A DNA stretch of 63,859 nt from Vitrella brassicaformis CCMP3155 (lineage: Eukaryota > Protista > Chromerida). The stretch is from positions 1 through 63,859 of the forward strand of contig CDMY01000260.1 in the NCBI GenBank assembly GCA_001179505.1. The letters are read 5' to 3'. How positions within the stretch are numbered: position 1 is the stretch's first letter; the number at the start of each line of letters is the position of its first letter. Positions 1-63,859 of this stretch are shown piece after piece. The translations under genes and the position numbers were made by a program. The notes under the pieces were generated by a model. That model had not been told where the DNA came from. It did no database searches and worked only from the letters and a program-made list of their open reading frames with translations.

Positions 1-595
1 CCCCCCCCAGGGAGACAGCTATGAGCAAGAAACACCAGATGGATCCACGAACGAGACACACTCATATACGTGCACACACATCTACACTTACGTGAACGCC
101 TCCATTAATCCACGACATGCTGGCTGCACAAACACACTCACGCACACATCTACACACACACACACACACACGCGCACACTGTTCACCGATGTGTGCATGA
201 AAGACGAACGCATTCACGCGCACACATTCACCAATTTTGTTCACAGCCACTCGCTATCGCGATGGCATGGCAGAGCAGGGATTGGCCCATGGGATGGCGA
301 GACATGCACTTGATGCATTGAGTGTCCTTGGTACAACTGAATGAATGGGCGGGCCATGAGATACACAATTATTTCCGGTGTTGATCAATTTCTCAATGTG
401 CCTCGTTCGCCTCACAGTGTTCTCGCTGTCTTTCTAGCCTGTCTGTCTGTCTGCTCTGTGCCTTGAAGCATCGGGAAGGAATGTCAGCCACGAAGAGGGC
501 CCGCCCGCTGATGCGATGCGTGTGGCCCGCTTCTTCACTTCACTACCAAATAGCCTCTCCAACCAAAGTCACCAACCAGCACACAAATTGATCGA

Positions 596-1323
596 TCAGA
601 TGTTCCGGAACACACGTGTCTCGCCAAAATCCTTACACACAGAGGACTCCTTGCGCGCGCCCCCGAAAGCACGCGACACCCACGAGCCGCCCTTCCCCGC
701 CTTTCTCACCCTCTCTCTGCACGAGACGTCCAGCAGCAGCGGCAGGGAGTCCACCATGCCCACTCGGCCGCATGACACCACGACGGTGTCCTCAAAGGAA
801 GCCCCTAGGTCCGCTAGCCGGCCGCCCGGGCCCATCTCGAGCGCTGCGGCGTGCTGCACACGCGCTGCTGAATCGGTCTCCCTCAACACAGTGTGCACCT
901 CGCTCCCTTGGGCCAGGTAAGATCCCTCAGTCTGCCGCATCTGCGAGTAGCGGATGTGCGCCTCGACTGCGTCGCGGCACAGCACATCGTCCAGCGAGCA
1001 CCGCTCCCTCTCGCTGCTGATGATGGTGACGCTGACACCCAAGCTGTCGCGCCAAGACAGCAGGTGGTCGCGGAAAGGCATATCGCGGAAGGTGCGGGCG
1101 CCGTGCAGGATCGAGACCGTTGTGAGATTTGTGCCGAACCAGCCGTCCCGTTCGAGCAGCTCCATTGTGGCGCGGACGCCGCTGAGGCCCACCCCTGTGC
1201 TGACGAAGACCAGGTGCTGCACTTTGCCGTTGTGTGGGTGGCTCATGAAGTCCATCAGGGGGTCCTGCATCGAGTTGACGAAGCCAACAATAGACGGATT
1301 GACATACACACTCCTCACCTGCA

Positions 1324-1359
<36 letters not shown>

Positions 1360-2414
1360 TGGTTTCGCCTCTTCCCTCTGGTCATCTGTGTGGGAGTGTG
1401 TGCTCCGTCGCTTACCCTGCCAGCCGGCATTGACCGCAAAGCCCGCGCAACCACTGTCACGTTCTCGTGGAGGGACTCATCCACCTGTTGGCTTAAGACC
1501 TCCAGCACACCAGGCGGGCCCGTGTTGGCAATGGCGTATGCCTGCTCGATGTGCCAGCCCTCGACAAACACCCTCGTGACGCCGCCGGGCTGATAAGTAG
1601 CCATGAGGGCGTCCCAGTGGGGCAACGACAAGTGCAGTGTGAGGTGCTGGATCGGGCCGTATGACACACGCTCGAGCCGATCGACAGCCAGGAAGTCATC
1701 TAGAGAACGGAAACGAAGACGATGACCGAAAGCATCAGGCGGCTGATTCCTCTCTCTCCCTCTCTCTCTCTGACCATCACAATCGCTCCCAAAGTAGTTG
1801 CAGGGACACTCGAGGACGCCGCACATGTAATTGCTGAAGTTGGCATGACGCGCAGCCACAGCAGGTTCGCACCTGTCGTCGCAGCACAGCAGGCCCTCGC
1901 CCAGCGGCTGAGGGTACCGATCCCGGCGGATCTCGGGGGGCAGGCACTCATCTCTGCAGGGCGAGCTGCCTATTGGAAAACCCTGGAACTGCATGAAGAA
2001 GCCACAGGGCAGCCTCGGCTTGTTGCCGCTCAAAACGTTGATCGACCTGCACCATGCAGCCAGTGCAGTGAAAGACATCCTGACCCCAGATCTGTGTGTG
2101 CGTCTTCCCACCATAGTTCACAGGAAGTTGTGCACAGCTCGCCTTGGCAGCTGTGGACGTTCCTATCGACAAAGCAGAGGGCTCCTTCCGGCGCCTCCCG
2201 ACACCATTCGCCACATGTCTGAAGTGCCACACACACACACACACACACCACACACACCCGAGCGCATCAACGTGCACCCATCTGTCTGTACAATCCATCC
2301 AGGTGCTGTGCCGCCTTGCGCACTGCACACCTGGTCGGGGAGGATGCGGAACGACGAGCCACAGGGGATGAGCCAGAAGAAGCCGAGAAGCAGCGCATCT
2401 ATCAACACACTCAT
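596..2414 (-). CDS. Spliced gene: signal peptide + Cys-rich region + ferredoxin-NADP reductase (FNR)-like FAD/NAD(P)-binding module
   Basis: Last exon (ORF 596..1336) has FNR-family motifs VFVSTGVGLSG (cf. ATGTGIAP), ILHGART and VSCGRVGMVD. The preceding exon has QAYAIAN (RxYS-like). Phase-consistent GT-AG joins lead back to the hydrophobic N-terminus MSVLIDALLLGFFWLIPCGSSF at ATG 2414. The 5' exons are less certain. Confidence 0.7.
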
Positions 2415-2607
2415 TGTACAATGCAGCTGCATCATACACAATACACAGACAGAACAGATCTGGGCCTAACGGCGCGTTCGGCCAGATCTCAATGGCGAGC
2501 TCAAGAAGCAAACCCTAAAACCCCACAGATGGACGACGAGAAAACTTCTAAATTCTCATCCTTCCCATCCCACCCACTCCCCTTCTTCACCCAATGGTGA
2601 CACCATC

Positions 2608-5600
2608 ATGACAGAGTCAGCCTGCCACTCGGTCCCTCTCACCGGTGAGGGACACCCTGTTCACCCCAGGGACTTCCGCTTGTCGGCTGCTGCTGAGGAT
2701 CCGCCATTGGACGAGTCGGCTGTCATTGTCCGGCCAGTTTTAGAGGCCGTCTTCGCCCGACGCCTCAGGCGGCCGGGCAGCGTCGCACGGACCTTCCCTC
2801 GGGGACTTCCAGATTTTGAATACCTCGGTAAGCCTGGCAGACAAGCAAACACTTCACGGTTCCTTCTGTTTCACTGTGTCTGTTGTGTATATGAATGCAG
2901 TCAGGTTTCGCACGCAGTCGCCCCGGGGCATCAAGTGGCTTCCCTACGAGAAGCTGGCGTACAGCACGGGCTCTCTCCGGTTGCTGGACACGTTCAGCGC
3001 TGATGCGAACGCGCGTGAGAGCGATGGCGCGAGCGCTGACCCCGTAGTCGACGGTGTGGGGGGGCCTCTGGTTGAGCGCGTCATCGACAGTAGTGGTGTG
3101 TGCGCGGATCTCGCACCCGCCCTGCCCGACTGGCTGAGGGAGTGCCATAGCATTCTGGGCGCCCTTGTCACTTTCCAGAGGAGCGGGGTAAGGACAGACG
3201 CACTCACGCACACGTAGAGCACTGCTGGATGGATGGATGTGTGTGGTGCGTGTCTGTCTGTGTTGGCAGGTGTACTATTGTTTGCCGTTTCTGACCGATC
3301 GCAACCGGCCGCCCGACTGGCCGTTCACCATCAAGCATGACATGTGCCTCCAGACGATCGCCAGGAAGATCAGACTGCAGGAGTATACAGATGAGAAGGT
3401 ACACACGCAGCTCGTTCACCACACGAGCGCTCTTGCATTGTGTTTCTTTCCATCGTGTGGGTGTTGTGACGTCTGTCAGGGCTTCTGGAACGATCTGGAT
3501 CGCATTTGGAAGAATGTCAGCCTCTACTACGGCGTCTGTGGCGCTGTCCCCGCCAGGGCACGGCTGCTAAAGGCCCTGGCGGAGAAGGTGCGCAAAAACC
3601 GACAGACCAATGCAGCAGTCACTATGGATGCGGTGCGTTTGGCTGGCCTTTCTCTCTCGATGTGTGATATGCAGCTGCGTGAAGAGGCGTCGGCGCCGAC
3701 AAACAGACGGCCCCAAGGTGCCCCCCTGCCATATGTGGATGATTATGAGGGCATCACGACGTCGGAGGCCATCCAGCACGTCACGTACTGCTCGCGGACC
3801 GCCCAGCCAGTGGACCTCTATCTCGTCAAGTGGACGGTGCGCACCCGCACGACGCACGGCATGATTGAGGCGTTACAGAACGCATCCGCCCATGTGTGCA
3901 TTAATGTCTGTCTGTCTGTCTGTAGGGGTTGAGTGAGTCCCAGTGCACATGGGAGATTCTTGATCCGCTCCGAGAGGACCCCCGCACACGGCAGGCCATC
4001 GCTGAGTGCACGGCCAGGTACCTGTTTCACACCTCCCCAGCAGACCCACACGCCGGTACCTCCGCCCCATCAGCCCATCCCCCTCCCCCTCCCCCACCCG
4101 CACCGCCCGTCTACGACGGCAAATCACTGGATGGCTGGTACGCTGGCACGCGGCGGCCAGCGTATCACCCATCCAGTGATTTGCCGTCGGCTCCAACTGC
4201 TCCACCCTCATTCAAGAGTGCGCTCAGGGGCATCTTCACCAGCAGCAGTGGAAGCACCACTTCCAGCCAGAGGCAGCAGCAGCAGCAGCAGCAGCCGAGC
4301 AGCGCGGCAGCATCCACCGCAGCCAGCCCAGGAGAGAGGCAAGAGAAAGGGCAAGGGCAAGGGCAAGGGCAAGGGCAGCGGGAGGGCAACACGCGACATT
4401 TGCGCTGGGTGCGGCAGAAGGCCCGTGACCCATTTCTTAAACCTTGGTGCGACGCGGTGTTGAAGCTATGTTCCGGGCCGTTGATGCAGCCGCGCCACGC
4501 GACCCTGGCCATGATGGTTGGCGGGCTGCTGCTCACGCCCGAAGAGGGGCAGGGGCGCCTGCATGCGCTGCTGATGGCGGGGCTGCAACTGGCGGCCCGG
4601 AGCGGCGACGTGTGGGAGGCCGACGACCCTTGCTATGAGCTGATCGCCCTGCTTATCTACGACCGTCGAGTGGCCGTGGACACCGTCATGGACTGCATTG
4701 CGTCGACGTGCATTCCGCTGCGGGCGCTCAGCGCGCTCAGTCCCGACACAGAGACAGCTGAGATCCAGTCGATGGTGGGCCCCTTTGCGGTCGTGCTCAG
4801 GGCCACATGGCAGCCATTCGAGGACCTCCACCCCATCAATGTGGCCTACGAGGGCCCCATGGCACGGTTCGCCGCCGTCCTGCAGAAGGCCATGAGTGGG
4901 GTCAAAGACAGAAGGGACCTCACGGCGCTGCTCTCGCTGGATAGGAAACGGCGGGACGAAATGCGGCCGTCGGCGGGAGACGCAGAGGACTTCAAGCGCG
5001 ACCTCCGCGCCGTGGAGGACAACGCCGTGTGTGAGGAGGTGAAATACCGTCTGATTGTCGATGCGGCCAAGAGCGGGCTGTGGTCCAAGCCGCCCCGTCA
5101 ATTGACCTTCCCCGAGTACGTCAGCCATTGGGAGGCGGCGGCTCAGGCGGCCCTGCCAGGCTATCGCGAGTGTGTCGATCGGCACCTGCCTGCCGCCATT
5201 GAAGCCTGCCGGAACGGCCAGATGGAAAGGTTCGGGACCGTCAGGTTTGTGGCGGGGGGTCTGACCGCCATGGGCTACTCACCGCAGGCAATCCGGCGGA
5301 TGAGTGACAAGAGGGCCGACCAGCTGATGGCGGATTTCTTCCGAGACCTGCTGACCAAACGGGTCAGGGAGCGAGTCATTCGGCCGACCCTGTGCCCATC
5401 CATCCATCCATCCATCAATCCATGTGTGTGTGTGCAGGGTGAGAAGTGGGCGAGTCGGATAAATTGGCGATCCGACGCTGTGAGTCGAGATTCCCAGCTG
5501 GCGGTGCTCATGTGGGTCCAGCAGGCCTGTCTCAAGCGAGAATACGTCAGTGCACCTTTCCCCCCCTCCCCCCGACTCACATCACAATCTCTCACACACG

Positions 5601-7468
5601 CTCACACACACGTGTGTGCATCTTGATCTGATCGCTGTTTCAGGGCATTGAGTCGAGCCCCCCTTCAAGCCGGCCCTGGGAATTCCTGTCGTATCTGTCG
5701 CCCGAAACACTTCCAAGACACCAGCAGCAGCCGGCCACACCAGCAGCAGCCAGCAGCAGCAGCAGCGGCACGTTAGCTGAGTCGCAGCTCGTGCAGAATC
5801 TGCAGCACCACATCGGCAAGTTCTCCGTCTCCCAGGCGGCGGAGCTGTGCCTCATCAAGCTGCTCGTGGCGCTGTGCAAGACGCCTGTGGATGGGAGAGA
5901 GAGAGCGGTGAGGCGGCTGGTCAGAAGCGAGCTCAGCAAGATGGTGAAAATGTCGCGGGCTGACCCCCTCGACCGACCCTTCTGCCCCACATGTGAGAAG
6001 TGACGGATGTGGGCACTCAAAACAGGACAAAGGCAACGCGACACTGCCCCTGTGTGTGTGTGTGTGTGCGTGTGCTTGCTGCCATCAGGCATGGCAGACA
6101 TAGAGGAAGGTATGGAGGACATCTCTGTGCGCGACGATGAGTACGAGCCGGCCCTGCAGCAGATTGAGGCCGAGTACAAGCTGCTCATGGTTATGGCACC
6201 CCAAGACATCAGTGCCAATGCCAGTACTACTGACACACGGCCCCTCTCAGCCGCGGTCAGCCGCATCATGTCGGCCGCCTGGCGCCCCGCCAAGACCGAT
6301 GAGATCTTCATCAGGGCCGACATCCGACACGCCGCGGCCTATGTGGCCAAGCTCAATGACGCCATCACCGGCATCAGCTGGGAGGACATCACAGCAATGT
6401 TCCAGCTCCAGAGAGAGGCGCTCGACGGGCTGAGAAACAAAATCAGCGACCTGTGTGAAGGGACTCGCGTCAAAGAGATGGAGAGGGAATACGTGGCACG
6501 GTGAGCAGACGAGAATAGACAGCAGGGAGCGATGAGGAGGGAGGGTGGATGGATGGATGTGTGTGTGCAGGTTGAAGTACCTCTACGCCAAGACGGCGTC
6601 AGCAGAGGAGATCCTGCGCATCTTTCTTGCCCTCAAGGAGCAAAGAGCGTCACCGCCCCCTGCCCCTCGCACCTGGTCGGCCGACACCTACACCCAGTTC
6701 CGCAGGATGGTGGCCGACGAGGTGCTCAACGGTTACCGAGCCGCCATCTCGGCCAATCTTAAGCCGATGATCGCCGCAGCGGACCTCAGCTCCTGGGACG
6801 TGTTGCTGGCCGCACTGGGCTACGACCCTGCTGCGATAGAGGGCGCCCCGGTCGGTAAGCGGCTTGAGATTGTGGAGGACTTCTTGAATGACGCGCTGCT
6901 GCATGGTGGGGAGCGGTGGAAGGGCCGACTGCCGTTCAAGAAGATCGCGCCATCAAAGATCGTCTTCTGCGTTCGGTCGGCACACCACAAGACGTTGCTC
7001 CGGGTGAGCTACAGGGAGAGAGAGAGGGAGAGGGGATTCATCTGTGTGTCTGTGGTAGTATCTCTCTATCCATCAGGAGCACAAGAGCAAGGAGTGGCAT
7101 TTTCGATCGGCGATGCCCAAAGGCGACGAGCAGGACGACGCCCACATCGACCGGCCATGCTGCTATAAGTACGCACGCAGCCACCCATCCCCCCCCTCCC
7201 CCACACACACACGTGTACCCCTCCCTCCCTCCCTCTCTCTCTCTGTCTGTGTGTGTGTGTGTGTGCAGGTGCAACAAGGAGCTGTGTCTGCGGCGGTACA
7301 CGGGCAAGGCGCATCTCGCGGACGCCTGCCGGCTGCGTGTGGAGTACCTCGAGAAGGTCGACGAACAGCAGTCATCTTTGGGAGGCCGCCAGCGGGACAT
7401 TCGCACGGCCCTCGCAGAAGCCAAGAGCGAATACACCAAGGCCATGCAGGATCGGGGTCAGTGAGCAC

Positions 7469-7499
<31 letters not shown>

Positions 7500-8617
7500 A
7501 CCGCACCCATAATTGTATGTGTGTGTGCAATGATTGCAGACGACTGTGCCGTCCGTCTGGTCGGTTTTCCCGACTCTGACTCAGAAGAGGGCGAGCTCGA
7601 CGGCGATCAATCCTCATCTGCACCGTCACCCGTTGCAGCCATCAGGCCCGGTTTGGCCCCACACAAGCACCAGCAGGAGCAGCAGCAGAAAGGCCGTCGA
7701 AAGCCGCCCCAGCAGCAGCAGCAGCAGCAGCCCGTGAGTGCGGCAGACGAAGCCCGAGCCAAGAAGGCCGAGAGGCAGTTGCTGCGCGAGATCGGCGAGC
7801 ATGTCAGCGACTCTGACGATGACATTGGTGCAGATGCAGAGGCACATCTGCAGCAACAAGACGAGGGCGGGGCTGTTGTCTCTGCGGCGGCGGCGGCGGC
7901 GGCCTCTACCAAGAAGAAGCGCAATCGGCGCAAGAACAAGGCAGCCAAGCCGCCCTCGCCCTCGCCCCCTCCCTCTCCCTCTCCCGACCATTGTTGTCCG
8001 CTATCCACCAGGCCTGATGCCACTGATAATGTCAAGCCGGGCGACACACACACGGCCACGGCCACGCCCCACCCCTCCCAGCCATCCTCTGTGCCATCGG
8101 TGCCACTAGACCCGCCGCACCAGCTCGTCGATGATGTCAATGAGCCGCCCTGCCCACAGCAGACGCAGCCTCAGCTGCCGGCGTCATCACCCAGCAGCCA
8201 ACGTGAGGGTGGTGGCGAGGGTGAGGGTGAGGGAGGGGAGGGGACAGAGGGGCCTGCAGCGGCTTGCCCCATCAGGGCGGTCTCTGAGGACGACGTGTCG
8301 CGTCAGAAGGAGACGCTTGTGGGCTTGCTGCAGCAGGTGCAGGAGCTGTCAAAACAAAACGACACGTAGGGAACTATCAGACACCGGACAGACAGACAGA
8401 CAGACCGACAAACACAACAACCAACATCCCCCGTGTGTGTGTGGTTGTAAGCAGGTTGTCTGACCGTGTGTTGGGATCCGATGACTTGTCGGTGCTGACG
8501 GCGTCTGCCGATGACATTCGGGCGGAGATTGCCCGCCTGCGGTCGCTGGAGGGTCAGATACACCAGCGCATCGGCCGCCTGATGTGCTCTGGGACGGGCA
8601 GCACACGGGCCGCCTGA
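2608..8617 (+). CDS. Large multi-exon protein with atypical bromodomain, CHD-type chromodomain, duplicated helical domain, Cys/His motif and coiled coil
   Basis: Spliced exons give LRECHSILGAL...PDWPFTIKHDMCLQTIARKIRLQEYTDEK|GFWNDLDRIWKNVSLYYG (bromodomain pattern) and YLVKWT|GLSESQCTWE (chromodomain). They continue through ORFs 3929..5626, 6007..6504, 6545..7168 and 7113..8369 to the last exon ending at 8617. Confidence 0.75.
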
Positions 8618-9077
8618 CTGAGATGGGTAGTGTGCAAACGTTGCCCGACTCACTCACAGATAGGTGGATGTGCTCATGTGGTATGTCTGCGTCGACCGAC
8701 TCGACTCGATGGATGTATGGGTGGTTAAATAAGACAGGTCAGTCACAGTGATGTCTGTCGAATGATGATTGATGCGATTGTGACAACAAAGCCTTCCATG
8801 GGCATGTCCTCCTCATCGCATGCATTGTCTGTCCATGAGCATGTGTGACCTGTCTGTCTCTGTGCACGGTCTGTGACCATGGCACCACAGAGACGGACGG
8901 GTGGCACAGGCACAGACACACCCACTCACTCACTCAGACCATGGCATCTACACACCACACACACACGCATCCTCTAGATGGAGAGACAACTCGCCACAGC
9001 TGCCACAGCTGTAGTGGATGTGGAAACGGCACGACATGACACGGCACAACACACATCCACATGCACATGCATGCCCA
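8514..9077 (+). repeat. Direct repeat copy 1 (~0.57 kb): last exon end and 3' flank of the bromo/chromo gene
   Basis: acattcgggcggagattg...gtcgctggagggtcagatacaccagcgcatcggccgcctgatgtgctctggg...catgcatgccca recurs almost identically at 17850-18434. Confidence 0.95.
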
Positions 9078-9333
9078 CGTCGCAGACTCTCAGACGAGAG
9101 ATGATGGTCGATGTGCATCATCATGTATTGTCAAAGGTGCAGACACGCACCCTCCACGCGACGCGTGAAACGGGGAGATGTCGCATGAATGATTCATTCC
9201 AGCCGTCTTGTGTTATGGTTCTTGCACACGCATAAACAGGACGCCCTTTCGGAGCCATTGCGTTCATCGCAGTCACGAGAGCCACTCGGAGAGAGTCGTG
9301 TGTACGAATACGTAGGAGTTCCAACATTCCTTC

Positions 9334-10714
9334 CTACTCCAGCGTTAAACACAAAACGTCATCAGCCATGAATATCGCACTACCACCCGGCAGAGCCCGT
9401 CCATCCTCATTCCTCCTTCCCTGATAGCCGTCAGGCACGTCACGCTTTGGGATGACCTGATGACACTGACGCACGTCATCGCACCCATAAGCCAAAGACA
9501 GCGCGCCAGAATAGGGAGAGGCCAGCTCAAGCTTTCCCCGCCCATCCACTGCCCCCTCTGGAGCAAGGACACGCACTCGGTCAGGACAATCCCAGGAAGG
9601 GACGGGGATTGTCCTGGGCCGGTCGTCACCGAAGTGGCCGGAGAGGAAGAACAGCTTCACTGCGCAATAGTACTCCTTCTCCATTGCGGTGCCGTCCGGC
9701 AGCTTGATGCCGAGACTCATGGTGGCGCCGAGGACAGCGGGGCCCTTCATGACGAGGAACACCAGAGGGCTCGCATCGCCGACACAGCGCACCAAATCAC
9801 TGAAGCGATGCCAGCCAGCTGAGGCCCTGTAATGAAGACATGCATCAGTGCATTAGAATATCCAGCGGACGGAATGCACGAGCACCTGCATAGCAGCTTC
9901 AGTTTGCGGTTTTGCCAGCTTCGTGGCAGGACACTTGACAGAGCCACCGCCTCCTGAATACTCAGGCCGCTGCCCTTGGGCACCTGCAGACAAATCAATG
10001 CAAACGTCTCTCTCCGGTGTGTGGCTGTGTGGGTGTGTCTGTCTTCGACCTCGAATGGAGGCCGCCAAGAGTGTCCGTCCGCGCGAAGGACTTCGAGCTC
10101 ATCAGCTATGATCGTCTCACCCTGACCCGGCACCACTGCACGATGGCACCTGCGCAGATCCGCCGAAGGACCGACATGTGGGATATAGCTCGACCACTGT
10201 CTTCGCTGCTTGAAATCGCTGTAACCCAGCTGCCAAATCCCCAACTTCAACTTCGACCGGCCGCCTTGTCCATCTTCTTCGTCACACACCAGCTTCTCAA
10301 GCCCAGCGACAGACACGCGTTGGTCGGGGCGACAGCCGTAGATCATGGTCGGCTTGTCGAAGGGGCCGATGAGAGAGAAATGCGTCATCTCGCAGGAGTA
10401 TGAGTGGAAGCTACCGGCCTTCGGGAGCGTCAGACCGCCGTCGATGTAGATGCCGGAGACACAGCAATCCTTCCTAATGATGAACACGATGCTGCTCGCA
10501 CCACCCACATGTCTCATGAGATCACCATACTGCCAGCCATGGACAGATCCCCTACGAATGCCAACGGAGAGAGTGGGCGATTGACGACTCTGCAAGAGTG
10601 TACCTGTGTGTACCTGTATAACAACGTGAATGTGCACTCCTTGAAAGTGGATGGCACCAACATCGAGTGCAGCTTCGCAGACTGGGACTCAGTCAGACTA
10701 CTCCCAGCGATCAA
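9334..10714 (-). other. Tandem TLDc-like domains
   Basis: TFTLLYR|GSVHGWQYGDLMRHVGGASSIVFIIRK...IIADELEV and LKLLCR|ASAGWHRFSDLVRCVGDASPLVFLV...GGSAIFMADDV match the TLDc pattern (LLYRAS.HG..F...C....P.LV....FGA....F..DEVEV). Confidence 0.85.
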
Positions 10715-13700
10715 CTACCATCAGAAGGAAGCACACAGACGTGCAGGGCGATGCCTGAATGATGCCAGACATGTGTTATATGCGTCTCACCTGCGTGTTG
10801 TCTTCGCCCTCGTCTGTCGTGGTTCGAGTTGACAGCACACTGACGTCACCAGCCTCACCATCAGACACGTCAATCACGTCACCATCCACCTGATGGCAAA
10901 ACAGAGAACAACAAGATGAGCTGTGCACCGGCTGTCTTCTTTGTCTGTCTGACCTCTGGTACGTCGCTCAGCAGATCGTCAGCAGTGACGCTGCGTACGG
11001 GCTTGGCCGCGGACCGAGATGAGACCTGAATAGAGGACAAGACAAACAGCAGTGGCTGTACGGACTTCACTCGCCTCAACACATTGCTCACCACAGACGG
11101 GGCGCTCTTGAGAAAATGTGGATCATCGTTTCTCCTGGGGATCTGTTTGCGCCTTTCCCCGCTCTCCGTCCTCGTGTCCAGGGGATGCTGATGCTGAGGG
11201 AAACAAACACGCAATTGACTCCCTAATCCAGTTCCTCATTCTCAGCAGTTTACCTCCATAGTGTCAACGCTTTGCGAATGCTGCTCCGACTGCTGGTCAG
11301 CGGCACGACCAGCTGCGCCAGCTGGACGCGTGATCATCTGCAGAGCACAGAGGACATGAAGTGAGCCTTCTTTGTCTCTGCGATCTGGTGCACGACGCAT
11401 CTACCGGTTGGCCTGCTTCCATATCATCGCCGAGCCCCTCATCAATCGGCTCCATCTACACGACACACACTCATGCACCCGTGAATGTGTACCTGCATTC
11501 AACTGCGCCTACCAGGCTCTCAAGGGCAGGTTGAGCTCCGCACGGCGCAGCTGCAGCTGCGGAGGGAATCTCGCCAGACACTGAACAAGATGGCCGGCAC
11601 GATGTGTCTTGCGGGGAACCCTGATGCGCCCGCATGTCATCCGACTGCACGCACATCACACCCTCGGCATGAGACAGGTACAGAAATCCAGTCTCTCTCG
11701 CCTACTGTAAAGTCGTCAAGGATGTCTAAAGGAGATTGGAACCCTATAGCAGCAGCAGCACACGATGCAGGTACGTGCGGGCTCTCGCCGAACAACGAGC
11801 GTGATGGCGAATATCGGTTGGAACCGAAAGGGTCGTAGAGGTTGTTGGCCTCGTTGTCTTGGCTGGACGGCATGGGGCCGATCATGCGATCGATCGACAC
11901 AAGAGGCGGGGCGTCCTGCAGACCGTTCTCCTCGTTCCCATCATGTGCTGCTCCGGCTGCTGGTGGTGGTGGGAGGCCATCGTCTGGCGGCTGGTGTGCT
12001 CCTGCTGCTGCTTGTGGTGCAAGTGGGAGATAGGGCGGCTGTTGCGATTGCAGCTGCGGCGATCCATACTGCCATGGACCTACACCGACATTGCCGTTCA
12101 CCGGGCAGGTGCACTGGGGAGCGGCTGTGGGGTGCAGACCGGGCGAGTTCGCCGGCTGCTGGTAGGGAGGGACTGCTTGAGGGACCGGCGCATAGCCGTT
12201 CGTCGGACTCATGTACCCCCACCCATTGGCAGCGCCGCCATCACCATATGGGTGGCGCTGAAGGACTGCCTGAAGAGATGCTGGAGCGGACTGCCTGAAG
12301 AGATGCTCGCCATTCGGGTTGTCAAGTTCCGCCCGCACCCTTTCATCACATTCCTCGCCTCTTTCCTGACAAATCGACACGTGGAATCCACACAGACAGA
12401 CATGTGAAATCGCCACCTTACCCCTCGGTCACAGTCTTGTGGATAAAATGAAGGGGGAGGAAAAGTGCCGGCAGCAGGCCTGCACACACAGGGCAGTAGA
12501 CCCATAAACCAACTAATCGGAGATTCGTGATTCGTGGCTGCGTATTGCCTTACTGATGGTGTGGTGCCGGGGACGTCACGTGATGGCCGCGCTGCACGCT
12601 CGTGCCCATCGACAGGTAGCCGTCACCTTGGGGCTGTAGCGGACTGTTCTGCCAATACGCTGTCGGGTGATGGCGGGGAGGAAAGGGGGAATACAGACGA
12701 GAAACGTGTGACGGACCGTTGTGGGAAGGCGACTGAATCTCATGACGGTCCGTCAGTCGGCTCCCGTCAATTCGCTGGCAGGACCGGGGGTGCAGGTGCA
12801 CGGACCCGCCTGGGCTCGCGTGCCGAGGGGGCTGTATGGCCGTCGGGGGGTAAGCCATCGACGGGTGCCTCGGAGAAGGCTGTGTGGCATGCGTGGCAGC
12901 TTGGGGATGAAATGATGGCATGGGCCTTGCCCACAGGGGATGCCGTGTTGCTGCTGCTGCGCAAGTAGGGGGGCGGGGCGGGTGCATCGGACGGGGAGGA
13001 ATGGATGCTTCCCGTGAGCCAGCCACGTGTGGTGCGGCGCCGTGCTGTGAGAATGGCGTCGCTCGTGGCGGGCAGGGGACAGAAAGGCCTCTCGGCTGCG
13101 TCGTCATACGCCTCTCCCGGCGACGGCGGGCCTGGCAAAGCAATGGCAGATGGCGACCGACGTGTCTATTTGTGTGCTGCGTGTGGACGTGCGTACCTGT
13201 TTCTCTTTGTATTTCCGCATCTCTTCATGAGAAGGCCGCATCTCTTCATTAGAAGGCGTCATAGGCGCATCGCCCTTGGGCTCCGCCTTGTGCTTCTCGC
13301 GACGACGGCGGGACTGGTCTTGCTTGTATTTCCGCATCTCTTCGTGTGCGGGGGTCATGGGGGCGACGCCTTTGTGCTCGAGATGGAGGCGCACGGCCAC
13401 ACGCCACAGGCCTCTGCACCGGCACACAGCACACAGACACAGAGAGAGATGATGTACCGGCGGGTGTTTGAATTTGGTGTTGTTTTTCCGTCTTCTCACG
13501 TTTCGTATGCCATTCGCAGGAGGACGGGGATGGACGGGTTCTGGAGGGTCTTGCCCTTCTTGCCTGAACCAATCACAGAGAGAGAGCTTTCGTCGATGGC
13601 TCTGTCTGTGCGCCTCGCATCTCGCCGTGCTCACCGTGTCCGGACGCTCTGATGTAGTACCTCAGCAGCTCGCGGCCGGCCTCTCCCAGCGAGAACGATA

Positions 13701-15085
13701 TGCCGTCATAAAACTCAGGGATCTAATCCCGTCCACATACACACACGCACACACAGAGAGAGAGAGGCAATTAATACCTCTGTGGCCGTTTCGTCAGTGC
13801 AGTGCATGCCTTATGGGCGTCCTCAGTCACTCACTCACCTGCGCGTCAGGCGGGATGTCGTCTATCCTCAGGTACGACTCGACCGGCTGCGACACGATCT
13901 CATGAAAGCGCTGTTCAGTTGCACCAGCACCTGCGCCATTGCTGTCGGCCACTGTCATTGGCGGTGCCAGATGCGCCGCAGGACCGCCCATCTCTGGCGC
14001 GCCATATGCATACACAGGGAGGCCGAACGGAGGTGGTGGGTAGCTCTGTGGCTGCTGCTGCTGCTGCTGCTGTAGCTGCTGTTGCTGCTGTTGCTGGTGC
14101 ATGTTGTTGGTTTGGGCGTCATAGGGGTGGCCGTACATCGGTGTTGCTGATGGGGGAACGGGGGGATGGGCAGCCTGGTACTGCAACGGAAGGGCTGGTG
14201 GAGCAGTAGAGGCAGCAGCAGCAGCAGGAGAAGGCTGGTCTTGCGACGATATGGATGACACCCCTCTCAGCGACCCACTGTCGCCACTCCGTCTCGCAAT
14301 GCCCTCTTCCTCACAGTCGCTGTCCCTGCCGTTGCAAAGCAGCGACTCGCGCGGCAGGGAGTCACCGTTTGCCATGTCGTCACTCTCTGAACCAACACCA
14401 ACAGCAGCAGCACCGTGGCCGTCAGCCACTGGTGGGGGCGGAAACACCATGCCGCCCATCTGCAGTGGCACGGTGCCACAGCCGCCGAAATATTGGGTAC
14501 GGGGCGCATACACGGGAGGGCCGTACGGATGAGCCGACAGAAAGCCCTGTGGCTGCTGCTGCTGGTACGTGTCACAAGGCTGCCCGTACAGCGGTGCTGT
14601 TAGTGGTGGGGGAGCCTTGTGACGGGCAGCGGCACCAGCAGCGGCACCAGCCAAGGGCGGCTGTTCCTGCAATGGTATAGACGACACCCCCTTCAGCGAC
14701 CCACTGCCGCCCGTCGTCCCTTGAGCCATGGCCCACTTGCCCTTGATGCTCGGACCGCTCGACGACATCCGCAGACCATCACTGTCAAGGTCGCTGTCAC
14801 GACGGCCGTTGTGAAGGAGCGGGGGAGGTGACCTCATGGGCTCGGACTCGCGCGGCAGCGAGTCTGAACCGTTGGGCAGACCGTTGGCGTATGTGTGTGG
14901 GGGAGGGGGGAGGGGTGCCCGGTCTGCGGCTTGTGTGGGAGGGGGGAGGGGAGGGGGAGGGAATGACGGCCGCATCGCCCAGGGAGCCACGTGGGCGAAG
15001 GGGTTGCTCTGCAGCAAGGAAGCAAAACACACATAAGACAGATGATGAATGGATCTCCCGTGCTGTCTGTCTGGCTGGCTGTGCA

Positions 15086-15119
<34 letters not shown>

Positions 15120-16079
15120 TGATCTCTCACCCTTGAGCGAAATCGCGCCCCCATCGCGTCGGTATTGTGAGGATTGGTGGGCGGATGGGTGGGTGCACGT
15201 ATGGCAGCGGCAGCGGCAGCAGTGGGGGCCGAAGGGTCACTGAAAATGGCCTTGGCGGACGGATCATCCCCCGGGAGATCGCGAACTGTAAGCACATGCA
15301 TCGACACACATGTGCTTACAGTTCAGTGTCGTTGTCCTTGGCGCACCTTGTGAAGGCTCGATGGTCTTGCCGATGAGAGAGGGCGCCTCTGATGACGGAC
15401 GCAGCTTCTTCCTCAGCGATTCGTCATCCTTTCCCCCCCTGACATCTCCTCTCTGCTCCCTGAGCTGGACGAAGTAGAAGGGATCCGTCTCATCCAGCAC
15501 CGTCATGCGATCGTCATCTGCCATCTCCACCAGCACCAGCCGGAAGGGCACATGTGAATCGCGCCCTTTGGTGATGGCACGGTAAGGCATGTTGCCGCGG
15601 AGCTGCATCCCCACGTGGCTTCTGGAATCTTTTTGCCCGGAGATGGTCAGCAAGTCGTCGAAACTCCACGGCCCTTGGCTTTTGTCGCCGCCGTGGCCAT
15701 GGCTGCCAAAGCAACCCTGCTTTCCAGGGAATCCAAGAATGCCCGCCTTGTCCGTGTTCCTCTTCGGCGAGTCGGCCGGCTTCTTGGTTGCCTGAGAAGC
15801 CAAAAAGGCACAGGAATCATGAGAGCCTGAGGGCTCACATGACTCATTTCAAAGGCCCACCCAGAAGAAATAGTCGTCACGAGCCAGAAGGATGTTCAGC
15901 TTCTCTGCGCTAGCACTGCCAGTGCTCTCACCGGTTCTCTTCACGGAGATCTTGACTGACCACGGCGCGTTCGGTGTGCCTGGACGAATCAGCCATTGCC
16001 CGTCAAGTTTTTTCGCATCCGTTGATTTGATCTCCTCGCGCTCGTCGGGGTCAAGGTCGATGGAATACGCCATTTTCAT
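9334..16079 (-). CDS. Putative long gene: domain X - Pro/Gln-rich low-complexity linker - two TLDc-like domains (partner of ART1)
   Basis: Phase-consistent exon chain from MKMAYSIDLD (16079) via ORFs 15264..15803, 13827..15086, 13104..13634, 12550..13143 and 11637..12416, then small exons, to the TLDc exons. The weakest join is CA|GTAAGG at ~12552, which could instead be a TAA stop splitting this into two genes. Confidence 0.55.
13195..13375 (-). repeat. Coding tandem repeat KG(V/D)APMTPxxEEMRKYK(Q/E)
   Basis: Two copies plus a partial one are visible in ORF 13104..13634 and in the DNA (gtatttccgcatctcttc repeated). Confidence 0.8.
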
Positions 16080-16284
16080 CGAAAGATAAGCTACAGAGAC
16101 CCGACTCACCACGAGGAACAGGGCTCCCATGAAACCCTCTGTCAGTGGATCGAGGACGGAACGATAGAAGGCCTGGGCAGAAGGCCTTGACAGAAGGCCC
16201 GTCCTGTGACGATGGACAAGACGGCAGGCTTGCATTGCCAAAACGCGGCGAATTCGACGCGTTGTCGTGGTAGTTGTGTTGGTC

Positions 16285-16991
16285 ATGCTGCGCGGCGGAC
16301 GAGGTGGTGGATATGGACAGGGGTCGGGTGGACTTGGTCGTGGCGGCCGAGGAGGCGGTGAGTTTGGACCTGGTCCGGCTGGTCGGTGCTTCGTCTGCGG
16401 GAGCGTCATGAACCAGCTGCGAGATGGCCGTCGTCGCTGCCCATACCACGACCAACACTTCGCAACGGTCTACCACCAGACGAGTCTCAAAGGCTGGCTG
16501 GGCATCCGCGTATGCGAGGGAGGGAGGCGGGGGAGGCGAGAAGGGAGGGAGGTTTGCGCCAAATCATGCTGCCTGTGTGTCTATTTCCGTTCAGGAGGAT
16601 GGATACATCCATGGGAGCGTCAGTGACGGCATGATCTACGCCTCGCCCACACCGGAGAAGACCTTCTCCTGCGCTCGCCACAAGTACGACAGACACACAG
16701 ATCTGTATGCACCACGACCCTTCCTGCATCGTCTGCATTGTGTATGTGGTTAGGGGCATCATCCTGGAGATTTCCGTCCGCCGTTCCTACCTGGACTTCA
16801 CCTGCACCGAGCCTGGCAAGGTCCGCTTCAGCCCCAAAAAGGACTACAACATCAACAAGAGCGTCATGGTGGGCGATACCCCTGACTCCGTCCCTCACAG
16901 TCGCCAGTGGACCAACGAGCACATCCAGGTCAGACACCTGGTGGGATGCACCTGCGGATGCACCCCTAGCAGCGGTGGAAACGGGGTGTGA
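16285..16991 (+). CDS. ART1: small PARP-like ADP-ribosyltransferase-fold protein with RGG-rich N-terminus and C-x2-C-x13-C-x2-H motif (3 exons)
   Basis: Spliced: MLRGGRGGG...CFVCGSVMNQLRDGRRRCPYHDQHFATVYHQTSLKGWLGIR|EDGYIHGSVSDGMIYASPTPEKTFSCARHK|GIILEISVRR...RQWTNEHIQV. This gives YHQT, G.IYAS, G.ILE.SV and NEHI (cf. PARP FHGT, GIYFA, NEYIVY). Confidence 0.75.
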
Positions 16992-17849
16992 GGAGGGACA
17001 AGGAGGGGGAGGGGAGAGGAGAGGGGCTGGGGGATGGTAGCGTGGTGCTGGTGTGATTTTATCCATTCTCTTGGGTGTCCGTGTGCCTCGTGGGTCCATG
17101 TTCATGCATGCCCCTGTTTGTCTGGCTGAAGAAAACGGCACTGCAGGAGGTCTCATATATACTGTGTGTGTCTTTATGTGCACGAGGCAAATGGCCTCGT
17201 TTCTGTTTTGTCCCGCACGTCTTTTGCGTTTGTCGAGAGAGGGTGTCGCGTGTGTGTGTCGCGTGTTGGTCGATTCATGCACACAGCCCGGGCTGCCGAA
17301 GGCACTTGGGCGCCGTTTCTCTCGTGGTTGCGATGTGATGATTAGGCCGGCTTGCCTCTCGGCTGGATGGTGCTGATGTATATTTGTACACGACTGGATG
17401 GCTGGTTTTTGATTGAAGTGCGTTCCAACGAGGGCATGTAGGTAGCAACTCACCACCGTAAGCAGTGCTCACGTCTGTCTGTCTGTCTGTCTGTTGGTCT
17501 GTACGCACACATCTATCCGTCCACCCACACCTACGTGTTGAGTGCAATGTCCTTGTGTGAATGTGTGTATTTGCGTCTGTGTCACTTCTGTGTGCGCGGC
17601 TTGTGATCATGAGTCTGACAATCAGCTCACCCAGTCGGCTGCATCATCGATGCACTGGCTGGTGTGCCGATGTTGGCCCCGGTCACAGGCAGCGCATACA
17701 GGAGACACATGCACGTGTGCAAGACATTCCATGAGGACACGCAATTCAACGCCTTGTTTTTTAGTAGATCCGGTATCAGTAGACCGACATTCAGTCCGAG
17801 CATACGTACATCTGCACACACATCTGTCCGTCATCCTACCTACATCCCA

Positions 17850-18434
17850 ACATTCGGGCGGAGATTGACCGGCTCCTGTCGCTGGAGGGTCAGATACACC
17901 AGCGCATCGGCCGCCTGATGTGCTCTGGGACGGGCAGCACACGGGCCGCCTGACTGAGATGGGTAGTGTGCAAACGTTGCCCGACTCACTCACAGATAGG
18001 TGGATGTGCTCATGTGGTATGTCTGCGTCGACCGACTCGACTCGATGGATGTATGGGTGGTTAAATAAGACAGGTCAGTCACAGTGATGTCTGTCGAATG
18101 ATGATTGATGCGATTGTGACAACAAAGCCTTCCATGGGCATGTCCTCCTCATCGCATGCATTGTCTGTCCATGAGCATGTGTGACCTGTCTGTCTCTGTG
18201 CACGGTCTGTGACCATGGCACCACAGAGACGGACGGGTGGCACACGCACAGACACACCCACTCACTCACTCAGACCATGGCATCTCACACACCACACACA
18301 CACGCATCCTCTAGATAGAGAGACAACTCGCCACAGCTGCCACAGCTGTAGTGACCTGTCTCTCTTCCCACAATGCATGGAAACGTTACGACATGACACG
18401 GCACAACACACATGCACACGCACATGCATGCCCA
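17850..18434 (+). repeat. Direct repeat copy 2 (orphan 3' end of the bromo/chromo gene)
   Basis: Near-identical to 8514-9077 apart from a few substitutions at the 5' end and a short insertion near 18355. Confidence 0.95.
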
Positions 18435-18544
18435 ACGACGTGGGGTCTTGTGGCCTCGTTGGCGAGCTGGAAGGACTAGCCAGGCTGAGTGGCTTGAAGC
18501 GGACACCAGCCGCAGTCCACCGCCACCATGCAGCCAGATCCACG

Positions 18545-19182
18545 TCAGTGGTTGACTTCGATGTGGACGTGATTCCAGTCGGCCACGCTCAGCCACTGCT
18601 TCGTGGGCCCCACCTCGGCGAACGCCTCGATGTTGTAGTCTTTGTAGGGTCTGAAGCGCACCTTGCCAGGCCCAACGTCTTCCAGGTGGCAACAGCGGAC
18701 GGACAGCTTCAGGAGGACGCCGCTGCACACAACATACACAAAATGCACTCACGTGCGTGTCTGCACTCTGGCGTGGCTGTGGTGCCCACCGGTTGGTGGC
18801 GTAGTCGAACGTGGCCTCTGGTGTCGGCGAGGCGTAGATCCAGCCGTCACGGCTCGGCTTGAGGCTTTCCTCCTTCTGAAGGGAGACACACGCCCACGCA
18901 GGCAACACCATGACGCGAGACACCCCTCTCTCCCTCCCTCCCTCCCTCCCTCCCTCCTCGCCTTTCCCGCCTCTCTCCGTCACATACGCAGATCTTCCGC
19001 CGGTTTTCTCCATTTGTCTGGTGCCAGAGCGTTGCGAAGTGGTCGTCCTTGTTGTATTGGCGCGCGCCCAAGCTTTTGTCATGGGTGTAAGTGACGGTCT
19101 TGCAGATGACGGTCTTGGTGCTGAAACCACCACCTCTGCCGGATCCACCACCTTTGCCGCCACGGAAGCATTTGGGCGCCAT
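18545..19182 (-). CDS. ART2: PARP-like ADP-ribosyltransferase-fold paralog (3 exons), lacking the Zn motif
   Basis: MAPKCFRGGKGGGSGRGGG...DHFATLWHQTNGENRRKIC|KEESLKPSRDGWIYASPTPEATFDYATNR|GVLLKLSVRCC...PGKVRFRPYKDYNI...WNHVHIEV. Intron positions match ART1. Confidence 0.75.
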
Positions 19183-19417
19183 CTTTCAATTGTACAAGAC
19201 GAAAAGAGCGATGAGGGACGGACACGACAACGAGGAAGCACCGGTGCCGGCGGGAGCTGATCTTTTGCGACGGCTCCTCTCTCCATTTCACAGGTCATTG
19301 TCGCTTATTGGGTCTTCGTAGTCAGGCCTTGCTTCAGACCTGCTAGGGGCAGCGGTTCCCCAGGGGATCGCGTAAACTTCGAACAGAAGCAAGCATTCAG
19401 ATCGTGGGACAAGAAAC

Positions 19418-21698
19418 ATGACACAAAAGATCCTCTTAGATCAGCAGTAAGTGTCTGTAGTGACTCATCAGCGTGACATGTGTGTGCGTCTGTGTGCGTT
19501 TGTGTAGGCCAATGTATGCAATTGAGCTCGAGGACCCTCATGAACGCAACGGGGAGGTACTGTTAGGCAACAAGCTGTGCGCGAGGTGGCTTGAAGGCGC
19601 TGGCTGGCTCCTGAGTCCAGACTCCTACAATGCGCCATGGACAGTCAAGGTGCCACTGACGCGGACAGCGAGAAGCAATGCTGCACATGAGGGGGGCCGG
19701 CTGAACATTCTGCTGTGCGCATTCCGTGACAATGGCAACGTCCTCTATGAGGTGAGTGCGCAGGAAAGCCGCGTGGGGTGACTGCTGGGTTTTGCCTGTT
19801 TCCAGGTGACGGAAGCCCTGCAAGCATCCTCGGCTTCTGGCTACCTTCGCAATGGCGGTCGACGAGCGCTCCCATTGGCGGCTCCTTCGGCAGCTCAAGC
19901 TTCGGCCACACCGGGCCCTTCACCTTCGACGAGCTAAAAAACAAACATAAGAAGAAGATCAATGAAGCTTTATCGCACCCGCCCGATAGCGACAGCGTGG
20001 CCTACATGGACAACAATGACCTCCTCTGGCTGCAGCTGCGCGCCGCCGTGCCCCAGACGGTCTATCAGAGGGACAAGAAGGACAAGAGGCGTCCTGTGCC
20101 GTGCCGCCTGCTGGTGGCGCAGTGGGCAGGGGAGGGGCAGCCGAAGACGGTCCTGGCGGCAACGAAAGTGTTCTACTTCGTGCAACTCAACACGACTGCG
20201 GATGGACAGAGGAGACGGATAGATGACGAGGTGCTGAGGAGAGAGAACACATTCACTAGGGGAGTTCCCGATCTCATCGGTACGACCATCGAGCCATCCA
20301 GCGGTACGACACACCAAAGAGATGACGACATGCTGACACGTCTGTCTGTCCATCCATCTGCCTGCCTTTTGTGTGTTGTCAGTTCATCCTCTCCCGAGTG
20401 GTCGTGGTGCTCGTGAAGCTGCTCGGCAGAAGCATCGTGTGGCGCCCAAGGCACCACCACCACCACCACCACACCAACGTACCATCCTTCCCCGGCCCTC
20501 TTTCGGCATCATTCCGCGACACCCTTCCGATCCACGTATAAGTCTTCTTCCTGGCGTATTGGGAGGTCTGCCGCCTGTGAGTCCACTCTTAGCTAATCCA
20601 TGGATGGCTTCCTTCATGGCAAATGGCCTTCCCCTTGGTGTCCCTCATCCGACGAGTATGGCCACGAATCGGGCCCTCGAGGCCCTGCTCGGCTTCAACA
20701 TCAACGGCTTCACAGGAATCAAGGAAGGACACCAGCAGGTTACCATCTTCGTTGATGCTCGTCTTCCTTCGTCTTTGCCTCAGCGGTTGCTGAACCGACC
20801 TGCAGAAGCCCCAGTCGACGACGTGAACCGACAGGTACACACAACAGAGAATCCGACACAAGGCACTCGATATTCTCATCTTGTCTTTCTGTTCAGCCCC
20901 GAGCAGAGGCCCCTGGGTCAGCTGCAGCCACTGCCCGTCCACAGCTTTCAGCCCAGGCCCCCCCTTGCTCCTCACTCGAGAGTGAAAAGAGACCAAGTCG
21001 ACAGGTACGACGGTGCATCTGCTCACAACGCTCTTGATGTTGCCTATTTTCCCTGCAGGCCACGACTTGGCCAGAAGACGAGATGTGTCAAGGGATTGCG
21101 GACCACGACGGCAGCCCGAGAGTTTCTGGCCAGAGGGCTCCCCCGGCAGCTCACCATTCTACCGGAATGGCGGTAGGGGAAGGACAAGGGGATGGATGTG
21201 TAATGGATGTTTCGATGAATGTGTGTATGTATGTGTGTGCAGTCGCTGAACCCCACTTGTGCAGTGCGTCCCCAAGAAATACACACAAAGCATCCATACA
21301 TCACCTGTCTGCACGTCTCTTGTACTCAGGCTGTGGTCACCGGTCGGCTGCCGTTGTTAGTGGCTAGCTCAGCGACAACATCGGTCTCTCACTATTCGAC
21401 GCGTCCCCCCCACCCCCATCCCGCAACTAGGCCCCCCGCTTCACAGCCGGCGCCACATACAACGACGACGGTCGCGGTAGCACCACCGTACGCAGCAGCA
21501 CCAGCTGCAGCAGCTGCCATGGCGCATCCGCCGTCCCCACCCGCTCAGGGCGATACTGCCGTCCATGTTTGTCTTCCCCCTGTCTGCAGGCCTGCCAGTC
21601 CGTCTGTCCCTGAATCGGTGAGGGATATGGGGAACATGCCTACCCTTGTGCATCCTTGTTGGTCTTTGGTGGTAGGCGGGCGCCGAGGACTGGTATGA
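19418..21698 (+). CDS. Domain-X protein X2 with Pro-rich tail (partner of ART2)
   Basis: MTQKILLDQQ|PMYAIELED...NAPWTVKV...RLNILL and ILGF...GPFTFDEL...LQLR...VPCRLLV...FYFVQL...PDLIGTTIEPS align with X1 (NAPWSVKI, KLNILL, ILGF, GPWSFDDL, MQLR, VPFRLVL, FYFVQL, PSLIGKTIEPS). The 3' exons and stop are uncertain. Confidence 0.6.
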
Positions 21699-22453
21699 TA
21701 GCATTTGGGCGAGCAGCCAAAGGGTAACGCACCAAACGATTAGGTTTGCAATACTGTGCAGCAAATCAGCTCCATGTGTTGTGCGCCTGGCTGGCTGCAG
21801 AGCGCTACACATCCAGTGAACGACGATGGACCTGCCGCCGACCAGCAGTCAAGGCAGCACCAGGACAGCATCAGCACATTGAGTGTAAGCCAGCAGCGCA
21901 GGCAAATCGGGAATTGGATCATGCTGTGCATTGCGGTGTCTATTTGCCTCAGCATTGCCATCCAGAGGACACGAGAATGGAATATCGTTGCATATTTCCA
22001 GCGGATCTAAGCCTGCGGATCTTGACGACCATCATGAGGCATTTCTTCCCTAATCACGTATCCATCAGCATCGACGTGAGGCTTGGAGAGATCTTGATGG
22101 TCAGTATGAGCCATTTGCTCATACTGACCATCAAGATCACTCCAAGCAATGAATGCGTTCCAAGCAAGCGGCCCCGGGATTCCATTTTCCAGGGGTGGGG
22201 TGGGAAAAAGAAAAGCCGCTCGATGGCTGGAAGCGGAAGTTGATGTAGAAGGATTAGGACATCTCTATGATAGTGTTATAATTTGTTTTTCGGGCAGTGC
22301 GGCTCTTATAGCTGATGATGTGGACATGCTTGGCGTGGTTCAGACTTTTGTCTCTTGACATGTATGGAATGCATGATTGAAAGCAGGACAGAGCAAGTCG
22401 ATGGATGGGATGACGCCAATTGATGAACAAACCAGTCCCATGCATGTACACAT

Positions 22454-24175
22454 CTATCTACGCACATCCTCAAGTCCCAGCACTACTTGCTCCCTCTTGC
22501 CTCTCTCATCATGGCCACCGTCACCCCCACTGTCAGCAGCACGAAACCTACTCGCCATCAACCTGGCCCTGTCCACCCTCGACTTGCCCCGCCACTCGCC
22601 CAGCATCTCAGACTCATCTATGTCAGACTCCAAAGCCATCTCTGACCCGCTCTCCTCTCCCCCACCATCCTCCTCCTCTCTCTCCTCATCGTGGTCACGC
22701 CCGCGTGCCCCTGTGGCTTCCCTTTCTGGCCGGTCGCTTGGTCGACGAGCGTCCTGCTGGGGGGCCTCAGCCGTGAAGAAGGCGAATCGGCCACCGGAGG
22801 ACATCACCGGCGGCGGCGGGGGGCCCCCAGCCTCGCCCGATCGATCACCATCACCATTATCATCGTCGTCAAGCTGTGTGAGGTCGACATGGGCCGCCTT
22901 GCGCTTCTGCCCCAGCAGCCGGGGGTGCAGCGGCAGCGGCTGAGACGACTCATGGTCCAGCACTATCGCGTTGTCCTCACCAAAGCCGCTCACTTTGCCG
23001 TAGACGGGATGCAGCCCGCCCGCCCCTTCCCGCCGCCACGCTGACTTGCGGCAGCTGTCGGTCCAAGTGAAGGAGCCCAGCGGGCGAGAGGAAGGAGGGG
23101 CGTCATCAGCAGCTTGCTGCTGCTGGGCGGGATGAGACGGCTCGGGCAGAGAGGGGGGAGGGTGAAAAGAAAGGGAGACGGCCGGGGGTGGGGCATCGTC
23201 AGAGGACGCAGCAGCAGGTTGGCCGATGAATGCGCGCCCACCCTGTTGTTTGTAGCGGAGCGTCTCCGTCTCCCTGCGGCTCTTGGCCATCTCCTTTTTC
23301 TGCTGGAAGGCCCGCCATGACGACACTCGCTCGTCAAATGCATCCTGGTTCTCCTCCTTGTGCTGCCGCAGGGCATCATGTCTGGCATGAGATGACAACA
23401 GAGAGAGGCAAGAACGACACAGTGTCACTGCGGTTGGTAGGACGGACAGGTCTTCCTTACCGTCTTTGCACGGCGTCATCTTTCCGCTCTTTTCGCCTCC
23501 GCTGGGCATCACGCTGGCCCTCACGACGCGCCTCCCACGCACGGACCTCCTGACACACACACACACACACACACTGCTGATGGTCCTGGATGTGGTGGCT
23601 GCCCACTTGCCTGTCGGAATTTCTCTTCCTCAGCGGCGAACGCCTGTTCCATCTCCTCGATGGTCGCCTTCTCCCACCACCGCACGAAACTCGATGATCC
23701 ACCCTGCACCCAGCACACAGACAGACAAAGGATGCTAGGACGGTGCTGACGGCTTCTCATCTGTTGTGTGACGGCACCTTTTGGTGTAGGTATGAGTCGA
23801 AGCTATTGCTGGCGCCGCCTCTGCCATGGCCAGTGGCGGCGTGAAGAGCCCGCTCCTGCTCGGATGCATCGCTCAGCACTTGGAGAGCGCCAAACACCAC
23901 CCGAAACGCGTCAGACGCCCTGGCAACACACACACACACACACGCACACACACAGAGGGAAAAGAACAGATCATCGGCAGTTCAATGTGTCGCTTCATCT
24001 CTGTGTAGCTGAGCACATACTTTGGATGGGTGCATTTGTCGGGATGGACGAGGAGGCTGATGCGCTTGTAGGCCTTGCGCACCACGTCGGTGTCGGTTAT
24101 CCACTGCGGCTGCAGCTCCAGCACCTCGTATGCGCTGCGCGCCGACAACACACGCTCAACCACCGCCTCACTCAT
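22454..24175 (-). CDS. J-domain (DnaJ/Hsp40-type) protein
   Basis: MSEAVVERVLSARSAYEVLEL...VRKAYKRISLLVHPDKCTHPK|ASDAFRVVFGALQVLSD has the HPD motif and J-domain helices. A coiled-coil/low-complexity tail follows (ORF 22454..23572). Confidence 0.85.
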
Positions 24176-24385
24176 CCCTTCTCTCCCTCCCGGATTTTGC
24201 TAGCTCGCAGGAGGTGGCTAGGGTGCTCCGTGAAACCGCTGCATTGGAACCCTAGCCTCGATTCTCGAGAAGGACCTGAGAAGGCTTTTGCTGTTCCGTG
24301 GATAGCGCTCTCCATCGCATCATCGCATCTGTGTCCATTGCACCCTTTATCGCATTCATTTATATCTTCTCGCCTTCCCGCCGCA

Positions 24386-25059
24386 ATGGCTGAGTCATTC
24401 ACCCTCCGTGACTTCATCACCCTGGGTGGCCTGGCAGGTATCCACACACAGCGAACGAAGCGCTCACCGTCACATCCCACACACAGAGAGGAAGAGAGAG
24501 ATAGATCTGCATTCTTGCATGTGCTGTGCTTGAGCGATGGTGGATGCTTGTGTGTGTGTGTGTCTGTCTGTCTGTCTGCTTTAGGTCTGATGCTGATGGT
24601 GCTTTTCCAGAACATGGCCATCACCGACCTCAGAAGATCCCTCCAGCAGCAGGGGAATGTTGATCTGCCGGCCGCACACCCACATGTAAGCACCCAACAG
24701 GTGGAAACCGCACAAGGACTCTCACCCACTCTCTGGTTGGTTGTCTGTGCTGCAGGTGCGCCGCCTTCAGGTCAACGAAACCGCGGCTGGTGTCGCAAAC
24801 GAGACGGCCGAGGGCTCAGAGTTTCCCGTGCGCGACGCCGTCAAGGAGCAGTGCCCCGTCCTCTATGACACCGTCAAGCTCGCCCTGCGCGAAGATCTCA
24901 CCAACGAGTTGGGCTACGAGGCCGACGACGAGACGGGCGTGCTCAGGACGATTGATGGCGAAGACGGGACGGTGGTGCAGGTCAAGGAGTACTACGACGC
25001 CATTGGCATGTTCGATTTGCTCACAGCGCCGCTCGACGACCTTTACAAGGTGAGAAGTA

Positions 25060-25093
<34 letters not shown>

Positions 25094-25725
25094 AGAGAGA
25101 GGGAGAGAGAGGGCGAGAGGGCGAGGGTCATGTGTGTGTGGTTGGTGTGGTCAGATGGACACGCTGTATTTGACGTTTGGCGAGGACGATCGCTTCGAGA
25201 AGCTCTACACGGTCGAGGAGGTCACGCGGGACCTGGTCGACCCTCTCGTCGAGATCCGATTCCACGGCGGCGACATGCTCCGCATGGTCCCTGAGGTAAA
25301 GAAACCCGACACGGTACCCATCCACCCCATAGCACCCTGCTCACGTGTCTGTGTCCGCTATCGAGTCCAGGGTGCCAACCTTTACGACAAGGACGACATG
25401 GAAATCCCCATCGCCGTGTTTGCGGGCCCCGAGTACGACCCCGAGAGCGACCTCCTGATCACTGTGGACGAGTACCTCAACAGCACGGCCGCGGCCGGGA
25501 CAAACGCCACTGACGGCGACTCGACACGCAGACTGCAGTAAGGGACGGACGGAGGAAACGGACGGAGTGCGTGTGTGCATGTTGGGCGTGTGTGTGTGTG
25601 TGTGTGTGTGTCTCAGGCTGTCACGTTCGTTCGGCTCGACCCGTGGTCAGGTGGGCAATCAGGTCTTCTTCAACACCGGCTCTTACACCTCACGTGAGCA
25701 TACGGGGCGGCCGGCCGGGAGCACA

Positions 25726-25756
<31 letters not shown>

Positions 25757-25860
25757 GACGATGGCAACGTGTGTGTGCGTGTGTGCGTGTAGGCCGCTCA
25801 CTGGGCCCGGTGACGAATTTCAGAGCTCAGCGGTTCCAGGCCATGGCGTCGGGCGGGTAA
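24386..25860 (+). CDS. Hypothetical acidic protein with N-terminal signal/TM segment and two RRLQ motifs
   Basis: Exon chain MAESFTLRDFITLGGLAG|LMLMVLFQ...|VRRLQVNETA...DDLYK|MDTLY...|GANLY...STRRLQ|LSRSFGSTRGQVGNQVFFNTGSYTS|RRSLGPVTNFRAQRFQAMASGG* with consistent phases. Confidence 0.65.
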
Positions 25861-27042
25861 GGCCGGGCCGGCAGAGAGAGGGATCTGCACTGCAGACCAC
25901 ACAAATGGAATGACACGTGGGCACCTCTGTGTGTGTGGTGTGTGCAGTCGCTGCCGTGGCACAGCTGGCCAGTGCAGAGGGACCGGGCGATAGACACGCG
26001 TGAATTGCAGTCGGTGTCTCGTCCGTCGTGCGCCTGTTCTTTTCTCTCGCCTTGGTTCCTTTTCGGTTGGTTGGCCTCCTCTTCTCAATCTCACCTCCCT
26101 TCCTCTCCCTCCTCTCTGTCTCTGTTTTGCATGGATGGCGTCTTCTGTCGCGCATTTACGTGTGCGCCTTCTAGAAGATTCCATCCACTCAGACAAAGGC
26201 CGAGAGATGGATGGATGGTTGCATGTCAGAGTCTAGCCTCTCTCTTGTCCCAGTACGTGTACGTTTGTATGCATGTGTGTGTGTGTCTGTGTGTAACCAG
26301 CTAGCTATGAAAGTGATGGTAGAGATAGGCAAACCAAACGGGGTTTTATGGGCCCTTCCTTCGGTGCGTGGCTTGTGGCGGCTTGGTAGCGGCAGCCAGG
26401 TTGCGTTTTTTGTGGCTGTGGTGATCGTGCTTTATGTGAGTGCATCGATCGCCGCAACCATCGATGTGGGTGGGGATGGGACATTCATGCGTTTGACATG
26501 CATCGTATACAACACGATGATGATTAACGTCCGTGTTCCGCTCTGTCAAACCCCAGCCGGGTGTGCATACACTTATTCATGTGTCTGTGTTTCATTGGCC
26601 AACGAGTGGATGTCTGCTCATCACCGAGCAGACCTGTGTCTGGTGTGAGAGATAGGGGTGTGTCCGTGTGTGCGAATGCATGCGCGAGGGGCGGCTGGCA
26701 AGGTAGACAGAGCCTTTGTCGATTATTTCATTGATTCATCGGACAGTGAATTAAGTCAGGGCACACGCACCATCACACATCTGGCCATCGGGTCAGACAA
26801 AAAGATAAACTGACTGACTATAGCTCCGATCGTTGGCCAACGCACGGATGCTCCATCCATCCAGCCGCCCACCGCCCACCCACATGGAGCCCATAAAAAG
26901 GTCAGAAAGACACACAGCCTACGCCATCGCCAGCCCAGAGCAGTCCAGCCCCCCACGCCGCACCCGCCCACCATCTGATTGATCCATCTGATTGATGGAT
27001 GGATGCAAGCATGCATGGCCTTTCCACCCAACCACACCCTGC

Positions 27043-27888
27043 TCACACACGGGTTATGAACCCAGGCGCCACACCCCCAGGCGGCACACTTGGCTGCACA
27101 CCCCCAGGCGGCACACCAGGCTGCGGCACACCTACCGCCACACCGCCGGGCTGCTGCACCGACATCTGCACCCCCTGGGCCGGCGCCTGGGCCGGGTGCT
27201 GATACGCATACTGATACCGTGGCAATAACACGGCTGACATGGGCCGTGGCTGCCGGAAATCACAGCAGCAAAAGCGGAGCAGACAGATGCCCATCACGAC
27301 AAGGCCCACTCCAAAAGCCGCTGCCCCAGCTGCCATGGCACTCGTCCCGTCAGATTTCTGAGCCTTGACATCTTGCTCAGGGTTGAAGATCTTGTAGCAA
27401 TGCGGCTTGTTGCCGCATCGGTACCACCAAGCGACATCCCCCTTGCCGTCCCTAATCCTCCAGCAGTCCACAACTTGGCCTTTCTCAAACGTCTCCAGAT
27501 GCAGCGTCTGGACTGGACAGGAGCCGTCACGGCCGGGCTGTGACTTCGTCTCGGTAATCGAGGTGTAGGGCCCAAGAATGCCGGCCATGAAGCTGTACGT
27601 GTACTTGTCTTCGCAGGTGACGTCATTGTTGTCTCTGCCGCCACTTATAGTCATGTTCACCTCGATGTCTATGATGGTGCACACTCGGCCGAGGGCTTCG
27701 AAATCATCATTGGGGTTGAGGGCGTCCGCCTGGATCTTCCGACTCGCGCCGACAGAGTAGAGGAGTACACCAAAGATGCTGAAACAGACAGCGCTGATGC
27801 AACAGACAACGTCCAGCCATTGCCGCCGGGTAAGACCACACGGTGCCCACCAGCCTTGGGTCCCGGAGAACGTCGTCCACACGCACAT
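27043..27888 (-). CDS. Intronless two-TM protein with Cys-containing extracellular loop and Pro/Gly/Gln-rich tail (copy 1)
   Basis: Single 281-aa ORF with hydrophobic segments VVCCISAVCFSIFGVLLYSVGA and AMAAGAAAFGVGLVVMGICLL flanking a loop with C...C...C...DCWRIRDGKG...YRCGNKPHCYKIFNP. Confidence 0.8.
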   Translation of the reverse strand: MCVWTTFSGTQGWWAPCGLTRRQWLDVVCCISAVCFSIFGVLLYSVGASRKIQADALNPNDDFEALGRVCTIIDIEVNMTISGGRDNNDVTCEDKYTYSFMAGILGPYTSITETKSQPGRDGSCPVQTLHLETFEKGQVVDCWRIRDGKGDVAWWYRCGNKPHCYKIFNPEQDVKAQKSDGTSAMAAGAAAFGVGLVVMGICLLRFCCCDFRQPRPMSAVLLPRYQYAYQHPAQAPAQGVQMSVQQPGGVAVGVPQPGVPPGGVQPSVPPGGVAPGFITRV

Positions 27889-28237
27889 ACTGCTGACGGA
27901 AAGTACTGCTGCACCAGCGCACTCCAGGGGGAGCCTTCCTGTCTTCTCTCGAGGGGAAGGAGGGAGAGAACGAGAGATTCCTCTGCGAGCTTATGGGTCT
28001 GAGCTCGCACCCTTCTCCATTGAGGAAATGATGTGCACCTCTGTGTCAGTCCGTCACGCACATTCGCGACGTATTCGTGTCTGTCTGTCTGTCCGCCGCA
28101 TCCATCCATCCATCCATCAGTGGTCCCCCATTGACTCACACGCCTGCACAACACGTACACACACCGAGCACGCCATCAGCCATCAACACACGCCCTGCCT
28201 CTCTGTGTATCTGCACCTGTCTCGTCCGTTCGCTTGT

Positions 28238-29207
28238 TCATGCCGTCCTCTTGTGCTGTTTGTTGTGTGTGGCGCCTCTGAAGCTCATCTCTGCCTGCGT
28301 GGGCGGCGTGGCGTGGTGTGCGGCCGCGCTGCGGACAATGACGACCGGCCCGCCAAACGGCACACTGACGGGCGCGGGCGGCTGCTGCTGAGCTGCCGGA
28401 GCCGCCGCCTTGCCAGCAGCCTGGCCGGGGAACCTGTTGATTGATTGATTCATCCATCAGTCGACACACGTGAGACACACACAGAGAGAGAGGGGGGGAG
28501 GATTGTGTTGTGTGATGTGTGGTGTCTGACTGACTGGAGTTGGAGGTTGACTGCGTTTTCCGCGCCGCTTTCGATGTGTTGGAGTTTGTCCTGCGAGGCC
28601 TTGAGCGCCGACTGCAGCGCCGACCTGTCGTTCAACACTGACACACACACACATACGTAAGGAGAGAGATGGATGTGTGGCTGGCATGTGTGTCTGTCTG
28701 TGTGTGTTACCCTTTGCGGGTTGTGCGTTGAGTCTGTTGGTTTGTTCCTGAAGTGTTGCCACTCCGACCTGAGCCGCACTCAGCTGAGACTCAGCTGCCG
28801 ACGACACAACGCCAAATATCACACACACAGCCACATGTGAGTGTCTCTCCCTCTCTCTCTGTGTGTCTCTGTCTGTGTCACGTTGTGTCTGTGTGGCTGC
28901 CGCCGCGCCCTCTTCCTCCTCCTCCTCCTCCTCCTCGGTCGGCACACCACCCACTGCTGCTGCGGCTGGTGCTGGTGGCTGTGCGGCTGGCGGCGCCATC
29001 ATCGGAGCGGCGGCTTGAGGCTGAGGCACACCAATGGCACTCCCCAACACACCCTCCAGACCTCTGAAGACACACAGAGAAAGAGGATTAATTCATCGGA
29101 TGTCTGTGTGAGTGTCATTGTGGTGCTCACGGGATGAGTGCGTGCGATGGCGTGCAGACGACAGCCGCGACAGTCACCAGCCAAAGCAGACGAGCAGCCG
29201 ACGTCAT
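28238..29207 (-). CDS. Predicted secreted Ala/Pro-rich coiled-coil protein (copy 1)
   Basis: MTSAARLLWLVTVAAVVCTPSHALIP (signal peptide)|GLEGVLGSAIGVPQP...poly-E...|ESQLSAAQVGVATLQEQTNRL|LNDRSALQSALKASQDKLQHIE|...RSAAAHHA; GT-AG joins. Confidence 0.65.
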
Positions 29208-30060
29208 AGTGACTGTGACTGTGGTTTGATTGATGTCGTCGTGGGCCAAGCAGACACCAAGACAGAGACAGTCAGATGTTTGTCAATGTCACTGAGACAA
29301 TCAGAGCGGGGCAATGTGCGTGTGAGTGTGTCTCTGTGTTGCCTTTGTCCGTTTGTTTGTGTGCATTCGTATGCTCATACGTCACATCGACCGACCGACC
29401 ATCCTTAATTGATTCACTGATCAGTGAGTGTTTCGAGACCGTCGCTGCTGACTGTCGTGTGCTAACGTGTCTCTCTCACCCACACACCACGCACAACGCA
29501 CGACGCAGACTAACCGACAACCAACAAGACAGGCGCATGCAGGCCCCCACACCACACACACAAAATCGTGGCCACCATACCCCCGACAACCGTCCGTGTG
29601 TGTCTCGAGCGCGTGTGTCTGCAGCCAGGCAGGTAGCTACCGTGTTGCATGCCTCCCCGACGGGTAACGTGTTGATGCTGACGGTATCATCCACCGGCAC
29701 CAAGCCGTTAGCACTCGCAGAGGCATACACCCACGGTAACAAAGCGCCCACCATATCACACTGATATGGGAGGTGTGTGTAAGTGTGTGTGTGTGTGTGG
29801 TGTGTCTAGCAGCTCGTTCCGCGACTCGTCAGAGAGATATCAGCCAGAGAGCCATACACACGTACAAGCAGACACGAGATCGATCTCTCTACGCGTAACT
29901 GCATTCATCCAACAGACAGGGCGTTGTGTCCGTCCACAGCCACACCACGGCCACCACCAAAGCCACCCACCAACCCCACACGCCACACACACGATCGTTG
30001 CCGGTTCCGTGTCGCCAGAATGGTGTGTGTGTGTGGGTGTGCAGGTGCGTGCAGAGTGAC

Positions 30061-30093
<33 letters not shown>

Positions 30094-30515
30094 GACAGCA
30101 AAGAGTTTTGCCAGTCCGTCATTCGTCTCATGTCGATGGGTGCAGTGGCAGCGGGAAGCAGATGAGATGGCTCTGCAAAACTTGGCTGGATGGATCAGTG
30201 GACGGATGAATGGTGGATGGGATGCGCCAGACAGAGACAGACACAGGATGAGCGAGACGAAGGAGAAGAAGAATCAGAGGTGGTGAGTGTAGTGTGCTGT
30301 TTGAAAAGCAATATACAAAACGACGGCATCCATGATGTGTCCCTCCACACATGCTTCGAGATAAGATGCACAGCAGCAGCAGCAGCAGCAAGAGAACCAG
30401 AAATATGGCACCAACAGAAACTAGCTAGGTAGGAAAGTGCCGGGTTGGTCAAAATTGGCTGGCTGGTTGCACGACGAACGAATGAACCAATGACGGCCGG
30501 TCAGCCGATGGATGG

Positions 30516-30546
<31 letters not shown>

Positions 30547-33390
30547 GGCGCCGGAAACGCATGTTGTGTGTGTCCATGGGGAAAGAAATGAAGGCAGGCT
30601 GGCAGGCAGGCACTCCGTGCGTGTGTGCATTCAAGAGGCCTCTCACCAGGGCGGGCAAGCGATAGGTGCAAAATTGACCCGCCCGGCAGTCGGCCCCTTG
30701 TTCTGTCTGTTTCGTCTTGTCTCTGCTAGTGCGTCGTCTCGTCGCGTGGATGTGTGTGGCCTCTCTCTTTCTCTCTAGCTATGGATCGGTCGGTCGGGCA
30801 GTCGGACAGTCTACGTACACCACAGACACCACAGACAAGACACACTCACAGCCAGGCAGCCAGGCCCCACCGCCACCACCCACCACCCACCATCCCTCCA
30901 AAACACCCCAGGCACGTTTGATAGACACTTAGTTGGCCGTTTGAATGTCGTATGGACATCCCACCACGGCCCGCCTGGAAGCAGGAGGGGGGAGAGAGAG
31001 GGAGGGAGGAGGAACCTCTTGCACCCACCCACACACACACACACAGAGCAGTACGGACACACCAATGCAGACAGACAGACAGACAGACAGGGAGGGAGGG
31101 AGAGAGCGGCCGGTCGGACGGACATTAGATAGGGGCAGGCAGGCAGGCAGGCAGGCAGGTCACTCGAATTAGGAGGTAAGCAAGGCAGACAAACCAGAGA
31201 GTGTCTACGTGTTTATGAAGGTATGGACGCATCCATGGCAGGCTTGCAGGCAGGAAGTGTTCAGATGAGTCAGGTAGTCAGTTACTGCGGTACGTACCCC
31301 CACACCACACCATGCCACCCCACCAAAACCCGTCCGACCCATCCGCCCACGTGTTGCTGCAACCAACACACCAATAACGTCGTTGCTGCTGTGCCCTTAT
31401 ATGATACACCTCACACATACTAGACAGACAGACAGACAGACGGCAGACAGACAGACAGACGGACAAACCATCACCACACCAGAACAGCCGCACACACACC
31501 GACAGAGTGACAGGCAAAGTTCTTTGTGTATGTGTGGCTGCCAAAGACTTTGCGAGCGCCGAGCGGCCACGTCATTTTGGCAGGGGAGGGGGTGGGAGGG
31601 GAGGGGAGCTTCCTGTCTGCCCGCCCGCATATATGGACCATTGTGTGCTACGTCGGCCAATATACGAGAAAAAGTCGGAGGCCGATAGAGATGATTCGAT
31701 GGATAGGCCTGATCTGCTATGCTATGCTAGCACCATGGAAGTACTTGCATCCCTCGGTCTCTCTCTCTCTCTCTCTCTTACTCGTCCGCTCGGTCGGTCG
31801 CTCTCCAAGGCGGGCCGGTAGGCCGCTGTAAAAGCACATCTGAATAAGAGAATTGCGTGGACTCTCTCTCTCTCGCCTATCTCTCCCTGTCTCTCTGTGG
31901 AAGTCTGTCTGTCTGTCTTTCTGGGGGTGGGTGGGTCAACGACAAGGAACACTCAGTCAGTGGTCAGCCAGACGTCTCTCCACATCCCATACACCCACGC
32001 CATCCACACACACATTCAGACACCTGTACACCAACCACAACAGGTCGCCAGCCAGCCATCCGACGCATCAGCCATCCAGCCCGAAGCAGCAAGCCAACCA
32101 CCGAGTCAGCCATGAGATACCGCCCGCCTGCCTTCGCCCATCCACCCCACCAAACGTCAGGCACCCAGTCAGTCGGCCAGTCCGTCCGTCGCGAGTCGCC
32201 CCTGTTTGATTTCTACAGGTTCGAGACAACCAGCCGCACAGCGCTAGCTAGAGCATCCAGCAGCCACGCACGGACACACAGCGAGACGGACACCTGACTG
32301 GATGACTGGATGACGCAGAGAGGGACGGACAGAAGGACAGGCAGGGCACACAGAGGGAGGGCCTGGCTGTGATGGGCTAACTGGGCTGGCTCACACACGA
32401 GAGAGGTACGACGAAGGCAAAGGAAGATACAGATGGAGAGGCACACGACAGAAGGATGACCGGCCAACTGTCTGCAAAACCCCTCCGACCGTCGGTCAGA
32501 TCGGACAGATATCCGGTATATAGACAGAAAAGTATGCAAGCGCATCGCGCACAAGAAAGATAGGCCACAGAGTTTCCTCCACGCCAATACGCCCTTCGAC
32601 CATTTACGCGACCGACCGTGCGACACATACAGACAGAGAGAGAAGAGCAAGAGAAAGAGAAAGAGACAAGAAAGTTCCGTTTTAGGTCTGTCCGCTCGCC
32701 GTGCAGCTACCTTTTCACACACCTCTGTATGTGTCCATGCAGTGGTCAAACAAACGCGCCTATGGCGGGCAAAGCAGAAAGGAAACAGAAAGTGCTGTCT
32801 GTGAGTGGTGCATGTGAAAAACACCGAAAGCATATATACACACACACACACACATCAAAAGGCGAACAGAAACAAAAGAAGCGGCTAAAAAAATCCCGCC
32901 AGAAACGAACACAGCGTGTAAGGATGATGCAGGGAGGGGGGGCAGCATCTACACATCCATCCATCCATCCATCAGGTCATGTATCGCAGACAGAGAGGAA
33001 GGCACGTGCACTGTGTGTGTGTGTATGTGTGTGTTCTCACTGATATATTCACCCACGCACTCTCACGTCAACAAATGGCGGGGGCCAGCCAGACAGGCAG
33101 GGAGAGGGAGGTAGGGAGGGAGAGACGGATGGCCAGCAGAAGCAGAGGTCGGGGAGAATGCATCAGCCAGCGACAGACAGACAGATGGACGCATGCCGCT
33201 GATGACGCAAAGTCCCTTCCTCGCCATGCATGCCATTTCCCTCCCCCGCCCCTCTCACGATAGATACGACACACGCGACGTTGAAAACCCATCCATTCGT
33301 ACACAGACGGGACGATGCAGACAGAGAGCCCCCAGTCCATTCCCCGACACCAAGACAGCCAGACAGGTAGCACCCAGATATCGACAGTCG

Positions 33391-33690
33391 NNNNNNNNNN
33401 NNNNNNNNNNNNNNNNNNNNNNNNNNNNNNNNNNNNNNNNNNNNNNNNNNNNNNNNNNNNNNNNNNNNNNNNNNNNNNNNNNNNNNNNNNNNNNNNNNNN
33501 NNNNNNNNNNNNNNNNNNNNNNNNNNNNNNNNNNNNNNNNNNNNNNNNNNNNNNNNNNNNNNNNNNNNNNNNNNNNNNNNNNNNNNNNNNNNNNNNNNNN
33601 NNNNNNNNNNNNNNNNNNNNNNNNNNNNNNNNNNNNNNNNNNNNNNNNNNNNNNNNNNNNNNNNNNNNNNNNNNNNNNNNNNNNNNNNNN
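33391..33690. other. Assembly gap (300 N)
   Basis: Run of N. Confidence 1.
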
Positions 33691-33802
33691 CCCACCCACC
33701 CGCACTACACCCCCCCCACCTGCCCGATGCACGCCACGAGCAGCCAGCCAGCCACGCCACGTACATGTGTTGCATGTGTGTGGATGTGGATCAGTCCGTC
33801 AA

Positions 33803-34893
<1,091 letters not shown>

Positions 34894-35071
34894 TCACAGA
34901 TTTACAGACCTTTCTCATCGCGTCGAGCAAAGCGTTGGACAGCGTGTCCTCATTGTGACGACCGATCGATCATACATATACGTACGTGACGCATTGACAA
35001 ACATTTGACTGTCTCTGTCTTTCTGTCGGTTGGCACACGACGACATCAATCAAGTCACAGTCACAGTCACT

Positions 35072-36035
35072 ATGACGTCGGCTGCTCGTCTGCTTTGGCT
35101 GGTGACTGTCGCGGCTGTCGTCTGCACGCCCTCACACGCACTCATCCCGTGAGCACCACAATGACACTCACACAGACAGACATCCGATGAATCAATCCTC
35201 TTTCTCTGTGTGTCTTCAGAGGTCTGGAGGGTGTGTTGGGGAGTGCCATTGGTGTGCCTCAGCCTCAAGCCGCCGCTCCGATGATGGCGCCGCCAGCCGC
35301 ACAGCCACCAGCACCAGCCGCAGCAGCAGTGGGTGGTGTGCCGACCGAGGAGGAGGAGGAGGAGGAAGAGGGCGCGGCGGCAGCCACACAGACACAACGT
35401 GACACAGACAGAGACACACAGAGAGAGAGGGAGAGACACTCACATGTGGCTGTGTGTGTGATATTTGGCGTTGTGTCGTCGGCAGTTGAGTCTCAGCTGA
35501 GTGCGGCTCAGGTCGGAGTGGCAACACTTCAGGAACAAACCAACAGACTCAACGCACAACTCGCAAAGGGTAACACAAACACAGACACACACAGACACAC
35601 ACAAATGCGATTCACACATCCATCTCTCTCTCCTTACGTATGTGTGTGTGTGTCAGTGTTGAACGACAGGTCGGCGCTGCAGTCGGCGCTCAAGGCCTCG
35701 CAGGACAAACTCCAACACATCGAAAGCGGCGCCGAAAATGCCGTCAACCTCCAACTTCAGTCAGTCAGACACCACACAATCCTCCCCCCCTCTCTCTCTG
35801 TGTGTGTCTCACGTGTGTCGACTGATGGATGAATCAATCAATCAACAGGTTCCCCGGCCAGGCTGCTGGCAAGGCGGCCGCCCCGGCAGCTCAGCAGCAG
35901 CCGCCCGCGCCCGTCAGTGTGCCGTTTGGCGGGCCGATCGTCATTGTCCGCAGCGCGGCCGCACACCACGCCACGCAGACAATGATGAGCTTCAGAGGCG
36001 CCACACACAACAAACAGCACAAGAGGACGGCATGA
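35072..36035 (+). CDS. Predicted secreted Ala/Pro-rich coiled-coil protein (copy 2)
   Basis: Near-identical paralog of 28238..29207 with the same exons; differs by small indels (poly-E length, last exon). Confidence 0.65.
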
Positions 36036-36444
36036 ACAAGCGAACGGACGAGACAGGTGCAGACACACAGAGAGGCAGGGCGTGTGTTGATGGCTGATGG
36101 CGTGCTCGGTGTGTGTACGTGTTGTGCAGGCGTGTGAGTCAATGGGGGACCACTGATGGATGGATGGATGGATGGATGCGGCGGACAGACAGACAGATAC
36201 GAATACGTCGCGAATGTGCGTGCTTCTGAAAGAGCTCCTTGCAATAGTTTGGATGCGAACATGTAATCAACCGTCCCAGCGCATGGACACACGGACAATC
36301 TTACCCTTAACCACCACCCCGCTCCTTCCGGAGTGCGAGCTCAGACTCATAAGCTCGCAGAGCGTTCTCTCCCTCCTTCCCCTCGAGAGAAGACAGGAAA
36401 GCTTCCCCGGAGTGCGCTGGTGCAGCAGTACTTCCGTCAGCAGT

Positions 36445-37155
36445 ATGCGCTTGTCGATCAATTTTTGGGGGTTTTATTATACTTCCAACATCCCCGAGCA
36501 ATGGCAGGGCGTTTTCGATTGCATCTTCGCTGCCTTTTTCGCCATCCTTGGTGTGGTGCTCTTCTCTGTCGGCGTCAGTCTGACGACTCGGGCGGCAGCC
36601 CTCAACCCTGCCGCTGATTTCGAAGCCCTCGGCCGAGTGTGCACCATCACTCACATAGAGTCTTCGGCAAAGCTTATCAGGGTCCCTGAAGATCACACAA
36701 CGATGCCGGCGTATATGAAGACGCACAGCCTACCTGGTGACCGTGGCAACGTCCGCTGCGACGTGAACTACAAGTACTCTTTCACGGCCGGTGACGGAAC
36801 AGCAGAATACACCTCATGGATCGAGACGAAGTCACAGTCCGGCCTCTGCCCACCCGCACCGGCGCTCCTGCACCTAGAGACGTTTGAGAGAGGCGATGTC
36901 GTGGACTGCTGGAGAATTAGAGACGGCAAGGGGAAGGTCGCTGACTCGTACCGATGTGGCAACAAGCCGCACTGCTACAAGATCTTCAACCCTGTGCAAG
37001 AAATCAAGGATCAGAAATCTGACGGGACGGTGTTTATGATAGTGGGGGCAGTGTTTTTTGCAGTGGGCCTTGCATCTCTGCTCTGCGTTCGTTACTGGGG
37101 TTTCTTGCTCCAGCTCGTTACTGGATGGATACGGACAGACAGGCGTGACGATTAA
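36445..37155 (+). CDS. Intronless two-TM protein with Cys-containing loop (copy 2)
   Basis: ATG at the position equivalent to copy 1. Shares DFEALGRVCTI, LHLETFE.G.VVDCWRIRDGKG, YRCGNKPHCYKIFNP and QKSDGT; lacks the Pro/Gly tail. Confidence 0.8.
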   Translation: MRLSINFWGFYYTSNIPEQWQGVFDCIFAAFFAILGVVLFSVGVSLTTRAAALNPAADFEALGRVCTITHIESSAKLIRVPEDHTTMPAYMKTHSLPGDRGNVRCDVNYKYSFTAGDGTAEYTSWIETKSQSGLCPPAPALLHLETFERGDVVDCWRIRDGKGKVADSYRCGNKPHCYKIFNPVQEIKDQKSDGTVFMIVGAVFFAVGLASLLCVRYWGFLLQLVTGWIRTDRRDD

Positions 37156-38296
37156 CCGAGACGGATGTGTCGAATGTGTTGAATGTGGTGGAAAGGCCAT
37201 GCATGCCTGCATCCATCCATCCATCAATCAGATGGATCAATCAGATGGTGGGCGGGTGCGGCGTGGGGGGCTGGACTGCTCTGGGCTGTCGATGACGTAG
37301 GCTGTGTGTCTTTCTGACCTTTTTTATGGGATCTGTATGGGTGGGCGGTGGGCGGCTGGATGCAGCGTCCGTGCGTTGGCAAATGATCTGAGCTGTAGTC
37401 AGTCAGCTTAGCTTTTTGTCTGACCCGATGGCCAGATGTGTGATGGTGCGTGTGCCCTGACTTAAATCACTTTCCGATGAATCAATGAAATAATCGACAA
37501 AGGCTCTGTCTACCTGCCAGCCGCCCCCAATTTGGCCGCCCCTCATGCGTGCATCCAATGCAGGTCTGCTCGCACACACCCCTATCTCTCACACCGGACA
37601 CGGTCTGCTTGCGGGGTCTGCACCCGGCTGGGGCCTGCGAATGTGCGTGACGGAATGACATGAGAGGTGCTGACATTAACCATCATCGTGTTTTGATCCG
37701 ATTCATGTCCAACGCACGAATGTCCCATCCCCACCCACATCGATGGATGGATGCGGCGATCGATGCACTCACATAAAGCACGACCACCACAGCCACAAAA
37801 AAGGCAACCTGTGAGTGACACACAGCCATCCCCCCACGCGTCAGTCAAAGGGCCCATAAAACCCCCTTTGGTTTGTCTATCTAGCTACCGACACACACAC
37901 ACACACACGTACTCAGACAACAGAGAGGGTGGACCCCGGCACGGCCTCGTGTGAATGCCTCGTGTGAATGGATGGAATCCTCTCTCTCCAAGCTTGCGCA
38001 CGGGAGAAGACAGACACCATCCACGCCAGCAGAGACACAGAAGAGGGAGGCAGAGGAGGGAGGTGAGATTGAGAAGAGGAGGCCAACCAACTGAAAGGAA
38101 ACCAGGGCGAGAGAAAAAAGCAGGCGCACGACGGACGAGACACCGACTGCAATTGACACGTGTGTCTATCGCCCGGTCCCTCTGCACTGGCCAGCTGTGC
38201 CACGGCACCGACTGCACACACAACACACAGAATTCCCCACAGGGCATTCCATTTGTGTGGTCTGCAGCGCACATCCCTCTCTCTGCCGGCCCGGCC

Positions 38297-38516
38297 TTAC
38301 CCGCCCGACGCCATGGCCTGGAACCGCTGAGCTCTGAAATTCGTCACCGGGCCCAGTGAGCGGCCTACACAGACACACGCACACACACGTTGCCATCGTC
38401 CTTTTCTGTCTGTCTTGCGTCCTTTTCTGTCTTGTGCTCCTGGCCGGCCGCCCCGTATGCTCACGTGAGGTGTAAGAGCCGGTATTAAAGAAGACCTGAT
38501 TGCCCACCTGACCACG
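38297..38516 (-). pseudogene. Orphan copy of the last two exons of the 24386..25860 gene
   Basis: RGQVGNQVFFNTGSYTS / RSLGPVTNFRAQRFQAMASGG* duplicated at the arm end; no matching upstream exons seen. Confidence 0.6.
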
Positions 38517-39297
38517 TGTCAAACCGACAGCACAAGAGGACGGCATGACAGAGTGAGGCACAGACAGACAGACAGACAGAGAAGGACAGACAGACAGGTT
38601 CAGGCATGCGCAGGGAAAGAGACAGAGAGAGAGAGATGAGCACGTCGGTGTGTGTGTTGTGCAGGCGTATGCGGCGAATGCGTGAGGACTGATGGATGGA
38701 TGGATGGATGGAAGGATACGGACAGACAGAAACGAGTACGTGCGAATCTGTTGAATGTGTTGACATTGTATCAAGTCGCACTCACACGAAAGACTAAGCT
38801 TCTTGACGAGATGCGTTTTGGCGAGTCTTAAGATACACACGCACACACATCGATCACGACAGCCAGCCAGCCAGTCCATCGAGATGAAAAACGGCCACGT
38901 ACGTGTACCTGACGGACCACAAGTGGGTGTGTGGGGCGTGAGCAGCCAGACACTGCATGTGACACTCGACTCACATTGTCACTGCGGCACTTCATCCGTC
39001 CCCTCACTCCTTGCATGGTGTTTCAAACCATTCACCCTCTCTCCGTCCGCACACACCGCAGACACAATCTTGTACAAGAGAGAGAGAGAGAGAGAGCGGG
39101 AGGAGGAGAGCCACACACGCCTCCCCTCCCTCCCCTCCTCTCCCCACCCGCAGCCATACACACAACACACTTCGGCGACGAAGCTTGCCGCCTCAGTCAG
39201 CCGCCACCCACTCTACCCTACAACGCCACCTCGAACCCAACTACCCCCACCCTCTGGCTTGATGTATGTGGTTGGTGGATGTGCCGGGTGGGTTCGA

Positions 39298-39954
39298 TCA
39301 GGCCATGGGCCCGTGGGTGATGGGTTGCGAGTTGAGGGCCTTGATGGGGTTGTTGGAGCGGTCCGGCAAAATGCAGTCCGGATGGATACCCGCTCTGTCA
39401 GGCAGTCAGTCAGTCGTGACACACAAAAAACACACACGAATGACACACCACACAAGACAAGACGGTCGACACACAGTGTGTGAGAGATCTGTGCTGTGTG
39501 AGTGCTCAGAACTGACTGACCTCTGGAGGTTCATGCGCTCGTGCCACCAGGGCCAGAGAACGGCGTGAGTGTCCTTGTCGTTCTTGATGCCATACGACCT
39601 GTGACAGAGAGAGACAGAGACACCTTTGCGTGTGCGCGGGTGTAGGGTACGTCCACACAGGCAGGCAAGCGGGCAGCTGCCGCTTCCGGGAGTGGGGCAG
39701 TGTTGCGCTGGTCTTGCTTTTCTCTGCTGACCCTCTGCTGTCTGTCTGTGTGTCCCTCCACCCTCCCACCCTCTCTCCCTCCGTCAGTGTGTGTGTGTCT
39801 GTGTGTGTGTGCGTGTGGCTTACCATCGGGCGTAGATATCGCCGAAGACGACGAAGGCTACGGAGGCGCGCATGGTCCGCACGCACCACTTGTCGGGCAT
39901 GAGGATGCCCTTCTTCCCATAGTAAAGCGCCAAACGAGGCGCCGACAGAAACAT
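39298..39954 (-). CDS. Small (~100 aa) single-TM protein, possibly a mitochondrial inner-membrane complex subunit
   Basis: Three phase-consistent exons: MFLSAPRLALYYGKKGILMPDKWCVRTMRASVAFVVFGDIYARW|SYGIKNDKDTHAVLWPWWHERMNLQR|AGIHPDCILPDRSNNPIKALNSQPITHGPMA*. The function is only a guess from size, composition and one hydrophobic stretch. Confidence 0.6.
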
Positions 39955-40240
39955 CTTCGCAACCTGTTACTCCCTCCCAGCAGCTTCCCTCCGGCACTGC
40001 CACGGTTTCAGGGAGCACCCTACACGATTTTGCGAGCTGGCGTGCAGAGTTCCCTTCTCCTCAGAGCGTTTGCAGCAGTCCCAACTCGTGAGGACGAGGA
40101 GGATCCCTCGAGTGATCGCGGTTATCTTCCTGCTCAGTTCCGTCATTGATTGAGTCGCGGCGAGCGAGCAGTATTGCACGTGAAGTGAGTGCGGGATCCT
40201 CGTCTGTAAGTGTGTTGCCAGGCACAGGCATGGCTGAGGG

Positions 40241-43200
40241 ATGACCATGGACGCCCTGTTCGCGGCCTTTGTGCCTGGGAGTTCTGAGGCCGTCAGCCAA
40301 TGTGCCCATTGGGAGACCAACCTACCTCAGGCTCAGCGGCAGCAGCAGCAACAGCAGCAGCAGCAGCAGCAGCCAGAGGGAAGGAGGAAGGACGTAGCGA
40401 AGAACAGCAGCAGCAGCAGCAGGGCCAAGGACAGCAATCCCAGGCATAACCTGAAGCTCAAGAGGCCATCCATCAGCTGCAGCTGGTCCATCCACGACTG
40501 TAAGCTCACTCTCCCTCCTCCCTCCCCCCCATGGCGTGGCCCATGCCATCGGATGTCATGTGTCTGTCTGTCTGTGTGCATCCGGCTGTCCATCCATATA
40601 TCAGTTGAGGAGAAGACCTTCCTCTCCGAGGGAGCATACGGGCGCGTGTACAAGTCTGAGTTCACCCCTGGGCGGCAGACGGTGGCCCTCAAGAGGCTGC
40701 AGCGGACGGAGTCGCGGCGGGACGGCAGGAAGGAGGAGCACAGGGAGAGGGACCCTTTTGAGGCCGCTGAGGGGGTACGTCACGTCAGTCATTCTGACAC
40801 ACACACACCCGCAGATGCCAGAGAGAGCAACACGACTGACTCTGTGTGTGTCTGTGCAGATTCCGATCATCATCTTCCGCGAGCTGATGTTTCTGCAGGA
40901 GCTGAGTGAGCGATCTGCAAACATGGGGTGGCTCGGCTCATCAACCGACGATTTCTATCTATCATGCGTGTGTGTGTGGGGGATGGTGGGTGGTGTGGCT
41001 GCAGAGCACAGGAATATCGTGCGCTACTTCGGCACTCTCACAGACAGTAAGGCAACACGCACACACACACACACACAGAGAGAGAGGGAGAGAGAGGACC
41101 CCTGTAAGTGTGTGTGTGTGTGTCCATGCACACAAACATCAGGGCCCGGCGTGTCGCGTCACGGCAGTGACGGCAGCTTGTCGAGCGACAGCCTGCGGGA
41201 GGAGCAGAAGGATGACTATTCGGCCAACATGATCTTCGAGTACGTCAACCACACCCTCCACTACCTCATTAACTACAGGGCCGGGCCGCACAAGGCGCAG
41301 CACTCAAACCCCTTCACAAACCTGGGCAACAAACTGCCGGTAAAAAAGCTAGTGTGTGTTCGGAAATGAAATGCCTCACGAACGATTCGATTGTCCGTGT
41401 GGTTTGGTGTGCGCAGTTCTCGGCTTTGGAATTTCGCGTGTTGCTGAAGCAGCTGCTGGATGGGCTCAACTACTGCCACAGCCACGGCATCCTGCACAGG
41501 GACATCAAAGGTAGGTCAGCCACCATGCCATGCCCATACACAGAAGAAAGCACTGCCACTGCATCCCCTTTGTGTGTGTGTTGGGGGGGGTCAGCCGCGA
41601 ATGTGTTGGTTGACACGCGGGGCCGGCTCAAGATCATCGACTTCGGCCTGGCGGCGCGCACCAAATCCGGAGAGTCGCACATGTGCACCAACGTCTGTAC
41701 CTACCCCTACAGGCCACCTGGTGGGGACTCCCCGGCCCCGCCCCGCCCCTCTCATCATTGCCTCTCTGTGTGTGTATGTGTGGCTGTCGCGGTGTGTGTG
41801 TGTGCGTGTGTGTGTGTGTGTGGTGTAGAGGTGCATCTGGGCTACACGGGTTATGGTGCGGACATCGACATTTTCTCTGTGGGCTGCCTGTTCGCCGAGA
41901 TGCTGCTGGGCTTCCACCCCTTCCTCGACCAGCGGGAGCACAAGCACGACGGTCAGTCAGTAGTCAGTGAATGAGTGAATGAGTCACCCTGCCAATCTTT
42001 CCAACCACACACACACGGAGATGGATGGATGGACACGGGTGCTGGTCGGTGTGTTGTGCATGCAGATCATGACAAGAAGGATGGCCACCACATCCCCCCT
42101 GACGACATCTCCCTCTGGATCATGCTCGTGGTGAGTGAGCTCCGCCCTACCCCCCGCCCAGCCACACACCCCGGAAAATCCATCTCTCTCTCTCTCTCTC
42201 TCCCTCCCTGTCTGTGTGTGGCCCATCCCTCCCTCCCTCCCCACCAATCCAATCCGACAGCGTCTCGGTCTGCGGACCCCCAAGGGCCACGAGTGTCCTT
42301 ATGTCGAATTCGGCGGGCCGGAGGAGCGAGACATGATCAGCGAGTTCCTCAAGAGCCTGCCCAACTGGGAGGACAAGTGCCGCAAGTTCGAGCGGCACGA
42401 GCGGGACCACCGGCTGCCCTGGCCCGACCACTTCCTCAACCTCTTCGACCACCCCAACCTGCAGAGGCTCAAACAGTGAGGAGGGAGGGGGAGGGGGAGG
42501 GGGTGGGTGTGGAGAGATTGTGTGTGTGTGTGTGTGTATCTGTGGTTGCGGTAGGTATGACCCTGACGCCTTTGATCTGCTCACAAAGATGCTCAATCCC
42601 AATGGAGGTGAGAAATCGTTAAATCGTTGTGCCGTCGTGAGGGACGAGATGAGATGAGATGGATGGATGGATGTGTGACTTGCAGCCCGTCGCATCACTG
42701 CACACAACGCCCTGCGCCACCCGTTCTTCACCGAGTGGGCGCAGCAGCCCATCCCCGAAACGTGAGACCACACCAGCCCACCCCTGCCACCCACACGCAC
42801 TTCCTCGTGTCTTAATGTGTTTGTGTGTTGATTGCTTCATGACGATCGGTCCATCCATCAGGCTCAGCTGGGCGCTCATTCCCGAGCGGAAGCCGCCCGA
42901 CATGAAGGTGCCCTTCGAGTACGCCGATATCAACGAGGTGCCCCCCTATATGCCGGAGCACGTCAGGCCCCCGCCCCCCTCTGACATCTCCCGGCCAATC
43001 CGCATCCTTCGGGTCCCACACGCACACGCACACCCACACGCCGGGATGTCTGGCATGTCGGTGTCCGCGCCATTCCATCCTCCGCCGCACCCAGGGTCTT
43101 GCCCGCCTGCCTCTGTCGAGGGGATCAACCTCTTCCCCCCGGCCCCGGCCGTGCACGGCCACGCACAGCCAACGGTGCCGGACGAGCTGGTGGACCATCA

Positions 43201-44947
43201 GATCCACATGGCGGGGGGGAGCACTATCAAGGTGCTCAAGCCGCCTGGCATGCCGCCCGGGCCGTTCGTCCCGCGGCAGCCGCAGCACGAGCCGCCGTGC
43301 CTTCCGCCTTTGCCGATAAGGCCCATCTCTCCCCGCCCACCGCCACACGATCGAGACCACCATGCCCACGAGCAGCAGCAGCAGCAGCAGCTCAACGGCG
43401 TGCATCCCCTCGCGCATCCAGAGGACGCCAGCCGGCCCACCTCAGTCGACAAGGACCGGTTTAAGGAGGTCTCAGAAGCGGCGAGAGAGGAGAGCGTCGG
43501 TGTCGGTCGCGGTGTCACCGCAAGCAAGAAGCGAGAGCCACTGCCGCTCCAAGAGGAGGTCGTCAGGAAGGCGGGGCTGGTCAACGGCAACGGCAGTGGC
43601 AGTGGGCGAGCATCCGACAGGGGAGAGAGGCCGCCCCGGCCCCCCCCAAGAGAAGGAGAGAGGCCCGCGCCCCCACCCCCCCTCCCACCACCAAGAGGCC
43701 GTCGATCGCTTTCCCCCTCTCCCCCTCCCCCTCCCCAGCCCCGCCGTGGTGAGCGTGACCGTGACCGTGATCGAGACCACCTCCCTCCCTTGCCCCCATC
43801 TGTCGGGCGCCCGCTGCCAAGCGGCCGCTGCCGAACGGCCAGAGAGAGGGAGGAGAGGGAGAGGGAGAGGGATGATAAGAGGCGGCCCCCACCCGCACCA
43901 CCACCACCTCTCCCCGATGACGTCGACAGGAAACGCGGCCGCCAGCCCCCGCCCCTGCCGGCTCCCCCACGTAAACGAAGCCTCTCCCCGTCACCACGCG
44001 AGCCGAGACGAGATCGAGACCGAGATCGAGATCCTCCCCCGCCACGCAGGAAGCGCGAAAGAGAGCCATATCTTCCCCCCATTGAGGCGGGCTTTCGGCC
44101 GTCGCCTGGCCCGTCCCCTGACATGCGAGATCGGCGTGATAGGGGGAGGGAGAGGGAGAGGGAGAGGGAGAGAGACCGGGAGAGAGACAGAGACAGAGAT
44201 CGGGAGGAGAGAGACAGAGGAGGAAGGTGAGCGCCGACCCAACACACCTTCCCACAGATCCATCCATCCGCTCACTCACACAGCTGCTGGAAGGATGGAT
44301 GGAAATGTGCGTGTGTGTGTGTGTGTGTGCTTGTGTGTTTTGTGTTATGTGTCAGGGGGGGTTTGCGGCCTCGGCGAGACCGAGAGCGATCGGAGGATCG
44401 CAAGAGGGAGATGCGGGAGGAGGACCTCATCGACAAGATCGACAAGGGCAGGGACGCCAGCCTCTTCTTCAAGACAGAGCGGGAGAAGATGCTCCTGCGG
44501 GACAGGGACAGGGACAGAGACGCTGACCGACCCCCACCCAGGTACACCCTTCCACCCTCTCCCTCCCTCCCTCCACCCACCCATCCCCCTATATGTCCCT
44601 GCTGCAGGCGCGATCACCGAGACGGCGACCGTCCCAGGCGGCGCAGCCCGTCGCCACCGCCGGGCCCACCGCCAGCAAAGCGGCTCCGTTCAACGGCAGA
44701 CGGCCCCTCTCCCAGAGAGACACAGAGAGACAGAGAGCGGGAGAGAGACCGAGGAGATCACCGTGTCTCTCCACGTATCTCGCCGCTTGGCAAGAGAGAC
44801 AGGGAGAGAGACAGGGAGAGGGATGAAGGCCGTCGTGTGCGGATGCGTGTGGGGCCTGGAGGGCCTGGGGGTGTGTCGCCGCCCACTGGCCGGAGGGGCA
44901 GGGGGTATGACGGACATGACGGCACGCCGCCCCCACCTGGCACATGA
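40241..44947 (+). CDS. Cyclin-dependent kinase, transcriptional (CDK9/12-like) type, with long Pro- and Arg/Asp/Glu-rich C-tail
   Basis: SEGAYGRVY, VALKRL, GIPIIIFRELMFLQEL (cf. PITALRE), HRDIK|AANVL, DFGLA, YRPPE, DIDIFSVGCLFAEM, AFDLLTKML; RD/RE dipeptide tail. Confidence 0.9.
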
Positions 44948-45540
44948 CTGACTGACTCTCGTCGGCTGTTTCTGGTGTGGGAGGGTCGAGTGTGGTGGAT
45001 GGGTGAGAAGAGCCAGGCGGCAAGGCTTTTGGCTGTCTGTCTGGCTAGGGAGGGCAGCCCCTGTACACAGAGCACACACAGAGAGAGAGGGAGGAAGGGT
45101 TTCTGCAGTTGTATTTGTTGCCGGCCCCGCCGGGGTGGGATGGGCCGGACGGAGGAGCCTCAGGGATTTTTGCGGATGTGTGGTGATGGTGATGGTGAAT
45201 CGCGGGGAGGGGAGGGATGGGTGGGTGTTGATCAGATTGAGACAGGGTAACTGGCAGGCATTATGGCGACCGACGTGTGTGTGTGTGTGTGTGCGGACCA
45301 CTCGACCGTTCGTTGTCTGCCTTCGAAGGTCAGTCACATCAGTCACACTCTGTCGACAACACACAGGGCATTCACTACACACACATGCACAGAGCCAGCA
45401 GTAAACACATCACCACAGAGACAGAGCAGACAGAGCCCACATGGCTCGCTCACGTCGCCCACAGCACATCCCACAGCACTCTCGTCACCACCCAGGTCGT
45501 ACTATCTCGCCCAGACCAAACTGACGCGAACCCTGACAAC

Positions 45541-47246
45541 TCACACACACACATGCAAATGCATGCGCACGGACGATTGTGTAGGTGCATATATTGATTT
45601 CTGTCTCTCCTTTGTCGACGCACCTTGGCGCAGGTCCGAGGATCGGCGTAGAGCTTGTAAGGCCTTCCGAAATACCATGACGACGGACTCGACGCAAGCG
45701 CCAGACGACTGCACACAATCACACACAACCACATAGAGATCCATCCATCGACACAAGCAAAGCCCTCCGTCCGTCGCCGTGCTCACCATGCATAGCTCCC
45801 CCCCGCCCCGGAGACACCCCTACCACCACCCCCTGCACGCCCAGCCCTCACCCCACCCCTCTCAGGCTGCTGCGTGCCCTCAACCACCGCCCCAAACCTA
45901 TGCCGCAGCTTGAGCATCTGTCTCGATGGCGACACGCCAGCATCAGCACGTCCGTGTGCATACGCGGGGTTTGGGGTGGCCGGGGGGTGCGTCACGGGAC
46001 GCAGCAGCTGCGGCACTGGCCCCAGGAGGGTGGATGGCGGGGGCGAGCGGAAGGTCCATTGTATGGGGGGCTTGGCCAGGACGTATGGCTCCCACCCACT
46101 GGCGGGCAGAGACACGTGCACGTCGGCGTACGCATCTGCACAGCGCACACACCAGCGGACCGATCAATGCGAGAAAAGGAACCACTCAAGTCACTCACAT
46201 GCCTCTTTGGGCGGCTTCAGCACGTGTCTCCGTCGTCTCCCAACAGGCAGCCCGAACTCAAACGACGACTGCCGACACACACGCCGGCCCCTCTGGCTTG
46301 TCTCCCTCCCCCTCTCCCTCTTCCTCTCAGGCTCGGCCACACCCGCCACCACACCAGCAGGCAGGAAGGTCGGCGGGTGGAAGGGCGGCTGATCCTGAGC
46401 TTCATCTTCATCCTCGCTATTCGAGGGAGGAGGCTTCGGCTGTTCCTGCCCAATGAGGCTGCGCGGGCGTGATGGCCGGGGCAGCTGAGGGGGCGGCCTC
46501 TTCTCCTGTCTGTTCCGCGGTTGGGCTCTTTCCGGTGCTCATCGCGTTCCTCATCGCTCTCCTCGACGGCCATCGGCTGCCGGGCGCTGCGAGACGTCAC
46601 ATAGGCGCTTCTCTTGCCAGCATGCAGAGCCACATCCCCCACACCCACACCCACACCAACGCCCCCCTTGTCGTCTCCCTCTATGTCGATCTGCCCCTCT
46701 TCAGCACTGTAAGCTTTGGCTTTCGGGCCGACAACAGAGGAGATCGTCCCTGCCTTCGGCTTGGCCGGGCCTGCTGGTGGTGGTGGGGCCTTCGTCTTTG
46801 CTGGTGCTCCTGGTGGTGCTGTGGATTGGGCGAGGGAGACCACCTTGCCCTCCACACTTCTCCGCCTCTCTTCCATCGCTGCTTTTGACTTTGGCGGCCC
46901 TTTCCCGACAGACGACACCGACGGCCTCAGAAATTTGGGGCTCTCGTCGATGGCAGCGCCTCCCTCTTCATCGCCAGGGACTGCAGGCATCACATGCATC
47001 AGCCATGCAGATGGATTCCACTCTCAGTCTCTCTCTCTCTCTGTCTCACATACACTTGGCGGTTGGAGGGGGCGGCGGCGGTCGTGGCGGCGCCTTCTTG
47101 CCTGGAGGGGCTGCTGCTGCCGGTTGCCGTGGTAGTGGTGGTGGTTCAGATTTCTCTTTCTCGCTGGCCATGCCGGCGGATGGTGCTGGGGATGGCGATG
47201 GCGGGTCGTAGCTGCCCTCAGACTCCTCGGGGGTGCTCGCACTCAT
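45541..47246 (-). CDS. Hypothetical low-complexity Pro/Ala/Lys-rich protein
   Basis: Exons MSASTPEESEG...PPTAK|VMPAVPGDEE...|SSFEFGLPVGRRRRHVLKPPKEA|YAYADVHVSLP... join with GT-AG. No domain recognised; 3' end uncertain. Confidence 0.45.
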
Positions 47247-47480
47247 CGGACAAGATGATCCTGACTCTGTCAAAACTCATCCGCACTCCCTCTGTGCGTC
47301 AGATGGAAGGGGTTCAAGTTCCCGCACACGGTGAGACTGCGGGTGGCCCCCATCCTCCCCGTCTCGCGCGCGACGTTCATAAAGGTCTGACTCTGACTGA
47401 GGGCTCAGTCCGTGCAGCTCACACGCACATATGACGGAAAACACCGCACGGCGCACACATGCAGTGACTGTCACTAGCAG

Positions 47481-48952
47481 TCACCTGCCGGCCCGCCTCT
47501 CCTTCTTGGCCACCCTCTGTGCCTCTTTGGCCTTCTTGGCCTCCTCTCTGGCCTTCTGCTCGCGGATCCGCCCCTGTTCCCTGTGTCATGCAGACAGACA
47601 GACAGAGATGACGACGATGCATGCNNNNNNNNNNNNNNNNNNNNNNNNNNNNNNNNNNNNNNNNNNNNNNNNNNNNNNNNNNNNNNNNNNNNNNNNNNNN
47701 NNNNNNNNNNNNNNNNNNNNNNNNNNNNNNNNNNNNNNNNNNNNNNNNNNNNNNNNNNNNNNNNNNNNNNNNNNNNNNNNNNNNNNNNNNNNNNNNNNNN
47801 NNNNNNNNNNNNNNNNNNNNNNNNNNNNNNNNNNNNNNNNNNNNNNNNNNNNNNNNNNNNNNNNNNNNNNNNNNNNNNNNNNNNNNNNNNNNNNNNNNNN
47901 NNNNNNNNNNNNNNNNNNNNNNNNCCCCCCCCCTGCCACGTCAATTGTCACTCCTCACTTCTCGTGAGCTTGCTTGGCGGCGTCGCGCTGCATCTGTTCG
48001 ACCGCCTTGACCTGAAGACATGAAGACGTGGACCGATCACATCAACCGGCAGCATGCAGCACCGCAGACAGACAGTGTGTGTCAGAAGGGGCCGCTGGCC
48101 GTCTTTCTTACCCACTCACCCGACCGTCTGACCCACCCACCCGTTCTTTGTTGTCGTTGCGCAGCAGCCCGTCGTCACCGGCATTCTCACCCCGCCGTGT
48201 CAGGCCCTGAGTCGTGTAAATCTCGCCTGCACAAACACATAAATACATACATACCCACCCACCACATTAACAACAAGGCCAACCACACACCCATCCGTCC
48301 ATCAACGGATGGACGCTATCTATCCTTTTCTCCCTCCCTCCCTGCCCACGGACCATTTTCGCCCCTCTCGACGCGTTCGCTGACTTCCATGCCATACTGC
48401 TCCATCACACTCTTCTTCAGCCGACGCTCCTCCTCATCCTCATCGTCAATCTCACCACCGCCATGCCCGCCGTCCTCATCCCCACGCCGGCCATTCGACG
48501 ACTGCTGCCTATCCTCCCCCTCAGCTGCGGAGGACGCCTTGATGGCGTCCACCAGTCTGCTGTGCTTGGTCTCGGTGGCTTTGGCCCGCTGCTTGGCGTC
48601 GAGGTCACGCCAGCGGTCGAAGGCGTCGCGGGCGATGGAGTGGAGGAGGGCCTCCTTTGAGTCGTCCTCCAGCACTGCGAGCAGGCTGCCCTGGACGGCC
48701 TCGAGCTTCTCGTCGTCATCCAATGAGTCATCCTTCACAATGCCCAACACATACTCTGACACACAGACAGACAGACCATTCCACAGAGTGTGCCGCCAGC
48801 CATCGTGTTGTGTTTCCATCTTTGGGTTTGCGTGTCTGTCTGAGTGCTTTGTTTGTGCACCACTGCGCACCGGCGTATACGTCGCCGTCGATGCCGAGCT
48901 CCTCGAGCTTCTGCCGCATGAAGGCCATGAACTCACTCTCCGCCTCATCCAT
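47481..48952 (-). CDS. CCDC43: CCDC43-like coiled-coil protein (spans the second N gap)
   Basis: MDEAESEFMAFMRQKLEELGIDGDVYA|EYVLGIVKDDSLDDDEKLEAVQGSLLAVLE...KKSVMEQYG...LLRNDNKER|VKAVEQMQRDAAK...EQKAREEAKKAKEAQRVAKKERRAGR* follows the CCDC43 pattern (LEALGVD..VYG.YILGIL...EKLDALQGIL...LFRNTN). Confidence 0.75.
47625..47924. other. Assembly gap (300 N)
   Basis: Run of N. Confidence 1.
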
Positions 48953-49150
48953 CCCTGTGTGCCGCCTGCTGGATCTTATAGGGCCGACGATTCCGCTTGT
49001 CGTGCTGCCGCCCTCTGGCTTTCGCACTTAACTTTTCCCATCGCCTCCGATTTGGCGAGCTCGAAGGAGAAGAGCTCGCGCGAGGAAGCAAGATTCCTCC
49101 TTAGGGATAGGTAGTGAGCTTTCTGATCAGCTGACGTGAGGTTCATTATC

Positions 49151-49592
49151 ATGGCAGCCCGAGGCGGAGTCAATCCCTATGCGTAAGCTAGCTGCACCAG
49201 ACCGACAAGACAGCCATCACGCACGCAGACACGCGCACCCGCACCGAGCAACCACACTCATGCACGCGGCGCGGCAGCACGATGACCTGTCTGTCTGTCC
49301 ATAGCGTCCAGCCGATGAATACATACCAATGAATCTCCTGTTGTCTGCTGCTTGTTGTCTGCTGCTGGACAGGGGCGGTGGTCGTGGTGGTGGTCGTGGT
49401 GGTGGTCGTGGTGGTGGTCGTGGTGGCGGGATGCATATGTCGCCTGCGGCCGCTGCGGCTCCTGGAATGCGTGGCGGCGGGCGGGGCGGCGCGGCCATGA
49501 GAGGACGCCGAACCAGCGGAGGAAGCACACGGTCAGATGACCCCACACATAGGGGGGAGGGGAGGGAGATGGCCTGTGATGTGGTGTGGTGT

Positions 49593-49624
<32 letters not shown>

Positions 49625-52498
49625 AGTGAGATGCCCATCCGGGACCTCGACGCGAATGTGCGCAACTGGGCTGTCAAAGCGCGAGTCGCTGACAAGTGAG
49701 GCGAGAAGGGGGAATGGGCGAAGGGGATGGGACGGACGGACGGACGGACGGACGGACGGACGGACGGACGGACGGACGGACGGGCAGACAGACCGACGGA
49801 CAGAGAGACCGGCGTCTTGTTCGTTCGTGTCATGGGTGGGTGCAGGCGCCCTGTGCGGGACTTCAAGAGCGGTGGGGGCAAGTACATGAAGATCACCATC
49901 TGCGACCAATCGGTCGGTCGGGGCCCACACACACACACACACACACACGCACACGTGATGCCATCCATGCCTCCCTCCGTCATGTGACCTGACTTTTGTG
50001 TGCGCACACCTCCTCCACACACAGGGTGAGATTGAGGCGACCTTCTTCAACAACGCGGCGACGACGTTCGACCCCATTGTGCAGGAGAACGGGGTGGGTG
50101 ACCACACCACACACACAGACAGACAGACAGAGGGCGGCAGCCAGGCAGGCCTTTCACCTCCCTCCCTCCCTCCCCTCCTCCGTCTGTGTGTCTGTCTGTG
50201 TGTGGCAGGTGTACAAGTTCTCTCGTGGCCTCGTCAAGCTCGCCAACCCGCAGTTCAACAAAACCACACACCGATACGAAATCACATGTAGCCGAGCCTA
50301 GCACAGCAGAGCAGAGCCACCCGCCGTGTGCTGCGCAAAGCGTGCTTGCACCGATGGATGGATGGATATGTGTGTGTGTGTGTGTGTGAGTGCAGTTGAC
50401 GAGTGGGCGAGCATCGAGCCCGTGGATGACGACCCCCACCTTCCGACGCAGCAGTACGAGTTCAAGCCCATCGACCAGCTCGAGCAGCTCGCAGAAAACG
50501 CCAACATCGACGTCATCGGCGTCATACACTCTTACGACCAAGCTATGCAGATCAAGACGCGATCGGTGAGATTGGGGCGAGGGGAGGGAGGGGGGTGTGC
50601 AAGGGTGTGGTTTGGTGTGGTGTGGTGTGTTATGTGGTGTGGTGTCTGGCAGGACCCTCCCCGCGACGTCAACAAGCGCGACCTGACTGTTGTCGACCAA
50701 AGCGGGGTGGAGGTCAAGGTCACGCTGTGGGCCGAGAATGTGCGGACACACACACAACACACAACACACAACACACGGCGCTCTGATCCATCCATCCATC
50801 CATCTGTTGTGTGCAGGCCACGCAGAACGACAGTGTGTTCGACGGCAACCCGGTCATAGCGCTCAAAGGTCACACACACGCAGCTCACACACACACACAG
50901 ACCTGTCTGTCGGTGGGTCGATCGATCCATCCATCGATCGGTCGGTCAGGTGCCCGCATCAGCCGCTTCAACGACAGCACCTCGCTGTCGGCCAACAAGA
51001 TGGAGATCCACCCGCAGTGCACTGAGGCCAACGCACTCTACCAGTGGTACCATCAATCGGTAAGCACAGCACGCACCCCATCTGACCGTCGAAGCGGCCC
51101 AATACACTCGTGTGTGTGTGTGTGTCTGTGTGTGTCAGGGCGGCGCGGCGCAGCCCATTATTCGGCTCAGTGCGCAGCGCGGGATGGGCGGGGGCTCATG
51201 GCCACTCATAAAGGTCAGCAGCCGGAGAGAGAGAGAGAGAGAGAGAGAGACGGAGAGAGATGCCTGCTACTCACCGGCCATCACCATCACCACCAGCACC
51301 GTGGGTACGTGTGGATGGTGTGTGGTGTGTGTCGGCCAGACGATCGAGGAGCACCGGTTGGCCTGCCAGACCATGGGCATGGGCGAGAATGAGAAGACCG
51401 TCTCGACCATCGCCGCCCACCTCTTCGAAATCGACAAGCGCGAGAGAGGCAACATCTACTACACGTGACTCATTCAAACCACACACTCCTTTCCCCACCC
51501 CCACCGCGACACACACAGATCAATGACTTTAACCAACAGCACCCTCTCTCTCGGCGTGTGTGGTCCTGGTGTCCGTCGTGGACTGACTGGCTGCAGGGCG
51601 GATCCGAAGGACCACTGCAAGGTGGAGCCTGACCCCAGTGGCGGGGGCGGCTTCGTACGCAACAAGGACGGCCAACACATTCCCGAGTGCACCTATAGGT
51701 CGGTCGGTCGGTCGGTCGCTGTGTGTGGATATAGGACTGTGTGACTGACGCGGTTGTGGTGGTGCGTCTGGACGGTGTGTCCCTGTGGTTGGTAGATACA
51801 TCCTCAAGTCTGAGATTCGCGACCACACCGGCAGCCTGGCCGTCTCGGCATTCGACGAAGTCGCAAGAGTGAGTCGAGTCAACCGACCGACTCACACACA
51901 GCACACGACACAAAGGCGGGAGGGAGGGAGGCACCACACACGTGTGTGTGTGTGGTCCTGGTGCTGTGCTGCATATGGTGGTGCTCCGCTGATCAGGTGT
52001 TTATGGGGGGTGTGGAGGCGGCCGACATAGCCGCTCAGCTGGACCAGCTGTCGGAGGAGGACGCCCAGGGCTACATCGCAGCCGTCAAGGAAGAGCACGA
52101 CGACAAGAAGGTATACATGTGATCAATCAGTCGATGCGCGCACACACACACGCAGGCAGACAGACACCTGCCCACACTCTCTCTGCTCTGCCCTGCAGTT
52201 GTATTGGTTCAAGATCCAGTCCAAGCACGAGACCTGGAACGACCAGATGCAGCTCAAACACGTCAGTTACACACACACACACGCATACACACAGACGGCA
52301 GGGGACAGCCATGGCATGCGCCTGTGTGTGCAGGTGGTGTTGCGCGCTGAGGCCATCATGGGCGAGGCGTCGCAGGAGGGCACGGTGGCGGAGGGCAACA
52401 ACCTCCTCAACCTGGTCGAGGAAAACCTCAACGACATGGAAATTCAGAACGCAATCGCATACCAGTACCCGCAGCAGCAGCAGCAGCAGCAGCAGTAG
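49151..52498 (+). CDS. RPA1: Replication protein A large subunit-like (OB folds A, B, C) with RGG N-terminus
   Basis: PIRDLDANVRNWAVKARVADK, GEIEATFFNNAA, VYKFSRGLVKLANPQFN, QYEFKPI, IDVIGVI, KRDLTVVDQSGVEVKVTLW, PVIALKGARIS, YILKSEIRDHTGSLAVSAFDEVA, FKIQSKHETWNDQ. Confidence 0.9.
49729..49782 (+). repeat. (GGAC)n intronic microsatellite, one example of ubiquitous CA/GT/GA/GGAT/GACA repeats
   Basis: Direct reading of the sequence. Confidence 0.95.
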
Positions 52499-53482
52499 GG
52501 GGGCGGAGGGCGAGCGAGGGGGTGGGCCAATGTAACAGCTAGCTCGGTCACTGACAGACATACACACAGACGGACGCCCCTTGTTGGTTCAGTGCTGGCT
52601 CTCTCTCTTCTCACACTCACTCTCTCTGTGTGTGTCTTACCTGTCTGTCCGTCTGTCTGCCTGCACGTGTGTGCGTGTGTGTTTTTTGTATCGTCGCGCG
52701 TGTGATTGAATTGATGGGTACATGTGCTGCGCGGTCCTTTATCGACGGCAGGTGGGTGGGCTGGTCGATCGATGTAGAGGGGCGCCCGGGGGACTGACAA
52801 GGAGGGAGGGAGGCTCTTGTAGTAAGGAGCTGTAGCTTAGCGGCTGGGTGCGCACCACCCTGTGTGTGTGTGGCAAGGTGGGTGAGGGGAGATACTCTGA
52901 CTGACCATGGATACCATGACCCTCTCTCTCCCGTGCTTGAGCCTCTGCTGGTCGGTCGACTGAATGAGATGCCATTCCAGAGTGGCAATGCAGCGTGGCA
53001 GGCACGTCACTTCTTTCAGACAGAGGCATACATACCCACCCCACACGCACAGATCCACTCACTGTCTGTCCGATCATTGACAATCAACTAAGCACACACA
53101 CCACAGCGGAAACCGCGGTCGGCAACTAACGGAGGCATACATAAGCCAAATGCACAGACAGCACACCACAGACAGACAGAGCAGTACACATGCATGCATG
53201 CCGCAGACAGACATTCACACACATTCACATTCACATACGCCGTTAGTTACAGACAGACAGCAGGCAACGGTGGGTGAGTGAGCATATATCCACCACACTC
53301 ACACATAGACACACACACATCCATACAGAGAGAGATGGGTGGGTGTGTGCATGTTTGTGTGTCCTAATTTGTGCTGGCACTCTCTCTCACTCTCTCTCTG
53401 TCTGTCTGTCTCCTTGATTTGGTGGTGGCCGTGGGGACGATGCGCAGCGCACAGGAGCCTGTCTCTCTGACTTGTTTCGGCT

Positions 53483-55642
53483 CTACTCTTCTAGGTGCAG
53501 GGGCTGGAAGCTGCCGTCCCCGTTGACATATCCCAACTCAGGCCACGCGAAATGGCAGTCAGTGTCGCCCTGACACACACACACACACATGCACGATTTT
53601 ATCGATTTCGATCGCTGAGCGACTGACCAGGTGCTGATTGAAGCCCTTCTGGAGGCCCTGCAGGCCACCACGTGCGACCGCCTCGTCCATCCGTGCCTTG
53701 TGCACGACCTCACGTAGCCCCAGCACTCGCCCCTTGACGCCATCCACCACTTGGAAGCACTGCAGCGGCACCCGTACCGTCGCCCCGCCCACGTCGGCCA
53801 TCCCCCCCACCACCTGCCTGTTGCTCTCCGTCTTGAGCGCGGCACTCATAACAAAGTGCTCCACGGCCGAGTGGATGCGTCTGCCGAATGTGGTCTGGTG
53901 GCTGAGGTTGATCGTCCTCTTAATGTCCGTGGCTGCCTTGTGCTGGTCGAAGCAGAGGGCGGCGATGTGCCAGCCCATCAAGGCCCCCTCGCCATCCCCC
54001 AGTGCGAGGCGGGACGGCGCGGGGTCTTCGCCGTCGCTGTGGGGGGCGAGGGGCAGTAGGTGGCTCAGGTGGGCAGCCAGCTCTCTGTGCGGCCTCAAAG
54101 CTCCATTGACGGCAGCCATCACCTCATTGGGTAGCTCATTGAGCACGGCCATGTACTCACGGTCGGCGAGGACGCGGGGGTGTTCCGGAAATCTTCTCTC
54201 GTACAGCAGCCGTGCCCCAGCGCAGCAGCGTTCTGACGGCCTGCCTCCACTCGTTGATGCTCTCCTCGCTCCCCCTACCGGAAGCTGTTGCTGCTGCTGC
54301 TGCTGTTGTGTTGGTGGCGGTGGTGGGTGTTGTGCGTCGAGCGGCGGCGAGGCGGAGGCAGGACGCCCACGCCCAGGACCCTGGCGGCGTGCGCGTGGGC
54401 GTCGGCGATTCGAGGGCGCCGAGCGTCTGCAGGGCCATCTCCAGCGCTGGGCTGCAGGTCCCGTCTTCGTCATTGTCGACATCTGCCGGCCGGACCTTCC
54501 GACAGATGCACTCGATTGCGTGGATGTTGGGGCTGTGTGGGTTTTCGTCCACCATACTGGCGGCTTCCTCCCCCGTCGAGCACACTGCAATTCGAGGATT
54601 GTCGTGCCCCACGGCAGTCGCTAGCAGCAGCGGCTGGAGGCCGTCTTGGTTGGGCTGGGTGAGGATGGACGCGTCAATGGCCGTGAGGATCTCGATGTAC
54701 TCGAACACGGATCTTCGCGAGAATTGGGCGGTTTCGACGAGGTGGTGGACGGCGCTGTTGCCGACCTCTGACGGCCCGCCCTCGTAGAAGCTCAGCGGGT
54801 CGAGCTCGTAGCTGGAGTCCTGCTCCTGAGAGAGTGGACAATGACACACAGCCTCCTGCATGTGCCTCCTTTGCCCTGCCCCTCACTCAACTCACCGAAG
54901 GAGGTCTTGACTCCGGCACCCGCTCGCTGGCCAGCGTCGAGTCGCGCTGCAGCAGGCGCCGATACACCTCGAGCAGGGCCCTCTCATATTGGGGCGTCGG
55001 CGTCGCGCCGTTCCACAATCGGGGCGGGAAGATGATGCACAGGCCGCGCACGCGCACGCCATGCCGCAGCAGCACCTCCAGTGCCGTCAGGTTCGCGTTG
55101 GCCACGGCCTCGCGGATGGGCCTCGTGTTCATGCCCGCCTCGTATGGGAAGCCGCCCTCGCACCGAAACCACGAGCAGTCCAGGTCGGCCCCTCCGGCGA
55201 TGAGGGCCTCGAGGATCTCCCGCTGCCTCTGCCGGCTCTCCCAGGTGGGCAGCGACAGGCGAGACCGCGGCGGCTGGCCGTCAGCAGACATCGATTCGAA
55301 ATCCACCGCCGCACAGCCGGTCTGGTCGTCGATTGCGATCGAGAGCAGGTCGTAGCTCAGCGGTTCATGCTCACGAACGGGTGGCTGAAAGCGAATCTCT
55401 GCGTTGGGGTCGGCTCCCTCGCGGAGAAATGCTGTGACCCAGGAGGGAGTGGCGATGCGGCGTTCAATGGTGTACGAGAGAGTGCGGGTGGCCGAGCTAC
55501 AGTTCGGCGAGTACAGCTGCCTGCGGAGGTTCTGGATGATCTCGTGCTGCCGGTGAGGGGGAGAGGGTGGCGCTTGAGAGGGTGACGATGCATCAGCAGC
55601 CGGACTGCTGGCTAGACTGCTGGCGCTCGACGGAGATGCCAT
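53483..55642 (-). CDS. Ankyrin-repeat-like protein of a lineage-expanded family; apparent frame break near 54200
   Basis: FLREGADPNA, LEALIAGGADL, PIREAVANANLTALEVLLRHG, QDGLQPLLLA, AVRTLLRWG, then EYMAVLNELPNEVMAAVNGAL...DVGGATVRVPLQCF...GLREVVHKAR...KGFNQHL|GDTDCHF. Confidence 0.7.
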
Positions 55643-55987
55643 TCACTCACTCAGTCACTCACTCACGATGGATGGCCTCTCGACGTGCGTACGTGGCCTG
55701 CAGCGTACACACACATGTTGTGTGACCAGATATATGCCGCGTGCACGATGAGAGAGAACCGTGCATGTCAATTTGTGTTGGTCTACCTTACAGAAGAGTG
55801 TGGCAGCTCCGCGTGTAGACAGCTGGGTGGCGGCTTTGGCGGGAGTGGTCGTCCTGGGATAGATACAAAGCGCGCAGGGTTTGTAGGGCTAAGGGTTTCG
55901 AAGACAGAGGGAAGGGCAAGGGCCTGTAAAACGCAGCACTACAGGGTGTTTTCCTTCTGTGTGGTTTTCCCGTCGCCTGTGCTGGTG

Positions 55988-57891
55988 ATGGAGAGAGCTA
56001 CGCGTGTTTGTCGGATGGAGGGGTGCGAGGAGGCCGAATCGGCCCCTCCCCCTCCACCTTCCCCCTCCCGACCCTCCCACCTCTGTTTTGCCCCTCCTCC
56101 CGCCCGCCACAGCAGCCGGAGAGGCCCTCATCTTGCTTTGCTCAATGGAGTGTGCGTGATGGTCGTGTTGACGCTTCTGTTTGCCGGCGGTGGTCTGGCG
56201 CAGCGGTTAGATGGCGTGGTTGACCCTGGAGGTGGCGGCGAGACCGTCTATGTGCGTCAGGAGGACGGTGTGGACGGCCTGTGTGACGTCTACACGTACC
56301 GTGTCAAGGAGATCAGGACGGCTGGGTACAAGAACGACGGCAAGGCCAAGCGGATGCTGCAAGACGCGAGCGATCTGGTGAGCACTGAGCACACACACGA
56401 GCAGAGGGGCGGGGGGAGAGGGCTGGGGACACACACACAAGCTGTGACAGAGAGGGAGAGGAGGGAAACTTTCGGTCGGTTCGTGAGATTATGTGTCTGT
56501 GTGTGTGTGTGTCAGGTTCGTCCCATAATGTGCAAGCGGCGGTGGCAGGTGGAGCTGATGCGAGAGTTCAAACCCGACGTGAAGGAGCTGCTCGGCCTCA
56601 ACATCAACCGCGGACAGGAAGTCAAGGTGCGCCATCCATCGACCTCACACAGACAGACAGACAGACAGTCAGCAGACCTCTCATCACACCACACGTCTGT
56701 CTGTCTGCTCATGTGGTGTGTGTGGCAATCGATCAGATCCGCGTTCGCTACAACAACGATGATTTCGTGCCGTACGAGCAGGTGATCGGCACGGTGCTGC
56801 ACGAGCTGGTGCACAACTCCATCAAGGGCCACAACAGCTCATTCTGGGACCTTTACGAAGAAGTCGAGGCGGTGAGCTGAGCTGAGCTGAGCTGACAGAC
56901 AAGCACCTTGACGGACGGAACCATGAGCATGATGCGAACATGTTTGCTGTGTGTGATGTGGTGTGTCGACTGGTGTGTGTCACAGGAGTGCCGGAAGCTC
57001 CGTGGCGGGAAGCCGTGTGAGAATGAGTGCCTGCTGACCGACGGCGACTCCAACTCCATCGAGGAGATCTGGACACGCATGACCAGATGCCCCGATGGTT
57101 TCTTCACACGTAAGCCCTCCCCTCCTTGTCCCTCCCCCTCCCCCTACCCCACCAACCAAGTGTGTCGCGTGACGTGATATATGTGCGTTTCAGAGCCCGT
57201 TATCATCGGCATTGTCTGTGCGGGCATCTTTGTCCTGCTCACCACCACCTGCTGCTGCTGGGGCGTCAGGCGGCGGCGCATCAAACGGCGCCGGGAGCTG
57301 CAGCGGCTGCAGCAGGCCGCCAACTCGTCTAGTCGCGGCAGCCGGCGGTCCAGCCGGCGGTCGAGCTTGCAGAGCGACACGGAGGGCATATCGCTGCAGC
57401 TGGACGAGAGGGAGCAGATCAGGATCATGGTGGAGAACCAAAGGCGGGAGGAGGAAGAGCTACGGATCGCTCTCGCCGCGTCGCTTTCGGTACGGAGGGA
57501 CACAGAACTGACACACACGACACGGATGGTCACGTGTTTGTGTGTGTGGCTGCATCGATTGCAGGAGGCTGAGCTGCAGGAAGCCGCCCGCAGCAGCAGC
57601 CAGACCCCAGCTGTCGTCACGGGGTATCCCCTGCCGCCCCCCTACGCCCCCCAGACGCACTCACAGACCTCCGTGGCCCCCCCACCGGCGCCAGTGCCCG
57701 CAGTTTGGGAGGACACGCGAGCGACAGAGACAGTGAGGTTGCCGCCCCCCCGGCCGCGTGAGGCCGACCAGGCCTCTGAGGACGATGAGGAGCTGCAGCT
57801 GGCTTTGCGCATCAGCGCCATGGAGCATGAGATGAGGCAACAGCACATGCAGCAACACCAGCAGGGGCGGGGGAATGGCAACAGGATATAA
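55988..57891 (+). CDS. Wss1-like (WLM) zinc metalloprotease domain in a predicted type-I membrane protein with two cytoplasmic UIMs (6 exons)
   Basis: AKRMLQDASDL|VRPIMCKRRWQVELMREFKPDVKELLGLNINRGQEVK|IRVR...FVPYEQVIGTVLHELVHNSIKGHNSSFWDLY is the WLM signature with HExxH...H. Hydrophobic N-segment VCVMVVLTLLFAGGGLA, TM PVIIGIVCAGIFVLLTTTCCCW, UIM-like EEEELRIALAASLS and DDEELQLALRISAME. All introns phase-consistent. Confidence 0.85.
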
Positions 57892-59129
57892 ACCATGACA
57901 GCTGCCGGGGTGCATCTATAGTTAGTTGATTTGATTTGCTTTGTGTCGTGGGTGTGGGTGTGGGTGCGGCGTCGACCGATCGATGCTCTCTCTTGTCGCT
58001 CCCCTTGCTTGTTTTCTTTCTTTACTTTTTGCTCCTTTCCTTTCTCTCTTTGGTTCCTGGGTGTTACCCAAGTGACGTGACGTACGTGACATATGGATGC
58101 ACGCCATGGCGAGCGTGCTGCATGTGTGCGTGGGTGTGTGCGTGGGTGTGTGCGTGGGTGTGGGTGTGGGTGTGGGTGTGGGTGATTGATTGACTGACTG
58201 AGAATGATGCCTTGCCTTGCCTTGACCGAGTCCTTTTTTGAGCTCGCCGGCCCCCCACTCGCGCCAGGCCAATGGAGGCCAGGGGGCTTTTGTATCGTAT
58301 CGATATATTATGTACAGGTAGCCATCCCATCCATGGCTGGCATGGGCCGATCGCGTCAGCGAGCGACTGAGTGCAAGTATCGCTGCTGCTGCTGCTGCTG
58401 TAAACCGACCTTATGTGTTGATACAAACTCTCCAGTGCTGCTGTTACGGTGCACCAGACACACACGCGCCCTGCCCGGTGCACGCGCCATTTTCCTCTCT
58501 CTCTCTACGTCTCTCTGCATGCTACCTGGTGTGGGTGCTGGTGTTATGGATGCTTTTGATGGATGGATGGGTGGAATTCACTGCATGAGCCTCCTCGCCA
58601 TTTCTCCTTTTCCAGTAATAGATGTGTGTTTGGGGGTGTGCGACAGCTGCTGGTGGTGATGGCTTTGCTTTCGTCAAGGGGGAGGGGAGGGGAGGGTGCG
58701 TGCGGCTTGCTATTTATCGGTGTGTCGATGGTGACCGCTGACTGACTGATGGATGTGATGGCTTTTGTGGACAGACACCGGCGTGACTTCCTTCATGTCG
58801 TGTGATGATGTGGTGTTGCATGTTTGGTCAATGACCAACCAATGCGAGAAGAGAATTATTGAAGTGTGTGGGTGCGGATGGATGCAAATGTCCTCAGACA
58901 GGTCCCAACGTCCATGCATCCATCCATCCATCCATATATCCCCCTTGTCTCATTAAGCCCCCGCCCCCTCCTTCCTCTAGTTCCACATCATGTCAGCCAG
59001 CACCTCTCGGCCGACACTGCTCGTCACCCAAGCGGTCCGTCGGCCTCTCGGCCCCACTCTCTCCAACGTACCCTTTTCAGACTCATAAGCAACACACACT
59101 GCTCGCCTCATCCTGGCAATCTGCACAGG

Positions 59130-62100
59130 TCATACAATCTGCTGCGGGATCTGAAAGATTACAGGGATAGAGCCAGGAATTGTAGAGTGCAGTAGCAAGA
59201 AATCCGCTCGCCCCATCGGGTGGTCAGGTAGGTCGAACGGTGAAGGGGTGAGCAGGCTGCAGTAGACAGCTCCTGGTCGCCTGCAAGCGAGTGAACACAA
59301 CTCCTTGCTCAGCCTCATATTGTCTCGTTTTTCGGCGTGCTTACCTGCCGGCAGGCTCTTTGGACATCGCTTGGAACTGATCGTTCAATTCACACGCCTG
59401 GCGTATGGTATGTACGCTGCAGCGGCCTCCGCTCTTGGAAGTGGAATTACACTGCCGATAGGCCTTATACAGCACCTCTGCACCATGTTCAATCCTTTGC
59501 ACGGCCTGAGGGAATGTGTGCTGCATACCCTCCGGCAATGTGTGGCCGATGCTCTTTTGTAGCACGTCTGAAACACACAGACATACGCAGCCAGAGGAAA
59601 GCGTTGCCACATCTTAGGTTGCCAGCCGGTCGGCCATGTGTTTGTGCCATGTATGCATACCGATCTCTTGCATTAGCGAGTCCTTGTACGCCACGTACTT
59701 AGTAAACTTGTCGCTGAGGCGCCGCGCACTATCGTCGAGATCGGTCCCGATTGTTAGCAGCAGCCCCTCAATCACACCTAGCCTCTTCTCCTACTCAGCG
59801 AGACGAATGGTCTTCTGGAAATATGTGGCACAAACAATTCAAAGAGCACGAACGTGTGCGTAACATGAAGCGCTGATATCGTTTATATCTATCACCTCCT
59901 GACGCACTGGAATGAGGCCCTGGGATGTCCATTTAATGTGGTCATCTTCCATGTCTTCCATATCGAAAAGCGGCCGCGCGCGACGTCTGGGGATAGACTG
60001 ATGGCCGCCGCTTATCTGAATGACCTCCACGTCATCGGCCTCAAACTCTTCGCTGCCACCAAAAGAAAAGCCATCCAGGTTGCGTATCCTTCACCCCCTT
60101 GTAGCCAACAGGCGCATCACATCCGTCGACAAAGTGACGGCAGCTGCGCACGTCAGCATCCAAGGCATTGTCGTGTACTCCACAACCGACAAATAGACCA
60201 CCAGCCAAGCCGATCTTCAGTATCAGCGCCGCGTCCCGCCCGGCCAGACGGACGGACTGGCACCCTTCATAAATTGTCGTTGGATTGTCGAAATGGCCGC
60301 TAAGAGAGAAATGCTGTACATAACATCCAAATCGGCTGGATTGCGTGGGGCCGTCTGGCAGCCGGACGCCGTCATTGATGTACGCGCCGAACACAAAGCG
60401 GTCCTTGCGGATAACAATGGCAAGGCCGCTCGCACCGCCCACACAGCGGAGCAAATCTCCAAAACGGCCACCATCACGAGAGGCCCTGGAAAGGAGAACA
60501 GTGGCAATGACGCGATCACCCAAGAGATAGAGAGGTAAGATGGAGTCTACCTGTATAGAAGCTTCCGACTGCCTGATTCCGGCACCCTGAGGCAGCAGGT
60601 GAGTGCCGCAGACTCCAACGCACACAGCTTGCTGCCCTCGATCGTCTGAAGGGAGGGAAGGCACGCACAGCGCACACAACAAGTAACGGTACCACGCGAC
60701 ATTTTATTTTGTCCCTTGTCTGACCTGCGGTGGCGGGAATGAAATGCCATCAACACCAATGATCTCCAACTCGTCAGCCAGAATGCTATCCGAACGGCGC
60801 GCCTGGATAATCTGACGGCAGCTACGGATGCTTGCACAGCGATCGTGCTCACTCCAGCCCAAACAAAGGCCATCTCTCCAGCCGACCATCAGCTTTGCCG
60901 CCCCATCCACTCCCTCCTTCACTGCCCTCTGAGGCTCCCGCCCAGCCGCAAACACAAATTCTCGGCCTTGCTTGATGATTCTGATCCTGCCCAAGTGGTT
61001 GGCGAAAGAAAAGCGCCACACATCGCACGTGTACAGGTTGGCTTGGCTTGGGTCTCGATGCAGCTTGATGCCGTCTTTGATGTAGATGCCAAAGCAATGG
61101 TGACCGTTGCGGATGACGATCACGAGGGGGCTAGCATTGCCGACACAGCGGAGCACGTCGACATAGTCTTCACCATTGGCAGAGGCCCTAATGACAAGAC
61201 CATAAAGCGACAAAAACGTCCAATTCGGTGCCTCTGACTTGGGTCGCTCTGTCTTGTGTACCTGTACAACAGTGTGAAACTGCATTGGTCGAAGATGGAT
61301 GGCACGAATAGAGAGTAGAGGCCCTTGCACTCTGCCGGACTCATGCTGCTGCCAACGATGACCTGCACGCAGACAGACGCGGGTCTTGGAGACTGTTGTG
61401 CATTCTTAATTCTGATGTGGACGCAATCATGCCATGTGCAGACTCTCACTTGAGGGTCGGGCGATCGGTCGTCTCCGCTCGTCGCGCTGTGAGTTGAGAC
61501 GGCCGTGACATGAGTACTTGCATCGTCAGACACACTGAGCATGTCACCACCATCATTCTCCTGATGACACATCATAGAGAATGGGATGCGTCCTAAAGCA
61601 GTCGATAGGCCTCCTTGTATCTGTTTGACCTCTGGGATGTCACTGAGGCGACCGTCAGCAGTCGGTGTGACTGCCGACTTGACCGAATTACCAGACCACA
61701 ACTGCACACACACACTCAGAATGCCTCCCCGTCTGTGTGGGTATTCATTTGATTGCGTTTCACTGACCTCAGATGGCAAGCCCTCTCGGCAGCTGCGTGT
61801 GTCGCTCCTACGAATCTTGTTCGGCGGCCTCTCGTTGGTCAGGCGGCTCTCTGACGGCGCCTTCTGAATGGCAACACAGACAGCTCAAACAAGCCGCTAC
61901 AGGTGAGCCCTCTTGGTTTACTTACGCCCATGGTGTCGTGCTCTGATGGCTGCGACTGTTGGTCGAGTGGCCGATCGCTGGCAGCAGCAGCATCGTCGTC
62001 TGGTGGCCAGATGGTGGTCTGCAGTCAACCGAAGAGCAAGTTCCCTCAGTGGTCATCTCGTCACTTCTGTTGCGTCTGAGTACCTGGCGGCTGAGATCGT

Positions 62101-63302
62101 TGTTGCGTCCAATGAATCCGTCTGCTTCTCGCAACGCAGCTGACTCGTCAACCACTTGACTCTGCAGGCAGCAGGGGAAAAGACACATGGAAGAACTACG
62201 CGAATTGTCGTACGTCACGTGTTGTTTCGTTTCCTACCTGCTGGTCGCTGACGCTGTCGCCTTTTCGTGGCGGTACTGGGGGAGACTCGGTGTTACCGTC
62301 AGTGCTTGCCGCAGCGACAGGTGGCTCCGAAGACGGCAAAGGACCCTGAGAGGGTAAACATGAATCGTCGAAAGGCGAATCTCTCACTGCGGGCGCTCTG
62401 TCTGTCTACCTGCATATCATTGGTAGTGTCAGCAAGGGATGATGCAGGTGAGGCAGACGGCCCGGGAGGATTCTGAAGAGAGAGGGGCACGCAGACAATG
62501 AGGGATCGATGAACCCTGGACCTGTGGGACTGACTCGCCGTCTTCCCACCTGCTGGCATCGCTTCCTGAAGGCTTTGACCCATGACTTGGTCCCCTTGAA
62601 GCCAATGATGTCCAGCCGACTGGCGATCTCCATCGCCATGGCACGGATGTCCTCTGTAGGGACACTTGTTGGGTTGTCATGGGTGGCCATCCACTGCCGC
62701 ATCTCGTTCTCGATCTGCTGGTACTTGGGCGGTGTATGGCGTTTCTTGGTCGGGTCGATGAATGGCATGCCGCCCTCCCTCTGCTTCTCTTCCTGCCGCT
62801 TGGCGCCTCTGAGCCAGTTTGCGAAAAGGTAGGGCGGCAAGCGCTTCTCTCTTGCGAAGTCGTCTGCTGTGATCTTCTCTCCGCTCTGCTTGCGCTGGTT
62901 GAATTGTTCCACCAAGCGCAGCCGCTCTTCGATAGAGACCTCCTCTTTCCTCCGACGCATCACCTGCAGACACACAAGTGTAAGGCTTAGCCTGTTGGTT
63001 CTCAGAGCAACTGGTGTGTCGAATTGCCAGGGTTATCTGTGAGGATCGTTGACTCGTTGGTCGTGTAGACGACGGGGTTGGAGGGAGGGACCCTGCACGC
63101 CTTGCTGCACCCTGTTTGTTCGTTTGCATCTCTTTCTGCAAACGAAAATTGCCCAGTTTGACATTGCCAAATGCCGTGTGGGAAGCCTGCTGCCTTAGAG
63201 CACCTGAACGATGGCGATCAAGTGGTCAATCACACGAGAGCTGTCATCGCCGCGTTGGGGACTCCGAGGCGCGGACGCAGCTTCAGGATGCGAGCTTGAC
63301 AT
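59130..63302 (-). CDS. CENP-B/pogo-type HTH DNA-binding domain - linker - two TLDc-like domains - helical tail (partner of ART3); apparent 1-nt frameshift near 60085
   Basis: VMRRRKEEVSIEERLRLVEQF...ANWLR...KRHTPPKYQQIENEMRQWM...EDIRAMAMEIASRLDIIGFKGTKSWVKAFRKR (psq-like + Tc5 HTH pattern), spliced in phase through six small exons to FTLLYR|ASANG...LRCVGNASPLV and KLLYR|ASRDG...LRCVGGAS. Confidence 0.7.
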
Positions 63303-63598
63303 TGAATCAGAGGGGATTGAACTCAATCGAAAGAGCAGATAGCGATGCTGTAGCGGCCGCTGGCACAAGACGCTTCCACGAATCGCCCTTTCCAGCGTTT
63401 TCCGGGCCAGCTTTTCATTGGTGTTGCGGTGGCGGGACCTCGAATTACGGCCGCGACTGGACCCGCAATTACGACCACATGTCCAGTACGTCCAGCGCGT
63501 CGCGCTCTTCCGAAGCACTGAGGATCTCGGTTGGCATTCTTGCTTCCTCGTTGTTGTGTCCGTCCCTCATCGCTCTTTTCGTCTTGCACAATTGAAAG

Positions 63599-63799
63599 AT
63601 GGCGCCCATATGCTTCCGTGGCGGCCGAGGTGGTGGATCCGGCAGAGGTGGTGGCCGCGAGCAGCGTGGCCGTCAGTGCTTCGTCTGCGGGAGCGTCATG
63701 AACCAGCTGCGAAATGGCCGTCGTCGCTGCCCATACCACGACCAACACTTCGCAACGGTCTATCATCAAACACATCCCATCTACTGGACCAGCATCCAT
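63599..63799 (+). CDS. ART3, first exon only (gene continues beyond the window)
   Basis: MAPICFRGGRGGGSGRGGG...QCFVCGSVMNQLRNGRRRCPYHDQHFATVYHQTHPIYWTSIH| followed by a GT donor at the same position as in ART1/ART2. Confidence 0.8.
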
Positions 63800-63859
63800 G
63801 TGGGTGATGGGTGGGTGAGGCGGGAAAGGCGAGGACGGAGGGGGGGAGGGAGGGAGGGG

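Follow-up and report, generated by a model that had tools for sequence, protein, structure and literature searches.

The first 63.9 kb of contig CDMY01000260.1 of Vitrella brassicaformis CCMP3155 (63,859 nucleotides, hereafter the window; window coordinates are record coordinates) carries three small genes, ART1, ART2 and ART3, which encode proteins of 183, 152 and 156 amino acids and each lie head-to-head with a large modular partner gene. With slightly better than even confidence, we interpret these genes as a Vitrella-specific cluster of minimal ADP-ribosyltransferase (ART)-core proteins whose gene pairs descend from one ancestral pair, the linkage being inherited because the pairs arose by local duplication. 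The ART core would bind NAD+ and transfer ADP-ribose, and an N-terminal RGG box and zinc finger would bring it to nucleic acid or to a nucleic-acid-bound protein; these proposals draw on the roles of His and Tyr in diphtheria-toxin (DT)-type ARTs and on the H-Y-D triad of Arr (~16 kDa). Each ART and its partner would have a short divergent promoter region in common, the partners being members of a mosaic family of three forms: an X domain followed by a Pro/Gln-rich middle, a linker and two TLDc units; a truncated X-only form; and a pogo-type helix-turn-helix (HTH) domain followed by the linker and two TLDc units. Local segmental duplication, in part with inversion, together with rearrangement at the level of exons would have turned the ancestral pair into three, and gene conversion would still be moving sequence between the ART copies; beyond the converted tracts, ART replacement changes would accumulate at about the silent rate, with the reading frames open and the NAD-pocket motifs kept.

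Architecture of the Three Gene Pairs

The start codons are separated by exactly 205 bp between partner 1 and ART1 (intergenic region 16080–16284), 235 bp between ART2 and X2 (19183–19417) and 296 bp between partner 3 and ART3 (63303–63598), divergent in each case. Pairs 1 and 2 are mirror images in their order, X1(−)ART1(+)|ART2(−)X2(+). Two runs of N (33391–33690 and 47625–47924) sit between loci 2 and 3 and affect no ART or partner gene, so they bear only on the presumed placing of locus 3 on the same molecule as locus 2, at a distance of ~41 kb. Among the other gene adjacencies in two annotated stretches of the contig, 4 of about 14 are divergent with gaps of 87–516 bp; because close divergent pairs are this common in the region, the head-to-head orientation is not in itself unusual. 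Gene models, spacing and the homology of the partner modules thus bear out the three-locus layout described by the first-pass annotation, which had also given the three start-codon distances correctly and rightly cautioned that divergent pairs are common here.

The ART Genes

All three ART genes are transcribed and spliced. ART1 (16285–16991, + strand) has exons at 16285–16509, 16595–16683 and 16754–16991, joined in RNA at 16509|16595 and 16683|16754, and the model is identical to the MMETSP open reading frame (ORF) P0009; the annotated start, at 16408, is too late, and the RNA contig begins at 16236. ART2 (P0001; 18545–19182, − strand) has exons at 19182–18988, 18875–18790 and 18722–18545, with both introns present in RNA and further support from the MMETSP ORF P0006. 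ART3 (P0002; 63599–64573, + strand) enters the window with exon 1 (63599–63799) and the start of intron 1 (together 63599–63859), its remainder lying beyond the window; its model, to which P0007 also corresponds, is confirmed by the spliced cDNA contig L003, which begins at 63439. Each protein has an RGG box in its N-terminal part and an ART-like core in its C-terminal part, and between them a CxxC-x13-CxxH finger that is present in ART1 and ART3 and degenerate in ART2.

The Partner Genes and Their Shared Modules

Partner 1 (9334–16079, − strand; annotated as 1795 amino acids) comprises X, a long Pro/Gln-rich middle, the linker and two TLDc-like units, as delimited by the gene call, RNA and homology. 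Its X domain (15347–16079) occupies exons 16079–15931 and 15825–15347, as defined by homology to X2, and RNA joints are seen at 15285|15347 and 15825|15931. TLDc-like unit A (10056–10714) has an exon ending at 10614, an intron at 10613–10552 and a main exon from 10551; in unit B (9334–10000) the exon ends at 9886, the intron spans 9885–9827 and the main exon runs from 9826 to the stop at 9334. The TLD match of the gene call is faint. Transcriptome run X6 contains 52% of the sampled words of the partner 1 body (9334–15200), and homology across its junction supports reading partner 1 as one gene.

The X2 gene (19418–21981, + strand) consists of an X domain (19418–20303) and a Pro-rich ORF that runs beyond the annotated stop at 20541, with RNA support and with partner 1 homology extending to 21981. 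X1 and X2 share 40% amino acid identity (tblastx 1e-24). An exon-intron-exon segment of partner 1 (11165–11343, − strand) is homologous at the DNA level (~70%, 124/178 matches) to X2 21795–21981, a match level reached by 0 of 200 shuffles; judged by this homology, X2 is a truncated gene of the partner 1 type. At the X2 junction that RNA supports, 19751|19806, the reading frame is lost for the conserved C-terminal portion of X; an in-frame donor exists 4 nt downstream of the one seen, and its use was not observed in RNA. The X domain has no Pfam, PDB or ESM Atlas relative, and a database search over the length range covered returned X2 itself as the sole match.

Partner 3 (60041–63302, − strand; 781 amino acids by gene call and Pfam) opens with a pogo/CENP-B-type HTH domain, followed by the linker and two TLDc-like units. 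The HTH domain matches HTH_Tnp_Tc5 (PF03221) at 62550–62723 above the gathering score (30.2 bits vs a cut-off of 22.2, E 4.6e-07), over profile positions 1–61 of 66; the gene call carries matches to HTH_Tnp_Tc5 and, weakly, to TLD. In unit A (60728–61362) the exon ends at 61262 and the intron spans 61261–61188; in unit B (60041–60700) the exon ends at 60551 and the intron spans 60550–60486. Scored as single-exon pieces, these units fall below the PF07534 cut-off of 24.5 (unit A, 15.8 bits, E 0.014; unit B, 20.9 bits, E 3.8e-4), with TLD as their only Pfam match, and a profile built from all four TLDc-like units matched no PDB chain.

The sharing of modules between pairs of partners, X in partners 1 and 2 and the linker with two TLDc units in partners 1 and 3, stands as first proposed, as does the identity of the TLDc intron positions. 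The linker and TLDc units of partners 1 and 3 align in collinear blocks (6e-36), a likeness that, as with X1 and X2, lies well above what chance would give, and each of the four units is interrupted by a 59–74 nt GT-AG intron in phase 2 that splits the same Arg codon, in LLYR|AS. Silent divergence between the TLDc modules of the two partners is saturated (third-position identity 0.42 vs a chance expectation of 0.29).

Range and Evolution of the ART Family

An exhaustive search of 1.84e9 representative proteins returned these three proteins as the entire ART family; phmmer searches of the same set returned no Gig2 or PARP protein, and scans of viral, prokaryotic and metagenome contigs revealed no ART homologues.

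The ART copies exchange sequence by gene conversion. Every third position is identical between ART1 and ART3 over codons 21–50, third-position identity between ART2 and ART3 reaches 95% over codons 1–20, and the 5′ UTRs of ART2 and ART3 are ~97% identical over the 62 nt adjoining the ART2 start; moreover, an ART3-derived contig aligns partly to ART2 and partly to ART1, with its joint at 16382|19127. Owing to this exchange, it is not possible to recover when or in what order the duplications took place.

A new point is that dN/dS is near 1 in the ART coding sequences and yet their reading frames are open and their motifs kept. For the ART core, dN/dS by NG86 is 0.73–1.34, a method that may overestimate the ratio under biased codon use such as that seen here (third positions 49–54% C). 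Exon nucleotide identity between ART2 and ART3 (74–76%) is about equal to the identity of their 3′ flanks (78%). In simulations, an unconstrained ORF remains open in 7–14% of cases per lineage. The ratio also fits relaxed constraint.

Do ART and Partner Work Together?

The first-pass annotation took the survival of the linkage as a sign of a co-regulated functional unit, a step that finds no independent support, since local duplication from one pair accounts for the linkage. Its statement that ART and partner are always paired holds for three of three copies, and these three are the whole family; the proposed tabulation of neighbors elsewhere in the genome has no further members to draw on, the family being restricted to three linked genes. 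Judged from the homology of the three loci, the pairing is probably inherited and does not yet show joint function.

A two-gene module kept by selection, in which an ART effector is sensed, targeted, restrained or neutralized by the divergent X and/or tandem-TLDc partner under a shared promoter, pictured as an immune or conflict system or as a toxin-antidote pair, seems to us unlikely but is the foremost competing reading. All three ARTs retain a partner from the same module set at 205–296 bp, and because the TLDc units of partners 1 and 3 diverged anciently, the linkage would be old provided that the ARTs have always been neighbors of these genes. At most 137 nt separate the start of the ART3 transcript from the ATG of partner 3, fast ART evolution would suit an arms race, and TLDc proteins include an interferon-induced NCOA7 isoform (PMC11798991). 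Against these points, the pairing has no independent occurrence among the 1.84e9 proteins and the contigs scanned, adjacency is the default outcome of local duplication in a region rich in close divergent pairs, and the dominant X2 transcript is frame-broken. Spliced RNA is present for ART1–3, X1 and X2, with the partner 1 body represented as shared words only, and contig depths in run X6 differ up to about tenfold within pairs and in opposite directions (ART1 56.6 vs X1 4.75; ART2 8.2 vs X2 26.9), although contig depth reflects expression poorly. Known domains that bind or remove ADP-ribose are lacking in all partners: macro, PARG, ARH, NUDIX and WWE were absent from the partners and from the sampled ORFs and gene calls (~29–53 kb partly covered). 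A literature search found no paper linking TLDc domains with ARTs. We hold it rather less likely still that an RGG/zinc-finger ART and a tandem-TLDc (or X) partner make up a two-component ADP-ribosylation module belonging to an algal conflict or stress system, in which the TLDc protein would serve a fast-evolving ART effector as sensor, as targeting subunit or as restraint; if true, TLDc domains would be tied functionally to ADP-ribosylation in a way not recognized before.

Evidence for a Probable ART Core

The reading that we prefer, inherited pairs of minimal ART-core proteins, also depends on the identity of the core. The C-terminal ~100 residues of ART1–3 are most likely a minimal ADP-ribosyltransferase core of DT/PARP/Arr type, as suggested by their motifs and predicted structural neighbors. 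Four blocks are invariant across the ART1–3 alignment, HFATxxHQT, DGxxYASPTPExTF, PGKVRF and DYNI, and the clustering of invariant columns was reached by only 132 of 20000 shuffles. HFAT(V/L)(Y/W)HQT is kept in all three proteins, and its His, set in a hydrophobic strand, precedes the x-[ST] feature; by analogy, this His may be the NAD-ribose contact residue. In the second block, DG(Y/W/M)(V/I)YASPTPExTFxY, the first Tyr is invariant and the second, present in ART2 and ART3, is replaced by Cys in ART1, giving a Y-x10-Y spacing in two of the three copies. In DT and PARP1, a second aromatic residue 11 positions after the Tyr stacks on nicotinamide. The invariant His, Tyr and Asp are His56, Tyr81 and Asp126 in ART3 numbering, and the Asp of DYNI is the only acidic residue invariant in ART1–3; placing the acidic catalytic residue would take a confident structure. 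Both H and Y have established roles in DT-type ARTs (PMC8120803; PMC12340436).

For both P0001 and P0002, every fold-relevant Pfam family among the ESM Atlas neighbors belongs to the ART clan (Arr-ms, PARP, Tox-ART-HYD1, TreTu_C and Exotoxin A). Structural TM-scores of these neighbors are 0.46–0.63, the Atlas models have a pLDDT of 0.75 and pTM of 0.56 and 0.66, and the feature scores for the ARTs, all <0.9, are rated as leads only. That two paralogs independently draw only ART-clan neighbors, by features and by structure, that the H-x-T and G-x-x-Y-A-S motifs are invariant and with the Y-x10-Y spacing match DT-type ARTs, and that the invariant residues concentrate in the ART motifs all argue against an alternative that we regard as improbable, namely that the C-terminal domain is not an active ART and that the proteins are small nucleic-acid binders of the RGG/zinc-finger kind whose β-rich domain is degenerate or of a different type. 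That alternative draws on the lack of any profile or sequence match to an ART: a Pfam search at E up to 10 matched no ART family, PF00644 included, and a PDB sequence search matched no solved structure. AlphaFold2 likewise gave no confident fold (pLDDT 30–34 in both attempts, too low for a fold search), dN/dS is near 1, and key positions vary, with Y92 replaced by Cys and E130 (the Glu of DYNIE) by Asn in ART1, and the Glu of LEISV by Lys in ART2 and ART3. The original call of a PARP-like ART is supported by the ART-clan neighbors and the His and Tyr motifs, and is not supported as regards a catalytic Glu in LEISV.

Flanking Repeats

The partner 1/ART1 unit is bracketed by two copies of a 585-bp direct repeat, both on the + strand, at 8514–9077 and at 17850–18434 (94.5% identical), the second in the interval that separates the 3′ ends of ART1 and ART2 and having loose ends at 17850. 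The partner 3/ART3 unit is bracketed by segments of 181 bp and 85 bp that are 95–97% identical, one of them inverted. Other large inverted duplications are present in the region. That a mobile element spread the ART/partner units, its cargo or relics, within the contig, as these repeats and duplications and the pogo/Tc5 transposase DNA-binding domain of partner 3 might suggest, we consider very improbable, given that no ORF tested encodes a transposase catalytic domain, reverse transcriptase or integrase, that clean terminal repeats with target-site duplications were not found among the flanking repeats, that the 585-bp repeat corresponds to the 3′-terminal part of the neighboring bromodomain gene and that the flanks of units 1 and 3 are unrelated to each other.

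Comparison With Known Systems

The Vitrella pairs would resemble bacterial ART toxin-antitoxin pairs of the DarT/DarG type (PMC8120803) in that a small ART lies beside a gene that, on the first-pass idea, would counteract it. Known antidotes, however, either have hydrolase domains, macro or ARH, or act by direct binding to the toxin, whereas the Vitrella partners have no macro or ARH domain and their pairing lacks independent replicates. Tox-ART-HYD1 and TreTu_C are likewise minimal ART cores (130–170 amino acids) and recurrent Atlas structural neighbors of the ARTs (TM 0.44–0.54), but they are C-terminal warheads of secreted bacterial RHS/LXG toxins with immunity genes adjacent, whereas the Vitrella ARTs are intron-bearing nuclear genes with an RGG/finger N-terminus, no secretion signal and no sequence match to these toxins.

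On the partner side, the repeats show the pattern LLYRaS.dG...F...CvG..p.lvvi......vFG.Y of TLDc proteins (OXR1, NCOA7, TBC1D24 and mEAK7), of which the interferon-induced NCOA7 isoform acts through the V-ATPase (PMC11798991). They differ in being below the Pfam cut-off, in having no PDB sequence match and nothing that indicates V-ATPase binding, and in being arranged in tandem and linked either to the orphan domain X or to an HTH domain of transposase origin.

The ARTs share with PARPs (PF00644) the H-x-T and G-x-x-Y motifs and the Y-x10-Y spacing, and their Atlas structural neighbors include a 161-amino-acid chordate PARP-domain cluster and giant-virus PARP clusters; the ART core is, however, much shorter than a PARP domain and has no WWE, macro or PARP regulatory domains. 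Fish Gig2 proteins are small, tandemly duplicated, weakly PARP-like and induced by stress or virus (PMC3617106), and ART1–3 are also small, duplicated and weakly PARP-like, although phmmer gave no match to Gig2.

Arr is a stand-alone ~16 kDa DT-type ART with an H-Y-D triad and no obvious similarity to other ARTs (PMC8120803; PMC12340436). It differs from the Vitrella proteins in being bacterial and in lacking an RGG box or zinc finger, they have no sequence or HMM match to it, and the spacing of the three residues is not the same (H-Y 25 and Y-D 45 residues in ART1–3, 30 and 35 in Arr). The likeness lies in the very small size of the enzyme, in Arr-ms (PF12120) being the top Atlas feature match for ART3 (0.82) and also among those of ART2, and in the sole invariant acidic residue of ART1–3 being an Asp.

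Duplicated ART-like genes and their head-to-head partners

The three small ADP-ribosyltransferase-like (ART-like) genes of the window, ART1 to ART3, probably represent a sequence-orphan version of a known kind of enzyme within a recombining local cluster. Each lies head-to-head with a partner gene: partner 1(-)/ART1(+) at locus 1, ART2(-)/X2(+) at locus 2 and partner 3(-)/ART3(+) at locus 3. This layout, described in a first-pass annotation, was observed again, and the start-codon gaps of 205, 235 and 296 bp were reproduced exactly. ART1 starts at 16285, a position backed by RNA contigs and by an MMETSP ORF (P0009) that matches the 183-residue product exactly; the genome annotation of this gene (P0003, 142 aa) begins too late, leaving aside the region 16285-16408, and its product has no RGG box and only one half of the zinc finger. 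RNA contigs place the introns of ART1 at 16510-16594 and 16684-16753 and those of ART2 (P0001, 152 aa) at 18876-18987 and 18723-18789. ART3 (P0002, 156 aa) spans 63599-64573, with its first exon alone within the window, and its 946-nt cDNA contig (L003) aligns to 63439-63799, 64222-64307 and 64390-64888. Window positions are also those of the V. brassicaformis CCMP3155 contig CDMY01000260.1 (145,762 bp), called the record here. The two assembly gaps of 300 N each (33391-33690 and 47625-47924) fall between loci 2 and 3, outside all of the genes concerned, and bear only on the physical distance of locus 3 from loci 1 and 2.

In each ART gene the first intron (16510-16594, 18876-18987 and record positions 63800-64221) is rich in purines and carries (GGGAGG)n runs on the coding strand. 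Between the paralogs it is conserved at 70-86%, as well as the exons are; the second introns can hardly be aligned or not at all. Intron 1 may be a G-quadruplex-type or regulatory element.

Evidence for an ART fold

The assignment of these proteins to the ADP-ribosyltransferases in the first-pass annotation stands as a probable fold, from structural neighbours and motifs, and finds no sequence match in Pfam or the PDB. With Pfam searched at E values up to 10, no ART-family match was obtained and the two matches returned were unrelated and at chance level; a profile search of PDB sequences gave noise only, and PHROGs and PADLOC gave no match. Run exhaustively against 1.84 billion representative proteins, phmmer recovered ART1-3, one low-complexity chance match and nothing else. 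The ART alignment, used as a pattern on viral, prokaryotic and metagenome contigs, found no relative. AlphaFold2 reached a pLDDT of 34 for ART2 alone and 30 with the three-sequence alignment, values too low for fold matches to carry any meaning. The ESM Atlas models have a pTM of 0.56 for ART2 and a pTM of 0.66 with a pLDDT of 0.75 for ART3, and the named neighbours of both, by features and by structure, are members of the ART clan (Arr-ms, PARP, Tox-ART-HYD1, TreTu_C and Exotoxin A), with CNF-type toxins additionally among those of ART2. Their TM-scores of 0.46-0.63 and feature scores of 0.76-0.88 are leads by the tool's own rating, and the two paralogs agree. We consider it likely that ART1-3 have the predicted ART fold.

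Structure of the partner genes

Partner 1 (9334-16079, annotated as 1795 aa) and partner 3 (60041-63302, 781 aa) have in common a linker and two TLDc-like units each, as first proposed, in collinear blocks (6e-36). The proposed identity of intron positions also holds, a 59-74 nt GT-AG intron lying within the Arg codon of LLYR|AS in 4/4 units. The only Pfam match of these units is TLD (20.9 and 15.8 bits, below the cut-off of 24.5); a profile of all four retrieved no PDB chain, and a search with one TLDc exon piece gave no relative among candidates of 163-518 aa, a range that long TLDc proteins exceed. Partner 3 opens with an HTH_Tnp_Tc5 domain, which scores above threshold. The orphan domain X is, again as proposed, common to partner 1 (X1) and X2 (tblastx 1e-24, 40% identity over the main exon); it has no Atlas relative, no Pfam or PDB match and no similarity to the TLDc-like units by hhalign, and X2 itself was its only match in the protein database.

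Segment 11165-11343 of partner 1 shows exon-intron-exon DNA homology to 21795-21981 of X2 (~70% identity) and continues into the exon common to partners 1 and 3. Given this bridging, X2 is a truncated gene of the partner 1 type, and partner 1 itself is probably a single gene, which makes a merger of two genes the less likely reading of its annotated length. That X2 is complete as annotated is rejected, since its introns in RNA differ and its ORF, in the RNA-supported frame, extends beyond the annotated stop at 20541. With the RNA-supported junction of 19751 to 19806, the conserved C-terminal part of X falls outside the reading frame; a donor lying 4 nt further downstream would keep the frame, and its use was not seen in RNA. 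The annotation divides X2 (19418-22315) into genes of 264 aa and 300 aa, with introns that lack RNA contig support.

The Pro/Gln-rich middle of partner 1 (13827-15086, minus strand) looks like a long disordered linker, with an internal repeat (14208-14285 vs 14628-14711, 75%) that surrounds SGSL(K/R)GVSSI motifs. Upstream of partner 1, a gene of 1637 aa encodes a bromodomain at 3237-3932 on the plus strand (PF00439, E 1e-05).

Cluster history and gene conversion

The four genes X1(-) ART1(+) ART2(-) X2(+) stand in mirror-image order, so that one inverted duplication of a pair accounts for loci 1 and 2. At the sequence level ART3 is mosaic and combines a 5' end like that of ART2 with a middle like that of ART1: ART2 and ART3 are ~97% identical over 62 nt of 5' UTR (19183-19244 vs 63537-63598) and 95% identical at third positions of codons 1-20, and ART1 does not differ from ART3 at any third position of codons 21-50, in a tract (16382-16500 vs record 63672-63790) that covers the zinc-finger/HFAT region. 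The placement of an ART3-derived contig in two pieces, on ART2 and on ART1, with an "opposite strands" joint between 16382 and 19127, agrees with this mosaic structure. Such mosaics argue for gene conversion among the three copies that is recent or ongoing, and the duplications are therefore not datable.

Other recent duplications are present in the region. A 585-bp direct repeat (8514-9077 and 17850-18434, 94.5%) lies on both sides of partner 1/ART1, and segments of 181 bp (inverted) and 85 bp (direct), 95-97% identical, flank partner 3/ART3 (58309-58489 and 58946-59030 vs record 65048-65317); they do not resemble clean terminal repeats. A mobile-element reading of these units is not supported, there being no clean terminal repeats, no target duplications and no transposase core. 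The 585-bp repeat includes the 3' end of the bromodomain gene upstream together with its 3' UTR. One transcriptome contig of 3985 nt joins, with few mismatches, the stretch before position 8514 to the copy at 17850. This may point to a difference between strains or haplotypes, to a fault in the assembly or to a version of the locus without the 9-kb partner 1/ART1 unit. A further inverted duplication of 3.7 kb (25591-29288 vs 38578-34992, 79-94% identity) has the first assembly gap (33391-33690) in its spacer, and the large ORFs tested within it had no Pfam match.

The ORFs and splice sites of ART1-3 are all intact and all three genes are expressed; in simulations, an unconstrained copy kept its ORF in 7-14% of trials per lineage. 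The NG86 dN/dS of the ART core is 0.73-1.34, ART2 and ART3 are 74-76% alike in exons and 78% in the 3' flank, and the invariant residues are concentrated in motifs (132/20000 shuffles). A conserved pocket in a fast-changing remainder fits the pattern of conflict-type genes; relaxed constraint, or effects of codon bias on dS, could also account for these ratios.

Are ART and partner a functional unit?

The first-pass annotation took each ART and its divergent partner for a candidate co-regulated system. Nothing tested speaks for functional coupling beyond adjacency, and its own caveat, that divergent pairs are common in this window, proved correct: close divergent pairs occur commonly among the genes nearby. 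Contig depths, a weak measure, disagree between ART and partner. The partners, all large ORFs tested, the gene calls at 8.5-29 kb and 54-75 kb and samples of 29-53 kb contained no ADP-ribose reader or eraser domain. The three intergenic regions have no promoter motif in common beyond the ART2/ART3 5' UTR, and literature searches for a connection of TLDc with ARTs, PARPs or Vitrella brought up no relevant paper. In favour of coupling counts the ART3 transcript start, at most 137 nt from the partner 3 ATG. The TLDc modules are old, with silent sites saturated between partner 1 and partner 3, and the linkage may therefore be old too. At present the partnership rests on one ancestral gene pair, locally copied, and a "new system" is unproven. 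TLDc domains are not known to have a general biochemical role as yet, so proof that they work with an ART would be valuable as a lead.

Significance and comparison with known ADP-ribosyltransferases

If the fold call holds, ART1-3 would constitute a new family of minimal ADP-ribosyltransferases in eukaryotes, orphan in sequence and combined with RNA/DNA-binding elements. The family would provide a candidate ART directed to nucleic acids in a free-living organism related to the apicomplexan parasites. Their evolution is unusual in that the NAD-pocket motifs are kept, replacements elsewhere are as frequent as silent changes, and gene conversion is active.

The motifs invariant among the three are HFATxxHQT, DGxxYASPTPExTF, PGKVRF and DYNI. 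In ART2 and ART3 a second Tyr stands 11 positions beyond the first, the same Tyr-Tyr spacing as in diphtheria toxin and PARP1. Lys takes the place of the catalytic Glu originally proposed, in LEISV of ART1, in both ART2 and ART3. Among acidic residues, the DYNI Asp alone is invariant, and it would complete an H-Y-D triad as in Arr. That enzyme, of ~16 kDa, has the triad H19, Y49 and D84 (PMC8120803), and ART1-3 would have a like triad if the DYNI Asp is the acidic member.

What the first reader, a model, noticed from the sequence alone, without database searches (positions are those of the whole stretch)
55988..57891. Wss1/WLM protease re-engineered as a receptor-like membrane protein with cytoplasmic UIMs
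WLM proteases (yeast Wss1) are established soluble nuclear DNA-protein-crosslink proteases with SUMO/ubiquitin/Cdc48-binding tails. Here an intact WLM core (HELVH...H) lies between a signal-like hydrophobic segment and a 22-aa TM. The TM is followed by CCC (palmitoylation-like) and RRRRIKRRR (positive-inside), then two UIMs and a PPPY (PY) motif. The topology predicts a lumenal/extracellular protease with a cytosolic ubiquitin-binding tail, e.g. for endosomal/ERAD/plastid-import quality control or signalling. Alternatively, both hydrophobic segments form a hairpin. Six exons join in phase, so a chimeric model is unlikely. I know of no described WLM protein with this architecture.
Basis: partly seen in the sequence, partly recalled or inferred. 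Interest (0 to 1): 0.85.

Follow-up and report, generated by a model that had tools for sequence, protein, structure and literature searches.

The report
Membrane-anchored WLM protease with ubiquitin-binding tail
The alga-like alveolate Vitrella brassicaformis expresses a gene in which a Wss1-type (WLM) zinc protease, normally a soluble nuclear DNA-repair enzyme, sits between a signal-like segment and a membrane anchor and carries a tail with ubiquitin-binding motifs, so it probably cuts proteins on the far side of a membrane; its function is untested.

Summary
Window 55988-57891 (+) is a six-exon GT-AG gene of Vitrella brassicaformis CCMP3155. The public annotation calls it a 403-aa 'WLM domain-containing protein' starting at the in-frame ATG 56159.

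- **Protease core:** WLM scores 118 bits in Pfam (cut-off 26). The HExxHx5H motif and every invariant family residue are kept. The model superposes on S. pombe Wss1 at TM 0.90, rmsd 1.3 A.
- **Membrane features:** a hydrophobic segment precedes the WLM domain. A 22-residue TM, CCC and a 9-K/R stretch follow it.
- **Tail:** two UIM-consensus helices and one PPPY. Both UIMs fall below Pfam's cut-off.
- **Relatives:** a paralogue (323 aa) shares the WLM-Cys-TM layout and four intron positions but has no UIM tail. dN/dS between the two is about 0.2.
- **Rarity:** among 1472 WLM relatives, none of the best 150 shares this layout. They carry p97-binding motifs and RanBP2 fingers, which this protein lacks.

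Charge distribution and five lineage-specific cysteines place the protease on the lumenal or extracellular side. Topology, activity and ubiquitin binding are inferred, not shown. I rate it a new variant of a known family, of moderate interest.

The parts
55930..55987 (+). Transcribed leader upstream of the first ATG
   Evidence: Contig X6 record 8 covers 55930-56128. The same run holds spliced contigs of the gene. There is no ATG between 55930 and 55988.
55988..56158 (+). Possible N-terminal extension (aa 1-57, Pro/Arg-rich), or 5' UTR if translation starts at 56159
   Evidence: It is in frame with no stop. GC3 is 0.61 against 0.81 for the rest. The paralogue's extension is equally GC3-poor (0.52), and it must be translated because no other ATG precedes the paralogue's hydrophobic segment.
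56132..56200 (+). First hydrophobic segment (aa 49-71): a signal anchor, or a cleavable signal peptide if translation starts at ATG 56159
   Evidence: Kyte-Doolittle peak is 2.39. The N flank has 3 K/R and no acidic residue. The C flank has 1 K/R and 3 D/E.
56327..57003 (+). WLM metalloprotease domain, spliced over exons 1-4
   Evidence: Pfam PF08325 scores 118.4 bits. PDB matches are 5JIG/5LN5 at E 1e-13. The AF2 core has pLDDT above 95, and Foldseek gives TM 0.90 and rmsd 1.3 A to 5LN5.
56800..56832 (+). Zinc-binding and catalytic motif HELVHNSIKGH (HExxHx5H)
   Evidence: H132, E133, H136 and H142 (P0001 numbering) are invariant in 61 WLM proteins. They align with the Wss1 motif.
56986..57109 (+). 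Exon 4: Cys-rich juxtamembrane linker that replaces the C-terminal part of the canonical WLM profile and the SHP box
   Evidence: C166, C170 and C190 occur only in the two Vitrella proteins. There is no Pfam hit. AF2 confidence is low here.
57196..57261 (+). Transmembrane segment (aa 255-276), ending in CCC-W
   Evidence: Kyte-Doolittle peak is 2.49. It is conserved in the paralogue with dN/dS 0.17.
57268..57294 (+). Polybasic stop-transfer stretch RRRRIKRRR
   Evidence: 9 of the 15 residues after the TM are K/R. The paralogue keeps it as RRRRMKRR.
57448..57567 (+). UIM-like motif 1 (aa 339-353), split by intron 5 (57490-57564)
   Evidence: It matches the consensus. Pfam UIM_2 scores 19 bits, E 0.0014, below the cut-off of 21. 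Seven of its eight PDB hits are UIM-bearing chains: S5a/Rpn10, Hrs, ZFAND2B and RAP80. The predicted helix has pLDDT 86-90.
57634..57645 (+). PPPY (L-P-P-P-Y) PY motif
   Evidence: Regex match. A PPxY arises in 1.2% of tail shuffles.
57781..57825 (+). UIM-like motif 2 (aa 425-439)
   Evidence: It matches the consensus, and no shuffle of 100,000 gave two matches. The predicted helix has pLDDT 87-89. It has no Pfam or PDB hit.
57892..58118 (+). 3' UTR (minimum extent)
   Evidence: The transcript contigs end at 58118, just before a repeat that the read tool skipped.

Best explanation
This is a real, expressed Vitrella brassicaformis gene for a membrane-anchored WLM (Wss1-type) zinc protease.

Shown:
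- One spliced mRNA encodes a hydrophobic signal or anchor segment, an intact WLM catalytic core, a short Cys-rich linker, one TM helix, and a 185-residue tail.
- The tail carries two UIM-consensus helices and one PPPY.
- A paralogue keeps the WLM-linker-TM part under purifying selection.

Inferred topology: the protein enters the ER membrane with the protease domain on the lumenal or extracellular side, stabilised by disulfides. The tail, and any N-terminal extension, stay in the cytosol.

Inferred mechanism:
- The protease has lost the DNA and Cdc48/p97 context of Wss1. It cleaves protein substrates near the membrane in a secretory, endolysosomal or surface compartment. Tethering about 40 residues from the bilayer supplies specificity, as proximity to DNA does for Wss1.
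- The tail most likely controls where the enzyme goes and how long it lasts. PPPY would recruit a WW-domain (Nedd4-type) ligase, and the UIMs would bind ubiquitin on itself or on sorting adaptors. This would drive endosome/lysosome-type sorting or down-regulation, as the PY+UIM tail of LAPTM5 does.
For: - Gene and mRNA.
- WLM membership and intact active site.
- Hydrophobic segments and charge asymmetry: 9 K/R after the TM and 3 K/R with no acidic residue before the first segment, with acidic residues just after that segment.
- Cysteines: six ectodomain cysteines are conserved between the paralogues, and five are absent from 59 other WLM proteins. The ectodomain is acidic, pI 5.4.
- Lost motifs: no SHP, VIM, SIM or PIP motif. 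Of the 61 nearest WLM proteins, 21 carry a VIM/SVIP match and 20 carry RanBP2 fingers, and the consensus keeps an SHP-like GFxxxGxRLG. Balakirev et al. 2015 (PMC4559962) describe SHP and VIM as conserved in the family.
- Paralogue: same layout, four shared intron positions including the one before the TM exon, dN/dS 0.23 for the ectodomain and 0.17 for the TM.
- Tail motifs are improbable by chance, and UIM1 retrieves solved UIMs.
- Precedent: a PY+UIM tail drives lysosomal sorting of the membrane protein LAPTM5 (PMC2064599).
Against: - No dedicated signal-peptide or TM predictor was available. Topology rests on hydropathy, the positive-inside rule and the cysteine pattern.
- The start codon is unsettled. 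Most contigs start at 56052-56099, and only one 199-nt contig reaches 55930.
- Both UIMs are below Pfam's cut-off, and UIM2 has no profile or PDB support.
- PPPY lies in a Pro-rich stretch, and a PPxY arises in 1.2% of shuffles.
- I did not look for a Nedd4-type ligase in this genome.
- The paralogue lacks the tail, so the tail is not needed for whatever the core does.
- The Cys-rich linker is modelled with low confidence, so disulfides are not shown.
- WLM proteases are only known to act in a DNA or SUMO context. Activity without DNA is assumed.
Confidence: 0.6

Rival explanations
1. Ubiquitin-coupled trans-membrane proteolysis. The architecture and topology are the same, but the cytosolic UIMs recruit ubiquitinated membrane-protein substrates rather than sorting the enzyme. 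The lumenal WLM domain then clips their lumenal parts for ERAD or endosomal quality control. This parallels the UIM of the rhomboid protease RHBDL4.
For: There are two UIM-consensus helices on the cytosolic side. RHBDL4 is an ER membrane protease that works with the ERAD machinery, and the listed papers mention its ubiquitin-interacting motif (10.1101/848754 and 10.1101/850776; abstracts only were read). The active site is held close to the membrane by a linker of about 40 residues.
Against: PPPY next to UIMs is the signature of ligase recruitment and self-sorting (LAPTM5, PMC2064599). No p97-binding motif was found. The paralogue works without any UIM. No substrate evidence exists.
Confidence: 0.2
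2. The WLM domain is cytosolic or nucleoplasmic. One or both hydrophobic segments are monotopic hairpins or peripheral anchors, tethering a Wss1-like enzyme and its UIM tail to the cytosolic face of the ER or nuclear envelope. There it would process ubiquitin/SUMO conjugates or DNA-protein crosslinks.
For: All characterised WLM proteases act in the nucleus or cytosol on SUMO, ubiquitin and DNA-linked substrates. On this reading the UIMs and the protease would be on the same side, as in ataxin-3 or DA1 (own knowledge).
Against: The second segment is only 22 residues, too short for a hairpin (established knowledge). It is followed by 9 K/R. Five lineage-specific conserved cysteines suggest an oxidising compartment. 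SHP, VIM, SIM and RanBP2 fingers are all missing. The ectodomain is acidic, so it does not look DNA-binding.
Confidence: 0.07
3. A component of the complex-plastid import and quality-control system. The N-terminal segment would be the signal part of a bipartite targeting signal. The tail would face the periplastidial compartment, where ERAD-like (SELMA) ubiquitination acts.
For: Vitrella has a complex red plastid whose import uses ERAD-derived ubiquitin and Cdc48 machinery (established knowledge). The protein has a signal-like segment and ubiquitin-binding motifs.
Against: The stretch after the hydrophobic segment is short and acidic (1 K/R against 3 D/E in 15 residues), unlike a transit peptide. 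There is no Cdc48-binding motif. No relatives were found in other complex-plastid lineages.
Confidence: 0.03
4. A lineage-specific exon-shuffling by-product with no specific role. The tail motifs would be chance products of a low-complexity Glu/Arg/Pro/Gln-rich sequence.
For: The tail is low-complexity. The UIMs are below Pfam's cut-off. No orthologue exists outside Vitrella. Unchecked earlier notes of this scan report many odd receptor-like fusions in this genome.
Against: The gene is expressed and correctly spliced in several runs. All catalytic and invariant residues are kept. dN/dS is about 0.2 for the protease and the TM against an old paralogue with dS of about 0.8 or more. No shuffle of 100,000 gave two UIM matches.
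Confidence: 0.1

Closest known systems
Wss1 / WLM metalloproteases (S. cerevisiae Wss1, PDB 5XBN; S. pombe Wss1b SPCC1442.07c, PDB 5JIG/5LN5)
   Same: It has the same Pfam family, PF08325 at 118 bits. It has the same HExxHx5H zinc site and catalytic Glu, and all 11 invariant family positions. The fold is the same (TM 0.85-0.90, rmsd 1.0-1.6 A).
   Different: Here the domain is flanked by a signal/anchor segment and a TM helix. Only profile positions 12-118 of 190 are matched. The SHP box, VIM, SIMs and RanBP2 fingers are absent. Five extra conserved cysteines are present. The domain is predicted to lie outside the cytosol, away from DNA, SUMO and Cdc48.
Perkinsus marinus WLM domain-containing protein (XP_002772260.1; P0004)
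   Same: It is the nearest named relative, also an alveolate. It is about 50% identical over the WLM core, including the HELVHNS motif.
   Different: It is 225 aa, with no N-terminal hydrophobic segment, no TM, no Cys-rich linker and no UIM/PY tail.
Vitrella paralogue P0002 (323 aa, contig CDMY01000603.1)
   Same: It has an N-terminal extension, a hydrophobic segment, WLM, six conserved cysteines, a TM, CC and a polybasic stretch. It is 71% identical over that part and shares four intron positions.
   Different: It has a short acidic/basic tail without UIM or PPxY. It has nine exons instead of six.
LAPTM5 (lysosomal membrane protein with PY motifs and a UIM in its cytosolic tail)
   Same: It is a membrane protein whose cytosolic tail combines L/PPxY and UIM. 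These bind Nedd4 and ubiquitinated GGA3 and drive Golgi-to-lysosome sorting (PMC2064599). It is a functional analogy for the tail.
   Different: It is not homologous. It is multi-spanning and has no protease domain.
RHBDL4 (ER rhomboid protease with a cytosolic UIM)
   Same: It is a membrane-embedded protease linked to ERAD, and the papers listed mention a ubiquitin-interacting motif (abstracts only were read). That the motif is cytosolic and selects ubiquitinated substrates is from own knowledge.
   Different: It is an intramembrane serine protease, not a lumenal zinc protease. It binds p97 (own knowledge), and no p97 motif was found here.
ADAM / MT-MMP membrane-anchored zincin sheddases
   Same: They are type I layout proteins with an extracytoplasmic HExxH zinc protease, a Cys-containing juxtamembrane region, a TM, and a Pro-rich cytosolic tail (own knowledge). 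Foldseek lists MMPs, ADAM-8 and snake-venom metalloproteinases only as weak fold matches (E 0.07-0.4).
   Different: They belong to a different zincin family (metzincins), are much larger, and have a pro-domain. No UIMs.

Membership tests
WLM / Wss1-like metalloprotease (Pfam PF08325) | Profile match above the curated cut-off | tested here: met
   118.4 bits against a cut-off of 26, covering profile positions 12-118 of 190. Exons 2 and 3 alone give 46.9 and 44.4 bits.
WLM / Wss1-like metalloprotease (Pfam PF08325) | HExxHx5H zinc ligands and catalytic Glu | tested here: met
   H132, E133, H136 and H142 are invariant in the 61-protein alignment. They align to the Wss1 motif in 5JIG.
WLM / Wss1-like metalloprotease (Pfam PF08325) | Wss1 (minigluzincin-type) fold | tested here: met
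   The AF2 core has pLDDT above 95. Foldseek gives 5LN5 at E 9.6e-12, TM 0.90 and rmsd 1.3 A, and 5XBN at TM 0.85.
Wss1-type DNA-protein crosslink protease (functional class) | Cdc48/p97-binding SHP box and VIM | tested here: not met
   No regex match to SHP or VIM. There is no SVIP/VIM Pfam match, whereas 21 of the 61 relatives have one.
Wss1-type DNA-protein crosslink protease (functional class) | SUMO- or ubiquitin-binding module on the same side as the protease | tested here: not met
   No SIM was found. The UIM-like motifs lie beyond the TM helix, and 9 K/R follow the TM.
Wss1-type DNA-protein crosslink protease (functional class) | Nuclear location and DNA-dependent activity | not testable with these tools
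   Only indirect evidence: an acidic ectodomain (pI 5.4) and a predicted extracytoplasmic position.
UIM (Pfam PF02809 / PF23625) | Profile match above the cut-off of 21 bits | tested here: not met
   UIM1 scores 19.0 bits (UIM_2) and 16.3 bits (UIM). UIM2 gives no hit.
UIM (Pfam PF02809 / PF23625) | Consensus acidic run-hydrophobic-xx-A-xxx-S-xx-acidic on a single helix | tested here: met
   There are two matches, and no shuffle of 100,000 gave two. Both lie in predicted helices with pLDDT 86-90. UIM1 retrieves the S5a, Hrs, ZFAND2B and RAP80 UIMs from the PDB.
UIM (Pfam PF02809 / PF23625) | Binds ubiquitin | not testable with these tools
   Needs a binding assay.
Single-pass (type I) or two-pass N-in/C-in membrane protein | N-terminal signal/anchor segment plus one TM helix, with positive-inside charge bias | tested here: inconclusive
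   Hydropathy peaks of 2.39 and 2.49 and the flank charges fit. No dedicated predictor or experiment was available, and the start codon is unsettled.
PY-motif ligands of WW-domain (Nedd4-type) ligases | L/PPxY in a cytosolic region | tested here: met
   LPPPY at aa 375-379. Binding was not tested, and a partner ligase was not sought.

The most novel reading that the evidence does not exclude
The protein couples a cytosolic ubiquitin mark to proteolysis on the other side of the membrane. Its UIMs would capture ubiquitinated membrane proteins, and its lumenal WLM domain would clip their lumenal or extracellular parts. This would be a quality-control or shedding mechanism built from a DNA-repair protease, and would show that WLM proteases work without DNA or Cdc48.
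Probability: 0.15. Interest if true: 0.8.

Novelty: new variant of a known kind. Interest (0 to 1): 0.55.

Why it matters
WLM/Wss1 and SPRTN proteases are studied almost only as DNA-protein crosslink repair enzymes. Their broad specificity is thought to be tamed by DNA binding, ubiquitin/SUMO reading and Cdc48.

A WLM core kept under selection on the far side of a membrane, stripped of all those modules, would show two things. The fold would be a general-purpose protease that can be re-deployed, and membrane tethering could replace DNA tethering as the specificity device.

The PY+UIM tail also gives a testable link between the ubiquitin system and a lumenal protease in a free-living relative of apicomplexan parasites.

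The scope is limited. Only two genes in one species are known so far, and nothing has been tested at the bench.

Tried and rejected
- **Word-indexed protein searches.** I ran three: the exon 1-2 read-through, full-length P0001, and residues 40-235. Each found only P0001 and its paralogue. The full-length search was swamped by low-complexity words, and only 8000 candidates were scored.
- **Metagenome scan.** A scan with the ectodomain+TM alignment matched 152 pattern stretches, but none encoded a relative.
- **ESM Atlas.** Feature searches with the whole protein and with residues 150-240 gave no usable hit.
- **A canonical soluble Vitrella WLM gene.** I looked up names for 20 of the top hits. 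They came from Perkinsus, Trypanosoma, chytrid, streptophyte, choanoflagellate and unnamed metagenomic sources, and none from Vitrella. The question is unresolved.
- **Hydrophobic tails in three other WLM hits (P0009, P0010, P0085).** They look like read-through or frameshifted ends. None has an N-terminal hydrophobic segment, so I rejected them as examples of this architecture.
- **GC3 as a test of whether aa 1-57 are coding.** It is not discriminating. The paralogue's obligatory extension is just as GC3-poor.
- **The polybasic stretch as a p97-binding VBM.** I considered it only in passing. It is explained more simply as a stop-transfer signal, so I make no claim.
- **Chimeric gene model or mis-assembly.** Rejected on the cDNA contigs and the shared intron positions with the paralogue.
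- **Earlier notes of this scan.** A word search for WLM or Wss1 found none.
Full report
**What is there.** The window is eukaryotic, about 58-60% G+C, with short GT-AG introns. A protein search identified the organism as Vitrella brassicaformis CCMP3155. It returned the public annotation of this gene as P0001, 403 aa, 'WLM domain-containing protein'. P0001 uses the same splice sites but starts at the in-frame ATG at 56159.

**Is it one gene?** Yes.
- Two runs hold contigs of 1586 and 1540 nt. They run from 56052/56065 to 58118 with all five introns removed.
- Three joints are listed outright as GT..AG (56626/56737, 57109/57194, 57489/57565).
- The other two lie at microsatellites that the tool skipped. 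The piece coordinates there fit my splice sites exactly.
- A cDNA contig of SRR646408 (L005) translates letter for letter to P0001.

That test is passed.

**Start codon.**
- Most contigs begin between 56052 and 56099. One 199-nt contig of an RNA-type run covers 55930-56128, so ATG 55988 is transcribed at least sometimes. It is the first ATG after 55930 and is in frame.
- The 57-codon extension lacks the GC3 bias of the rest (0.61 against 0.81). However, the paralogue's extension is just as poor (0.52). That extension must be translated, because no other ATG precedes the paralogue's hydrophobic segment and a stop lies five codons upstream of its ATG.
- I lean to the long form, about 60:40. Either way the hydrophobic segment acts as a signal peptide or signal anchor, and the orientation of the rest is the same.

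**The protease.**
- Pfam WLM scores 118 bits against a cut-off of 26.
- The best solved relatives are S. pombe Wss1b (5JIG/5LN5, E 1e-13) and S. cerevisiae Wss1 (5XBN), aligned across the whole crystallised core including HExxHx5H.
- In an alignment with 60 relatives, all 11 invariant positions are kept, including H132, E133, H136 and H142.
- An AlphaFold2 model has pLDDT above 95 over residues 45-160. It superposes on 5LN5 at TM 0.90 and rmsd 1.3 A.
- Only profile positions 12-118 of 190 match. The C-terminal part of the family profile is replaced by a Cys-rich linker of about 40 residues with no database match and low model confidence.

**Membrane features and topology (inferred).**
- Hydropathy peaks of 2.39 (aa 49-71) and 2.49 (aa 255-276) flank the WLM domain.
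- The 15 residues after the second segment hold 9 K/R.
- The 15 before the first hold 3 K/R and no acidic residue. The 15 after it hold 1 K/R and 3 D/E.
- By the positive-inside rule (established knowledge), the tail and any N-terminal extension are cytosolic, and the WLM domain is lumenal or extracellular.
- Six cysteines in that domain are conserved between the two Vitrella proteins. Five of them are absent from the other 59 WLM proteins aligned. This pattern is expected for a domain that has moved to an oxidising compartment.
- The ectodomain is acidic, pI 5.4.
- No dedicated topology predictor was available, so this remains inference.

**The tail.**
- Two stretches fit the UIM consensus (acidic run, hydrophobic, xx, Ala, xxx, Ser, xx, acidic). 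LPPPY lies between them.
- In 100,000 shuffles of the tail, 0.04% gave one UIM match, none gave two, and 1.2% gave a PPxY.
- Both UIM stretches are predicted helices with pLDDT 86-90.
- UIM1 scores 19 bits against Pfam's cut-off of 21. Seven of its eight PDB hits are UIM-bearing chains: S5a/Rpn10, Hrs, ZFAND2B and RAP80.
- UIM2 has no profile or PDB support.
- The UIMs are therefore probable, not established.

**What it has lost.**
- The 460-aa model has no SHP box, VIM, SIM or PIP box.
- Of the 61 nearest WLM proteins, 21 carry a VIM/SVIP-type p97 motif and 20 carry RanBP2 zinc fingers. The consensus keeps an SHP-like GFxxxGxRLG just after the core.
- Balakirev et al. 2015 describe SHP and VIM as conserved in the WLM family (PMC4559962).

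**Relatives.**
- An exhaustive HMMER search of 1.84 billion representatives gave 1472 WLM relatives.
- Only one, the Vitrella paralogue P0002, aligns beyond the core.
- None of the best 150 has a hydrophobic segment before the WLM domain. The few with hydrophobic C-termini look like read-through artefacts.
- The nearest named protein is a 225-aa soluble-type WLM protein of Perkinsus marinus, another alveolate.
- Word-indexed searches, one metagenome scan and the ESM Atlas found nothing closer.

**The paralogue.**
- P0002 (323 aa) is confirmed by two cDNA contigs.
- It has the same extension, hydrophobic segment, WLM, cysteines, TM, CC and polybasic layout. It is 71% identical over that part.
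- Its tail is short and has no UIM or PY motif.
- Four intron positions are shared, including the phase-1 intron just before the TM exon.
- dN/dS is 0.23 for the ectodomain and 0.17 for the TM and polybasic part, with dS of 0.8 or more.
- The membrane layout therefore predates an old duplication and has been kept by selection.

**How it most likely works.** The steps that are shown are listed above. What follows is inference.
- The protein enters the ER with the protease in the lumen. It folds with disulfides and acts in a secretory, endolysosomal or surface compartment.
- It cleaves proteins near the membrane, without DNA or Cdc48. Tethering gives the specificity that DNA binding gives Wss1.
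- For the tail, I favour control of the enzyme's own trafficking and turnover. A PY motif plus a UIM in a cytosolic tail is what sorts LAPTM5 to lysosomes through Nedd4 and ubiquitinated GGA3 (PMC2064599).
- The main rival is that the UIMs capture ubiquitinated membrane substrates, as proposed for the rhomboid protease RHBDL4 in ERAD.
- A cytosolic WLM domain on hairpin anchors, a plastid-import role, and a functionless shuffling product are less likely, for the reasons given under the rivals.

**Known or new.**
- The gene is in the public annotation, so its existence is not new.
- Full-text searches joining 'WLM domain' with 'transmembrane' or 'signal peptide' returned only incidental co-occurrences. 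Wss1/SPRTN papers treat the family as nuclear.
- I file it as a true WLM family member by sequence, motif and fold. It fails the features of the Wss1 functional class: p97 motifs, and a same-side SUMO or ubiquitin reader. That makes it a new variant of a known kind.
- Unchecked earlier notes of this scan report other receptor-like fusions with cytosolic ubiquitin-system modules in this genome. One is a TM protein with cytoplasmic WW domains. That gives context and a candidate PPPY partner, but I did not test either.

**Verdict.**
- The function is untested.
- Interest is moderate (0.55). A specialist would be surprised to see a WLM core outside the cytosol, but the case rests on two genes in one species and on predicted topology.

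Noticed in passing
window 56378-56515 and 57490-57564: Introns 1 (138 nt) and 5 (75 nt) are multiples of three with no in-frame stop. Retention would insert 46 or 25 residues without breaking the frame, and intron 5 sits inside UIM1. The contigs show only the spliced forms.
   Followed up: partly
window 56145-56159: A four-codon upstream ORF (ATG at 56145) ends in a TGA that overlaps the annotated start ATG at 56159 (GTGATGG). It could affect which start codon is used.
   Followed up: no
window 56484-56513, 56640-56680, 56872-56893, 58119-58190: Microsatellites sit at or near splice sites and in the 3' UTR. There is (GT)n just before the intron 1 acceptor, (CAGA)n in intron 2, (GAGCT)n starting at the intron 3 donor, and (GTGGGT)n in the 3' UTR. 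They break the transcript assemblies.
   Followed up: no
window 54157-55700 (minus strand): A divergently transcribed neighbour (annotated 471 aa) has transcripts ending near 55697. This leaves about 230 uncovered bases before this gene's leader, so the promoter region may be bidirectional. Its 251-aa terminal ORF has no Pfam match.
   Followed up: partly
P0003 (metagenomic protein, 382 aa; Logan/ENA): This is the best non-Vitrella hit. It has three tandem WLM domains (Pfam 370 bits, three stretches). The first has a degenerate HExxH motif.
   Followed up: partly
L001 3001-4697 (contig CDMY01000603.1): The paralogue gene has nine exons against six here. It has one extra intron inside the Cys-rich linker and three more after the TM exon.
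   Followed up: partly
window 57150 to 58381: One X6 contig shows a 1230-base AC..AT joint with only 20 letters on the shorter side. This is most likely an assembly artefact at a repeat.
   Followed up: no
window 56818-56826 (aa 200-202 of the 460-aa model): The residues after the third zinc-binding His read N-S-S, an N-glycosylation sequon, in both Vitrella proteins. The family consensus there is N-A-x. It could serve as a topology reporter.
   Followed up: no
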